From assembly GCF_018350175.1 (NCBI RefSeq), contig NC_058368.1:10230001-10294000 (forward strand): DNA of 64,000 nt, read 5' to 3'. Position numbers and translations under genes: made by a program. Source of the DNA: Felis catus (Eukaryota). The notes beneath the pieces are model-generated. The model was not told the DNA's origin. It did not search any database and saw nothing but the letters and a program-made list of their open reading frames with translations. Numbering within the stretch: position 1 is the stretch's first letter; every line of letters begins with the position of its first letter. Positions 1 to 64,000 of this stretch are shown in pieces.

Positions 1-385
1 CTGGGTTCAGGGAACCCGTCAGTGTACAAAATAAGTAAGATTTTCTGCCCTTAAAAGATGTTTCCATTCGAGTGGCGGTGGGGGGGGGGGACGATTGACA
101 ATAAAAAATAAATACTGTAAATAAGCAAGTGATACAGTATTGTTAGAAGGGGATAAGTGCTATGGACAAAGAAAAGGTAACACCCAGGATATATGTGTGT
201 GTATCGATGGGAATGGAGGGGGCCGTCAGTTGCAGCATCAGGTAAGGTGGTCAAAAGCGGCTTCAGTGAGAAGGGGACCTTCAAACTGAGACCCAGAGGA
301 AGCGAGGGAGTGAGCCAAGGAAGCCAGGGGGATACCTGGGAGACAGCAGCCCAGACCTTGGAAGAGGGAAGCAAAGGTCTGGAGT
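1..385 (-). mobile_element. L2 fragment
   Basis: gataagtgctatggac...ggcttcagtgagaaggggaccttcaaactgagacc...gggagtgagcca. Confidence 0.65.
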
Positions 386-2649
386 GAGATGTGCCCCCTT
401 GCTCTGCATATTCAAGGACTCACAGCATCCTGTCCCTGGTCCTCTGCTACGTGCCCATGAGACCATCGCTGCCAGGCTTCCCGTGACTATTTCTCACTGG
501 TCTCCATGCAATGACCTCCTAAGAGGCAGATCTTTTCCCTCTTTGGAGTCTTCACTGCATCCAACTCTGTGATGTATGCCATTTCTCCTCCCTTGGCTTC
601 TGCTATAGTGCTCTGTCTCTGGTTCGCCTACCCTCACTGTTCCTCCCTCTCCTTCTTCCTCCTCACCACCGCCCCCCGCCCATGCTGAGAGCCCCTCAAG
701 GGCTACCCTCGGCCTTCTCCTTATACCACATTCCCTCATTAAGTATTGTCTTTTCTTCAGTGGGTTCGGCCATGATTTAAAATCTACTTCTCGACACCTG
801 CTCTCTAAATGCTACATTCATTTCCTTGTGGATGAGCTACGGGCCTTTCGAACTTGAAGCGGCAACATTACAACTGCGCTGCCTTCAAATTCTGCAGTGT
901 TTTCCTGTCTTGATTTCAGCCTTTGTCATTCAAATTGAGAACCTCGGAGCTCCCTGTGGTTGCTTTTTCTCTTCCTCACCTTCCACTTCCAGTCGCGGAC
1001 CGGTTCTTGTCCCTTCTCTCCTCTCATTTCCGCAGTCACTGCCCCGAGTGAGTCCTCACAGTTTCTCACATGTTCTAGTTAATTGGCCCACTGCCTGCAG
1101 TCTCTCCTGTTTGCATGTTGGCCCACGAGCTCTGGGCGGATTTGATTGGGCTCTGCTCTGCTCGGTCTTGAACAAATCTCAAGGGTCAAGGCCTTTTGGG
1201 ACACGGACACTTGCCATGTGATCTGAACTCGCTCCAGCTTCCTCGAGGTATGAACGTGATGAACATCACTATCGCTTTCTGGTTTTCATCCAAGATGGCT
1301 CTCGCAAGACATGGTTCATCCCATAACAGCAGTCTCCACGATGCTCCGGGTGAAACTTCTCACAGAAGTGACAGAATCCCAGCTACCCTTCAACGCCTTA
1401 ACACACTCCGTTTGCTTCAGGTCAAGTACGTGCTAAATAAAAATGACCTGCCTGCTCCCCTTAGCTGGGTTATGAAGTGGGAACGCTGCGGATCTAATCA
1501 CTCCATTTCTGGAAGGCTGATGTCTAGAGAAGAAACTAACATCATAACTAGAGACCTACTTTGCCACCTAAAGGAAGGCACTGCTTGGCCCCTTGTGGAC
1601 AGCTGTCATCGGTTCCAGTCTCCCGGAACACCTTTCATAACTGGGAGTGGGTGATTCTCACCATTTTAAAGCGTCTAGGATTGGCGTCTAGGCTTTATGT
1701 ATTCCAGACAGAAAAATGTATGGAGTTGGTAAGATCATTAGGATTTAGAATACCAAGACTTGTCAGACACGGACTCACTTATCATACATAATACTTGGCA
1801 ATTTAGGAAGTTCAAAGAAACAAAACCTGGAGCCAATCCAAACGCTGCGGGGTACTTCTAATTTCCTGGCTCCCCTGTTCTTTCCAGGGGCATATGCTGA
1901 GTTTCCCCAGCTCTGGGGCCCCGTCCTAAGCACTGTCTGAAAACTGCAGGTTATTAGACGTGACAAAAATGCTCTCGTGAATCTTTCAGCCGAAGCCCGT
2001 TGGCTACCACTCTTCTCTGCTACCCCTAACTCCCAAAGGAGAGGTTTCTTTTACGGAGACTAAAATACACCCACCGATTAGCCAGAGAAATTTCTGAAGC
2101 AGGAAGGAAATTATCAGTCTTAAATTGGACCTCTCTGCATCTTAAAAAGAAACCAAAGATAGCCTCTTTGAAAAACTCAATCCTTCTAGATTGTTATCAC
2201 CCGTGGCTGCTGCTGTTACTGCCACAATGAAATGCTTCAGATGCCTTGAATTCCAGGAAATCTGGTCTCTTGCCAGAGCTGCGGAGTGAGATGATTAATT
2301 TCTGGGCTCTGATACTCAGGATGGATGTGTTTCTGGGATTTTTTTTTTTTTTTTTTTGGCAGAAATGCCGCTGGAGTCTAGCTCTCTTAGAGAAGTCAGC
2401 GATTTGATTCCTCGAGGCAGGCCCCGGGGCTCCTTCCAGAGTGAGCCACAGCAGACCAGAGATCTCCAGGCAACTCTTTCCTTTTTTTTTTTTTTTTTTT
2501 TTCCAACGGTCTTGTTGTAAGAACAATAGGCCAATATTCAGGGGCAAAGATTTGTGAAGGAGAAGCCAGGGACGCACCCACAGTATGTTTCCTTTATTTT
2601 AATGTACTTGGGATAACTAGCAAGTGTGAATCTCAGTCCGTAACTTTGG

Positions 2650-3025
2650 GTGTGTGCCTCAGGGCCTTTGCATTCTCCATTATCTCCTCCAGGGGCATCC
2701 TTCCCTCCTGAAATCTGTGTGGCTCAGGCCAGTGTCACCCACTAGGAGAGGCCTCTCTGAATCACCCTACGTGCAAATGCACTCTCCACATCACCCCACC
2801 CCCAGACCCAGAATCCCTTATTGTCCTTACCCTGCTTTATTTATCTTTATGGCAATTATCATTACCTGCCATAGGCTGTATTTATTTATTATCTGTCTCC
2901 TTATCAGAATGCGAGCATCTTAATGGCAAGAACTTTATCTATTATATCTCACTGGCCTAGAACAGGGCTGAGAATGTGGCGTATATTTAATATATATTTA
3001 TATTTGAAGAATGAAGGAATGAGTG
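2650..3025 (+). mobile_element. L2 3' end
   Basis: cctcagggcctttgca...ggcctagaacagggctg...tttgaagaatgaaggaatga. Confidence 0.7.
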
Positions 3026-5584
3026 GGTTCAGGGGAGTACCTAGACTATCACAGACACTGTGCTTGACATCATCATGCATTCAACTGGAAGACAAATCCC
3101 AGAGTGGGCGAGGTGGCCTCTGAGTTTGGCTGAGGCTCAGAAAGCAGAGAGGCCACACGTCATGGGAAACCTGGGACTGAGAAAAGAAGTCCTGTGGCCT
3201 CCAGGACAGGCTGTGGTATTGGCCGAGGCTGGTCACGGCATGGGGCTTGGAGGCCAAGCAGCCAAAGGTGAACGAGGGCCACCGAGGAATCAGGGTGGTA
3301 TGCAGGCCAGACCTAGTGCACCCGGCTAGTGCTGGACTGTCCTCCAGTCCATACTCGTGACGATGAGCGGACCACAGAGAACTTTATAAAGGGTGCTTTC
3401 TAAGTAAGTACTTCCAAAGACATATGCCAGGCCCTGTTCGGGTGCTGGGGATAGGGGAGTGAAAGAGACAGGTGAAAGCTATGTTCTCAAGGAACTTCCA
3501 CTCTAGTGGAAGAGGTAGCAATATGCAAAATCAGTGGGTAGTCTGTTAGCGAATAAGGACTGAAGAGATGAAGTGTAGCACAGAAGGGGCTGGAAGGGCA
3601 GAGCTCACCAGGCGCCAGTGGAGGAAGGACTTGAAGGGAGAACAGCCATGAGCCACGAAGTTTCCAGGCCAGGCCGGCGGCTGTGTGGTGGCACATGCCT
3701 GGAAGTATATGAGGGCATTAACCACAAAGATCGGTGTAGCTCATTATGGGCCCAACGCTGTTCGGGCCAGAACCCTCGCCCTGGCGGAGCCTGGCTTTGA
3801 GACAATAAACAGCCAATATCTGATTACGTAGGACACACCCAAGTGGTAAGTGCTGTGAAGAAAAAAAGATCAGATAAGGGCACCAGAAATTCAGGGTGGT
3901 CACGTGCCTGCACGTTGGGCGGAGTCGGGATCATCAGCCTGAAGAGATGGGGGTAAAGCCCTGACGCTGATAAGCGTGTTTGCCGCAGGCACACAAGCAG
4001 GTGGCCGGGCCTGAGTCTGGGGCACTCAAACCTGGGGTGACCACTGTCAAGTGCAGCTGCTGGAAACATGAGGACCCCGAATTTCCACCGGAGGTCACTG
4101 CACTTTTGTGTGAGGTGGGATGAAAGCCTGATGGGAATGCCTTCACATGGGAACTGGAAGAGAAACTGAGGCAGCAGTATGAACCCCTGTCTCAAGTAAC
4201 TCTTCTGTAAAGGGAAGGAAAAAACTGGGGTGATAGTTGGAGGCGCCGGGGGATCAAGACAATTTTTTTTTATAATTTCCCCCACCGAGAGAAATAAGAA
4301 CATGTCCGTGTGCTGATGGGAATGATCCAGAACATGGATAAAGCAGGAGAGAAAGAGGGGAAATGCTGAGTGACAGCCTTGGGTGGGCAAGAAAGGATGG
4401 GGTCCAGGGCACACGTGACGGGCTGACTTCAGGGAGGAGCCGGAATTCATCAGCGGGACCCAAGAGAAGGCCGAGGGGGTGGGTCGGGGTGCAGGTGAAC
4501 GTGTGCGTATGTGACGGGATCCGGTAGAGGCCTCTTGTAAGGGGTTCCATTTTCTCAGTGACTTAGAAAGCAAGATCGTGATCTGAGAATGGGAATTGGG
4601 AGGAGGTGTCGGAGCTTTTCAGACAAAGGAGGAAGTAGGGAAACGGTCCTGGAGAGTGGGAGATGAAGGATGGCTGCCAGGAAGCTCTGAGAACTTATTT
4701 GTGGTTTGTGGTCATGAAGCTGAAGCCAGCCCACTCAGCACAGTTGTGTGGTTTGTCTCCAGCCACATTCTCATGCACGGGGTGGGTGGGAAGTCAAACT
4801 GAATCAGGGGTGGGCTTGTGCCAAAAAAGAATAAAAGAGAAAGTCGAGGGCACCCACGTGAGGAAGCGGTTGTGGCTGACCACGGAATCGAAGCCACACA
4901 TGACGGAAAACGAGGCACGAAAGGGCCCGTGGACAGTGGACGGTGAAGATGTGTTAGGATCAACGGACCGGAAGTCCTGGAGTTAGCCTGTGTGAACAGG
5001 CTGAAAAGACTGGAGGTAGCATGTTTGATGCGGTGATTCTGGAGGGTCGCAGTTATTACGAATGCCCAAATCAAGGAAGGGTATGACCGTGCCAGTGAGT
5101 GGCTGCAGCACAGTAGAAAACAGAGCCGTTGTAAGGAAATGGGAAATCAGCAGACTGGATGGATGATTTATGATCGATATTATCTCCCAAGGATTATGGA
5201 AAGAGCAGTGTTGGGGAGGATGACAAAACGGAAGGAGGCTAAATTCTACCCTTTAAATCTTCTGTGAGGTAGAGAGAAATGTTCTTTCGGTCCAAACAGG
5301 TCTTTTTGAGAGCCTAGCAGAGAGCCTCAGATCTTCGTCTTCTTGAGGGATATGTATGACCTTCTTTCTTTCTTTTTTTTTTTTATAATTTACTTAACTC
5401 GCCAACTGTTTCTAGTATTTTCAGTGTTGTATGTGAGCTGATTGCTAGGAAAAGGTACGTCAAGCCTCTGCAGGTGAATATGGCTGCATAACAGGAATCC
5501 CTTGGCCAAGGAGAACTTGACTCCTTACTATCTTTGTCACTTCTTCTCTGAGTCGAAAATTGGTACATAATTGAATATTTGCAG

Positions 5585-6320
5585 AAATAACCTTAACAAG
5601 AAGTGTGAAGATAGAGAGATAACCTTTCTAAAAACGTGAAAGCAAGCCCAAATAAATGGGAAGTGACTATGTTCCTGGATGGGAAAATTCAATATTGTGA
5701 AGATGTCACCTCTCTCCAAATTAAATGTCAAATTCAATGGAATGCCAATCAAAATCTCTATGAGATTGTTTTGGAGCTCAAGAGGTTGATTCTGAATTTC
5801 ATCTGGAAGAGTAAACATGGGAAAATGGCCAAGAAATGTTGAAAAAGGACAATGGGGAGGGACTTGAGCCATCTGATATTAAAGGATGCTATTAAGTTAC
5901 AGTAAATGAAAGAGATAAGATACTGTTGTAAAGAGACAAATAGATTGATAATAGACCTAGGTTTATATGGAAAGTAGTATTTGATAAACCAAGCATTTCG
6001 AACGAGTGGGAGAACAATGTAACAAATAACTCTTGGCTATATATTTAGGGGGAAAAAATTAAGTCTTCGGATCACGGTATACATAAAAATAAATGCCAGA
6101 TAAAGATCTAAATATTTTTGAGGGGGGTAGTAGAGGAAAATATAAGTGACCATCTTAATAATCGGGGTGAAAAAAGTCTTTTGCAAAAGCAGGACTCAAG
6201 AGATAGCAGTGGAGAAGAGATGCAAAACGGATCTGACTTCAAAGCTCGAAGACCATTTCTTTTACTAAAAACTTCCAGGAGAGACAAAAATGCCCTCATT
6301 GGTGTTGTTGTGTATTAATA
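5585..6320 (+). mobile_element. Ancient L1M ORF2 fragment
   Basis: aaataaatggg...tgttcctggatgggaaaattcaatattgtgaagatg...aaattcaatggaatgccaatcaaaatc resembles the L1 NKW...WIGRLNIVKM region; heavily decayed. Confidence 0.8.
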
Positions 6321-7542
6321 ACCACATTATCTAAAAGAGGATTTGGGAACGCTCCTAGCAATGAGTATAGAATAGAAGAGAATACACATGCGTATATGTG
6401 AATGGGGTTAAGACAAAAAACACATATAGAAAGCTCAAGTCAGTGAAGAAAATATCCTCCACAATATCCCCAAAGAATACATTTCTTTTTAAACTTCCCA
6501 GAAGCCAGAAAAAAAGAGGGAAACAACATCCATCGGCAGCTTCATAGTATCTGTCAGATAACAATTAAGGTGTTTACGAGACGCGCAGATTTCTGGTACT
6601 GACGCAGAGAGAAAGGTCTCTAGTAGGTCCCTTCCTGCCTTTGGAAATACAAGAACAGTAAATAAACCCGATATAAACTGATGAACTGTTCGCCAGATTT
6701 AACGTGACCACACCATGTCAAACAAGCCCTGCAGTGGGGACGTTGGTGGTTCCCAGATACGGGTGGGCGCCCACCTCTTGCGGCCACAGGGCCGCGTCAC
6801 TGGTTTGGACAAGAAATCCAACCGCACCACGCATTTTGTGATGTTTGCCAACAAAACTGAAGATTCGAGGGGTCACGGGGAAAGGTCCCGCCCTCCGTCC
6901 TCACCACCTCCTCCTACTCGGCCTCTTCATCCCTCCTCCCTGCCGCGCGCCCGCTCCTCCTGCCGTAAGCCCCCTGTGCTCAAGCCTTCCTCCACCGGGC
7001 AGTCACTTCCCTCTGCTAGTCCTGGCACCTGCCAGCGCTCGCCCAAATCCTTGGAGCCAGCCATCTACGCAAAGCGGGACTTGTCACAATTCCCGTAAGA
7101 GTCTGGCCTCTCTTTACGCACTCGGACTGGGGAGCCAGTCGTCCCCCCACACTCCCTCCAACTCTCACCTGACAGGAGGGATCCCTCCCATCCGAGAGGT
7201 CCCTGCCACTCCTTCCAGGCTGGCCGACATGGTTTAGAGTCAGCATCACCGAGGAGCACCTCCTCACAGCCCTCGCTCAGCTCCGCCACCGGCTTTATAA
7301 ATAAGTTTCTTATTTTAATTATGAAGCTGCATGGTGGAAGCAGGCGATTACACGAAGAGAATCTGAAATCACTTCTGATCTAGGCAAAGTCACCAAGTGC
7401 CTATTTCCAAGGCGGTTCTACAAATAGAACACGGGCATGACATAATGGACATTTGTCAGATTCTCCCCTCCCCCCCCCCCCATCCCCGAGCTTGTTGTTC
7501 TTGGTGTCTGAAGATGTTTTCTCTTTACATTCTCTGCTTCAG

Positions 7543-7588
7543 TTACGAGGACTCTGACAAGTGCCCGATTCTCTACGGCGACGATCAG
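7543..7588 (+). pseudogene. WD40 gene exon 1 in window (YEDSDKCPILYGDDQ)
   Basis: tctctgcttcAG acceptor, CAG|gtaggt donor, 46 nt; phase 0 exit fits the next exon starting GCVNIL. Confidence 0.8.
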
Positions 7589-7789
7589 GTAGGTGTGGAG
7601 GGTGGAAGGAGGGCAGGAGACACTTAATCGGAGGCCGGAAAACCGTCTGCCTTTCTCTCGGGGAGAAGCGAGGGGTGGGGGAAAGGAGGGTGGGAGCATC
7701 TCTGTCTCGAGGCCGAGACAAAACGAAGAGGAAAACAGACGAGGAGACCCAGCCGTATGTCGAATAAATAAAATACTAAGAGGTAACAT

Positions 7790-8000
7790 ATATGAAGTGC
7801 TCACTTACATGCCTGGGGTTGTCCTCAGGGCTTTGCACCAGATCCGATCAGTTCATGCTGCGGTTGCCGTTTGTGAGAATGGAGCAACTGAGGCACAAAG
7901 CGGTGGTGCAGCTTTCAAGCGTACCTGCTCCCGGCAGGTGACAGGCTGGGATTCGAACCCACTCAGTGTGAACCAAGTCTGTGCATTTAACCCCTATGCT
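7790..8000 (-). mobile_element. MIR SINE
   Basis: gtgctcacttacatgcctgg...aactgaggcacaaag...gctgggattcgaaccca. Confidence 0.7.
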
Positions 8001-8600
8001 TTACTGACTCTCGTGTAAAACAGAAGGGATGTTCCAGGTAATGGTGTGAAGAAACACCACTGGGATGGAGTAGTCGCTCTGAAAGCATCGCTGTCGGAGC
8101 GCAGGGGGACAGTGGCACATCTGGTTTGCCTCCCGTTGGGCACCGGGAATCTTGCTAATCAGGGGCCCGGAGGGAGGATGCCCTTCTGTGTGTTTTGTTT
8201 GACAATCAGAGATAGGGTTTGAACGCAGATTCCCGTGGGAGAGGAGACAGAGTGCTGTAAACACAGCTAGGTCGAAGGGTCCAGTATCCCAGGATCTTTC
8301 TGAAGAAGTGTTAGCAAGGGCCAGGGGACCACCACCAGGGCTTTAGGTCCTGAACGGAACCGAGCAAGCCGGAGAGAGGAAGCAGGCAGATGGGACCATC
8401 ACGGACACCGAAATCCAAGAGCTCCCAATTTCTCATTGTGCCCAGGAGTTGCCTTACTCTCGACTATCCCCTAACGCCTTTTAATGCTGTTTTTTTCAAA
8501 ACCGAGGAGCGAGTGAGAGAGCAGACGGGCCCTGGTGCGGAGACCTCCAGCCCACAGGCCCCCACGTGGCGGGAGCGGGGAATGATCTGCGCGCTGCTCA

Positions 8601-8615
8601 CCTGTAGGGGGCGCC
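8601..8615 (+). promoter_or_regulatory. CTCF motif
   Basis: CCTGTAGGGGGCGCC matches CCnsyAGrkGGCrs. Confidence 0.55.
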
Positions 8616-9154
8616 ATTCACACGGACTAGGAGGTGAATGGTGTGCCTGGATTTATGCTGCACGGCCTCTCCCGGGCCTGACATTCCTCAAAGGGACGCG
8701 GACACCGGGACGGAGTGCAAGAGGGAAGCACCCCACCCCCATCCCCACCCCCACCCCCACCCCCGGCCGCGGGGTCAGTCGTGCCCCTGTGGTCCCGAGC
8801 CCCAGGCGCCTGGTAAATCGGGCTCCGTGGCTCTCCCTGTCTCCTTGCTGCAGTCCTGGGTGCGGTCCAGCCCCGCGCCTGTGGCGACGGTCCAGCAGAA
8901 GCCAGGAAGGCGAAGCCGGGGCCGATCCGGGCGACACTGCCTGTTCATTAGAATGCAGGTTCATTGGCAAAAATGCAAATGATTCATTTCACTTCATCCT
9001 TCTGACAGACTGTGCTGGTAGCAATAGCTGGCTGCTTCCCTACACCTGTCACTGCCGCGGCGCTGCTCACTTTGTGTAAAAGGCCTGCCACACTTCAGGT
9101 GTATATATAGCAACCAACCCGCGGCGCAGCCCGCCTGCGGGAAACTCGATCATT

Positions 9155-9172
9155 CACTGCCCCCTAGTGGAC
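9155..9172 (-). promoter_or_regulatory. CTCF motif
   Basis: Minus strand reads GTCCACTAGGGGGCAGTG, a near-consensus CTCF core. Confidence 0.7.
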
Positions 9173-12100
9173 TAGACGCGAATGAGCCAATTCGCGGCGG
9201 TCCTTCGAGCTTCTCTGCAAATCAGAGTTGCATTTTATGGCAGGAAGAGTTTGCCGGAGTCTGTTGATTTCGTCGCTGTCGCTGCTGGTGGCTCAGGGTC
9301 TTAATTAACAGCACTCTAATAAGATAAAATGTCAGTCGTGGAGGACTCTTCGTGGAGCTATATTTGAATGTTAGAAAGCCACGACGTTTTCAAAAAATGT
9401 TTGAGTCCTCGTTTGATGTTTATTTAAAAAAAAAAATCAAATTTTCTTTAGGCTACAAAAAAGGCTTACAGTGAATGTAGCATTAAAGAGTTCGTGCTGT
9501 CATCCAGCAAAGCCATCAGTTGTACCTGAGAGAGAAGGGCGGTTATTATAAAGCGGAAGCACGGGCCTGACGTTTCACCCAACCACCCCTGGAGGTCACC
9601 TACTGAGGACCTAGCGTTGAGGACCCAGTCACACTCAGCGTAAGGGAAGCCACCTTTGCAATCTGCTGACAAAGGCAAGGGGAAGCTTGGTTCGCTAACG
9701 TCATATTACCAAGTCTCTGTTGATTATCCTTGGACTTCTTTCAATTGTTGCATCTAGCCCAGGCTTATGGCTTAAGGATCATTTGATAAGATTCATCAAT
9801 GTTATTTGCATGCAGCAAGTTAAGAAACCTGTTTCTTAAAATTAATAATCTACTTTTATACCCTTTCTGAGCTGTTTCCTCATTGCAAGGACTTGAACAG
9901 CCTTGTAATTATCTCTGAGTTCAGTGACTTCATTGCTCTGAACTTTTGGCATACCTACTACTGGAATATTCGAGATACTAGAATAACTCCCTTTCCATAG
10001 CCCGGACTCTTGCCATAAAGACCTCCATTGGTATAGTCTAGGCCAACCATGCCCAAGTGCATCCTTGTGTATGGATTAGCTTCTCACTTACGCATCTAGA
10101 GTGATGTTGGTTGGAGAATGGGAAAAAAAAAAAATTGTCCCACAAAGCATTTGCTGTACTTTGTGGTACAGATGAGGAAACCGGGCTCAAACGGTTACAA
10201 AAGAAGTAGCATCTGGGTGAGACGGGCAGAGGGATAACGCTAGACCCTCCTGTAGGACAGCCTTGTTCACTTGACTCGTTTATTTCAGGCTGACTGTAGG
10301 GTCAACACGGCCCTGACGATCGGAAACTTCCAAGAGAGAAAAATGTTGGTGAGAAAGCTTTGGTGGATGGGCACAGGGCAGGACTCAAATTTTTCCACCC
10401 CGTGCAGCTCAGAAACAGCAGGAAGTGAAACGTTTCGGAGTGCTTCCTCGGCAAACTGTAGTTTTCCTCAGAATGTCACAGAAAGCGCTGCTGGTGATTC
10501 ACCAGGTTAAACTTTTCCTCCTGAGTCAGAAGCAAGAGGAAGCTGCTGTCGAGGGTGGAGGCCCAGCGGCTTGGGGCGGAGGGGAGGCGGGGTGGGGAGG
10601 CTTGTTGACTAACTGGTCAGAACATTCTAGCCAGGAAACTCGAATAGCTTGCTAAGGAACACAGGGAAATGAAACCCTCACTGTGGAAACTTTCAATGCA
10701 ATAATAAAAATTAAATAGGCTTGTGGTATAACTTACCAGAGAGAAATAGGTTAGTGGAGCTGCCTTCCTGTAGGTCCCCATTCCAGCCCAATGAAGTTCG
10801 ATGCTTGCCTATTAAAGTTGGGCACACTGCCCATCAAGTGGCCCCATTTTACCCGACCTGCTTTACATCAGTCAGTCAACGCATGTCATAGACCCAGAGG
10901 CCCCAGGACTGAGTGGTCATCTGGTCTACCCCTTGGCCTCCCCAGCCAATATCCCTGATATCGTCTCTAAAGAAATGCTTGAGTCAGGATTGAATTAAGT
11001 GTCAGAGGCAGAGAGAAAGGGAAGCAGAGTGGGGTCATGGGGCCAAGCTAAGAATATTCTTCCGGCGGCCTTGGGAATTTTACAACCGAACCAGAAGAAT
11101 CCAGATGAACCGCGTGTGAAAGGACTTTCAAGTGCACATAAAGGAAACGCACACAGAACGCGACCAATATTTCTGCTTCCTAGGCTTTGTCGCTTCGTCC
11201 TGTTAGGGTCACCTGGCTGCGTGTCCCCGGTAGGCAGGCGGGCGAGGTGAGGCTCCCAGCGGGCCATCCTTCAGCCGAGAAGCTGGCTTTTCCTGAGGCT
11301 TCGGCACGCCGGGCTGCCCCGTCCTCCCCAGCTGGTCTCCGGCCAAGCTGCCTCCCCAGCCAGGCCGAGCGGGGTTTCTGTGGGGGTTCTGAGCTGCCGG
11401 GGCTGCGGCCGCGGACGGCTGGTGCAGGGGCGATAACCTGGCCTTTCCTGCTTCAGTCTAGACAGATGCATGATTGAATAAAGGATTCATCCAAGCCCTG
11501 TGTCACATTGGCCATCTGGAAAGTAGCCAACCACTCATTTAGCAAATTGCTCTGTTTAAATGCAGCTGCTGTGTCTCAGCGTTTATGCTACCAAGACAGA
11601 TCGCGTGATTCCTCTGCCTTCATTTATCTAAGCCGTTCCTCTCAATCTGCCAGGAACTTAAAAAGGCTGTTAATGCATGACAAGGCACTTGACCCACATG
11701 ATTTCCAAACTGAGAAGGAGCATCCGTCTTGTGCTGGGTCGTCCTTTCCTCAAAAGCAAGGGCACCTTGTCTATGCTCCCGCTCTTAATGAAAGCTGCCT
11801 TTATTAAGAATCCCATTAGGCTCCGCAGCGCCCAGCTCTCCAACACTGTAAATATTACCCTTTAGAAACGGGTCCAGAGGCCCTGCGCGGGCAGCTGGCC
11901 GGGTGGTGGGTGCTCTAAGCGACAGTCGGGGGCTGACCTCAGACCTCAGATCTCTGGACTGAGGGTGCCGTATGGCAGCCCGGTTGCCTCTCTCCATTTG
12001 GAAAGATGGATTACAGTCGTTAGCAGATAATGTCAACAAAGCCTCCGAGATGATTTGATAAGACTCAGAAGCAAAATGATTGCAGACCAGTCACGAGCTC

Positions 12101-13849
12101 TCAGGGTTTTTACCTTGGTTTCCTTTATCTTTTTCCTAAAGGAAATGGTAAAAAAAACAAAACAAAAAAACAAAAAAAAAACACCCCTTTTTTCACCTTT
12201 TTTTAGGTGAAGCAGTTTATTGTAGGATGTCACTGGTCACTTTGGCCTGGTACTGATTATGATCTGTTATTTATCAGGCAAATAATCCTGATATGACCAC
12301 TGGCTTCATCAACTGCTTAACTTAATTGGGGTCACGGTATCATTAAGTCTGGAAGCCAGAAGCCAGAATAAGGGAGTGTTAATTAAATTAAATATCATCT
12401 GCTCAGCCCTCAGCTAGGCCCGTTGGAAGACCAACGAAATAGTATAATAAATGATCTTTGCGGGGACCAAAAGAAACAAACACAGGAGTATTCAGCACAG
12501 TGCAATTGTGAAGGTGCGAGCTTGGGGTCCCAGCAGGCGCAAAGAAGCTGCTGAGAGGGACGAGGTACCCGCAGGAGGCGAGGGAGGGGGAATGTCCAAG
12601 AGGAAAGAGCTGATTAGCAGCTGAACATCCAGGGAGATCGAGGAAGATGAGAGACGGGGAAAATTCCATTTAATTTATTAGAAACGGAAACAGTGGTGAG
12701 AAAACTGTAAGCGGAGGAACAGGGAGACAGATTGCAGGGCTCTAAGGGGGGGGGTGCGGAGACAGAAAATGACATATTAACTGGCGAAATGTGGAGAGAG
12801 GGGAACAGCATACGGTGGCTTCTTGAAATAAGATGAGGTTCTGAACGGTACTGTAATTGCATGGAAAGTGACAGAACCCAAGGACGCGGATGTAATTCTC
12901 ATTAATAGATTTTGCACTGGGAAAATATTACATAAGACCCACGTCACAGAATTTTGGGTGGATGTCACAGAAAGGCTAAAAGAACAGCACAGTGGTTGAC
13001 CAGAGATTAATTCTCGAGATTTGGAGCCAGGCTGAGCAAAAAATGACATTACCTACCGCGCACTCCACATAATGCGAACCCGACGAAGACCGTAGCCGGT
13101 TCCACGGCTGAGTCTCCTGAGCTCGGAGACCGCACAAAATGTAGCGGTCTATGCTACATATACCAGGCATATACCAGTGCCTATGCTACCTAGGACCTCT
13201 GGTCCCCTAAGTATGCCATTCGACCTCTTTCTGCCTCAGTCTATATAATGAAATAATCAAAGCGCCTACCCCGCGGGATTGTCATGAGGATGGAATGAGA
13301 GAACGCGTGCCAAGCAGGTAGTGTGGCACTGGCTACTTATTGGAGATTTCCCGAGTCCCACTGTACTGGAAAATACCGTAGCAAGCTCCCATCGACAAAC
13401 TAGCAGCATTTAGTGCACACCCCAGAGGGCACCTTTTGCTACTGTCCCCGCCTGCTATTGTGCCGGTGATTTCCGCTGTATCAACTGCAGTTCCAAGTAC
13501 GGGTCACTATGAGACACGTCCTGGAATGACCGGGGTCCCCTGCTTGCAGTCACACACCACAGGGAGCTCCCCCTGTGACCTAGGTCCGGGCATGTGGACA
13601 GTGCGGTCTGACCGAGCTCATGTCCCATTTCAAGGTGGTGGCAGCTCCACCTGCTAAGCAGAAAGGCCCATCTGCTCTGAGAGAAACAGAAAAGCCTGGA
13701 AAACTATCTGCTCCCTTTTAACTGGAAAAAACATTGCTTGTTGTTTCTGCCAAGAGTGCACAAGCTATTAGAGGCTGGGAAATACATGGAATGTGTTGGC
13801 TTTTCTGAAGGGGATTTATTTTTCTTTTCTGTTTAAAACCGTGTTGCAG

Positions 13850-13896
13850 GGATGTGTGAACATTCTGTCTTTGGCTTCCGTAGGTGAACGATGAAG
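13850..13896 (+). pseudogene. Exon 2 (GCVNILSLASVGER*R) with in-frame TGA
   Basis: gtgttgcAG acceptor, AG|gtaaat donor, 47 nt; TGA at 13892-13894. Confidence 0.8.
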
Positions 13897-15409
13897 GTAA
13901 ATATTGAAGTTTTAAATCTAATTTCAAAAGAAGGGAGTAATACATTTTTAAGCAAGGACGTAGCCTCTTTACGTAACGATTGCCATGGGGTAAAATAATA
14001 ATGTTCTCAAGACAGCTTAGGGGTTGAACTAGCTTTTTCTTCTCCTCTCCCGCCCCCTGACAGACTCATTTTCCCATTCCAACCCTCCCCTGGAGTGGCT
14101 ACAATACCACTATGGACCTCCAAAGTTGGGATGTTTGTTCCTTCACTCGAGAAATGTTTTCTGAGGGCATGTCCCGCCATTCTGCCTGGTTCAGGGCAGA
14201 GAGCAGGGAAACCAAAACTCATCACAGACAAAGTCACTCTGAACATGTCAACGAAACATACAATGTCCAGACCTCTGTGTCCAAGCGGCAAATTAAGGAA
14301 GGTAGTTGGGTGGACGGTCACGCAGGAGGATTTGGGGACCGCGCCTGGAAGTGCTATGGGTCATTTCTGCCCATATTCCAGAAGTCAGAAGTCGGTCACA
14401 TAGTCAGCTTAATTGCAGCGGCAGCTGGGACAGGTGAACAAGTCATCAGGAGGGAAGTGCCTACAGCGAACGACGAGCCAGTCTTTACCACCAATATTGA
14501 AAAAAAAAAAAAGCACCCAAACCCAACACATCCTGGGTCTCCCGTGACATACGATCCGTGACATATGATCTGGTGGCGTGGCATCCCCATCCCTCCCGGG
14601 GAATTCCCTCTTCCTCTCCCCTCTCCCATCTACCCCTTCTTTCCATTCCTCTCTGCCCGGCCTGCTGAATCCGTGTCCCCACAGGCTCCAGGGTGGGCCA
14701 TCTTCAGAACCCTGCCTTCCTCTGCATCTTGGCTTACAAACTGCACATTTGGAATGTGCCCTCCCGTCTGTCCTGGCTTGTCAAATTCCTCTCCCACCTC
14801 CAGTGTTTGGGTCCAACCCTGTGTCTTCCACAGTCTGCCTGGTCGCCGCACACAGCCCTCCTGTAATATTCATGGTCTGCACCGCCCCTGGGGCTTTCTC
14901 ACTCACCACCTGGTGGTGAGGCTTTACAGCGATGCCTCGTCTTTCAGTAGAATGGATGCTGTTAGGGAGGACAGCACCTGTCACCTAGAGGCGGTAGCTG
15001 GGGAAGGAGACTGAGGTCATGGCGATGCCGGCCCGCAGCTCTGTCCGTGTGCTCCCTGCAGTGTGGCTGTCGCCAGATGCTTACCTCGGCTCCCATGTCC
15101 TCACTCATAACCTGAAGACGGCAATACCTACCCCCCCGCCCCACTTCCCTCCCAGAGGGGCTTTGAGATCTGAATGAGGTGATTCATGTGTATCCAGAAG
15201 GAGGACAAGGAAGATCATTCACCGGGCTCATCTGACTGAGAGGCAACATAGGAGGGTGCCCTGGGGACGGGGCTCAGGTGGTGTCTCAGCACCTGCCAAG
15301 GGGCAGACAAAGCCCTCGTGTGTCAGCTGGGTAAAGAGGTGAAGGAGTGGCCACCTGTGGTGCTTCTTGGAAACCGGAGAAGTTTTATCTAAAGTGAACG
15401 GGAGGGCGG

Positions 15410-15625
15410 GGGGCACCTGGGTGGCTCAGTCGGTCCAGTGTCTGACTCTTGATTTTGGCTCAGGTCACGATCTCACAGTTTTGGGAGTTCCAGCCCCACA
15501 TTGGACTCTTTGCTGACAGTGCGGAGCCTGCCTGGGATTCTTTCTCTCTCCCTCTCTCTCTGCTGCTGCTGCTCTCTCTCTCTCTCTCTCAACATAAATA
15601 AATAAATACATAAACATTAAAAAAA
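15410..15625 (+). mobile_element. Can-SINE
   Basis: ggggcacctgggtggctcagtcgg head, (CT)n, AATAAA-rich tail, diverged TSD taaagt(g/a)ac. Confidence 0.95.
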
Positions 15626-16290
15626 TAAAGTAACTAGGAAGGGCACACCAGGAATGAACACCACCAGCTTTTGGCTTTGAAGTTAGGGAAATACCTTTCT
15701 TCAGACAAAAGATAGAGCCGGCCAGAACCACCCCGTGTGGCACCTGACAGCTTTACTTAAAGACCATTTAACGCCCCTCGTGATAAGCACAGGAGTCCTG
15801 CTCAGGACCTCTAGGTAAATACGTCCGTCCACCTGCCTCCTTGCGGGCGTTTGCTCTTGCTTGGGCCCTCCGGGTTCCCTCCCAGAACGTTGGCCACCAT
15901 AGCTGGCGTGACCCCAGGAGCGCCTTGGCAGGCTCCCTGAAGGAGGGCCCGGTGAGTCCCAGGCTAACGGGGCGTCTCTGGATCCGGGCCCTGCAGGAGC
16001 TCCAGCAGGAGTGTGGCCGCCTTCCGCTCTGCTTTCCCCATCTGTCAACCGGGGAGCGGACACAAGCCGCATCGTGGAGATGCCGAAAGGACTTGATTGC
16101 TAAGGCCGAACACCAACCCTACACACGCGAAACCTAAATACCCCTTTGCCAACCACGGCCTCTTGACGAGGAGACGCGGGATTCCTCCGAACGGTTGTGG
16201 CTCCGGTTAATCGGCAGCTGGCTGGATAAAGCAAAAAGCACCATCTCTGTAGGACATCTCATTTTAGGCGGAACCCGTGATTCCCTTTTG

Positions 16291-16512
16291 AAAAAAAAAA
16301 TTTTTTTTTCAATGTTTATTTATTTTTGGGACAGAGAGAGACAGAGCATGAACGGGGGAGGGGCAGAGAGAGAGGGAGACACAGAATTGGAAACAGGCTC
16401 CAGGCTCTGAGCCATCAGCCCAGAGCCCGACGCGGGGCTTGAACCCGCGGACCGCGAGATCGTGACCTGGTTGAAGTCGGACGCTTAACCGACTGCGCCA
16501 CCCAGGCGCCCC
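16291..16512 (-). mobile_element. Young felid Can-SINE (SINEC_Fc type)
   Basis: CpG-rich body; TSD c(c/t)gtgattcccttttg at 16275-16290 and 16513-16528. Confidence 0.97.
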
Positions 16513-18482
16513 CTGTGATTCCCTTTTGGAGAAAAGTGGATTGAAATCCAGCGGCCCGTGCTCCTTGACATGTTTGGGAGCTGGCTGGAGGGACGGGTGC
16601 CGGACGTGCCCCTTCTTCTGTCTCTCCGGGCGGTACCCCAGATGACAGGTTGTGCTTGCCCCGGCAGAGGCAGCCCCAGGTGCGTTGGTGGGTGTCCCGG
16701 GGAACGGGGTGAGGAACGCACGGCTGTGTCCACCCCACGGGACAGAGTAGGAACTCGCACCTGCTCCTCGCAGAAGAGGTGGCCCCCGAGTCGGCTTGCG
16801 GCCTCAGTGACCGGCAGCGTGCAGCAGAGTCGTGAGCAAATCACCGCTGGTGACCGGGGGACCCCAAGGACAGAGCAGCCTGCTGCGGGAAACTGGGCCT
16901 GTCACAGTCACACTCTGGGGACCACGAGGCACTAAGGCAAGGCAATGGTTTGTGCTTCTGTGGGAGGTTTTTGAGGCCGTTTTCCTTCGTGTACTGCATC
17001 TCCACAGACACACCTACTCACGGAGAAAGGCGCACAGGTCTGCGGGCACCCCCACAGCCAGCCACACCCCCCCCCAGAAACTTGCTTGCAACCCCCCCAC
17101 AAATATCCCCAAAAGCAGGTGTAGACTCTTTGCAAGCTCACCCACAAAGGCCCCTACGTGCTCCCGAGTGGAATACCCTCCATACCCACAGTCACCCCCA
17201 TAGACGCCGCATAGATGCTCTGCGGTCACGCCCCACAACCCCCTCCCCACACCCCACTGCCACCACATCGACGCTTTTACTAACACCCCCGATGTCCTCC
17301 ACGAACATCTCAAAACATACCCTCCAAACTTTTGCAGACACCCCTCCACCTATCTTCCACACGTTTCCTTTGACGACACTTGCCCAACTTGCCCAAATGC
17401 ATCTAACTTCACCCCACAATCTCCTGGCACAGACACTCGCAGATAGCCCTGCAAAACAGCACGCATTACCCTCTGACACCCACACAGGCACAGCCCGGTC
17501 ACCCCCAAACACCATCTGCAGATTCAGAGGGACGGCACACAGTCGTGACCCCACATCGATCCCCTGTGCAGTCACACACAAGGATCCTGTGCACACACGC
17601 AGATCTTGTACGGACACACACACGCACCGTCGCCCTGCACAGGTCCTTGTGCATGCACGGAGCTGGACACAGGCCAGGCATGCAAAGAGGTCCACCCTCT
17701 CCCTGCACAGGCAACGCCACCCCAGCAGACAGACACACAGACACCTTAGCTTCGCTTCTTCAGTTTGTTATTTCGGACGGTCTTCTAGCTAGAGCCGTGT
17801 AAATCAAAGGTCTATATTGCAAACAACTGGGAATATGGTGCAGTAGTCTCTGGTCGCGGTGGGTGGGTGGGGGGGGGTTGGAACAGAACAGCGATCCAAC
17901 GAGATCACGTGGTACGTTTCTCCATCGCCCTGGCCGGATGGTGAGAAAGCCAGGGAGGGGAACAGACATCTCATCATGCCCATGAAGGGTGCTGACCGAG
18001 CACAGCTGGAAGACCGAGGTGTGGTTTCTGGGACATGCCGGGTTCATGTGTCTCCCTATAGCCTTGTCAGGAACATAAAGTCGGCTCTGACTCCTTTCAT
18101 GCAGGAGGTTGTTGATCTCCTCTAGGAGACAGTTCCCTGCCCCGCCGCGGCTGGTTTTCCTTACAATACAAAAGAAAAAAAGAAGAGGTAATGTTCCACA
18201 AAGCCCTCAAATTCTCTTGGTGCTTCCAAAGAGGGTTATAAGAGTATGGTGGCTGTTCGAAGGAGGAGGGGCAAGACACGAAGATCACAAAGAAAACCAG
18301 GAGGACGGATAAAGGGATTCGAATGCAAGAAATAGCCCAGACCAGCTGGTGGCCATCTGGGAGCTATGAAGAAAGGGAAGAACAAAGTTGTTGAGTTTCT
18401 AGCAAGTGGATACAGTTTTATCATGAGACGAGGTTACTGCTTTGAGGAACTGGAGAGAAGCCAGAGCCTTGCCAGCCATTAA

Positions 18483-18509
18483 AAACAACAACAACAACAA
18501 CAACAACAA
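18483..18509. repeat. (AAC)n microsatellite
   Basis: Read directly. Confidence 0.9.
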
Positions 18510-19337
18510 ACAAAAAAACCCCAATCTAATGGTTTCCCTGAGGATTGGATTACAGTGAGTTTGCTCCTGTCTCAAAGAAACTAGTTAAGGGCATGATCAT
18601 TTCCAGGAAAGTTAGAGGGCGTCTGAGGGTGTAGGGAAATCGAGACTTAGTCTCTGGATGTCAGGGTGAAAATGGACACTGGGGAAATGGGAAAGATACT
18701 TGATTGTGCCTTATACCGAGGTTGTCTTTAAAGCCTCAGGTAAGCCCCTGGGGAGGGCCACTGGCCATAGCGTGAGCAGTAAGTTATTACAATCGGTTAT
18801 TTTGATTTTGTTAAACATTGAGGGTAAATTGTATGTGTTTGCATTGGGCCTGTGCACAGAGGAGAGAAAACGTAAAACCCGTAAGTACGCCATAATATGT
18901 AGAGAGAGTATGTATCCACTCACCTGCCCCACAGGAACTGAAGGATGGCATGTCTGAAACTTGGCTCACCAAAAGTTAGCGTCTCTTTTCTCTTCCCGCT
19001 GCCTCCAGGAATGGGGCCACTATCTCCAGGTGCCCTCTCCAGGCCAGACATCCCAGCCACTCAGCCCCACATCCAAATAATTGGTCCCCTTAGTGACCAA
19101 TTCTCTCTCTTTAGTAAGTCTAACCTGTGCCCTCCTTTCTCTCCCCTCAGTCACTTCCCGCCTCCCGCCTATCATTACCATCACAGCAACAAATTCCTCC
19201 CCAGCCTCCAATATCAAATCCCTGCAGATCATTTTCCAAATTTTTCTTGGGTATTTGTTTGTTTGTTTGTGGGGTTTGGGTTTTTTTTTGGTTGTTTGTT
19301 TTTTGTTTTGGTAAAACATCAAATCTATTCTTCCGCA

Positions 19338-19868
19338 CATCCAACGAGCATTTATTGAGTATCTACTATGTGCCAGTCTTTTATCCTAGTTGCCTGGGAC
19401 ACAACGATGAACCCAACAAAGAGGTCTTTATTTAGTCAGAATCTAGTGGGAGAAGAAAAACAGTGAACATAATAAATTATATGATATCTTTGAAGGTGAT
19501 AAGTGCTGTGGAAAGAGTAAAAACAGAGCAGGGCACAGGGTATCGACAGGGTAGAGTGTGTGTGTGGGTAGGGGTTAAAGTAGGGTAGCCGGGATAGTCC
19601 TCATTGGAAGGTTGGTGTTTGCTCAAAGGAGGTGAGGAAGTTAGCAGCAATGATATTGGCGAGGAAGAATGTTCCTTGAAGACAGGACACCCAGAGGAGT
19701 GCCCTAAAGTAGCACAGCAAGTGTGCTGGTGTGGTTTGAACAGGTGCAGGGTGAGATTGGGAGGCATCAGGTCGGAATGGAGGGAAGTCACATGGGGCCT
19801 CATAGCAGGATTGAGCTGTTGTGGGGTTTTAAGCAGTGGGAGACATGCTCTGACTTCTACGTTGAAGT
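19338..19868 (-). mobile_element. L2 3' end
   Basis: gagcatttattgagtatctactatgtgccag...gataagtgctgtggaaaga. Confidence 0.75.
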
Positions 19869-19869
19869 G

Positions 19870-19945
19870 ATGTTCTAGTTCATAGTTCACTATGTTCTAG
19901 TTCATAGTTTACTATGTTCTAGTTCATAGTTCACTATGTTCTAGT
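19870..19945. repeat. 22-bp tandem repeat, about 3.4 copies (TGTTCTAGTTCATAGTTCACTA)
   Basis: Read directly; one mismatch. Confidence 0.95.
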
Positions 19946-20467
19946 GATGATGGTGACTCAGACCATGGGGAAGCAGAGGAGACAAGTTGGTGATGTCTCT
20001 ATTCTGCAGAAAAGCCTTCAATGACTTCCCTTAGCCTTCAGATAAAATCCGAGCTCTTCAGTATGGCCCACAAAACACGTCAGGATTGGGGCCCTGCTTA
20101 TTTGTTCAGATTCATCTCTTCCTGGTGTTTTCACCCCCACCCCACCCCCCGAAACGGCCCCCATAGTCTAAAGCAGGTGGGCTTTTAACAAGTATCCTCT
20201 TTTCTCATGGTCCCATGAGACTGTGTAGCTGACTCCCTCGGCCTTCACTAAGCCTCTTGTCCTCAGGAAGCCTTTCCTCCCCATACCATGCATCCCAAAG
20301 CAGACCATACATACTTCAGTGGTTGGGATCATAGTTCTGAGACAGAAAGTTCTGTCCACAATCTGTCTCTCTCACTACACTGGGAACTCCTAAACGGTAG
20401 GAATAGAGCTCTTATTTGAGTCCTTAGTAGATATTAAATGGTTGGACAGGTGATGGATAGATGTTGG

Positions 20468-20496
20468 ATGGGTGGATGGATGGATGGATGGATGGT
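20468..20496. repeat. (TGGA)n microsatellite
   Basis: Read directly. Confidence 0.9.
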
Positions 20497-21312
20497 TGCT
20501 GGATCTTCATCAGATCTTTAATTCAAGGGATTTTATTTTTAGTTTAAAATTAGTTAATCATTAGAAAATGCTTAAAAATAACTATAAGACATTAATGTCT
20601 TCATTGTTGAAGCGATGGTTGAAGGAGCGTGCTCGGGTAACCACTCGTGAGCACGTGTACTCATCAACTGCACATGACAACTGTTTTGCTCGAGAGTTGA
20701 ATACAAAGGGAATTTTGATTAACGACCTCTTATTTGCCCATTGACCAAATAGAATTTCAGTCGTGCTTTATTTTCTTGACACACTGTTCAATTAGCAGTG
20801 GTTCACGCTATAACTTTATGTTCCTTAACCTTCAGCTTTCCCTACCAGCCTCTGTCAGCTATATCATTCAACTGAAATGATTGATTTATGTTTGGGAAAA
20901 TACCGAGGAGAACCTGACGGTGACTAGAGACATATGTCTCATCACCTGTAACCTTTGGAGAACAGAACCAGAAGAAGCAAACTCTCCTTTCTTCACCAAG
21001 GCCATCCCTCCACGAAAGTATACTGTAAGCTGTATGGAAAATGAAACAAAAACACTAGCACATTTGCTCAGATTTGGACATTTGAACATTACTCCAAGCG
21101 GAATAACTGTAATGGAATCAGAGGTTTAAATGATAGATTTGAAGGATTCTGAGTGAGGTCTCAGATAGACAAGTTACCTAATTTGTGACCAAGCCAGTGG
21201 AACTAGAAACCTCTCTGCCACATCCCTGAGAAGTAGGCATTCCAAATCGGCTTGGCCCTTCTGGGAACAGGGAGCTTCTGTCTCAAGGCAGCCCCTGAAA
21301 ATGCGGATTATT

Positions 21313-21416
21313 ATTATTTTTTTTTAATTTTTAATGTTCATTTTTGCTCATGAACTGTAAGATTATGACCTGAGCCGAAGTCAGACGCTTAACTGACTGA
21401 GACACCCGGGCACCCC
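21313..21416 (-). mobile_element. Internally deleted Can-SINE
   Basis: Head and tail present, central body and (CT)n missing; flanking ggattatt repeat. Confidence 0.85.
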
Positions 21417-22304
21417 ATGGATTATTTCTAAATATCCAAAAGCAAGCCCTACATGACTCCAAATGGACTCTCCGTACTTCCAGGAAACAGGATAATTTGA
21501 ACACATGCCTCTACTTTTATTCCCACCTACACGAAACTCATCTGAACAACAGGGAGAGGATTTTTTTTTCCCCTCTGAAGGCATAGAATGAAGGATTGGA
21601 TGAATAGAAACAGTAGCAGCAAAACACGGAATTTGGAAAACAGAAAAACACATGGTAAGTTACTTAGGAAACCCCCCAAAACTAAATCCTTAGGTCAGCT
21701 GTGGGAAAAGCAAAGAGCCAAAAAACCATTTCACAAGGCGGAACCCACTCCCCCAGGGGCCCCCGAATTGGCAACACTTCCCCCTAGGTCACTGATGCCA
21801 TATTTTCTCCTTTTAGGCAGGAAATAACAATCAGATGTCATTAGTATCTTTGGAGAAACAAGATGAAATTCATTAAATAAGAAGGAATCATTATAGAGGA
21901 AAACTGAAGGAATAAAAAGTTCTTGGAATTTAAAACTGTGCTCATTATTTTTTACCTCGATAGAATGGTCAGAAGATAATATTCTCCCAAAACATAGGAC
22001 AAACAGACAAAAAATGTGAAATAAAAGAGGAAACATAATAAAACCATAAGACCAATCCAGAAGTATAATATCCAAATATTGGGCCCAGAAAAAAAGGGAA
22101 AAGAAAGTGGAGAAAATACTCAAGCAAATAGTTTGAAAACACTTCCCAAACCATTAAGAGCAAAGAGAAGATTCTAGTGGTGTCCAGAGGAGGAAAAAGT
22201 CAGTTCGTTATGCATAGGATTAGTACTTACGGTGGATTTGGACTTTACCACAGCAGTACTGAAAGCCAGAAGGTAATGGAAAATCCATTCAAAAGTCTAA
22301 AGGA

Positions 22305-22414
22305 GGGACACCTGGGCTGGGTCAGTCAGTAGAGCAAGGGACTCTTGATCTCAGGATTGTAAGTTCCAGCCGCATGTTGGATGTGGAGATTACTTAAAAA
22401 TACAATCTTAAAAA
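22305..22414 (+). mobile_element. Short, older-type Can-SINE
   Basis: gggacacctgggctgggtcagtcagtagagca...actcttgatctcagg...gagattacttaaaaa. Confidence 0.85.
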
Positions 22415-22573
22415 CAAAATCTGTTAGAACATTATCTCCAGTGTTGAAGTCTATAATGAGACAAACTATTACTGCAATGTAGGAGTAGAACAAAGTCATT
22501 TTCAAAGATGCAAAGTTTCAGAATGTGCTTCCCATATACGTATGCTTCTCAGAATAATGTGGAAGGATTTTCT

Positions 22574-22790
22574 TTTTTTTTTTTAATTTTTTTTTAGTGT
22601 TTATTTCTGAGACAGAGACAGAGCATGAGTGGGGGAGGGGCAGAGAGCGAGGGAGACACAGAATCAGAAGCAGGCTCCAGGCTCTGAGCTGTCAGCACAG
22701 AGCCCAATGCAAGGCTCGAACTCACAAACCGTGAGATCATGACCTGAGCCGAAGTCGGTCGCTCAACTGACTGAGCCACCCAGGCGCCCC
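22574..22790 (-). mobile_element. Can-SINE
   Basis: Full length; perfect TSD aggattttct at 22564-22573 and 22791-22800. Confidence 0.97.
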
Positions 22791-23319
22791 AGGATTTTCT
22801 CTATAAAATGAGGGAGAAAACTGAAAAGTGGAAGAAACAAGATACAGCAAACAAGAGATAGGAAGAAGAAGATCCAATGCCATCCCCCCACCCCCCAGGA
22901 CGACAGTAAAAAGAGGGCCCAAGATGACAGCTGTGGACCAAGCTTCGGGCAGCCGGAGTGACTCAGAAGATGAAGCCAATGAAACGAAAGCTGAAGGTCT
23001 TGAGAGGAGACTGAGATGTTGGGTAAAGAATGCTAAGTAGTCAGACATCCAAGCAAATGAAAGTAGAGAGTCAAGAGATAACATCCCAGCCTGAGAAACC
23101 AAGAAGCAAGGTAGGCATGTTATTTAGAGACCTCAAATAGACACCAAAGTAATCATCTAAAAAGGAGGGAATGTGGAGACCCTTGGGGCCGGAAATGGGG
23201 AAAGGCGTCGAGTTTCTCAAATTTGCACAACGATTTCACTCTTTAAGCAAGTGCGTATAGCTTAGATAAAAATAAAAAATGCTTTTTAAAGGAGAAGAGA
23301 AACAAAACATAAGTCCCCC

Positions 23320-23830
23320 CGAAATGCATGACTCTTATCTTCTTTTCTCCCAGGTAAACATTTCTAGTTTTCTTAGCTGTCCTTCATATGACTTCATTTC
23401 AAGATGCCTTGTCATGAAGCCTCTCTTCTAGGCAATGTCTGGAGTACATGGGACTGGACACCACAAGGCACCAGATGGCCCACCAGGGCTTTACCTGCTG
23501 GCATATTACCTCCCACATTCAAGCCATGTATTTATTCCTCATTCTTTTCTTATAAATTGATGCTTTGAACCTACATCCAGAGCTTTCCTTCTTGCTAAAT
23601 TTCACGTTATTGATTTTTGGCATCCTTAATCTGTTTGGTTAAAATGATTTTAAATGCTGTCATTGACATCCAGTGGATCCACTCTTTCCCTCAGCTGTGT
23701 GCGGTCAACACATTTCACAGTGCTACACATAGTGTATTCATGCAGGTCCTAGAGGAGACTGCTGAACAGGGCACAGTGAGAACACAGTCCTGTGGCATGT
23801 CACTAAAACCATCCCTCAGGGTGGGATTCA
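23320..23830 (-). mobile_element. Probable CR1/L3 LINE relic
   Basis: gctgaacagggcacagtgagaacacagtcctgtggcatgtcacta resembles the antisense CR1 RT (G-V-P-Q-G-S-V-L) segment. Confidence 0.5.
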
Positions 23831-26299
23831 CCTGGTACTATGCATTTTGCCTTGACTAGAGGCATTCACTCATTGCTCGAAAGCCACAATGCAAGGACAC
23901 CTTTGGGAGAGGAGTGGAAACTGAACAGTGCTGGCAGTAACAATTCCAGGAACTTTTGTTTCCCTAGAGTCACAGCAAGACGAGTCACGGTATTCTTCAG
24001 TTGCATCTGGGTGAAAAAGAATAAATCTGTTGGAGCTTTGCCCTGTAATGGATAAGCACTCTTGTCCCCCCTCCTCGTCCCCCTCAACATACACAGTGAA
24101 ACAATTTCTCAGTGTTATCTGCTGGGAACCAGAGTCCCAGGTGATACTGGCCTTCCACAGCCATTGAGGTGGGATGTCCAGAAGCCCTGCTCTTCTGAAA
24201 TGTGGGAAGGGGCTCTCATGGGCCACCGTGGAGAGTCCCACACTCCTTCTTAAGGGGTCTTGAGTCGGGAGGGGGGAGACTTGAGGTTCTAGTTGCATTG
24301 ACAGACTCCTCCAATCTATGCTTCCTTGGAGATTCGCAGTGGTGCTTAAATACTGTTAGTTAGGTTTTTTGTTGTTGTTGTTTTTGACAAGCTGAAAGAT
24401 AAAGTTCAAGGTGAACAATTGGCTGCTGATACAAACATTGCTGAACTCATCAAGCTAGCAGTGTGGAGAACAGTTCCTCAGATGTAATGAAACCAATTTC
24501 AGAATAGATGAAAAACTGATACAAGAAAGACACCTTGTCTTTAAGTCTCTCCTCTAGAAACCTTCAAACAAGAAGAGCTTTTGTCATAAATACCCCAGGA
24601 AATTTATCTACTTTATGCAGACATTAAAAAAAGATTATGGTGGACATTAAAAAAAAAGATTATGAACCTTGTCTGAATTAAAAAAATATATTGATGGATC
24701 ATACAGAAACTATTATCAGAATGAAATGTAACTTACAATCAAGTCCTTATTCCTTATTTTAGAGACTTTCTCCCCATCAGTTAATTCAGCACAAGCGACT
24801 GAATCCATGTTTCCCAGCAGAACTTAAAGATTTTCTTTTAGAGTTTTATATCTTGAGATATGAATGCATGTTTCAAATGAGTTACCTTCAAGTACTGAGC
24901 ACCATCACCATCTCCTGAAACTCACTAAATCTCTAAACTTGGCCAGTCTTTCTCTTCTGCCCCATTTCTGTCATGAAAATTCCTTCCAAGAAATTAAATG
25001 TATCCAGAGGAAAGTAACAGAGATGGTGAATGGTATTATGAAGGAGAGGTTAATGGAACAAGGTCAGCAAAATTTTTATTCAAGAGAAATTTAAGCAAGA
25101 GATTAATTGACAGAAAGAGCAAGTTGAGGGATTCTCAAAGTACCATAAAAGAAGGTGCAGACTGAGGAGATGTACTCGTTATTTGCTCTATTGTTGGAGA
25201 AGAGACGCTTTATAAAGTAACAATATCAGACGTTTTAAACTACTTCTTGAAAATTGCTTTTTAAAGAAAGATGTTCCATTTAACCAGTGAGATCAGATTC
25301 ATTGGGGTATTGTTATGGAAGCCACGTCGATTTAGACCATAAAATAAATCTTAAAAGGACAATGCCACAGGTAAAATGGAGGTCGTCCGGTAGTCAGCAT
25401 TGGTTTCTGAGGTGTCCTAATCTGAAAGCAGAAACAAGACAAATACTAGGCTTTGAGTTCTGAAGTTTGGGAATTGAGATCTTTTCAGTCTATAACTTCC
25501 CCTTCTCTTTGGTTCAGGTGGGTAGGGGAGGAGGGGGCCTGGGTGGAAAATTTGAGAAAATTCAGCAGTAAAGAGTTTCATCGGGCAAAGGTGGCTGGAA
25601 AGGCAAGTCCAAGAGATGAGGTAACCTGACAGGAAATTCATTTGGAGAGAAAGTGAGTCTTCCCATAGACTCTCACTCACCCCTCTACGATGTGAGACAA
25701 TACAGCAAGGGTTACAACCAAACTGAGAGGGAGTGCTGAGTGATTACCAGTTGAGAAGGTCGCTTATCAGTCTGATAGGACCACTGTTCACAGAAGCGTC
25801 TCAAGAAATAAATTTTGAGTGGATTGAAGCATGAAAAATTAGTACTTCAGAGTAGTCAAAAGCAAATGAGCAATGTAAGTGGAAAAAATATACATTGCCA
25901 TGCCAGCAGTTGAGAAGTACAGAGTAAGGATCAGTTAGAAGATAAAAAGTAAAATCACGAGTCCAGAGTAAGAGAACTTTATTATGATATAAGTCACCAA
26001 ATGAAACACAATGATTATGGGAAAAAATCCAACATTGGGACTGCTCGGGACTGCTTTTGAGGAAGCCAGCGCATTTCTATGGTTGCTGGAGGTACGGAGA
26101 AAAATGGCCTACTCACAGCCTGCCGCGATACATCGACCACCATTCCAGGTTCTAGCTAACTCGGGTTATTTTCAAGGTCATCTCAAAGGATCGCCTGCAG
26201 CTCGAAAACAAGCCATAATCCTGTGACAAGTTGCACTACCTGAGCATCAGTTGCAGACGATTGTGTACAGTTGGTCTGTCCACTAAGAATGCTTTGAGT

Positions 26300-26512
26300 T
26301 GTAATCCGGGCTCCTTGGGTTTGAGTCCCGGCTCTTCTATTTACAGATTTTGGCAGTTTATCTAATCCCGTGCCTCACATTCCTCATCTTTAAAAAGGGA
26401 ATAATAACAGTGCCTGTCTTATAGGTTTATGCTGAGGAGTAAACGGGTTAATACGTACACCGTGCTTACAACAGTGCCTGACACATAGGAAAAAGCTAAA
26501 CGTTTGCTATTT
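26300..26512 (+). mobile_element. MIR SINE
   Basis: tgggtttgagtcccggctct...gcctcacattcctcatctttaaaaagggaataataa...acagtgcctgacacatag. Confidence 0.8.
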
Positions 26513-26519
26513 TTAAATG

Positions 26520-27020
26520 ACAGAAAAATGACCAGCAAAGGATAGAAGAGTTCATCTTTCTTTCATTAACAAGAACGTCAGGATATAGGTGTTTGCTGTG
26601 CTGGTTTAGCTGATCAATGGCTTCATGAAGAGCCTTCAACCTCTATTATGTCACTTGGCTATCTTTTAGCACATTGGCTTTTTATCCTTCAGCCTATGGC
26701 CTCATGGTCCCACAGTGGCTGCCATAGCTTTAGACATCATTTCACATACTGACTGTGTTTAAAAATCAGAAATAATGCCAGCCAGGGAAGAGGAAAAGTG
26801 AGAAAGAAAAATGAGAGAGAGAGAGAGAGAGAGGGAGAGAGAGGGAGGGAGACTGCTTCACACTATTTTCACATTTTTGGAAGAAGCAAAATATTTTTCC
26901 CAGAGCCCTTCGCTGATTTTACCTTATCCAATTGGCCAGAAATGAGTCACATGACCGCTCTGAAATCAAGGGATCTGTGCCTTGCTTTTGTTGGCAGGGA
27001 ACAAGTAGGGGAGTACCTGT
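26520..27020 (-). mobile_element. Old MaLR LTR (MLT1J/K-like)
   Basis: cctcatggtcccacagtggctgccatagc...attggccagaaatgagtcacatgacc. Confidence 0.6.
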
Positions 27021-27619
27021 TGGACAGACACGGGTCCTCCACAAGGAATCATTCTTTTGTTTCGTTCCTAGCGCTTTGTTCCTGTTTCAGCCATGGAAGG
27101 ACAATCTATCTCCCAGAGCGTTCATGTGAATTACTCAATAATTAAAGAGGGTTTATAACATGGTCACTGATGCCATCTCTAAGTTCTTCCCATTTGACTT
27201 CGTACACGATGCCTATAAACAAGGCCCGCTTCTTTGTAAGACTGACTTCAAAAACCCACTGTCTTTTTCTGAAAGGCTGCTCAAACCCCAGCTGGGACAC
27301 ACAGGATACTCAATACTGGTTGAGTCCTTGTTCTCTACTGGGCTTCCTGGGGCTCTAAAAGCCTTCTGGTTGTACACATCTGAGTAAGAAAATAAAGGCA
27401 GGACATGGCAAGCCTATCCTGGAGTCCAGGAAAGGGAGTGATCAGATGGTCTAGCTTAATCAGAGAGGGTCCCGTGGAGGATTTAGTGAGGTCTCAGAGG
27501 ATGGGAGGGGATTCCTGGCCAGAAGAATAATCTGAGAAAAGGTTCCTGGTTGGAATGAGCAGGATGTGGGAGGGACATTCGTTCTTATCCCTTTGAGATT
27601 TTTATAGCTTTTTCCTTAG

Positions 27620-27737
27620 AACTTGGAAGAAACTGCCCAAAATTGAAAACATGCCAAACATTAGCATTAAAAATGCTGTGGCCTCTCCAAATGTGAACTA
27701 TATCTGCTGGAAAGTGCATGGAGACTGGATTACTCAG
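27620..27737 (+). pseudogene. Exon 3 (TWKKLPKIENMPNISIKNAVASPNVNYICWKVHGDWITQ)
   Basis: tttccttAG acceptor, CAG|gtaaaa donor, 118 nt, open frame with WD-type H-x-D-W motif. Confidence 0.88.
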
Positions 27738-27748
27738 GTAAAACTAAG

Positions 27749-27852
27749 AAGGAAGGAAGGAAGGAATGAAGGAAGGAAGGAAGGAATGAAGGAAGGAAGG
27801 AAGGAAGGAAGGAAGGAAGGAAGGAAGGAAGGAAGGAAAGGAGAAAGAGGGA

Positions 27853-27916
<64 letters not shown>

Positions 27917-27973
27917 AAAGAAGGAAGGAAGGAGGAAGGGAGGGAGGGAGAGAAAAGTAAGGGAAAAGAAAAA
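27749..27973. repeat. Compound (GGAA)n/(GAAA)n polypurine microsatellite
   Basis: Read directly, starting 11 bp after the exon 3 donor. Confidence 0.97.
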
Positions 27974-28974
27974 GAAATGTTTAAGTAAAAGTAAATAGGA
28001 ATTTGACAACCTGACGTCTCTCTCCAGATGTATCAGCCAATCAAATATATATATATTCTTTAATGAGTGACCACTGTTCCCAAGATAACTTTATTAGCCT
28101 AGTTGAAAACAAATAAAAATGCTGCATGAAATACCAAGAATGGTACAAAGAATGATAAACATCTGGTTTCTAGAAGCTAGAGAAATTGATTGATTTGAAC
28201 TTCCTGGTATACTTGTGTTGGGGGGCTCCCATCTGACTGTCCTTTGGGTCTAAAGACAGTTGGTGTGTTTTCCTTTCTCTTGTAGGAATGAGAGCCAACT
28301 CAAATGACCCTAGTGTCTTAGGACCAATAATATGACTTTGAACATGAGAGTCCTTTCCCTGACATTTCTACTGGCTCTGAGAAGCTAAATTAGTATTTCT
28401 TAAGCGCATAAACAAACAAGACATTGTTCTTTATGTTGAGGCAGATCAGAAACCAAATACCGATTGGACACGCTGTCCTCCTGAGTAGAGAGAGAGAGAG
28501 CAGGGGTTTTTCAGAGAACTGTTAGGGGAGCATAGACTCCTGGAAACATCTCTTGTGTCCTCCTAACACATCAGGCTTACAATAGGTGGGGAAGATTCTT
28601 AATAAAGAAGACCTATGCAAGACAAGAAAGTCGGGAAATATTATTGGGCAAAAGGAAATAATAGGAAAACAGCCAAACTTATTTGCTAAGTAAAAAAGGA
28701 AAATTCAACGGGAAGGAAAATTGGACCAGGAAAATAGCATTTGTCTGAAAGATTAAGACCAACAAAATTTCAAACACAAAGAGAAGCAAACAAAATACCC
28801 ATTCTGGAGAAGAAAGATAAGGTGAATTAAGTAAGAATACAAAAAGAAAACAATCCAACTTAACAAGCACAGGCAAATTTGCCATATGTAATACCGGTAT
28901 GTTTCTCGAAGGTGATTGGGACAAGATCCTTCTTTTCTTCAACTTTTACATTTTAACGTGCATTCTAATTACAC

Positions 28975-29202
28975 TTAACTTTTTACATTTTAAACGTACA
29001 GTTAATGATTGTTAAGTTTACTGAATTGTGCAGCTATCACCATAATGCGGTTTAAGAGCATTTCCATCACCCCAATAAGATCTCTGTGCCAGGCAACCGC
29101 TAATCTACTTCCTGTCTCTGTTGATTTGCCTTTTCTGGCCATGCCATGTAAATGAAATCATACACTGTGCGGCCTGTTGTGCCCGGCTTCTGCCACTTTG
29201 CA
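28975..29202 (-). mobile_element. L1M 3' UTR fragment
   Basis: catttccatcacccca...ggcaaccgctaatctactt...atttgccttttctgg matches antisense L1MB-type 3' end. Confidence 0.75.
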
Positions 29203-30462
29203 AAGTGGAGCCACGCTTGGAGGGTGGACGTTTTGTCCCACTGAATGATCAGCCCCTATCGCCTTGGAAGGCAGTAGGAACCAAAACCAACAACATCCAG
29301 AACTAGTCCCATCCAAGAGATGACCACACGTGGAGGGGGTGGGGCGGAGTGGGGAGAAAATAAAGCCGGGCATTGGCATTGGCATTGGCCTTGGCAGCAT
29401 AGAAAGGGAGCTAACAGAGAGGAGCTGTATGAGGGAGAATTCCCCAGGGGTCTGCTCTCCTTTTCTCCTCCCACCACCTCGGGGGGTGTGTTCATGATCT
29501 CTCCACTGAGACTTCTGCCTGGTGGGCCGTCTCCAGGGAGCCCTTTCTAATAGAGAAAAGACAGAGACAATTCTAAGCTCTGTTAGATTGTTCAGGGCAC
29601 CGAGTCCTGTTGTGCTGGGTCAGGTCCCAAGTTCCAGAAACCCTCTCTTCCCCCAGACTTCCCCTTCCTCTTCCTGTGTCTTTGGCTCTATGGTTTCTGC
29701 CCTCCATGGGGGTTAGAACCAAGGGTTATCTTTTGCGCATGCCCCCTCTGAGCCTAGCATAGTGCCTGCAAGGTCTCAAAGAGACACCTGTCATCCCTTG
29801 TAGCTAATGCTGCTCTTTCAACACTACTACGGGTTTATCCATTTTACATGCTTATCTTCTTAATAAGGACTTCCTCCAGGAAGGAAATGTCCCAAGAGCA
29901 GAGAAACTCCCCAGATCCCACTGACTCCTGTTCCTTGCACCTGAGATGAGCCCTGGCACCTGCCTGAAAGGCACGCTCCCCTGATCCTGGCACGTGTGCT
30001 TCAGAGGCTGGCTCTCAATTTTCAAAGCCAGGGGAAGAGAGTCTTTTACCCTTCCCAGTATGACGCTCAGCATAGCTTCCAATTTAAATATGATTTATGG
30101 CGAAGGATAAGCTGTTTTCTCCGTGAAACCCCTGCGGCTATGCAGGCAGCGTTCGATTTTCTCAGAAATATCTAAAATAGGTGGTAGAAACTTCAGCACG
30201 GTCTGTCAGACAGGATACCCAGGAATTGTGGTTCTGGCGTTCGCCTTGAGCGAGCGTCAAGGAGAGAGAACCCCCACGCACTCCACACTCCGCCAGGCCA
30301 CCCACACACATCTGCCCACTCCAAAAGTACAGTTTTAAAAAATGTGCCCATCCTCTGAACAAGAGGTTCCTTTCTCCTTCTCGAAATGCGGGTCAAAAGG
30401 ATGCTTTAGATGTTGTTACAAACTCTTGCTTGACCTGGCATGTGATCTTCGCATTAATTAGC

Positions 30463-30466
<4 letters not shown>

Positions 30467-30510
<44 letters not shown>
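30467..30510. repeat. (TC)22 microsatellite
   Basis: Read directly, just upstream of the exon 4 acceptor. Confidence 0.97.
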
Positions 30511-30515
<5 letters not shown>

Positions 30516-30526
30516 GTCATTTCCAG

Positions 30527-30596
30527 CTGAACTACTACGATCCTATCAAAGCCGTCATTTCAAGCTCCAACCACGAGCCTACAGCTCTAGTAATAG
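30527..30596 (+). pseudogene. Exon 4 (LNYYDPIKAVISSSNHEPTALVIG)
   Basis: tttccAG acceptor after a (TC)22 tract, G|gtactg donor, 70 nt, phases match neighbours. Confidence 0.85.
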
Positions 30597-32473
30597 GTAC
30601 TGCTTACATTCCCCTTACGTTTGTAATATTCTCTGTGTGCCAGATCCTTGGATGTCTCCCACCTTTATAATTTCTGCATTGCAACAGGCATCCCACACTC
30701 TGCAGCTCAGAATGTGACATCCTCCACTCTTCTGTCCGCCTTTAGCTTTAGAAGCCTCACACTAGGCTGCTGGAGAGACAGAGGGAGGGCTTCACAGGGC
30801 GTCACACATGCTGAGAGCTCGATCAATATTTGCTGATTTGAAATAAGAGCAAAATCCACTTTAAGCAACCTCAGGCCACACCCTATGAGCGCCCCTAATG
30901 TGCTACATGCTATTGAATATGCAGTAATATCAACATCGGACAGTGGTCTTGGGGCGTTGGTGTGAAATGGGATGGGGTCATTTCTGTGAATTCAAAAGGC
31001 ATGAACCTGAAGACCTTTGCAGTTTTCTGGAAGCTGGACTCTGACCAAGTGAACCCAGAGGAAGGTCAAGGGAGAACCAAGAGCCCAACCCATCCCTTAC
31101 TCTCACATCCCCAGATGCACACCTGGTATGGTCATGGGCTTGGCCAGGCTGATCTTGGGTCCATGAAGTAGGGAAGGTGGCAGAGCCCGTCTGTGCTATT
31201 CATGTGGGAATCATTTTGTCGGGACCAGATGGAGGACATACATCCTGGTACAGGGGGGAGGGACTGGTCTAGATTGGAACCAGGAATCCACTCCCTTTAT
31301 AAGGGATCGTGCCCTGGCTATGAGCTCATGGTCTGCACTAGATGCAATCTCTGGCCCTGAACACTAAGTATCCGATACTATACTAAGCTCCTTCCGTGTA
31401 TTATTTCATTTAATCTCTGTAACAACCTTGTGGTTTAGGTCCCACTACTAGTCCCACCTTATAGATGAATAAAGTGAAGCACAGAAGAATTCATTAACTT
31501 GTCCTGGGGTCTTGTTCGGGGTTTTTTGCTGTTGTTGTTGTTTTCTGTATCGAAAGAAGTGTCATTCAAATGAAGAAGCAAAAGGAGAATTTTGTGGATG
31601 GCTCATATGACGTGAGAAGGGCAGACGCGTAACCCAGCGTGGGGAAGTCCTGGAAGCAGGGTCTCGGCTGCTTCTCCAACTCTGTTTCTCTCTCTCTTCC
31701 GCACATCAGTTCCCTCAGATGGTGATGGGCCCGCCTCTCATGCTGCTTGGTCACCGATAAAGACTAGCTGCCACTCTTGGTCCCCGGTACAGCCACCTCT
31801 GGGAAGGTTCTCGTTGCACCAGTCTGGCCCATCTTTGGGACAATTGCAAGCCAACTGACCTGGGAAAGGCAGGGACAGTAAGAGGCTGACCGTGCCCATG
31901 CAACTACATGACGTAGGAGGAGGCATGCTTTCCAGAAGTGGTGATGGGAAGAGGAGGTTTACCCGTTACAAAAAAGTGAAGAATGGTGCCTGCACTCAGC
32001 CCCACAACTCAGAAATGGAAGAACGAGGACTTGAATCTAGGTCATCTGTGCTAGTCATCTTGGGACCCGCCGTGATGGCCTCCCCGGGGTGTGGGCTAGA
32101 ATTGAAGAGTCCCGGGCCTCCCTCGGAACAATGGGACCTGAGTCTGTGCTTGAAAAAGAACCGAGGGTGACTTGTATACATGTCAAGTCTGAGAAGCACC
32201 CTTTAAACACAACAACACGAATTTTTCTATGTTTCTAATTATACTAATATTTTTATATTTTTTTCTAATAAATTGCCCTTTGAAGTCCAGTCTCAATTCC
32301 TCACATTTACTTTGTTAAACTTCCTGCTCATTTTGTGAAGCCCTTGGGAGTATGTGGGAAAGCCCCATCCAATTCAAAATCACTATCAACATACTTAATG
32401 TTCAAGTTGATACTGATGATGATTCCTTACATGTATTTGGCACTTGCTAATTGATAAAGAACTCTCATATCAT

Positions 32474-32649
32474 TAGTGATTCTCAGTCTTGGCTGCCTAT
32501 TGGAATCATCTGGAGACTTTATAGAAACTGGTTGCCTGGGTCTTACCCTCAGATAATTCTGACCTAATCGGCCTGGGATAAAGACTGGGCATCGGGACCT
32601 TTAAAAGCTCTCCCAGTGATTCTAATGTGGCCAAGGTTGAAAACCACTG
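32474..32649. mobile_element. MER5-type hAT-Charlie MITE
   Basis: TIR-like ends tagtgattctca / ttgaaaaccactg; internal ggaatcatctggag and cagtgattctaatgtg. Confidence 0.8.
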
Positions 32650-34649
32650 TTGAAGGCAGTGTGACCCAGGCATCTGTATTTTGTGGACACTTCACAGTGG
32701 CTTTAATTTGCAGCCAAGTTCAAGAATCACTCACATGCACTATATTTATTATTTGATATTCATGGTAGCCAGGTGAGGTATGAGTTGTGTGCACCCCATT
32801 TTACCAGTAGGCTAAAATTTGCCCATTGGGCACTTAGCTAGAAGAAGTGGAATGGGGACCCAAGTCCAGTTTTTCTGACCCCAAGGCCAGGAGTCCACCT
32901 GCCATCCCCTAGGGCTGGGCTGGGAAGGCCTATCCCTCTGATCCTGGGACTTGTTTTAGGACAACCTGGGTTCAAAAGGAAGATTCTGACCCTGGAGCAG
33001 AATACATCTCTGACCACAGAGAAAAGAAATGTTATCATTCACCCTAGGATAGTAAGAAAGTTGTAGCCAATAAAAGCTGCCTTCTGCCATCTTTGGGCTG
33101 TCTGGGTGGGCTGCTTAGCAGCAGCAGCATCCCGAGAGAGGAATCTTTGGAAGAGCCCATCACAGACACTCATGTCTGCTGCCCAGCCAGGCTCACCGGC
33201 AGAGAGAGAAGGGGGAGGCTGGGAGGCAGGAGTTGTGTGCTCATCACCAAGAGGATAGTCATGACTTGGGGTCTCTTCCTACCCAAGTTCTTTTCCAGGT
33301 ATTTCACTTGCTGGAATTATCTTCACCTTTTCCTCTTGGCCTTTCTAACTGGCCCTTACCTTCCCTTTCTCTCCCTGCACCCGTCGATTTTAAGGGCCTG
33401 GTTGGAACTCACCAGTCAGTGCATTTGTAATGAATAAAATATTTAACACCTTTTTAAATGACTCAGAAGTCAACCGTCCACCCGCGTAATGACGACAGCC
33501 ATTTCTCTCATGATGCCTTTCAGCCTAGCTCTGCCTGAGCATTTCTTAGCTTTGGAAAGGCTGAAATCCTAGGGGTATTTTTCCTCCTTTCCTTTAGAAT
33601 CTTGTTCCAGTTGCCCCTGAACATCATGGAAAATCAGTAATGAGTCATGCCTGAGAGCTCAGCCTCCTATGAAATACCACCTTGCTTCCCCGAGGCCTCT
33701 TCCACCCCTGATTCACAGCCTTCGAGCTCACGTTGTCTTTCAAGGAAATCTTCCTTTATACATTTCTGATTCACTGACATTTAAATCACCAAAGCATTAG
33801 AAAGAGATGTGCAATGGTTAAGAAGTTTCTTGGGAATTTTCATTAGACGTTCTTAGAACTGGGAAATTGTGGCTTTCTGGAACTGTAATGGAGAGGAATA
33901 CTAAGAAACTAACACTCAGCCTTCAGAAACTGAAGCAGCTCAAAATTGAGTGTTTGTGCAGAACAGAAGCAAAGAATCCGTCATGAGGATCTCTGAGTTC
34001 TAGCCCCCGGCTCTGCAACTCACAGAACTGTGACCTCAGGCTTCAGTTTCCTTTCTAGTTCAACAAAAATGCTGGATGTGAGTTCTAAAGATTCATCCAG
34101 CTCACACTCCCAGATCCCTAATTTTGCCATGAGTTTCCTGTGCATCCCTTCTTTCTTCTCGCGTTCCAGAAAGCAGGGGCCACTAAAGCTCCTTACACCC
34201 TGAACTGCCAAGTGTCTTTAGAGATCTGGACAAGTCTGTGACCAAAACAGTCAGCGCCCTCCTCACCCCGGTTACCATCTGTGTTTTTTGCTCTGGCGTG
34301 GTGCTAAGAGGAGAATAGTGGGGCTTAGGGAGCCTTTGCACCAAGACTCCTAGGAAGAGCTCTTTCCCATGCCTCATTTCCCAGTCTGTCTCAAGCCCCC
34401 AGCAAGCTGGCCTTTGTCCCTGCCACACCTCCAAGCTCACTCTTGTCAGGGCCACCAGGGCCCCTCGTGCTGCTAAATGCAGGGTGGATGCTCCTCCCAC
34501 TGGCCTCTCAGCACCCAAAGCAACAGATGGCTCCCACTCCCTTCCTGCACTTCTCACACTGGGCTCCAGGCCCCCAGCCCCTCTTCTCTCCTTCCCTGGG
34601 CTGGAGCCCAGGATTCTGTCCTTGCTCTTCCTCTCTTCGATCTCCTTCA

Positions 34650-35705
34650 GCCCCTCAGTGATGCCCTCCAGCGCTATAGCTGTCAGATCCCAAATTTATG
34701 TCTCTAACCCAGCTCTGCCCCCCAAACTTCAGTCTGGCATTTCCAGTTGCCATGGGTCTCTCTGGACAGGACCTTTCTTCCCTTTGGATGTCTCACAGAC
34801 ATAAAAATTAAATCCAAACCCAGATCCACATCTTCCCCTCACTCCATCTTCCCCGGCTCAGTTGGTTCTAAGTCCATCCTTCCTGTTGCTCCAGTCAAAA
34901 CCTAGTAGTCACCCTTGACCCTCTCTGCCACCCACAGCCAGCCCATTGGCTTGATCTTCATACTGCGCCCAGGATCTGGACACTTTGCCCCAATCCCTCT
35001 CCTACTATCCAGTGAGAGTCACTCTCTCCTCTCGCCTGGATTACGACAAGAGCCTTGCAACTCTCCCTGCTTCCACCCACCCCTATGGTCTCTTTTCCAC
35101 AAAGCAGCCAGAGAGAGCCTGGAAAACTAGATGTCAGATCCCTCCAAATCTTCCATCAGGCCCCCCATCTCCTTCACAGTCAAAGCCAAAGTCTTCCAGG
35201 GCCTTGTGTGTCAACCCAGCCCTTACATCTCTGGCCTGGTTTCCCACTTCTCTCCCTCACCCACTCCCTCCCAGTCATACCAATCTCCTGGGATGTATTT
35301 AAGATCTTTTCACCAGATCTTCCCTCTGCCTGGAAAGTCCTCCCTGCAAATGTCTACATTGCTCATTCCCTCGCCTCCTTGAAGTCTTTGCTCAGATGTC
35401 ACCTCTTGGGGAGGTCCTCCTTGCCCACTTTATTATACACATCCTGAAACAGCCCAGCTCCTGCTCCTGGCATTTCCAATCTTCCTTACTTTGCTCTACC
35501 CTTGGCTAATTCTATATATCCCATCACCTTCCTTTAGACTATATAATTTATCTCTTGTTTGTTGTTTATGGTCTGCCCTCCCCCATCAGAAGGTAAGCCC
35601 CACAAAGGTACAGGTTTCTATCTGTGTTGCTCATTGTTATGTCCCAAGTGCTAGGACTAGTGCCTGGTACATAATAGGTGCTCAGTAAATATTTATTGAA
35701 TGAAC
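34650..35705 (+). mobile_element. L2 LINE 3' portion
   Basis: Pyrimidine-rich L2 body ending gtgcctggtacataataggtgctcagtaaatatttattgaatgaa. Confidence 0.85.
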
Positions 35706-36067
35706 TTACTTGTGGTCAGAATTCAAACCACACACCTCTCTCTCCCCACACGGTGCTCTGAAGCTTTGCCCTCCAGGAAAAGTAGAATTCTGTGGTGACA
35801 GGTTCCTCTCATGTTTTCTCTTTCCATCTACCCATCCAACATGTCCCCCCAACATGTTCCCACAGTGTCCTACAGTCACATCACTGCTTCAATCAGGTAT
35901 CCATATGTTCACACACACACACACTCCTCCAAAAGGTGCTACAGCACCAGCTCTCCACCCCTAAATGGGGGTTACAGAGAGGGCTCTGTAGTACAGGAAG
36001 TGCTTTCAAGTGCATTCATTTACTTAAGGTGATGGAAGACAGAAATCCTTGACTTCGTTTTGGTTAT

Positions 36068-36282
36068 TTAAAATTTTTTTTAATATTTATTTATTTTTGA
36101 GAGAGAGAGACAGAGTGCGAGCAGGGGAGAGGAAGACAGAGAGGGAGACACAGAATCCGAAGCGGGTTCCAGGCTCTGAGCTGTCAGCACAGAGCTTGAA
36201 GTGGGGCTTGAACTCATGAACCATGAGATCATGACCTGAGCTGAAGCTGGATGCTTAACTGACTGAACCACCCAGGCGCCCC
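36068..36282 (-). mobile_element. Can-SINE
   Basis: Ends cccaggcgcccc; TSD tc(g/a)ttttggtta. Confidence 0.95.
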
Positions 36283-36712
36283 TCATTTTGGTTACTAATA
36301 AACATGAAAGGGAGTTACATCTTGGTCAGCTATGGAGAAACCAAGGCTGGACCTTGAATGTCTTCCTTCCTGCAGACCTGGGCAGGGATCCACTTGTCAC
36401 AGCAATTCTGTGGGTTCCTACCATACTGAGGAAACTGATGGAAGGGAGGAATGAGATAAAAGGAAGGATGTGCAGGAGAGGCTCCAAGACCCATATCGAA
36501 AGAGGAAGAGTCAAAGTCTGAGCTTTGGGGGAACACACACACCTTGCTGTCAACCCCAGAGGATGCTGGGAGCCCATAACTGTAGACCTGGCTTCTGGGT
36601 CAGCGTTGGTGCTAGAAGCATAGAATCTACCCTCCTGTAGGATTCCAGCACCTGAAGATTTATTTGCTAGTTAGTGTGCTAGGGATCTGAACCTGCCTTG
36701 AATCTGCTCTAG

Positions 36713-36858
36713 GTTTCCATGGTGATTGCTTTAAACTTTTCATCATCCTTCCTTCAGACCTTGGGGGAGAGCTATGCTCTCTGGTTTCCATGACGACCAT
36801 TTAAACATGTATCTCTGTCTGGCTGTGTTGGAAAAGAACTGCTAGAGATCATGCAAAT
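36713..36858. promoter_or_regulatory. Candidate enhancer: two RFX X-box-like motifs, forkhead core and octamer
   Basis: GTTTCCATGGTGAT 36713-36726, GTTTCCATGACGAC 36784-36797, TAAACA 36802-36807, ATGCAAAT 36851-36858. Confidence 0.4.
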
Positions 36859-38455
36859 GAACTGGCTGCTCTCCCTCTACTTAAAAAAAAAATGACACAC
36901 CTGCTTAGAAGTTTCAGATCTTTGCTCATAACAAGAAGGGTGAAGGTGTCAAACTGGTGTTTGAGGGGGGTTTGCTGCGTGGCTTTGATACTTCAGGTGC
37001 TCATCCAGATATGCACGTCCGCTCTCCCGTCTTAAGTAATTATCTGCACTCAGCACTCACCCTCCCCTCCCCTCTGTCTAGCAGATGAAAGAGCCCTGGG
37101 TTCAAGACTGTTTACCTTCCTGCTGCTTACCAAAGAAGGAAGGGAAGGACAAGGCCAGAGAGACTAGCAAGGTACCCTACCCAAGCCAGCTCTTTGCCAG
37201 TGCTGGGAGAAACCACGGGCAGCAAGGTTGTGAACTCAACTCACCATCAGTAAACTGTCCCGGCACCCAGACCGCAGCCCCAAAGAAGGTGGAAATCACA
37301 TACCCCGGTCATTTGCAAATGGAGTTCATGGACTGAAGAGCGGCCAGGTGACTCTGAGGGTAAAGGGCTCAGAAGGAGTGGAAAGATGGCGGCCCCCTTC
37401 CGCTTCCTAGATACGTTCCTGTCTTCCCCACACCAACACGTTCCTAAACCGGAGGCCTTCAGAGACAGCAATGGGCGAAGCAACCACAGACGGATTTAAA
37501 ACATGTTTTGAAACTGTGCACCAGCATTTAAAATTCTGGAAGTTTTCCAGTGAGAATAAAGATTTCCCATTTCTCCCGAAACTCAGCAGACCTGCATCAG
37601 AGTCCTACTTCGGGAGAGTCTGCTGGACTGAAATAGCACCGCCCTCCGAGATGAACTTGGGCGTGGGGGCAAGGGGAGGCTGAAGACGAAATATTCTTCG
37701 ACCTTCTTCATCCAAGGCCCCTCGGCCACCTTGGACACAGCCGAGGTCGGAGGTCAGGGTAAGCTCGATGGAGAGTTCCTTCGTGATCTCCCGGTGAAAC
37801 TGATGTCTGACACCACATGAAGGCCTTTGATTGCTTCTGGATGATGCTACTATTTTGATTTTACTGTTTAGTAGATTCATAAGCCAAAAAGTCATTTGAC
37901 TAAAAATATGTCAAAATAATTGTAGGAAAAAGTTGGCTGGTTGGTGGATGAAACGGGTAGGTTGCCTTAATGAGCTCTGATTTAGGGTTGAAGATGTTGG
38001 TTTCATCGCTCTCTTAATGACAAGTTTCTTAACATCCCAAAGGTGTAAGTTTTCTTATCTGTACCCTGGAGGTAAAGGTGCTTGCCTCACTGAGTTTCTG
38101 TGAGGTTCAAATAAAATCATGGATGGCGAGACCCTGGCATACTGCCTGGTGCTCAGCAGAGATTTATTAAAGCTGGGTTACCCACCTCAGAATGAGTTGG
38201 CCTTCTTCACGCTTCCTCCTTCCTCCAGGTGACCCTTCTTGTCTCTCTCTAGAGAGGGAGGGGAAATGAATCTTGACGTTCTTACAGAAATCATTTTCAT
38301 TCTTCAGATGATCCATGGTGTAACACCAGAGGGTGAGAGAGGAAGAAAAAAGTAGTCCTCACTGAAAGCAAAAGCGGGACTTTCAAACTCAGCAACTTGT
38401 CAGAAAATTGATCGTATTAAGAGGCTGTGTTTTGTTTTCCTGTGAATATTTTTAG

Positions 38456-38702
38456 GTCGTACTATGGGAACAACAAATGTCAAGCAAAAGATGAAAGGAT
38501 AAGGGATGTTAGAAAAGAGGTTGAGGCAAGAAGACACCAAGCGTTCCTTGGTTTGCCCCAAAGGTGAGCAGAATGGGATCAAACCGTTTTTCGCATCTAC
38601 AGAGGAGTCAAGGCATTTTCATTCTGTAAATGAAAGAATGAACTTGCTGCTGACAGGTGGGATGGATCGAATCATTCGAGTCTGGAATCCTTATCTGCCT
38701 GG
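38456..38702 (+). pseudogene. Exon 5 (GRTMGTTNVKQKMK / DVRKEVEARRHQAFLGLPQR*AEWDQTVFRIYRGVKAFSFCK / RMNLLLTGGMDRIIRVWNPYLPG) with two frameshifts and stops
   Basis: tttttAG acceptor, GG|gtgagt donor; TAA 38500, TGA 38565, apparent TGAA insertion at 38631-38634. Confidence 0.9.
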
Positions 38703-38907
38703 GTGAGTTTGTTTTCTCTCTCCAACCAAGAGTGCCATTGATCTAGTAAAGTACCTGAGAGCAGGACAGGGGATCGCCAATTCCCCTTTAGGATAATTTA
38801 AGAACCCCTGCCTGACATTGATCTCGCACGCACACAGCCTGGGAAACTCCTGTTTGTGGCCACTAGAGACTCATTCTTGGGGATTAATAAGCACATCATT
38901 GGGCCCG

Positions 38908-38934
38908 TTTTTCTAAGTTTATTTATTTTGAGCG

Positions 38935-38985
<51 letters not shown>

Positions 38986-39111
38986 CTGAAGCTTGCTCTG
39001 TGCTGAGAGCAGAGAGCCTAATGTGGAGCTCAAACTCACGAACCGCGAGATCATGACCTGAGCCAAGACCAAGAGTTGGATGCTTAACCACCTGAGCCAC
39101 CCAGGCGCCCC
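38908..39111 (-). mobile_element. Can-SINE with expanded (GA)n
   Basis: Ends ccacccaggcgcccc; long AG tract. Confidence 0.95.
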
Positions 39112-40236
39112 AGCCACTCCCTGGCCCCATTTACCAACGGGGTAACACGGAAGCTCAGAGGAGTTTAACTTTTTGGAAATAACACCGGAATTGGGTTCAA
39201 ATGCATTTTGGCTGATTCTAAAAGCCTATATCATTTCCACTGGTAAGTGTTGAAGATGGAAGGAGAGTGGAAAATAGGGAGGAGTCTTCTCGTGCATTAA
39301 TGGTGGGATTTGGGGACAAGAACAGGTCCTCTAGGGCGCACCAAGCTTCCTCCCCGAGCCTCTGTATCAGGCGTCAGTGGAGGATCTGAAAGGTGACCCA
39401 ACCCCTCAGCAACAACAGGCAGTGGTGGAGGCAGCGCTAGGAGCAGGTGGGCATGAGGGATCTGATTCTGTCCCTGTCACTTGGTAGCCAAGTGATCCTG
39501 CTCAAGGGGTTCTGCTGGTTTCCTCCTCGATAATGATGATCCCAAGAGTACCTCCCCCTCCAGCAGTCATAAAGATTACTGATGGGGTCATCCACGTATA
39601 GCGCCCAGCACAAGGTCAGATGCCTAATCAGAGAGAAAGAAAAATGATTTTCTACCCACTTCTATTACCTTAGGCGCCCATTTGTCTGCTGACGTGGAAC
39701 AATCCACTTACCTTCCAGGGACTTGGTTACAAAACGATAGTGTGCTCTCCCCTTCCATTTCAGCCCTGCCTCCCTTCTCCCCACCTCCCACCCTCTCACT
39801 ACACACCCAGCCCCGCGACCCTGAGGGCACCTTGATCCCTCAGAGTTCCTTGAAATAAACTTATATCAAAAAGACATTCCCCCTAGAGCTGAATACTGTT
39901 AACTCTGGCCTGCATAAAGCAACAAATTGTCACAGGATCTATTCCAGCCCCACCCTGTGCCATTCCTCGTTATTCCTTTTATAGTGATGTTGTCAGCAGT
40001 TGGTGAAACAAAGCCCAGGGCTTCAACTCGCACTGAGTTGTGTTGCCGTAACTGGGTATTATTTGCTTCAGTCCCTTTATCACACAAGATATATACTTGC
40101 GTGATTTCAGAAGGAGACGTAACCCTCCTCCAGGCTGAATAGAACTGCCAGATCCGGACCAAGTTTAGTCTTGCATTTTTATTTAGAAACAGCGCTTAGA
40201 ACTGCTTGGTGTTCATCTGTTCTCTTTTCATTCTAG

Positions 40237-40342
40237 AAAACCAACAGGTACGCTGAAAAGCCACACAGCTCCAGTGATCGACATCCATGCATCTGCTGAG
40301 GATAACGAAATATCTTCCAGGTCCTCGGACAACACTATTAAG
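40237..40342 (+). pseudogene. Exon 6 (KPTGTLKSHTAPVIDIHASAEDNEISSRSSDNTIK)
   Basis: ttcattctAG acceptor, AAG|gtcttt donor, 106 nt; WD repeat SH...D-N-T-I-K. Confidence 0.88.
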
Positions 40343-40925
40343 GTCTTTGCCCTTTTATGTTTTGATACATTGCCCAACAGTTTCCGATAGAGAATGAATG
40401 TGTTCTTTTCCTGTTTTCTTTCTCCTCTTCAGCTTTAGAGGCCTCTGCATTAGCAGATACTCAAATGGTAGTTACATTAGCAGGATTTGTTTTGGAAAAA
40501 GAAGATACGTGGGCAATGGAAGGGTAGTCTCTTAGAAAATTTTCTATACCTGGTGTTTTGTTGGGATGAGTAAACGTTATGGCATTTCAGCCCCCGTTTG
40601 CATGCTGCCCTGATTCCCCCGGGAGAATGTATGTTGGAGGATGGAGAGGAGGAGCAGGGGACAGAATGGGGACACGGGGGAGGCAGCAGTCCCTTGCTAC
40701 TATTGGCCATCTCATTGTGCGATACACATAGGGCAGGTGGGCCTTTTCTGAAATGTTGTCTGTAAGGCTTAGGATTTAAACACTTAGAGTCCTTTAGAAG
40801 CAGTGATATTACCATTTTCATTTTGTTTGCCTTCACACCTCTTTTTGTACTTGTATACCTAGGGTCCCATCTACCTCTAAAATTCAGTTGCCCCTGTGAT
40901 CTTTGTAATGCGTTGCTTTTCTACC

Positions 40926-40927
40926 GA

Positions 40928-40990
<63 letters not shown>
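40926..40990. repeat. (GAAA)16 microsatellite
   Basis: Perfect array read directly. Confidence 0.97.
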
Positions 40991-41214
40991 TTCACTGATT
41001 TGCTTTTTCCATCATTTCATATGCTTTTCCAAAGAATATGAAAAGTTTTCATGATTTCATCCTTTTTTTTTTTTACTCTCATGGGGCCAGAGGGTGGGAG
41101 TTTAGAGCAGTCTGAGTCAAAGAACTCCTGGAGCCTCAGGCAAGTCAGTATGACTGGTCAGTATAGACACATAAACCAGTTCACTGACCACTCACATAAT
41201 AAATGATTTACAGA

Positions 41215-41501
41215 TGCTCTGGGCTGAATCATATTCCCTCAAAATCTACACGTTGAGGTCTTAACCACCAGTGCCTTACAATGTGACTATGTCTGGAGAC
41301 GGGGCCTATAAAGAAGTAATTGAAGTGACGTGAGGCTATATTGGTGGGCCCTAATCCAATATGATGGGTGTCCTTGTAAGAAGAGGAAATCAGCACACTT
41401 AGAGGAAGAGCAACCATGGGAAGACACCACAAGAAGGTGGGCATCTGCAAGCCGAGGAGCAAGGCCTCAGAAGAAAGCAAACCTGCCGACACCTCAATCT
41501 A
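41215..41501 (+). mobile_element. MaLR LTR (MLT1B-like), 3'-truncated, abutting L1
   Basis: gggctgaat...atgtgactatgtctggagac...gtgggccctaatccaatatga...ggcctcagaagaaagcaaacctgccgacacc. Confidence 0.85.
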
Positions 41502-42715
41502 GGAGTTAAATCCCTAAGCGCACGCCATATATAAAAGTTAACTCAGAATAGGCCATAGACCTAATGTAAAAAGAGCTACAATTTCAAAACTCTTGGGATA
41601 AAACATAGGAGTAAGTCCTCATGACCTTGGACTAGGGAATGATTTCTTAGATATGATATCAAAAACACAAGAGACAGAAAGAAGGAGAAAATAAATGAGT
41701 TGGACGCCATCAAAATTAAAAACTTCAGAAGACACCATTAAGAAAATGATTAGACCGCCTACAGAATGGGAAAGAATTTTGCCGATCACACATCTAACAA
41801 GGGACTTGCACGTAGAATACCAAAAAATCTGTATGCTCAATAATAAAAACACAAATGGCTTGACTTAAAAATGGGCAAAGGACTTGAACAGAAATTTCCT
41901 CAAAGAAATATTCAAATGGCCAATAAACACATGACAAGATGCTTCACATCATTAGTCATTAGGGAAATGCAAAACAAAACCACCGTGAGTTACCACTTCA
42001 TACCCATTAAGATGGCTAAAACAAGAATATAGATAATAACAAGCGTTGGCAAGGATGCAGGGAAATCAGAGCCCTCCATACATTGTTAGTGGGAATTTAA
42101 AATGGTGCAGCCACTTTGGAAAACATTTTGGCAGTTCTTCAAACATTAGCCATAGAGTTATCTTATGACCCACCAATCCTACTCCTAGATTTACACCCAG
42201 GAAAATTGGAAACTTATGTTCACACACTTACATATGAATATTCAGGGCAACATTATTCATAATAGCCAGAGAGTGGAAATAACCCAAATGTCCATGAACT
42301 AATAAGTGGATAAACAAGACGTGGCATATCATTATGATGAACTTTTCCTCAGAAACAAAAAGAAATGAAGTACTAGTATGTGTTACAACATGGATGAAAC
42401 TTGAAAAGTTTATGTTAAGTGAAAGCCAGTCACAGAAGGCCATGTATTGGATGATCCCATTTATATGAAATGTCCAGAATTGGCAAATCCACAGGGACAG
42501 AAACTTGTTTAGTAGTTGCAGGGAGGAGGGCGGAGGGATAGGGAGTGGCCGCTAATGGGTATGGGGGTTCTTTTTGAAGTAATGAAAATTTTTCGAAATT
42601 AAACAATGCTGATGGTTGCACAATTCTGTGAATATGCTAAAAACCCCTGTATTATATGCTTTAAAAATGTGAATTTTTTGTGATGTAAATTATATCTCAA
42701 TAAAACCGTTATTTT
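41502..42715 (+). mobile_element. Old L1 (L1MB-like) ORF2 end and 3' UTR
   Basis: Degenerate ORF2 motifs and typical 3' end (gatggttgcacaattctgtgaatatgctaaaa...tatatctcaataaa). Confidence 0.9.
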
Positions 42716-43852
42716 TTTTTAAGGAGGGGGAGAGGAGAGAGAAAGAGGAGTCAAGGGGGACACCAAGGCTTTGGGCCCCACCCAACTGAGACAGGGCAGA
42801 TAGTGGGTAGAAGGAGCCTGACCAGGAGCTCAGTAGTAGATGTGTTGGATAGAGTCATCCTGTGTTGAGGGGAGATGTCAGAACTGGAGATATAAATTTG
42901 GAATTCATTAGCATTTAGATGAAATTTTAAGCCATGGAGTGGATGAAATAGAAAAGAGAACAAGAGTGGGCAATGGGGAGAAAAGCCTCAAAGACTGAGC
43001 ACAGGGACACTGCCATGTTGATAGGATCCAATATGGCTCCTGTATAGTGACCTTAGAGTCCACCTCATGGCACCAATGACGACATTTTACATAAAATTAA
43101 TTGTTGACATCACAGGTCGTGATGCAACCAGGACCCAAATTCAATTCAGTCCTCCAAGAAAATTTGATTAAAATGGTAAAACCTATGGACTTCAGTTTTT
43201 GATTTATTTTGAAAATCAGATCCATCCAAAGGCATCCTCAAAGCCACAAAGTTGGAGACTTCATATTTTTAATGAGCTCTTTTTCCTCAAAACTTGGCAC
43301 CATCAGAAAATCATAATTCTGTATGTAAGAACACGTCTTCTATCCTATTTTCTTTTCCTAGTGCCTCTCCATTTTCTTCCAATCTAAAATCATGATTACA
43401 AGATTAGCATCTTGCCTGTGATGATTCAGGCATATTGAATCACTTCCCAAAATGTGTTTAAAATATATTGAAATCCTATCTTGGAAATATGGTGTGTAAT
43501 TTATTTCAGAATACATTATTCCTATCAAATAAAAAGTAATCAACCAGGAACCAAACAGCTAAATTTCTAGCATGCCTGATCAGATGGTCTTCGTTCTTTG
43601 AATTGATTTTTCAGCCCAAATATTTCACTTCTCTAAATCATGGGGACACATGGAACGTTTCAGGAGTCTGCTGGTTTCTGGCATTACTCTAAAGGAGAGT
43701 AAAGTGACAGGTTCGGTTTTCTGTTTTCACTTGTTATTTTCTGTGAATTTAACATTGCACACCACAAAGACGGCTGTTTTGTGTTAACGGGAATCAGTAC
43801 AGAAAAGTGATTTCTTGAAAGAAAGTTATTTCTTGGAAGGAAGATAGCACGG

Positions 43853-44245
43853 TGTATCAGCTGAGGTAAGGCTTGCCACTGTAACAAATAAACCCCATAT
43901 TTTCTAGAGGTTGAGACAACAGAAGGTTATTCCTGTTTGTTTTCATAACCCAAGGCCAGTGCTCCTGGTGAGGGGCATTTTTCTCCCATTCAAGAACTAG
44001 GCTGTCTTCATGTGGGGTCCTAGACTCCCAGAGTCTTCTTCATCCTGGGGCGATGGGCATGAGAGCAGATAACGCATATCTGCCTCTTAAAACCCCAGCC
44101 ATAAATGACCCATCACTTTCTTTCAGACTCTACTGTGAAGTTCATAACTCTGGGTGGAAGGGAAACCAGGAAATGCCTTATTTTGGTGGCCATTCCCCAG
44201 AAACACCTTTCTAGTGTGGACAGAGAAGTGTGCATTTGGGGGTGG
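43853..44245 (-). mobile_element. Old MaLR LTR (MLT1J/K-like)
   Basis: tgtatcagctgaggtaaggcttgccactgtaacaaataaacccc terminus. Confidence 0.6.
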
Positions 44246-44254
44246 GGTACAGAA

Positions 44255-44955
44255 TGCTTTGGAGAAATACAGACTTGAGTTTAAACTCTGAAACTACCAG
44301 AAACTCAGTGACCTTGGGTGAAGGATTCAATCTTGCTAAACTCTTGGACATTGGTCACTCTTAATTCTCTTGGTCATTGGTCACTCTTAATTCTCTTGGA
44401 CATTGGTCACTCTTAATTCTCTTGGTCATTGGTCACTCTTAATTCTCTTGGTCATTGGTCACTCTTAATTCTCTTGGACTTTGGTCACTCTTAATTCTCT
44501 TGGTCATTGGTCACTCTCAATTCTCTTGGACATTGGTCACTCTTAATTCTCTTGGTCATTGGTCACTCTCAATTCTCTTGGACATTGGTCACTCTTAATT
44601 CTCTTGGTCATTGGTCACTCTTAATTCTCTTGGACTTTGGTCACTCTTAATTCTCTTGGACTTTGGTCACTCTTAATTCTCTTGGTCATTGGTCACTCTT
44701 AATTCTCTTGGTCATTGGTCACTCTTAATTCTCTTGGACTTTGGTCACTCTTAATTCTCTTGGACTTTGGTCACTCTTAATTCTCTTGGTCATTGGTCAC
44801 TCTTAATTCTCTTGGTCATTGGTCACTCTTAATTCTCTTGGACTTTGGTCACTCTTAATTCTCTTGGACTTTGGTCACTCTTCTGCAAAATGACCCACCT
44901 GGTAGGTTAGTTGTGCTCATAAAAGATAAGGTATGAACTGTGCTCACCACAAAGT
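44255..44955 (+). mobile_element. MIR SINE split by a minisatellite
   Basis: 5' part acagacttgagtttaaa...gtgaccttggg; 3' part tctgcaaaatg...cccacctggtaggttagttgtg. Confidence 0.6.
44341..44882. repeat. 26-bp minisatellite, about 21 units (CTCTTGG[AC/TC][A/T]TTGGTCACTCTTAATT)
   Basis: Read directly: 20 full units plus a 22-bp partial unit; three main variants. Confidence 0.98.
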
Positions 44956-46219
44956 AGTTTTACCAGTTAAGACTCTTTTAGGCCAAAGAGACAAAAATCT
45001 AATTCAAATAGTCTAAGCTAAAAAGGGAGAATTTGTTGGTTATTGAAACCCGATCATCAGACAGGTGGCCTCACAGGCAACTGGGTTCAAACACGGCACT
45101 GTTGTTTCTACACTTTCTGCCTGCGCTACGAATTTCTGCTCCTTGGTGCACACTGATATTGACTCCTACTGCAGAAAGGTTTTCTCCTTCCAAATGGCTG
45201 GGACCATTGATGCCCAGTCTAAACCCACAACCCAATTCCAGATTCACTATCAGCTCTAGACAGAAAAATCTAAGGGAAGACACAGATTGACCAGGCTTGG
45301 GTCCGTCCCATGTCTACTGCTTATAATCAGAGAGGCAGTTCTCCCAACAGAAGACACAAGGGTGCTGGACAGACCATGGGTAGGTCAGTGATACGAATTT
45401 GTTGTAGCTGCTTTTACTTTGGGGATTTAATGCCAACTTGCTGAATCAATGACAACAGCAGTGTGAAGAATTCCTTCCTACCTTTCCCTTTCACAGACCT
45501 TGTAGGGGTCCCTCTATAGCATTCCAACTAAGATCCCTCTGCCAGGCTCCAGAATTACCTTATTTTTGTCCTCATCAAAACCTTCTCTCTCTCAGTAACA
45601 TTATCTCATGAAGTAAGAAGAAATTACTAGATAAATGGATTCTTATTGTGGTTTAAGTGACCGTGTGTTACCTTTCTATCCAGGAAAATGAGTGTTTTCA
45701 AACAATTTAGTTCTCCAGAAAGGAAGGGGGGACATCCCTTGAACAAGAAGGGCCTGGGATCATCTTTTCCATGGGATTATTTTACTTTGATCACTATTGT
45801 CACCCCGAGACTGACCTCCCAAAGTGTATTGCTTCCTGCCTTTCATGCCATGACCTAAAAATCACAGCTAAAAAAGCAGGCTAGAACTTTCCAAGTGAGT
45901 TTGCTACCTGCTGGGGAGAACTAAGGAAAACTAACAGTATAAATACAACAAATAAGAGTCTGGCCTAAGGGGTAAAGGCTTCAAATTTCCTGATAGCTGA
46001 TTTGCTTCCTGGAGTCTCAAAGTGGGGGGAAGAAGCCCCATCCAAGCACATCCCACCCAGCTTAGCCCTCAGATTTTCCAACGCAGCTCTGGCGGGAGAC
46101 GAGCCTAAGATGGGCTCTTTTTTACTTTAGCGGCTCACTAGGTCTGCGTCAGGAGAGTCACTGAACCTCGCCGGAACCCGGTGGATTATACCTACCTCCC
46201 AAAGTTGGTTTCGGATCTA

Positions 46220-46639
46220 ATTAGTTTGTGACAAAATACCTCAAGCTGGGTGGCTTGAAGAATGGAAAGGTTCGTCTCGCAGTTCTAGAGGCCGGAAGTC
46301 TAAAATCAAGGTATTAGCAGGTCTGGTCCCTTCCGAGACTGAAGGGAGAGACTGCCTCCCTCCTCGCTGCTGGGGGTTCGCTGGCAACTTTTGGCGTTTT
46401 TGCCTCATAGAAGCGTCACCCTGATACTTGCCTTCATCTTACGTGACACTCTCCCCTTCGGTGCATCTCTCTCCAAACTCCCCCTTCTTACAAGGACGGC
46501 AGTCAAACTGTCTGAGGCGTGACTTCATCTCTGCTCGTCGCGCCAGACTCCAGCCCTATTTCCAAATGAGGGCACATTCTGAAATACTGGGGGTTGTTCA
46601 ACATACGAGTTCTGGGGGGACGCAACTCAGCCCCTAACG
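46220..46639 (-). mobile_element. MaLR LTR (MLT1B/C-like)
   Basis: ctgggtggcttgaa...cagttctagaggccggaagtctaaaatcaagg...cacattctgaaatactgggggtt. Confidence 0.8.
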
Positions 46640-46869
46640 AAGAGTAGATGAAACGACGCATGGAAAGCATTTAACACAATGCCTGGCGCGTGCCAGCCCA
46701 CTAAGCAACAGCTGCCTTCGTGATGATTCTGTCTTCCCAGTTTTGCACTTGGCCCATCTGCTCCTCCCCAGGGAGTGAGCCCTCCCTTGCAGCTCTCATC
46801 AGATCACCTTAAAATAACACAAGAGCCGTGGCATGACTTTATGCAATAATCGTAATAAAGGATTAACAA

Positions 46870-47095
46870 TAATATTAGCGTTCTAATCACATACCATTAT
46901 ACTGTGGCCTAGCCATGATCCTAAACGCTGTTTTTGTTAATATTTAAGAAGTCCTAAGACTTTAAAGTCCTATAAGATAGGCACTATTATTAGTCTCCCT
47001 ATTTTACAGATGAAGAAACTGAGGGAAAGGGAGAGTGGTAATTTGCCCAAGGCCACCCCAGGCAAGGGGATTCTGGACCTCCATGCCCTTAACCA
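46870..47095 (-). mobile_element. MIR SINE
   Basis: attttacagatgaagaaactgagg...atttgcccaaggccac core. Confidence 0.75.
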
Positions 47096-47552
47096 ATAAC
47101 CACGCTGAGGTCTGTTCCCTGAGTGCTCCAAATATCTCCCCAGTGGCTGGTATGGAAGAACTGTGTTAAGGAGTGGGAACGTATCTGGGAGACGGGGCTA
47201 GCTCTGTGCCCAAATCTGACCCACGATGTCGAGCTCCGGCTTTCAGCCGGTCCACGGGAAGAGAAGCCACTGGCCGCTCCTATGGTGGCTTGGCCTCTGG
47301 CATCCCTGCTCCGTGGGCAGCTTCAGCATGGCAGAGGGGCTCAGGGACAAGGGCCCCGCTTTCTGCTTCCTTTACAAACAACGGGGGACAAGAAGCCCCT
47401 TTCACCCTTTTTCCTTTTGGTGAGTGGGGGCAGGGCAGCGTGTAAACTTCCGTCAGTCCTGACCAGACCCCTGCCCCAGGTGACGGCTTCGGAAACACAG
47501 CAAAGCAGCCGGTTCACGACCTCCGGTGACTTTTTCCTCATTTCCTCCTCAG

Positions 47553-47704
47553 AAATGGGATCTGGAAACAGACAGCCGCTTGTTTACGGCCTCCTCCAAA
47601 GCCAGTGGTATCCAGGGGGAGGGCGTGGCCTGCCTCTATCTCCCCCACCCCAGAGCCCTGCATGTGGCCACCGACACGATTGCACCCCTGCACCTGCGAC
47701 TCAG
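47553..47704 (+). pseudogene. Exon 7 (KWDLETDSRLFTASSKASGIQGEGVACLYLPHPRALHVATDTIAPLHLRLR)
   Basis: Long pyrimidine tract plus AG, AG|gtatga donor, 152 nt; completes the TIK-xWD repeat end. Confidence 0.88.
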
Positions 47705-49977
47705 GTATGAGGTTACCCTCTTGGCCCCAAGCCGTCAGCTGTCTAGAGGGCACGGCGAGCCCAGTGCAGCTGCCTGCAACCTTTTATATCACGATCCACA
47801 GTTAAGGCCTCTGGGTGACCTCCTCAGCTCTATGCCCCACGTCCTTACCTTGCACTATGTGTTTGGTGAGCTCCCTTTAACAGCTCCCATTAATCACTCC
47901 AGCACCACCTCCCTATGTTATCCAGAAGTCTGGAATTTACCTCTCGAGCCCTTATCGACCCACTGGCTCTATGTCTATAGGAAATTGTCCAGGAAGCCCT
48001 GGAGGCCCACATCTGAGACCCCATCCCTACAGCAGGGTAGCCATTCAGTCCCAGGTGATGAGACGGGTCCTTGTGGAGGGTCCCCTAGCAGGCTTCTCCT
48101 GCCCAGGGCCCTTAAATGCCTTGAAGACTTGTCTCCCTGATTCCTCTACAAATGAGGCTGCCTCGGTTGCCTCGGCACCCCTTTGCCAGGCCACCTGTCA
48201 TTTCCTCCTCGGAATGACATTTCCTCCTCGGCCAGGAAAGTGGGTGCCGGCTGCCCTTTCCACGGTCAGGGAGGTCACTCACACAATCCTCCCCTTAGCG
48301 CCGAATGTCCCCTCCAGGGCCCGCCCCTGGCCTGCCTAGGCTGAGACTGCCTGGTCTTCCTGAAGAGTTTAAGTCCCGCCTCCCGGAGACCCACGAGGCA
48401 CCTAGCACAAGGCTGCAGTTTTACAGATGAGCGACGCAGGCCGGGAGAAGGGAATGAATTGGGAGTCTGGAGCAGACCTGGGGCTAGACCGCCTCTCCAG
48501 ATGCCTGGCACCCGGCCTCCTCCCTGTGTGGTGCTCCTCCCACTGCAAGGGCAAAAGTCTGTCTGAGATTTCGAAGGGGAAGGAGAGCTCAGTGCTTATT
48601 ACTATTTTTTAAGTAGACAATGGGAAGCACATTGTCTAGTCTTCCTTCTCCAGAGCCCGCAGGGAGGCTTCTCTCAGATGCTCCTAAGAGGCACGTGTCG
48701 GGGGTAAAGAGCTTCCCTGGGCCCAGTTGTCTCGAGGTAGATCAGACCTCTTCCCCGGGCTCAGCAGGGCTGGCCAGGCTCACTGCCGGTGCTTTGAGAA
48801 GTGACGGGCCCTCGGAACGTCATTAGAGCCTTCTCGTGGTTCCAACCTGGCCCCTGGCTATTCCCCCCACCCCACCATCCCTCATTCTCTGCCTGCAGTT
48901 TCCCTCTCGGTGTTCAGCAAGATTCCGAATCCCAAATCTGCCTTTGAAAACCAAGGAAAGGAGGCAGGGAAGGTTTAGGCTGGCTACCGCGGTTTGTAGG
49001 TGTCACATCCCCTCTATATGAAAATGGCAAATGGATTTCCTGAGCCAAAAATGATGGCATACGGTCTCGAAAAGTGTTCTGTTTTTTTGATTTGTGAACA
49101 TATGTCTGGGAAGAACCTTTATTGTGTTCAGTGACTAAACCACAGATCAAGAATTAACTCTACAGAAAAGCCATCAGATTTCACAGCACCAAAACTCTAC
49201 TGAAAAGTCCAGCGTGTATGGCCGCTGCCCGTGTCTGTAGCCACCCTTCCTAATTTGCCACCCTGAGGCCACGGGGAAGTCTCCCGTGGATCCAGAGCAC
49301 CTGGCAGAACTCCCACCCGGTCATCGTCATAGCCAGGCCTGGGAGAGCAGGCGCTTTGCTCAAGATGTCAGAGCAACTGGCTGAAAAGAGGGACTTCCGT
49401 CAATCAGGCGGCTGTTTGTTCTACATGGTATCAGTGTGTAGAAAAACAGCCTGTTGGATTTTTTTTTTAAGCGAAGAGACTGAAATTCCACCTCGTGGCA
49501 AAAACAGACTCAGTCTCTAGCGCCAACACTTAGGTGCCAGATAATGTCTGCCGGTCCCTGCTCTGTCGCTTGGGAGCTTTGTGATCTTGATCAAGTGACC
49601 TGGTCCTTCTCAGCCTTCTGGTGGTTCCACCTGCGAAGCGGGGAGACTCAGCGCCTTCCACCCCGCGTTGGGGAAGGGATGTAGGTAAAGCCAGTAGGCT
49701 CTAGCTACAGGCCCGGCGCTTTCTCCCTGGGACTGTGCCCCACACACCCTTCCCTCCTCCTCCCCACCAGGCAAGACTCTGCCATCACAGGAGTCGAGAG
49801 ACCATTCATGGGAAAGTGCAAATCGTCCTTCTGTCAAATGTTATTTTTCCTTGGAAAGGATTCCACACACTGGGAATAGTCTGGCACTAAGTTGGAGGTT
49901 TCAGACCCACTGAACGTCTTCTAGTGGCCCAGCCTTGGAACCCGGGCATTGGAGGGACAATCAAGAGAGAAGGCAGA

Positions 49978-51380
49978 TGGCACAAAAACAGACACATAGA
50001 CCAATGGAATAGAATAGAAACCCCAGAACTAGACCCACAAACGTATGGCCAACTCATCTTTGACAAAGCAGGAAAGAACATCCAATGGAAAAAAGACAGT
50101 CTCTTTAACAAATGGTGCTGGGAGAACTGGACAGCAACATGCAGAAGATTGAAACTAGACCACTTTCTCACACCATTCACAAAAATAAACTCAAAATGGA
50201 TAAAGGACCTGAATGTGAGACAGGAAACCATCAAAACCTTAGAGGAGAAAGCAGGAAAAGACCTCTCTGACCTCAGCCGTAGCAATCTCTTACTCGACAC
50301 ATCCCCAAAGGCAAGGGAATTAAAAGCAAAAGTGAATTACTGGGACCTTATGAAGATAAAAAGCTTCTGCACAGCAAAGGAAACAACCAACAAAACTAAA
50401 AGGCAACCAACGGAATGGGAAAAGATATTTGCAAATGACATATCGGACAAAGGGCTAGTATCCAAAATCTATAAAGAGCTCACCAAACTCCACACCCGAA
50501 AAACAAATAACCCAGTGAAGAAATGGGCAGAAAACATGAATAGACACTTCTCTAAAGAAGACATCCGGATGGCCAACAGGCACATGAAAAGATGTTCAAC
50601 GTCGCTCCTTATCAGGGAAATACAAATCAAAACCACACTCAGATATCACCTCATGCCAGTCAGAGTGGCCAAAATGAACAAATCAGGAGACTATAGATGC
50701 TGGAGAGGATGTGGAGAAACAGGAACCCTCTTGCACTATTGGTGGGAATGCAAATTGGTGCAGCCACCCTGGAAAGCAGTGTGGAGGTTCCTCAGAAAAT
50801 TAAAAATAGACCTACCCTATGACCCAGCAATAGCACTGCTAGGAATTTATCCAAGGGATACAGGAGTACTGATGCATAGGGGCATTTGTACCCCAATGTT
50901 CATAGCAGCACTCTCAACAATAGCCAAATTGTGGAAAGAGCCTAAATGTCCATCAACTGATGAATGGATAAAGAAATTGTGGTTTATATACACAATGGAA
51001 TACTACGTGGCAATGAGAAAAAATGAAATATGGCCTTTTGTAGCAACGTGGATGGAACTGGAGAGTGTGATGCTAAGTGAAATAAGCCATACAGAGAAAG
51101 ACAGATACCATATGGTTTCACTCTTATGTGGATCCTGAGAAACTTAACAGAAACCCATGGGGGAGGGGAAGGGGAAAAAAAAAAAAAGAGGTTGGAGTGG
51201 GAGAGAGCCAAAGCATAAGAGACTGTTAAAAACTGAGAACAAACTGAGGGTTGATGGGGGGTGGGAGGGAGGGGAGGGTGGGTGATGGGTATTGAGGAGG
51301 GCACCTTTTGGGATGAGCACTGGGTGTTGTATGGAAACCAATTTGACAATAAATTTCATATATTAAAAAAAAAAAAAGAG
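49978..51380 (+). mobile_element. Young 5'-truncated LINE-1 (carnivore/felid type): ORF2 C-terminus, 3' UTR and poly(A)
   Basis: Uninterrupted frame 49978-51138 ([12 protein letters not shown]...[18 protein letters not shown]...[11 protein letters not shown]), G-rich 3' UTR, AATAAA, A-tail, 14-bp TSD AGAGAGAAGGCAGA at 49964-49977 and 51381-51394. Confidence 0.97.
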
Positions 51381-51494
51381 AGAGAGAAGGCAGAGCAGTG
51401 GTACTGGGAACCAACACTCATTTATTTAGTGTTCACTGCATGCCAGGCTTCTCCAGACATTTTACATACTTTTCCTCACTCCTCACAAAATTTC

Positions 51495-51520
51495 TTTTTT
51501 TTTAAAGTTTATTTATTTAC

Positions 51521-51565
<45 letters not shown>

Positions 51566-51688
51566 CAAGCAGGCTCCACACTGCCAGCACAGAGCCTGAT
51601 GCAGGGCTCAAACTCATGAACCATAAGATCATGACCTGAGCCAAAATTAGAGTCAGGTGCTTAACCAACTGAGCCACCCAGGCACCCC
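51495..51688 (-). mobile_element. Can-SINE
   Basis: tttatttattt tail, (GA)n, ends ccacccaggcacccc. Confidence 0.95.
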
Positions 51689-52367
51689 CACTCTTCACTA
51701 AATTTCTACAAAGGATTCCAGATTCCACTTTACCGACGAGGACATTAGTGCTAAACAGTTGGACTGCTTAACCCCTACAAGTGTCTGTTCTATGTGCTGT
51801 TGTCCCAGAGGTAGCTCACGGGGCAAGGCTGGAGGACACAGGTAAGCCCTTGGCCCCTGGTTGCCCATGGGAAGCACACCGCAGGGCCTTGTCCCTGCTT
51901 GAATGAAAGGTGCTGCTATTCAGGCTTGAAGATTCAGAACGGGATAATACAGTTTGTATTTATTTGCAGGGGGGGGGGGAAGTTGTATATTAATAGCAAA
52001 GAAGGTCCACTCCATAGTTAAATGAAATCACATTCCTCCTGCCCCAGGGAGGAGACATGTGGTGTCAGTTTTCATGATTAGTGGCTGCTGCTCATTGAAT
52101 ACCAATTATGCCATGTGAGGGTCTTTGGGAAGGACATTTTTATGAATCTTCTCATCTAATTCTCAAAACAGCCCTTTAAAGTAGATGCCATTATCCCCAT
52201 TTAAGAGATAAGAAAGAGTTTTGAGCAGTTAAACAACGTGTCCAAGGTCACAGACCCATTTCTATCCTCTTAACCTTTCTCCATAAGGCAATAGATGCCC
52301 CATCCTGGGTATCCGTGTCCTACACTTGGTTCAGGTTCTCATCCTCTCTCTGTTTTTCATGAGTAAC

Positions 52368-52470
52368 GTCTCCCCTGGAGCCTTCCCTGGTGGTTTCCCA
52401 CCAAGAGCCCGCGGTGTGCTACCGCTACAACCGGGCCTTCAGGCAAGTGGTCAGCTGCACGGAAGCATCT
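52368..52470 (+). pseudogene. Exon 8 (SPLEPSLVVSHQEPAVCYRYNRAFRQVVSCTEAS); in-phase acceptor reads AC
   Basis: Strong donor TCT|gtaagt and WD-type SH motif; 5' boundary inferred from phase and preceded by AC (52366-52367) instead of AG. Confidence 0.82.
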
Positions 52471-54717
52471 GTAAGTAGCAACTTTGGTTCTCTTTAGCAA
52501 TGATGTGTTTGTGAGTGTGAGTCTAGCCCCATGGTCCTCACCTTGGAGCTGAGCGGAGTGTTCCGGGGACAGTCCGTCCCTGGAAGTTAAGAATTCTACT
52601 AGAATTCTTCAACTCTGCTACTTATCAAGTATTATTTGGACACTCTTCTTTGAAAGCTGACTGGAAGAGCTCACAGTTGCCCCAGTGGCTTGTAGTATGA
52701 GCTCTTTGGAAGGGCCATCTGCTACTAAAGGATGGCATTATTTCATGGTGGTTCTCTTGTATGGTGTAGGATGATTAATAGAACTCTACTATAGTGTAAT
52801 CTGGGGATGAAGGTATGGAGCATTCCATGTCTACTTCCTCTTTCACTGGGGCTCTCAAGGATCATGCTAGCCCGGTCCTGGATGCGTGACACAGTGTCTG
52901 GCCCACAGAAGGGACACAACCAATGCTCCTTGAATGAAGAGTGGGAGTAGAGAAGTGCACACATCCCATAATTCATGTACTCCTGCCCTTGAGCTAATGG
53001 GAGGACACACCCCAAGTACACTCAACTTTAAATGTTCTGAAATCACCTAAATATCAGTTCAATCACTTTCCGAACCACTGGCCTAGGCTCTGGCATTACA
53101 CGCCCATGTCCCAGGCCATCTGGCAGCATCCTCTTTTCTTCTTCCTGCAATTGCCTGGCACACCCTGTCTTTAGGATTTATAGCCTCGGGAGCACCACAG
53201 TCTGGTAGTGTCATCTTCATGTTCACACTCATTTCGGCTTCTCTCCCAGTGAGACTCGGTTGTCTTTGCATGTGTTCTTGCCAGTTCCTGCTCTAAAAAT
53301 TAGTCATCACCATGGGTGTATTAAGTATTAAATGAAACAGATTACTTGGCCTGTTGATCAAAAATTTGTTATGATGACTCAGTCTCAACTTATCTCAAAG
53401 AAGGTGGGTTCTTGTCTAATTTGGGTTCATACTTATAAAGAAGCAGTTGTCTTCCAGATCTTTCAGAATCACCTGCGACTCCAAGGACGCCAACCTTCTG
53501 GTCTCAGCATCCTGCACATGCCTGTTCCTGGCTCTGTCCAACTTTTTCCCATCTCCACCCTGGAATTTCCTGCTTCTTCCTCTTTTCCTACACACACCTT
53601 AGCAACCCTTCAAGGTCCAACTCAAGTCCTGTCTCCTCCACAAAACGTGTCTTCACTGCTCTGGACTCACACAAGCATCTCCCTCTTCCTGACCACCCAC
53701 AGTCACTACCTCCCATGTGGTGTAGATTCAGTCCTCACCCGTCCTGCTCTGTTTCCCAGGCATGAGCCTCACCTTTCTAACGATTCAGCAGGCAGTTAGG
53801 GCAACTAGCACCTCATCTATGTTTCCCCCTTCTTTCCTCTTAATCTGTCAAAACCCTTCTTATTCTTCAACGCACAACTCGGATATCAACTCCTCTGAGA
53901 AAAGTTTCTAGATCCCTCCCACATCCAGGCAGAATGAAGGGCTCCATTAGCATTTGGGCTCCTAATTCTGTGCTAACAGTCAGCCTCCTTCAATAGCATT
54001 ACTTTTGATATGCATATCTTCCCTGCCTGTGGGTGGTAAGGAGATGTTGAATTGAGATATAAATACTCTGTCAACTCTTACTGTATTAAGCACATGCTGG
54101 TAATAAACTCTCAGACACTTACTGAATTGAATTATTGATCTGAGTATTTGCTCATCCTGCAGATCTGTGTGAAATCTATGCCCACTGTCACGATCCATAG
54201 CATCTAAGCCACATTGCAGTCTTTATTTGTGAAGGAGAGAATATAGCCCAAGATTTTCACGATCCTGAAGTTATGAATACCTCTATGCCACACATTACTC
54301 ATTGAGTTGCGTAGCAAAGTGCTAGGGGCCACCAACTTTCAATGCCTCTGAAAATGCTTGAAAATGGCACAGTGTAAACTAATAAATATTCAATTAAATG
54401 TTTGCAATGTGTTACATAGGAACTGCAACTTACACATATACAGGTATATGTGATATGGACATTTACTTGTTACGAATAATGAATTTTTTTTATCAACCGA
54501 GCTTAAAACTGTAGATATTTTACAAAGATTGTAACATTTAATAGCAAAATTATATTTAATTTGGGATGTGGTTGCAGTTTAATATGTCTAATTGAATGGG
54601 AACTCCAAAAGCAAGAATCACTAAGAAAGAGGTTCTTAGGCCCAGCTAAGGCTTGAAATTCCCTCTACAAAATGCACCTAAAAAGTGTAAGTAGCACCTT
54701 TAGACTTTTTTGGATTC

Positions 54718-54941
54718 TTTTTATATATATATATATTTTTTTTTTAAGTTTTATTTATTTATTTTAAGAGTGAGAGAGAAAGCAGGAGGGCCAGAGAGAG
54801 AGGAAGAGGGAGAATCCCAAGCCGGCTCTGCACTGTCAGCACAGAGCCCGACACAGGCCTCTATCCCATGAACCGTGAGATCATGACTTGAGCCGAAATC
54901 AAGAGTTGGATGCTTAACCAACTGGGCCTCCCAGGCATCCC
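54718..54941 (-). mobile_element. Can-SINE
   Basis: Ends ccaggcatccc; TSD tagactttt...gattct. Confidence 0.95.
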
Positions 54942-56012
54942 TAGACTTTTCTTGATTCTATAAATAGAACCCTAAGTCGTTTTTAAAGATATTGTAATTG
55001 CTCACTTCAATCTTTTCACTCCCGTAACTGTAACCGTAACCGGCAGTAGCAGGTGTTGGTGTTGGGGGAATTTCTTTTTAAGGAAGCGAATGTGTGACTG
55101 TTTAACCACTTAACCAGAAGGCAGGTCCACAGGGAGGTTGCCTCCGCTCTGTGTCAATCGTGGGCTATCTGCCCCACTCAGCACCCTCTGCTCATTCCTC
55201 CATGCCAACAGGTACCACATTCCTTTCTGGACCTTGACCGTATTACAAGTCACCGCATGTTGTGAAACTTCGGGATGTTTGCAAAGGTTGGAATAATTAA
55301 AGTAATACCCAGTAACGCTAAGGGTCTATTGCAATATTAAGGGGAACAAATGGATGCTCCGGAGCTAAAGACACGCCCCGCCCTCCTTCCCACCCCCACG
55401 AGCCCTGGCATTGTAAAAGGACAGAGGGGCAGGAAGCAAAGTGTACATTACTAAAAACCTGCTCTTAGGCATTTAAATCAACACCAGTGAGAGGATGCCT
55501 TCTGGTTTCTGGGTTGGAGACCTGGAAATTTCTCTATGTCAATGGAATAGCCTCTTTTACAAAGTGGAAGATTAATAGGAACATTCAGTGGTTCTGAGAC
55601 AGAGTGTTGTCCTCAAGCACTTCTCCTCCCACACCACCATGCCTTTGGGTACAGGCTTCAGAAAGCCTGCCCCAGAGGAAGCCCTCCTTGGGGTAGGCAC
55701 TTACCTCAACCAGTCATGAAAGCTGACATTCATCTCCCTTGACAGATGATTCTCATTCAAAGGTTGCTCAAGGAATGGGGCAGAAAGAAAGCCACTCCAA
55801 GACTCAAACTAGTTAGACTGAGTGAAACCTGAAAGCTGAGGGTTTAGAAGATATATCCTTCCCCCCAGACAGGCTGTCTTCCTCACTCAGCTTCGCCTTG
55901 GTGCTGAATAAATTTTGCTGCTCAAAATTCAATCCACACCTATTTCTCTGAGCCTAGGTAGTCAGGAGATTTTTACCCAAAGATTTCTAAATTTTCTAAT
56001 CTTCTCGCTGAG

Positions 56013-56416
56013 TGTTATGGGATGAATTTTGTTTCCCGGATATTCCTATGTTGAAGGCCCAATCCCAGCAGCTCAGAATGCGACTGCATGCGGAGATAGA
56101 GCCTTTAAAGAGGGGATTAAGTTAAAATGAGGATATTAGGGTGGGTCCTGAGCCAATCTGACTGGTGTCCGTATAACAAGAGAAAATTTGGACACATAAG
56201 GAAACCCTGGGTGTGCATACACAGGGGAAAGACCATATGAGGACACAATGAGAAGGTGGCCATTTGCAAGCCAGGAAGAGACGCCTCAAAAGAAACCAAA
56301 CCTGCAAACAATTTGATCTTGGACTTCCAGCCCCAAGAGCTGTGAGAAACTAAATGTCTATTGTTTAATCCCCCTGTTCTGTGGTATTTTATAATATAGC
56401 CCAGCAAATGAATGCA
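56013..56416 (+). mobile_element. MaLR solo LTR (MLT1B-like)
   Basis: TG...CA termini; tgttatgggatgaatt...ttggacttccagcc...ctgtgagaaactaaatgtctattgtttaa. Confidence 0.88.
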
Positions 56417-56568
56417 CCAAGATAAGCCAACTTGTATTGGAAGTAAAGATACCTTCAGGGTAAGTTTTCATCTTACATATCTGTGGCACTAGACTTCTGA
56501 ATGCAAATTCCCTTTAATTTGATAGCCAGTATCTCAAGGTCACTTTTTTTTTCAACTTCCGGATACAG

Positions 56569-56673
56569 GTGGTAAAAGTATGGGACTTTGAAACAGGAAG
56601 GCTCTTTCTGGATTTACTGGGGCTCATGGCAATGCTGGAATCACATTCTGACCTTTGACTCCAGTGGAAGAAG
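56569..56673 (+). pseudogene. Exon 9 (VVKVWDFETGRLFL / FTGAHGNAGIT / LTFDSSGRR) with two apparent 1-bp deletions
   Basis: ggatacAG acceptor, AG|gtatgt donor; 105 nt is incompatible with phase 0 entry and phase 2 exit. Confidence 0.88.
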
Positions 56674-56753
56674 GTATGTGTCTTCTCTAGTAGCTTCAGC
56701 CATTAGGCGGTGAGCTCCCTGAAATGATTTCCTAACAGAAGACTGTTTCCTAG

Positions 56754-56833
56754 GCTAGTCACTGGGGGCAGAGACGGCTGTCTGAAGATATGGAGCTACA
56801 ACAACGGACATCGTCTGCACACACTGAAACATG
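56754..56833 (+). pseudogene. Exon 10 (LVTGGRDGCLKIWSYNNGHRLHTLKH), GC donor
   Basis: tttcctAG acceptor after an 80-nt intron; classic WD motif; G|gcaagt donor. Confidence 0.9.
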
Positions 56834-57707
56834 GCAAGTTGCTTCCTACCAAGGCTCCCCATAACATAATGATGCAAGATTGGGCATTTGTTGTCAAGGT
56901 AGAAGAAACAAATGAGAATGGGATCTAGGGTGCACGTGACAATCCTACATTCTTTTTCTCTGGCCCTTCATTTTACCAATGACTTTAAACTTCTACTGAG
57001 GAGAGACGTACTTTACATGAATGTATGTGCTCCCAGCTAAGCCTTGTGCACCTGCTCCTTCATCACCCGGTATGTTTATCTGCGTTCTTAAAAGAGCTTA
57101 GCTTTTCTAAACATTTTAAACATCACATAAGTCAAAATATGGATGAGCAAACTAAAAGCTAGTCTGTTTTGTGTGTTAGTGATTTTTTTTTCCAAGGCCA
57201 CTTTTCCACTTGTTCATGTGCTGTACCTGATTTTGGTCGAATTTCCACAGTTCTGGCCTGTTGACTTTCCATGAGGAAGATAAGAGGCAAAAACTTTTCA
57301 ACTACCAGAGAATATAAAAGAATCCAAAGTAAAAAAAAGACAAAAATCACTCAAAGTAATGAGTTTGTGATTCCAAGTTCTGCTTCTGACCTGCCTGTGT
57401 TCACTTGTCTCCTCACTCAGGAGGAGCCGGGCACCGTGTAGGGTCCTGTCAGGAGAAGGCGAGCTTCTTCCCAAAGCTGAGCAAGGGCAGAACCAGCATT
57501 TTAGGGCAATGCGGGGGCGGGTGGGGGGAGGGGGTGCAGGAAACCAGCAGGGCTTTGGTGGTTTGAAAGACACCTAACTGTGGTCTGAAAACTAGAAAGT
57601 ATGCAAGTTTTCCCCAATAATCATTGAATTGAGACAACATGTGTAAACTGATTTAAGGACTAATAAAGAAGAATGTCTAATAGAAGGTGACAATGTTATC
57701 TTTCTAG

Positions 57708-57762
57708 ATGAAAAGCAAAGTGAAGTCTGTGATTGTACCTACTTGGAGGTGAACCAAAATAA
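57708..57762 (+). pseudogene. Exon 11 (DEKQSEVCDCTYLEVNQNK)
   Basis: tctttctAG acceptor, AA|gtaagt donor, 55 nt, phases match. Confidence 0.85.
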
Positions 57763-58429
57763 GTAAGTTATATTCAGCTTGGATGTAAGAGGGGGATGCA
57801 TCTTTTTGATACAAAATCTATGCTGGAGGAGGACACCAAGACAATGAAGGGAATTTTCCAGAAGGAAATATGTCAAAGCATTCCCGAAGACCCTGGTTGC
57901 TCCCTGATAGTAATTTAGGCAACTAGGCTCTTCTAGAATATTGGAAGCAATTCTCTGCACATTTTGATGACTATTTAGAGGTAGAGATAGGGAGCACTGC
58001 ATCTCTCCACCAAATGCTTTCTTGAAGAATAAATCACAGACTAGATTACCAGAGTAATTAAATTCAGCAGCCACAAGGCCAAGAATAAAAATCCAATAAA
58101 TTCTCTCCTGAACACAAAAAGAGTGAAAACAATTCCCGATTGGTTTCTGTTTGTGCCCTTGCCTCCGTGTTTCAACCGATCTCTTAGGATCACTTAACCT
58201 TCAGAAGGGCAACTGCTCCTGGAGTAGCATCCATAGACCTCGGAAATTATAGATCCCTTAAGTAGCAGTGAAAACGCTGACCCTAATTTATCAAATCACA
58301 TTTTATCTTGCTGTCTCCATTTATCATATAGACATGGCAAAATTAAGCCACAGTATTGATTGCTTGCAAAATGTAAAGAGATGATAAGCTCAAGTATTGA
58401 GATGTACTACTACTCTGTTACTGTTCTAG

Positions 58430-58475
58430 GTGCATCATAGCTGTTGGATGGGACAGAAGAATAAATGTGTATTTT
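58430..58475 (+). pseudogene. Exon 12 (CIIAVGWDRRINVYF)
   Basis: tgttctAG acceptor, TTT|gtaagt donor, 46 nt. Confidence 0.88.
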
Positions 58476-58717
58476 GTAAGTGAAATGTACAAAATGAGCT
58501 ATTCAAAACCCTGCTTCAGATTGCTATCCTCTCCCCACCAACCCTACCCTTGATTCTTTTCACACTAAAATCAGTTTGTAGTAGTTCTTTAGACTTCTGC
58601 TCTCTCTACAAGTTAAGCCATGATAGAGACAGAAGAATTTCCTCCCTCCCTCTCTTCCTCCCTTTTAGAAACCTTTTTTACTTTGGTTTTTGTTTCTGTT
58701 TCTTCCCTCTAGTTTTC

Positions 58718-58923
58718 TTTTTTTTTAAGTTTATTTATTTATTTTTAAGATAGAGAGAGAGAGACATAGTGGGGCAGGGGCAGAGAAAGAGGAGCACAAA
58801 GGATCTGAAGCACGCTCTGTACTGACATCAGAAAGCCCGATGTGGGGCTCCAACTCATGAATCATGAGATCATGACCTGAACCGAAAGCAGACGCTTAAC
58901 TGACTGAGCCACCCAGGCACCCC
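58718..58923 (-). mobile_element. Can-SINE
   Basis: Ends ccacccaggcacccc; diverged TSD tctag(t/c)t(t/c)tcttt. Confidence 0.95.
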
Positions 58924-58949
58924 TCTAGCTCTCTTTTATGGGAGGAAGT

Positions 58950-59244
58950 ATAATGACTCTTCACCTAACTCTGGGAGGGCGCTGGTTCCCACATCAACAA
59001 TCAATTCTCTGACACAGCTGGTGTCCTACAATTCAGCTCAATCCTGGCCCATCTACCCGGGGATAGCATCAGATCCACAGGTTACAGGCTCAGTCCCACA
59101 AGCCCGGTCTTCGTGCCCCCCCCCAACTTCAGACACCTCCCATGCTCTCAGCACTTAGGGAATTCCAAGGGTTTTAGGAGCTATCTGCCAGAAGTGGGGA
59201 CAGAGACCAAATACCTATTTCTTATCGTAAGTCGCAGTATCACG
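58950..59244 (-). mobile_element. MER21-like LTR, internally deleted
   Basis: cagctggtgtcctacaattca...agatagcatcagatccacagg...ctcagtcccacaag and aattccaagggttttaggagct...gaccaaata motifs. Confidence 0.7.
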
Positions 59245-60168
59245 AAGTGTTAGCTAGAAGAGCTATCAGAGGCACAGAGGGCATCCCTGGGAATTCAAGC
59301 AGACCGTGTCTGGAACGTGGAGCTCTACACAGTTTACCTTGTATTCTTACCCCTCGTACCCGGGCTGTCATGCTCCCTCCTCCCCGGCACGCTGGGGCGT
59401 CAGCATATCTCGCATATCCTTGCCTCTAAGTGAGGGCTAACCACTCTGTCAATTGTCCAACCCTTACTTTATCCCTTCTTCCTTCCACCTTGTCTTTATG
59501 CCCTGCTCCCTCTGTAAGTGGGAAGAGGAGATGAAATGCCATCTATAAGCATCTCTGGGGGGAAAAAGTATTTTTTTATTGCTTAGAGATGGAGAAAGGA
59601 TTCAGGGACAGGAGAAGTTGAAAATGCTGACTGAAACTAAGTTTTAAATCTACCTGTGACATTTTATTTCCCCTGCTCACTATGCTGGATGGTCATGGAT
59701 TTCTGAAGGTCTTTAAACATTGTAAGTTCTTTATTCGTTTGAAGGCGAGCCGTATTTCACAGCCTAAGCCTTGCATCCCCAGATGATTTGAGAGATGACT
59801 ACCTGAGAAGCTCTGGTGTTGAATCCATCCTTTGGTATTATAGGTTCCTGAGCTGACGGCTTTTGTTTTAACACATGCAGTGGCTATGGCTTCTTATTAT
59901 GAAGGCAAAGCTATGCAGACCATCCAAGGAGAGTTTGTCAGTTGACATATGATTTGTTGAAATGCAATCACCCAAACGTCAGAAGTGGATTGCTTTTTAT
60001 TCCCACTAGCACTAGAGGAATTTGCTTTGACATTTCGAAAAACTGCATCACTGGTGGGGTGAGGGGTAGGGTTATAAAATGTGCCAACACCTTCTCTCTG
60101 AAGTTGTGAGTGTGTTGGCAGCTCATTTTACTGCTTATACAACGTCTCTTCCTTGGCTTTGCATACAG

Positions 60169-60228
60169 GATGCACCATGTGACTTTCATCACTTCTGGAA
60201 GCCGCGGCCACACTGGCAGGATGACCTG
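60169..60228 (+). pseudogene. Exon 13 (DAPCDFHHFWKPRPHWQDDL)
   Basis: gcatacAG acceptor, CTG|gtgagc donor, 60 nt, phase 0-0. Confidence 0.85.
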
Positions 60229-61335
60229 GTGAGCCCTGGTCCACACTGTCTGGCTCTCAACCCAAACAGTGGCACATGTCGAGGATATCTGTCACTCAGA
60301 GGCTCACCCTGACTCTCCTGGGCCTGCCTAGGGTTGTCACAAGGACCTCAAAAGCCTCTGCTGTGGCAGGAATCATGACTGGGGTCCAGGTAGAGCCAGA
60401 AGTGCTGGGCTCCAGGCAGCTGCTTCCCCTCCAGGAAGAGTGATGGCCTTGTGTTCAGATTGGGGCATGGGGCTACAGAAGCCAATCCATGCAGCTCTCC
60501 ATGAGCTCAGCCAGGATTCATGTAGTACAGGAATGGCAGCCCAAGATGTGGTGGGTGTGACTTTCCTCAAAGAAGCATGTACTTCCTGTTTCTGCTTGGC
60601 ATGCAAAATTGTATGCATTTGCTGTGTCACCTTTGGGCAGCCAGGGAGCCGAAGAGATGACATTCCTGCCCTGTGGCTTGTTGGGGGCCCATAACCAGGA
60701 GACTTCTTGTGATTCTTATTAGCAAAGTGCCCCAACTTTCTGCAGCCTCCTATGGTTGAATGACCTCCCTCAAAATTGTCTGGATGCCAAGCCAATAAGA
60801 CAAGTGCTAAGAAAGCAAAGTCACTGTGCCCAACCGTGTGCTACAGCTCAACCCTACCTTAAACCCCCATAACCATTCCAAAAGGTACAAGTCACTAGAA
60901 TACAAACTCCATGAGGCCAGGCCTTGTCTGCCTTCACCATGGTATTCCCAGGACCTAGCCCAGTGCCCACTTTATAGCAATGCCTAATTAATTTGATTCC
61001 ATTCAACTAGCATATGCCAAGTACAGATTGTGGACCAAGTGTGCTTTGTTCACTGAAGATGAAGTTATGATCAAAAGGGTCATCTCATGATCTCTGCCTT
61101 CCCGGAGTTTGCAGATTAGTGATTATTGAGTGAAAGAACAAAGTTGTGCAGAAAATGCCTGGAAGTGAAGGCCATTGCAAGGAGGCATTGTCAGGCAAGT
61201 CAGTGAAGTGTTAGTGCATTCAAATATTTATTTATTCAACTATTAACTCACTCAACACGTATTTTTGGGCACTTTTATAGTGTCATGCTTAATGGATAGG
61301 CCCAGGAGATACAATGTGAATAAAATGTGATTCCT

Positions 61336-61549
61336 GGGGTGCCTGGGTGGCCCAGTCGGTTGAGCATCCGACTTCGGCGCAGGTCATGATCTCACGGTTC
61401 GTGGGTTCGAGCCCCACGTCGATCTCTGTGCTGACAGCTCAGAGCCTGGAGCCTGCTTCGGATTCTGTGTCTCCCTCTCTCTCTGCCCCTCCCCTGTTCA
61501 TGCTCTGTCTCTCAAGGATAAATAAACGTTGAAAAATATTTTTAAAAAA
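61336..61549 (+). mobile_element. Can-SINE
   Basis: ggggtgcctgggtggcccagtcgg head; TSD aa(t/c)gtgattc(c/t)t. Confidence 0.96.
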
Positions 61550-62851
61550 CAACGTGATTCTTGGCCCAGAATCTCACAGCCTGGTGAGGAGATAAACTAT
61601 GGAAATAATAATCATGCAATGTGACAAATGATATAACGTAAAAGATGTGGAGAAGCCTAGAGGTGGGAACTACTAACTTTGCTCTAACATCACACAGGAG
61701 ATCGAAAGATTACTAGGATTTTCCCAGGAGGCCGAGGTGAAGAAAGCAATGTAGATGATGGGAAGGGGTAAGCATGAAAGCATGAGCCAAGTCGGGAAGC
61801 ATGCATGAAAAGCATGTTGTCTGGAGGGCTATGAAAAGTTTGAGGGGCTGGGGCATCAGACACAGGAGGGAAATGAGGTTGAAAAGTTAGAGCTTGACAG
61901 TCATGCTAAGGCATATGTACACTTCATGGTGTGGGCAGTGGGGGATCACAGGAGGAGGAGGATCCCAGACATACATGGTCAGAAGTCACAGAAGGAGACA
62001 GGATTTGGCAGAAGATTGTGGGAAAGAGAGAGCCATTGACCTTCTCTTTTCCAACTGTCTTATGCCACCACCTTCCCAGCCACTTTCAGGCAGAAGGGAC
62101 ATCTTAGATGACATGGACAGGTCCCCAGGGGACACTCTGTGGAAAGTATGTGAGAGCAAGGGAGAAATGATGCCTCTACAGCACCAGGAGAAGCCAAGTC
62201 TCTTCACATGGAAACTGTACCCCAATGAGGATGTTGAGGGACTGTGGCCGGGAGCTCTTTAAGCTCTCTGCAGCACTGCCCTCAAAAAACTCCATTTTGG
62301 TTTCTCATCTTTCTTAAGGATCCATATCCAAATCCTCCTTTCGAGGAGAGTAGGTGATCTAAATTCCTAACTGCATGTGTAAGCCGCAGATGGGAGCCCT
62401 GTAGGAATCAAGTCAAGGGACAGCACACTCTGGAACTTAGAACTGAGCTGTTGGGAAGCCAAATCACCTTGGCCCAGAGCTGGTTTCCATTATCCCATTG
62501 CCATCACCATTTCAGCCCCAAACAGGGCTCCCTGCAAACACTCCATTTGTCAGCTGTGTGGGGAGGTCAGGAAGCTGCTAGGATTATCACTTCCCTGGGG
62601 AAGGTAGTAGAACTGACCCAAGGAGAGGCAGCACCTCTCTGGCTGACCTGTACACAGACTCCTGCCTGGAAGGATGCCCTGATCCTTGGGGCTGGGTCAT
62701 GAGGTTCTAGGTGAGTCTCCATCGTGGGCAAGCACAGGAGGAGGAACCCGTCTGCATCCTCTGTCTTAGGGATCAGAGGAAGGAGAACTATCTATGGGTG
62801 ATTGGGAATTTGATTTCTTACCCTGTCCCTCTCCATCTCTCTCCTTCTCAG

Positions 62852-63018
62852 AACCATGGGCACAAAGAGGACATCCTCTGTGTGGCTCAATGCCCACCTT
62901 TTCTTCTCATGACTTCCAGTTACGACGGAGAGGTCATCATTTGGAACGCCATCTCAGGCCACATTTACTGCAAGCTGAACACTCCCAGCCCCTCTCATGG
63001 TTGCAGAAGAAAGAAAAG
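62852..63018 (+). pseudogene. Exon 14 (NHGHKEDILCVAQCPPFLLMTSSYDGEVIIWNAISGHIYCKLNTPSPSHG...)
   Basis: Long pyrimidine tract plus AG, AG|gtaggt donor; complete GH...WN WD40 repeat. Confidence 0.9.
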
Positions 63019-64000
63019 GTAGGTGAGGGGCAGGCTCCATGGCCGTTCCGCACAGGCCCCAGCAGGCTTGGACTCCTGGCTCATCGGCTAAAGAAATCTC
63101 AGTTCTGGACAGCATCCAGGTGAGAAGGGATTAGCCTGGTTTCAGGTTTAACCTGTCAAATGGAAATTCCCAAAGCTGGGAGGGAGCTTAAGAGTTTAGC
63201 TAGCTCAGTCCATATCCCAGGCACTCATCCATCAGAGCCTATCTCACAGCCTTGCCCACTACCTTTGGGAGCCTTGTCTCATCCACTGTCCACATGAAGG
63301 ATTGTCTCTCCTGCTGAGCCCCTTGGTCTCTGCTACAGTGCCAATTTTAGCCCTGTGTCTTTAATACCACTCTTTATGGGCTCCTTTTCCCAGCTATCAC
63401 TCCTGTCCCCCATCCCACCTCAGACGTCATCTCCCGATGTGTCACTCAGCTGTGTGCCCTCACCACACGCTTAATGCCACCCTCACCACACGCATTAGCC
63501 CTTCGGGTGCCCCCAGGGTCCCACGATCCCCCACACGCCCCCACATGGATCAGTCCTTACTACTTGTATATTTTATTGCAAAACTTTTCCCCACTCTCCC
63601 ACCCCATTCTCTCTAATTTCTCTACCCTGGTTCCATTTCTTCAAGACCCCCTCTCTCTGCTAATGTGATCATGGGCCCATTCATTCACATCTTCATTCAA
63701 AACATATTGATGAGCTCCTGCTATGTGCAGGTCCAGGGCTGGGTCCTGGGGCTGGTAACCACACCCCTCTCCCTCCAAGTCATGAACCATTTGAAAAACA
63801 CACTAATCTATCAGTTTCATGGCTGGCTGTGCTGGATGGAAAACCGTGGGAACCCACAGCCGCCAAAGGCTTCCTACCAGTCCTTGCCCTTCCTCCAGAG
63901 TCCAGGCTTATTTTTCCCAAGTCGCAGTCTGCAGCCACTCATCTGCCAACAGCCAGGGGACCCACTACCTCATACCCATGGAGCCCCAACAGGGGAGACA

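Follow-up and report, generated by a model that had tools for sequence, protein, structure and literature searches.

A unitary pseudogene of Wdr95 at the ancestral locus in Felis catus, from a probably old loss specific to the cat family

In the FAP337/CFAP337 family, which includes WDR49, WDR64, EFCAB8 and Drosophila WDY and has FAP337, CFAP337 and WDY as founding members, an EF-hand region is joined to WD40 beta-propellers. Its members are described as sitting on the axonemal doublet of cilia and sperm tails, atop the CCDC96/CCDC113 coiled coil, where they touch CFAP57 and inner-arm dyneins (PMC6761771, PMC10504270, PMC11779644). In Chlamydomonas, FAP337 was reported to be lost together with FAP57 and to help hold the inner dynein arms (PMC6761771). 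Tetrahymena CFAP337, a protein with two WD40 propellers, binds CCDC96 and contacts dynein d (PMC10504270). WDR64 was found to bind atop CCDC96/113 in sperm, while WDR49 was proposed for other cilia (PMC11779644). Wdr95 itself would, by family membership, occupy the same putative axonemal position. In mouse, Wdr95 is enriched in male reproductive organs, and knockout males were reported to be fertile with normal histology, sperm morphology and litter size; the same report states that a human orthologue is absent and that the authors spared the piRNA clusters in the mouse Wdr95 introns from deletion (PMC13253961).

The window analyzed here is a stretch of 64,000 nucleotides of the Felis catus genome (NC_058368.1, positions 10,230,001 to 10,294,000, forward strand). 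Judged by sequence comparison, it contains the middle part, exons 10-23, of the gene that is orthologous to mouse Wdr95 in the cat family. The first-pass annotation, made from the sequence alone, had chained 14 WD40-gene exons of about 467 codons between positions 7543 and 63018. A tblastn search with the orthologues of spotted hyena (P0114) and panda (P0130) recovered the same 14 collinear exons on the + strand, adding up to 1402 nt (467.3 codons). With per-exon E-values down to 1e-24, a chance match is excluded. The gene had been taken to end there, but it actually comprises 30 exon blocks over 126.7 kb (C1:10186460-10313129), extending well past both window ends. The introns are kept, and the exon phases are consistent across all 30 blocks after allowing for indels. 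Together with the conserved neighbours, this bears out the earlier view that the locus is the ancestral intron-bearing gene and not a retrocopy.

The identification as Wdr95 also held. A protein search with the exon at 62852-63019 returned 98 vertebrate proteins, the top one from Lynx (98%). The 90% cluster of one matched protein (P0034) includes the Mus musculus "WD40 repeat domain 95" (E9PUB4, D3Z7A8, NP_083716). When the mouse isoform P0099 was searched against the cat genome, 15 of its 22 matches fell in C1:10.20-10.31 Mb at 39-86% identity, and the remaining seven were spread over four other contigs at 24-42%. Of the 30 matches of the ferret orthologue, 21 fell at this locus and nine elsewhere (25-44%). 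The cat locus and mouse Wdr95 were reciprocal best matches; it was not another paralogue that matched best, and the matches elsewhere, at 24-44%, were those of distant paralogues. No second copy was found in the cat genome by an exon-DNA search, in which the exon DNA occurred once, or by the ferret and mouse whole-genome protein searches, whose stricter first pass may have left out weak matches.

The maximum-likelihood gene tree (15 rows) reproduced the species tree, with felids sister to hyena plus meerkat, followed by panda plus ferret (SH-aLRT 97-100). Rodents, including mouse Wdr95, fell in their expected place, and supports across the tree were 91-100. The end branches of Lynx and tiger were inflated because those rows contain out-of-frame junk. 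The WD40 family of Pfam (PF00400) was detected in the hyena (E 5.5e-35) and mouse (E 7.9e-39) orthologues, and the cat exons were 84-85% identical to the WD40 regions of the orthologues. The EF-hand family PF13499 was annotated for at least 12 of the 98 matched proteins, all of them non-mammals among those listed, and was absent among the best 25 families listed for the hyena or mouse orthologue. Cat exons 4-6 align to the N-terminal EF-hand region of the orthologues. The nearest solved chain to the hyena orthologue was 9fqr_No, which is WDR64 (E 1.2e-35).

The neighbouring genes are in agreement with this assignment. In a hamster TEX26-Wdr95 fusion model, the TEX26 portion matches C1:10151736-10167474 (+), which lies upstream of the cat gene at a distance of 19 kb. 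About 29 kb downstream lies a multi-exon HSP70-family gene (C1:10341800-10346741, -), a candidate HSPH1. In a human GWAS table, "WDR95P, HSPH1" are given as neighbours at 13q12.3 (PMC7890067). The cat gene order (TEX26-like, Wdr95, HSP70-family) thus matches human WDR95P-HSPH1, and the synteny check proposed earlier came out in favour of WDR95.

Lesions were called by a frameshift-aware protein-to-DNA alignment made for this analysis, with the panda and hyena orthologues as references; identity of cat was 868 of 1029 aligned codons to panda and 811 of 954 to hyena. All exons in the window lie on the + strand. E10 (7543-7588, 46 nt), with AG acceptor and GT donor, aligns to "CYEDPDKC..YGD" of panda and hyena and is lesion-free, as are E12 (27620-27737, 118 nt), E13 (30527-30596, 70 nt), E20 (57708-57762, 55 nt), E21 (58430-58475, 46 nt) and E22 (60169-60228, 60 nt). 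In E11 (13850-13896, 47 nt), an in-frame TGA at 13892-13894 takes the place of a Leu that is L341 in panda and L265 in hyena. Three lesions lie in E14 (38456-38702, 247 nt), the exon containing the Met at which the short isoforms of many orthologues start: a 1-nt deletion at 38497-38498, a TGA at 38565-38567 replacing an Arg of both references, and a 4-nt insertion at 38631-38634. The frame is unbroken in E15 (40237-40342, 106 nt), which encodes one WD40 repeat, and in E16 (47553-47704, 152 nt). The acceptor of E17 (52368-52470, 103 nt) is destroyed, with AC for AG at 52366-52367, and both the Lynx and the tiger models avoid the normal junction. E18 (56569-56673) has 105 nt instead of the expected 107, owing to 1-nt deletions at 56602-56603 and 56646-56647. 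E19 (56754-56833, 80 nt) encodes one WD40 repeat and ends in a GC donor (56834-56835) that may still function. E23 (62852-63018), again one WD40 repeat, has 167 nt where 166 are expected; a 1-nt insertion at 63002, near its 3' end, throws it out of phase with the next exon.

Every stop and indel on the first-pass list was recovered against both references, and the AC acceptor was read directly. The seven lesions listed by the first-pass annotation are all present, although its list was incomplete, as the insertion at 63002 had been overlooked. Beyond the window, the cat gene has a TGA at 70503, a 7-nt duplication at 71941, a stop in exon 8 and an AT donor at E25. The exon 2 frameshift sits in a long poly-C run of a kind that assemblies often get wrong. 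In the whole gene there are at least 19 disabling lesions, made up of six premature stops, nine frameshifting indels, a 35-codon deletion and three destroyed splice sites. Both the long isoform and the short isoform starting in exon 14 are untranslatable in cat.

Such lesions could in principle stem from errors in the assembly, or be null alleles found only in the animal that was sequenced, with the gene intact in the species. The frameshift within the poly-C run would suit this explanation, but 19 independent lesions, six of them substitutions to stop, would not. Five lesions are moreover mirrored in the model of Lynx pardinus, another species with a separate assembly, and the felid proteins among the 98 matches are solely one Lynx and one tiger cluster. 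The stretch 56400-63100, which covers three of the frameshifts, was sampled by 701 words, and 14 DNA-type runs from nine studies contain 0.98 of them, these words not being tied to the lesions and seven of the runs possibly deriving from the source sample. An intact gene in the species is thus very improbable.

The open sequence from exon 3 to the exon 8 stop could also still yield a short protein with the EF-hand region alone, about 125 residues long, since neither a stop nor a frameshift occurs in exons 3-5 or at the beginning of exon 6. The usual starts, in exon 1 or, for hyena, in exon 2, nevertheless run into a stop or frameshifts. By textbook rules the exon 8 stop would expose the transcript to nonsense-mediated decay, as over 20 exon junctions follow it before the 3' end, and there is no felid model of such a protein among the 98 matches. 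We regard its production as hardly credible.

The state of the lesions in Lynx and tiger was read through predicted protein models only, which give an indirect view of their DNA. The Lynx pardinus model P0001 is translated in the shifted frames of cat at the 4-nt insertion of E14, the first 1-nt deletion of E18 and the 1-nt insertion of E23, where its sequence "..SHGCRRKKR" is that of the shifted cat frame. At the AT donor of E25 and at the donor of E30 the model reads through as well, so that five cat lesions are mirrored in all. In tiger, E18, E23 and E25 are either skipped or patched in the models P0113 and P0007, E18 being patched around both deletions. Among nine lesions judgeable in Lynx, a set that excludes the two TGA codons within the window, two are private to cat, namely the TGA at 70503 (Q in Lynx, R in tiger) and the duplication at 71941. 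Cat changes at otherwise invariant residues are mostly common to Lynx (13/17) and tiger (10/16). Since Lynx reads the shifted frames of cat and tiger is patched at the same exons, the loss is probably older than the living cats and not recent.

The loss had earlier been called fairly recent, a view contradicted by the number of lesions, the shifted Lynx frames, the patched tiger models and the shared invariant-site changes. That claim had drawn on the canonical splice dinucleotides, and the count given for the window, 26 of 28, was obtained again; the exceptions are the AC acceptor of E17 and the GC donor of E19. This is roughly the proportion to be expected if neutral decay had struck each site at a rate of a few per cent, and it makes no argument for recency. 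The end branch of cat is also short (0.021), which would fit inactivation at the species or genus level. With only two of the nine judgeable lesions private to cat, so late a loss is nonetheless very unlikely.

Changes at otherwise invariant sites were most frequent in cat (22/307), compared with hyena (12/298), meerkat (9/295), panda (4/290) and ferret (4/290). Mouse also has 16 changes at 302 invariant sites, so Wdr95 evolves fast in general. A clear felid speed-up was absent from the protein branch lengths, which from the feliform node were 0.089 for cat, 0.077 for hyena and 0.141 for meerkat. Long models without a low-quality flag exist for hyena (1020 aa), meerkat (853 aa), panda (1074 aa) and ferret (1082 aa), where "intact" means an unflagged predicted gene model. 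Among carnivores the loss therefore appears confined to the cat family, and it would be independent of human WDR95P (PMC7890067), as the first-pass annotation had proposed for cats. Eight of the 98 orthologue models are tagged "LOW QUALITY PROTEIN", those of wild dog, sea lion, two deer, two dolphins, horse and porcupine.

The dead gene might still act as RNA, for instance as a spliced testis lncRNA or piRNA precursor whose function preserves the splice sites; this would add to the pseudogene reading and not replace it. Over the full gene, AG is kept at 28 of 29 acceptors and GT at 26 of 29 donors, and the piRNA clusters reported within the mouse introns (PMC13253961) would fit the idea. Splice-site survival at this level is, on the other hand, also expected if neutral decay had reached a few per cent of the sites. 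No Rfam match was found within the window, and the RNA-labelled runs containing the sampled stretch are metatranscriptomes with mostly intron words, thus uninformative on expression. Taken together, a retained RNA role appears unlikely, although less so than the other alternatives.

The locus is very probably a unitary pseudogene of Wdr95 at its ancestral position, with introns kept, that would have been inactivated on the stem of the cat family and tolerated through redundancy. Further lesions would have piled up after the inactivation. Tolerance was likely due to redundancy with paralogues occupying the same axonemal site; such redundancy agrees with the fertility, unimpaired, of mice lacking Wdr95 and with the separate loss in humans. 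A broader scenario is more speculative. Wdr95 may have been lost repeatedly in mammals because WDR64 and WDR49 cover its docking site on the sperm-tail doublet, with the cat family as an old, clean case beside humans and the eight low-quality models as further independent decays. The dead felid locus might then persist as a spliced testis transcript feeding piRNA, as mouse introns do. We consider this whole combination possible, but doubtful.

The finding is an ordinary, probably old, lineage-specific unitary pseudogene, and the loss of cat Wdr95 opens no new question. It adds one dated, probably lineage-wide gene loss of cats, in a family whose proteins tune inner-arm dyneins in cilia and sperm tails. 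Seen beside the human pseudogene and the fertility of knockout mice, it supports Wdr95 as a dispensable paralogue. Annotators have reason to regard the odd "proteins" predicted here for Lynx and tiger as artefacts. Because human has no WDR95 gene, screens built on the human gene set are blind to the cat loss. One could imagine a connection between the loss and the poor sperm morphology seen in many cats, but it is unsupported, because the knockout mice have normal sperm.

Compared with the described systems, FAP337, CFAP337 and WDY are working axonemal proteins of protists and flies, tied to the cat locus by family as given in the tables of the respective papers. The mammalian paralogues WDR64 and WDR49 share family and domain plan with Wdr95. 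Paralogues are distant in sequence, the other cat loci matching Wdr95 orthologues at just 24-44%. Mouse Wdr95 (LOC381693, RIKEN 4930434E21; E9PUB4/D3Z7A8) resembles the cat locus in its exon chain and in having TEX26 upstream; it is coding, whereas the cat copy is disabled by 19 lesions or more. In humans, WDR95P at 13q12.3, listed next to HSPH1, is a pseudogene of the same gene, and the cat locus likewise lies near an HSP70-family gene. The two losses appear to be separate, as carnivores outside the cat family retain long open models.

A total of 30 exon blocks of the cat Wdr95 orthologue were identified on chromosome C1, spanning C1:10186460-10313129, or -43540 to 83129 in window coordinates (negative values are upstream of the window). 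They were detected by tblastn with the hyena and panda proteins in a locus of 144 kb, comprising the window, 50 kb upstream and 30 kb downstream. Translation of the sites proposed by the first-pass annotation gave evident WD40-like exon pieces. Exactly 14 of the 30 blocks are located inside the window (C1:10230001-10294000, forward strand), with 7543 as first base, 63018 as last base and a total of 1402 nt, equal to 467 codons. The block boundaries and this sum confirm the 14 exons, the extent and the codon count originally proposed; these exons are real but form part of a 30-block gene rather than a 14-exon gene. When the ferret protein was searched against the whole cat genome (2.43 Gb in 71 contigs), it matched 21 places within C1:10186430-10313120 and nine on other contigs at 25-44% identity.

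Of 99 candidate proteins for the exon at 62852-63019 (56 codons), 98, all from vertebrates, matched at E <= 0.001; their source names were WDR49-like, WD40 repeat domain 95, CFAP337-like and WD-repeat-protein-on-Y-like. The best match was a Lynx pardinus 'hypothetical predicted protein' (P0001, 98%), and the tiger Ensembl model P0007 was near the top. The only felid proteins among all matches were one Lynx cluster (one member) and one tiger cluster (two members); among the 98 matches, none came from RefSeq annotations of cats. The 90% cluster of P0034 includes Mus musculus 'WD40 repeat domain 95' (E9PUB4, D3Z7A8, NP_083716 and the 1099-aa isoform P0099). Other long carnivore references were those of spotted hyena (P0114, 1020 aa), meerkat (P0004/P0122, 851/853 aa), panda (P0130, 1074 aa) and ferret (P0124, 1082 aa). 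Mouse Wdr95 (P0099) gave 22 matches in the cat genome, 15 at this locus (39-86% identity) and seven on four other contigs (24-42%). The whole-genome searches with ferret and mouse proteins used a stricter first look and may have missed weak matches, though the matches of an intact copy would be strong ones. The DNA of the exon is present a single time in the cat genome.

A maximum likelihood tree, built by quick search from 15 rows and 987 columns, had the topology of the species tree. The three cats grouped together (100) as sister to hyena plus meerkat (98), followed by panda plus ferret (98), and the rodents including mouse Wdr95 branched at the expected position. The neighbouring genes were also compared. 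In a hamster model (P0063), TEX26 is fused to Wdr95; the TEX26 portion aligns to C1:10151736-10167474, on the same strand and 19 kb upstream of the first exon. These TEX26-like exons (forward strand) comprise four matches with 56-70% identity to the hamster model, one of which contains a TAG. On the other side, a multi-exon gene of the HSP70 family, with HSPH1 as a candidate identity, is located at C1:10341800-10346741 on the reverse strand. In a GWAS table, 'WDR95P, HSPH1' are given as neighbours at human 13q12.3 (PMC7890067). The genome searches, the single-copy exon DNA, the gene tree and the TEX26 and HSP70-family neighbours together indicate that this is the ancestral locus and neither a retrocopy nor a paralogue, in agreement with the earlier proposal of an original, intron-bearing gene.

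Each exon was examined in three frames, and the spliced chain was then aligned to panda and hyena with a purpose-written frameshift-aware dynamic programme; the lesion list was identical with either reference. All lesions in the window are on the forward strand. Premature TGA stops were found at 13892-13894, where the references have Leu, and at 38565-38567, where they have Arg. The alignment further placed 1-nt deletions at 38497-38498, 56602-56603 and 56646-56647, a 4-nt insertion at 38631-38634 and a 1-nt insertion at 63002. The last of these, which the first-pass annotation had not listed, breaks the phase between exons 23 and 24. The insertion at 38631 can also be parsed as a TGA at 38631-38633 followed within a few bases by a 4-nt insertion, with the same number of events; the program chose the single insertion, as proposed earlier. 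The table of dinucleotides flanking the exon blocks showed an AC splice acceptor at 52366-52367, before exon 17. Exon 19 has a GC donor at 56834-56835 in an otherwise strong consensus, which may not be a lesion. The Lynx model splices there while the tiger model reads through, and the GC may be either ancestral or a GT-to-GC change. Selenocysteine at the TGA codons was ruled out, since the references have Leu, Trp or Arg and never Cys at these sites and frameshifts adjoin them.

Upstream of the window, exon 1 has a TGA stop at -43498, and exon 2 carries a 2-nt deletion at -33540, a TAG stop at -33500, an expanded, frame-shifting poly-C run at -33473 to -33455 and a 1-nt deletion at -33364. The poly-C run (upstream stretch L003, about C1:10196527-10196545) has about 20 C, and orthologues have a short Pro/Ala stretch there; long poly-C runs are error-prone in assemblies, which applies to this frameshift. 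A deletion of 35 codons, plus any intron between, joins the end of exon 6 to the final nine codons of exon 7 (upstream stretch L004, C1:10213574-10213699, window -16426..-16301). The reading frame is kept across the junction, which falls at a short repeated CTG(CAG) motif and so suggests a deletion by microhomology. A three-frame search for the missing codons between exons 6 and 8 recovered only the retained 'LKLKRRKRV' end, and tblastn of the 144-kb locus found nothing further. In exon 8, TGG is changed to TGA at -15228. Downstream of the window, there are a TGA stop at 70503, a tandem duplication of 7 nt near position 71941, an AT donor of exon 25 at 71984-71985 and an exon 30 donor that is either TA or a GT shifted by one base, altering the phase. 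The whole gene thus carries 19 clear lesions, not counting the GC donor. Many orthologue models start a short isoform at a Met in exon 14, and this isoform is as dead as the long one because 11 lesions are located downstream of this Met. The read-through translation was identical to panda at 868 of 1029 codons and to hyena at 811 of 954.

Several observations bear on whether the lesions are real. Among DNA-type sequencing runs, 14 runs from nine studies, seven of them possibly from the source sample, contained 0.98 of 701 sampled words of the stretch 56400-63100, which includes three frameshifts. Five lesions are mirrored in the separate assembly of another species (Lynx), and six of the cat lesions are substitutions to stop, which are rarely assembly artefacts. 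RNA-labelled runs (shares 0.12-0.74) were discounted as evidence of expression, being mostly metatranscriptomes with intron words.

The age of the loss was analyzed with the other cats represented by gene models rather than DNA. The Lynx model P0001 opens in the out-of-frame reading of the cat upstream of the 4-nt insertion ('..HFHSVNERMNLLLTGG'), follows the cat's shifted frame past the first exon 18 deletion ('GRLFLDLPGLMA') and contains, in exon 23, the shifted reading '..SHGCRRKKR'. The model reads 'LTPISWT' across the AT donor of exon 25 and 'QWYAFCNGR' across the exon 30 donor, and has an odd donor-acceptor pair near the lost exon 17 acceptor. Judged from this model, Lynx would carry the same DNA changes as cat, or equivalents, at these sites. 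The stop at 70503 (Q in Lynx, R in tiger) and the 7-nt duplication are both absent from Lynx, and would therefore have arisen later, in the lineage of the cat alone. The tiger models (P0113, P0007) jump from 'TEAS' into the second frame of exon 18 in cat, and omit the stop after the second exon 18 deletion, the shifted exon 23 end and exon 25. Aligners skip around frameshifts in such a fashion, so these gaps are consistent, although indirectly, with shared frameshifts. The counts of two private and five to six shared lesions would, as a rough inference, place the loss several times deeper than the Felis-Lynx split.

Sites unchanged in at least eight of the other 10 species were taken as invariant. 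Changes at such sites numbered 22/307 in cat, 12/298 in hyena, 9/295 in meerkat, 4/290 in panda, 4/290 in ferret and 16/302 in mouse. Most of the cat changes were common to Lynx (13/17) and to tiger (10/16), indicating that relaxation started before the split of the living cats. This is tempered by the branch lengths summed from the feliform node (cat 0.089, hyena 0.077, meerkat 0.141), and the 15-row tree showed no felid speed-up in protein branch lengths; the end branches of Lynx and tiger (0.086 and 0.17) were unusable, as BLAST masking had left out-of-frame parts in. The protein-level acceleration in cats is modest, and the gene is fast-evolving overall. Splice-site survival had been put forward as an argument for a recent loss. 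Under an assumed neutral divergence of 3-5% per site, 1.6 to 2.7 of the 28 splice dinucleotides would be hit and one to two were observed, and the argument is therefore weak. A fairly recent loss was not borne out, given the cat lesions mirrored in the Lynx model, the patched tiger models and the shared invariant-site changes.

Rfam gave no matches in the whole window, and Pfam found no families in 12 stop-to-stop frames, picked among the longest of the 42 that have 130 codons or more. A 415-codon open frame at 49891-51135 on the forward strand, in the intron between exons 16 and 17, represents the 3' portion of a LINE-1 ORF2. It matched residues 885-1273 of human L1 ORF2p (E 8e-168) and was blank in Pfam; its length points to an L1 insertion that is truncated at the 5' end and fairly young. 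The intron between exons 15 and 16 contains a tandem array at 44341-44882 (26-base unit, 20.8 copies, 95% matches), and simple repeats were found at 38939-38982 ((AG)22), 40926-40990 ((GAAA)16) and 51524-51562 ((GA)19.5).

With 19 lesions, an orthologous locus and no second copy found, the core interpretation of a WDR95-like unitary pseudogene proved right: the cat locus is a lineage-specific unitary pseudogene, a type that is very common, and dates from an old loss. No cat paper was found by title in the WDR95 literature, nor any paper on unitary pseudogenes in Felidae, although supplementary tables of gene-loss screens may list this loss. Wdr95 may be decaying in further lineages too. Identity to panda was 77.5-79.2% for canid models, 88.0-89.3% for ferret, mink, European mink and badger, and 67.2% for stoat. 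Eight of the 98 orthologue models (P0009, P0020, P0021, P0024, P0030, P0048, P0057 and P0061) are labelled 'LOW QUALITY PROTEIN' by NCBI; their species are African wild dog, fallow deer, white-tailed deer, California sea lion, pilot whale, horse, white-beaked dolphin and porcupine.

The family is known from cilia. Chlamydomonas FAP337, an EF-hand plus WD-repeat protein that is lost along with FAP57, stabilises with it a subset of inner dynein arms, and is tabulated with zebrafish WDR95, human WDR49 and EFCAB8 and Drosophila WDY (PMC6761771). CFAP337 of Tetrahymena, a protein with two WD40 propellers, binds CCDC96 and contacts dynein d (PMC10504270). In mammalian sperm WDR64 sits atop CCDC96/113, and WDR49 has been proposed in its place in other cilia (PMC11779644). 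The best solved match of the hyena orthologue was WDR64 of entry 9fqr (E 1.2e-35). Mouse Wdr95 is enriched in male reproductive organs and has piRNA clusters in its introns; in male mice with a 25.3-kb Wdr95 deletion, testis histology and sperm morphology were normal, as was litter size (10.2 +/- 1.5), and the gene has, according to the authors of that study, no human orthologue (PMC13253961). We infer that the loss was tolerated owing to redundancy with paralogues. The gene lost in cats was previously known as dispensable in mouse and as a dead gene in humans.
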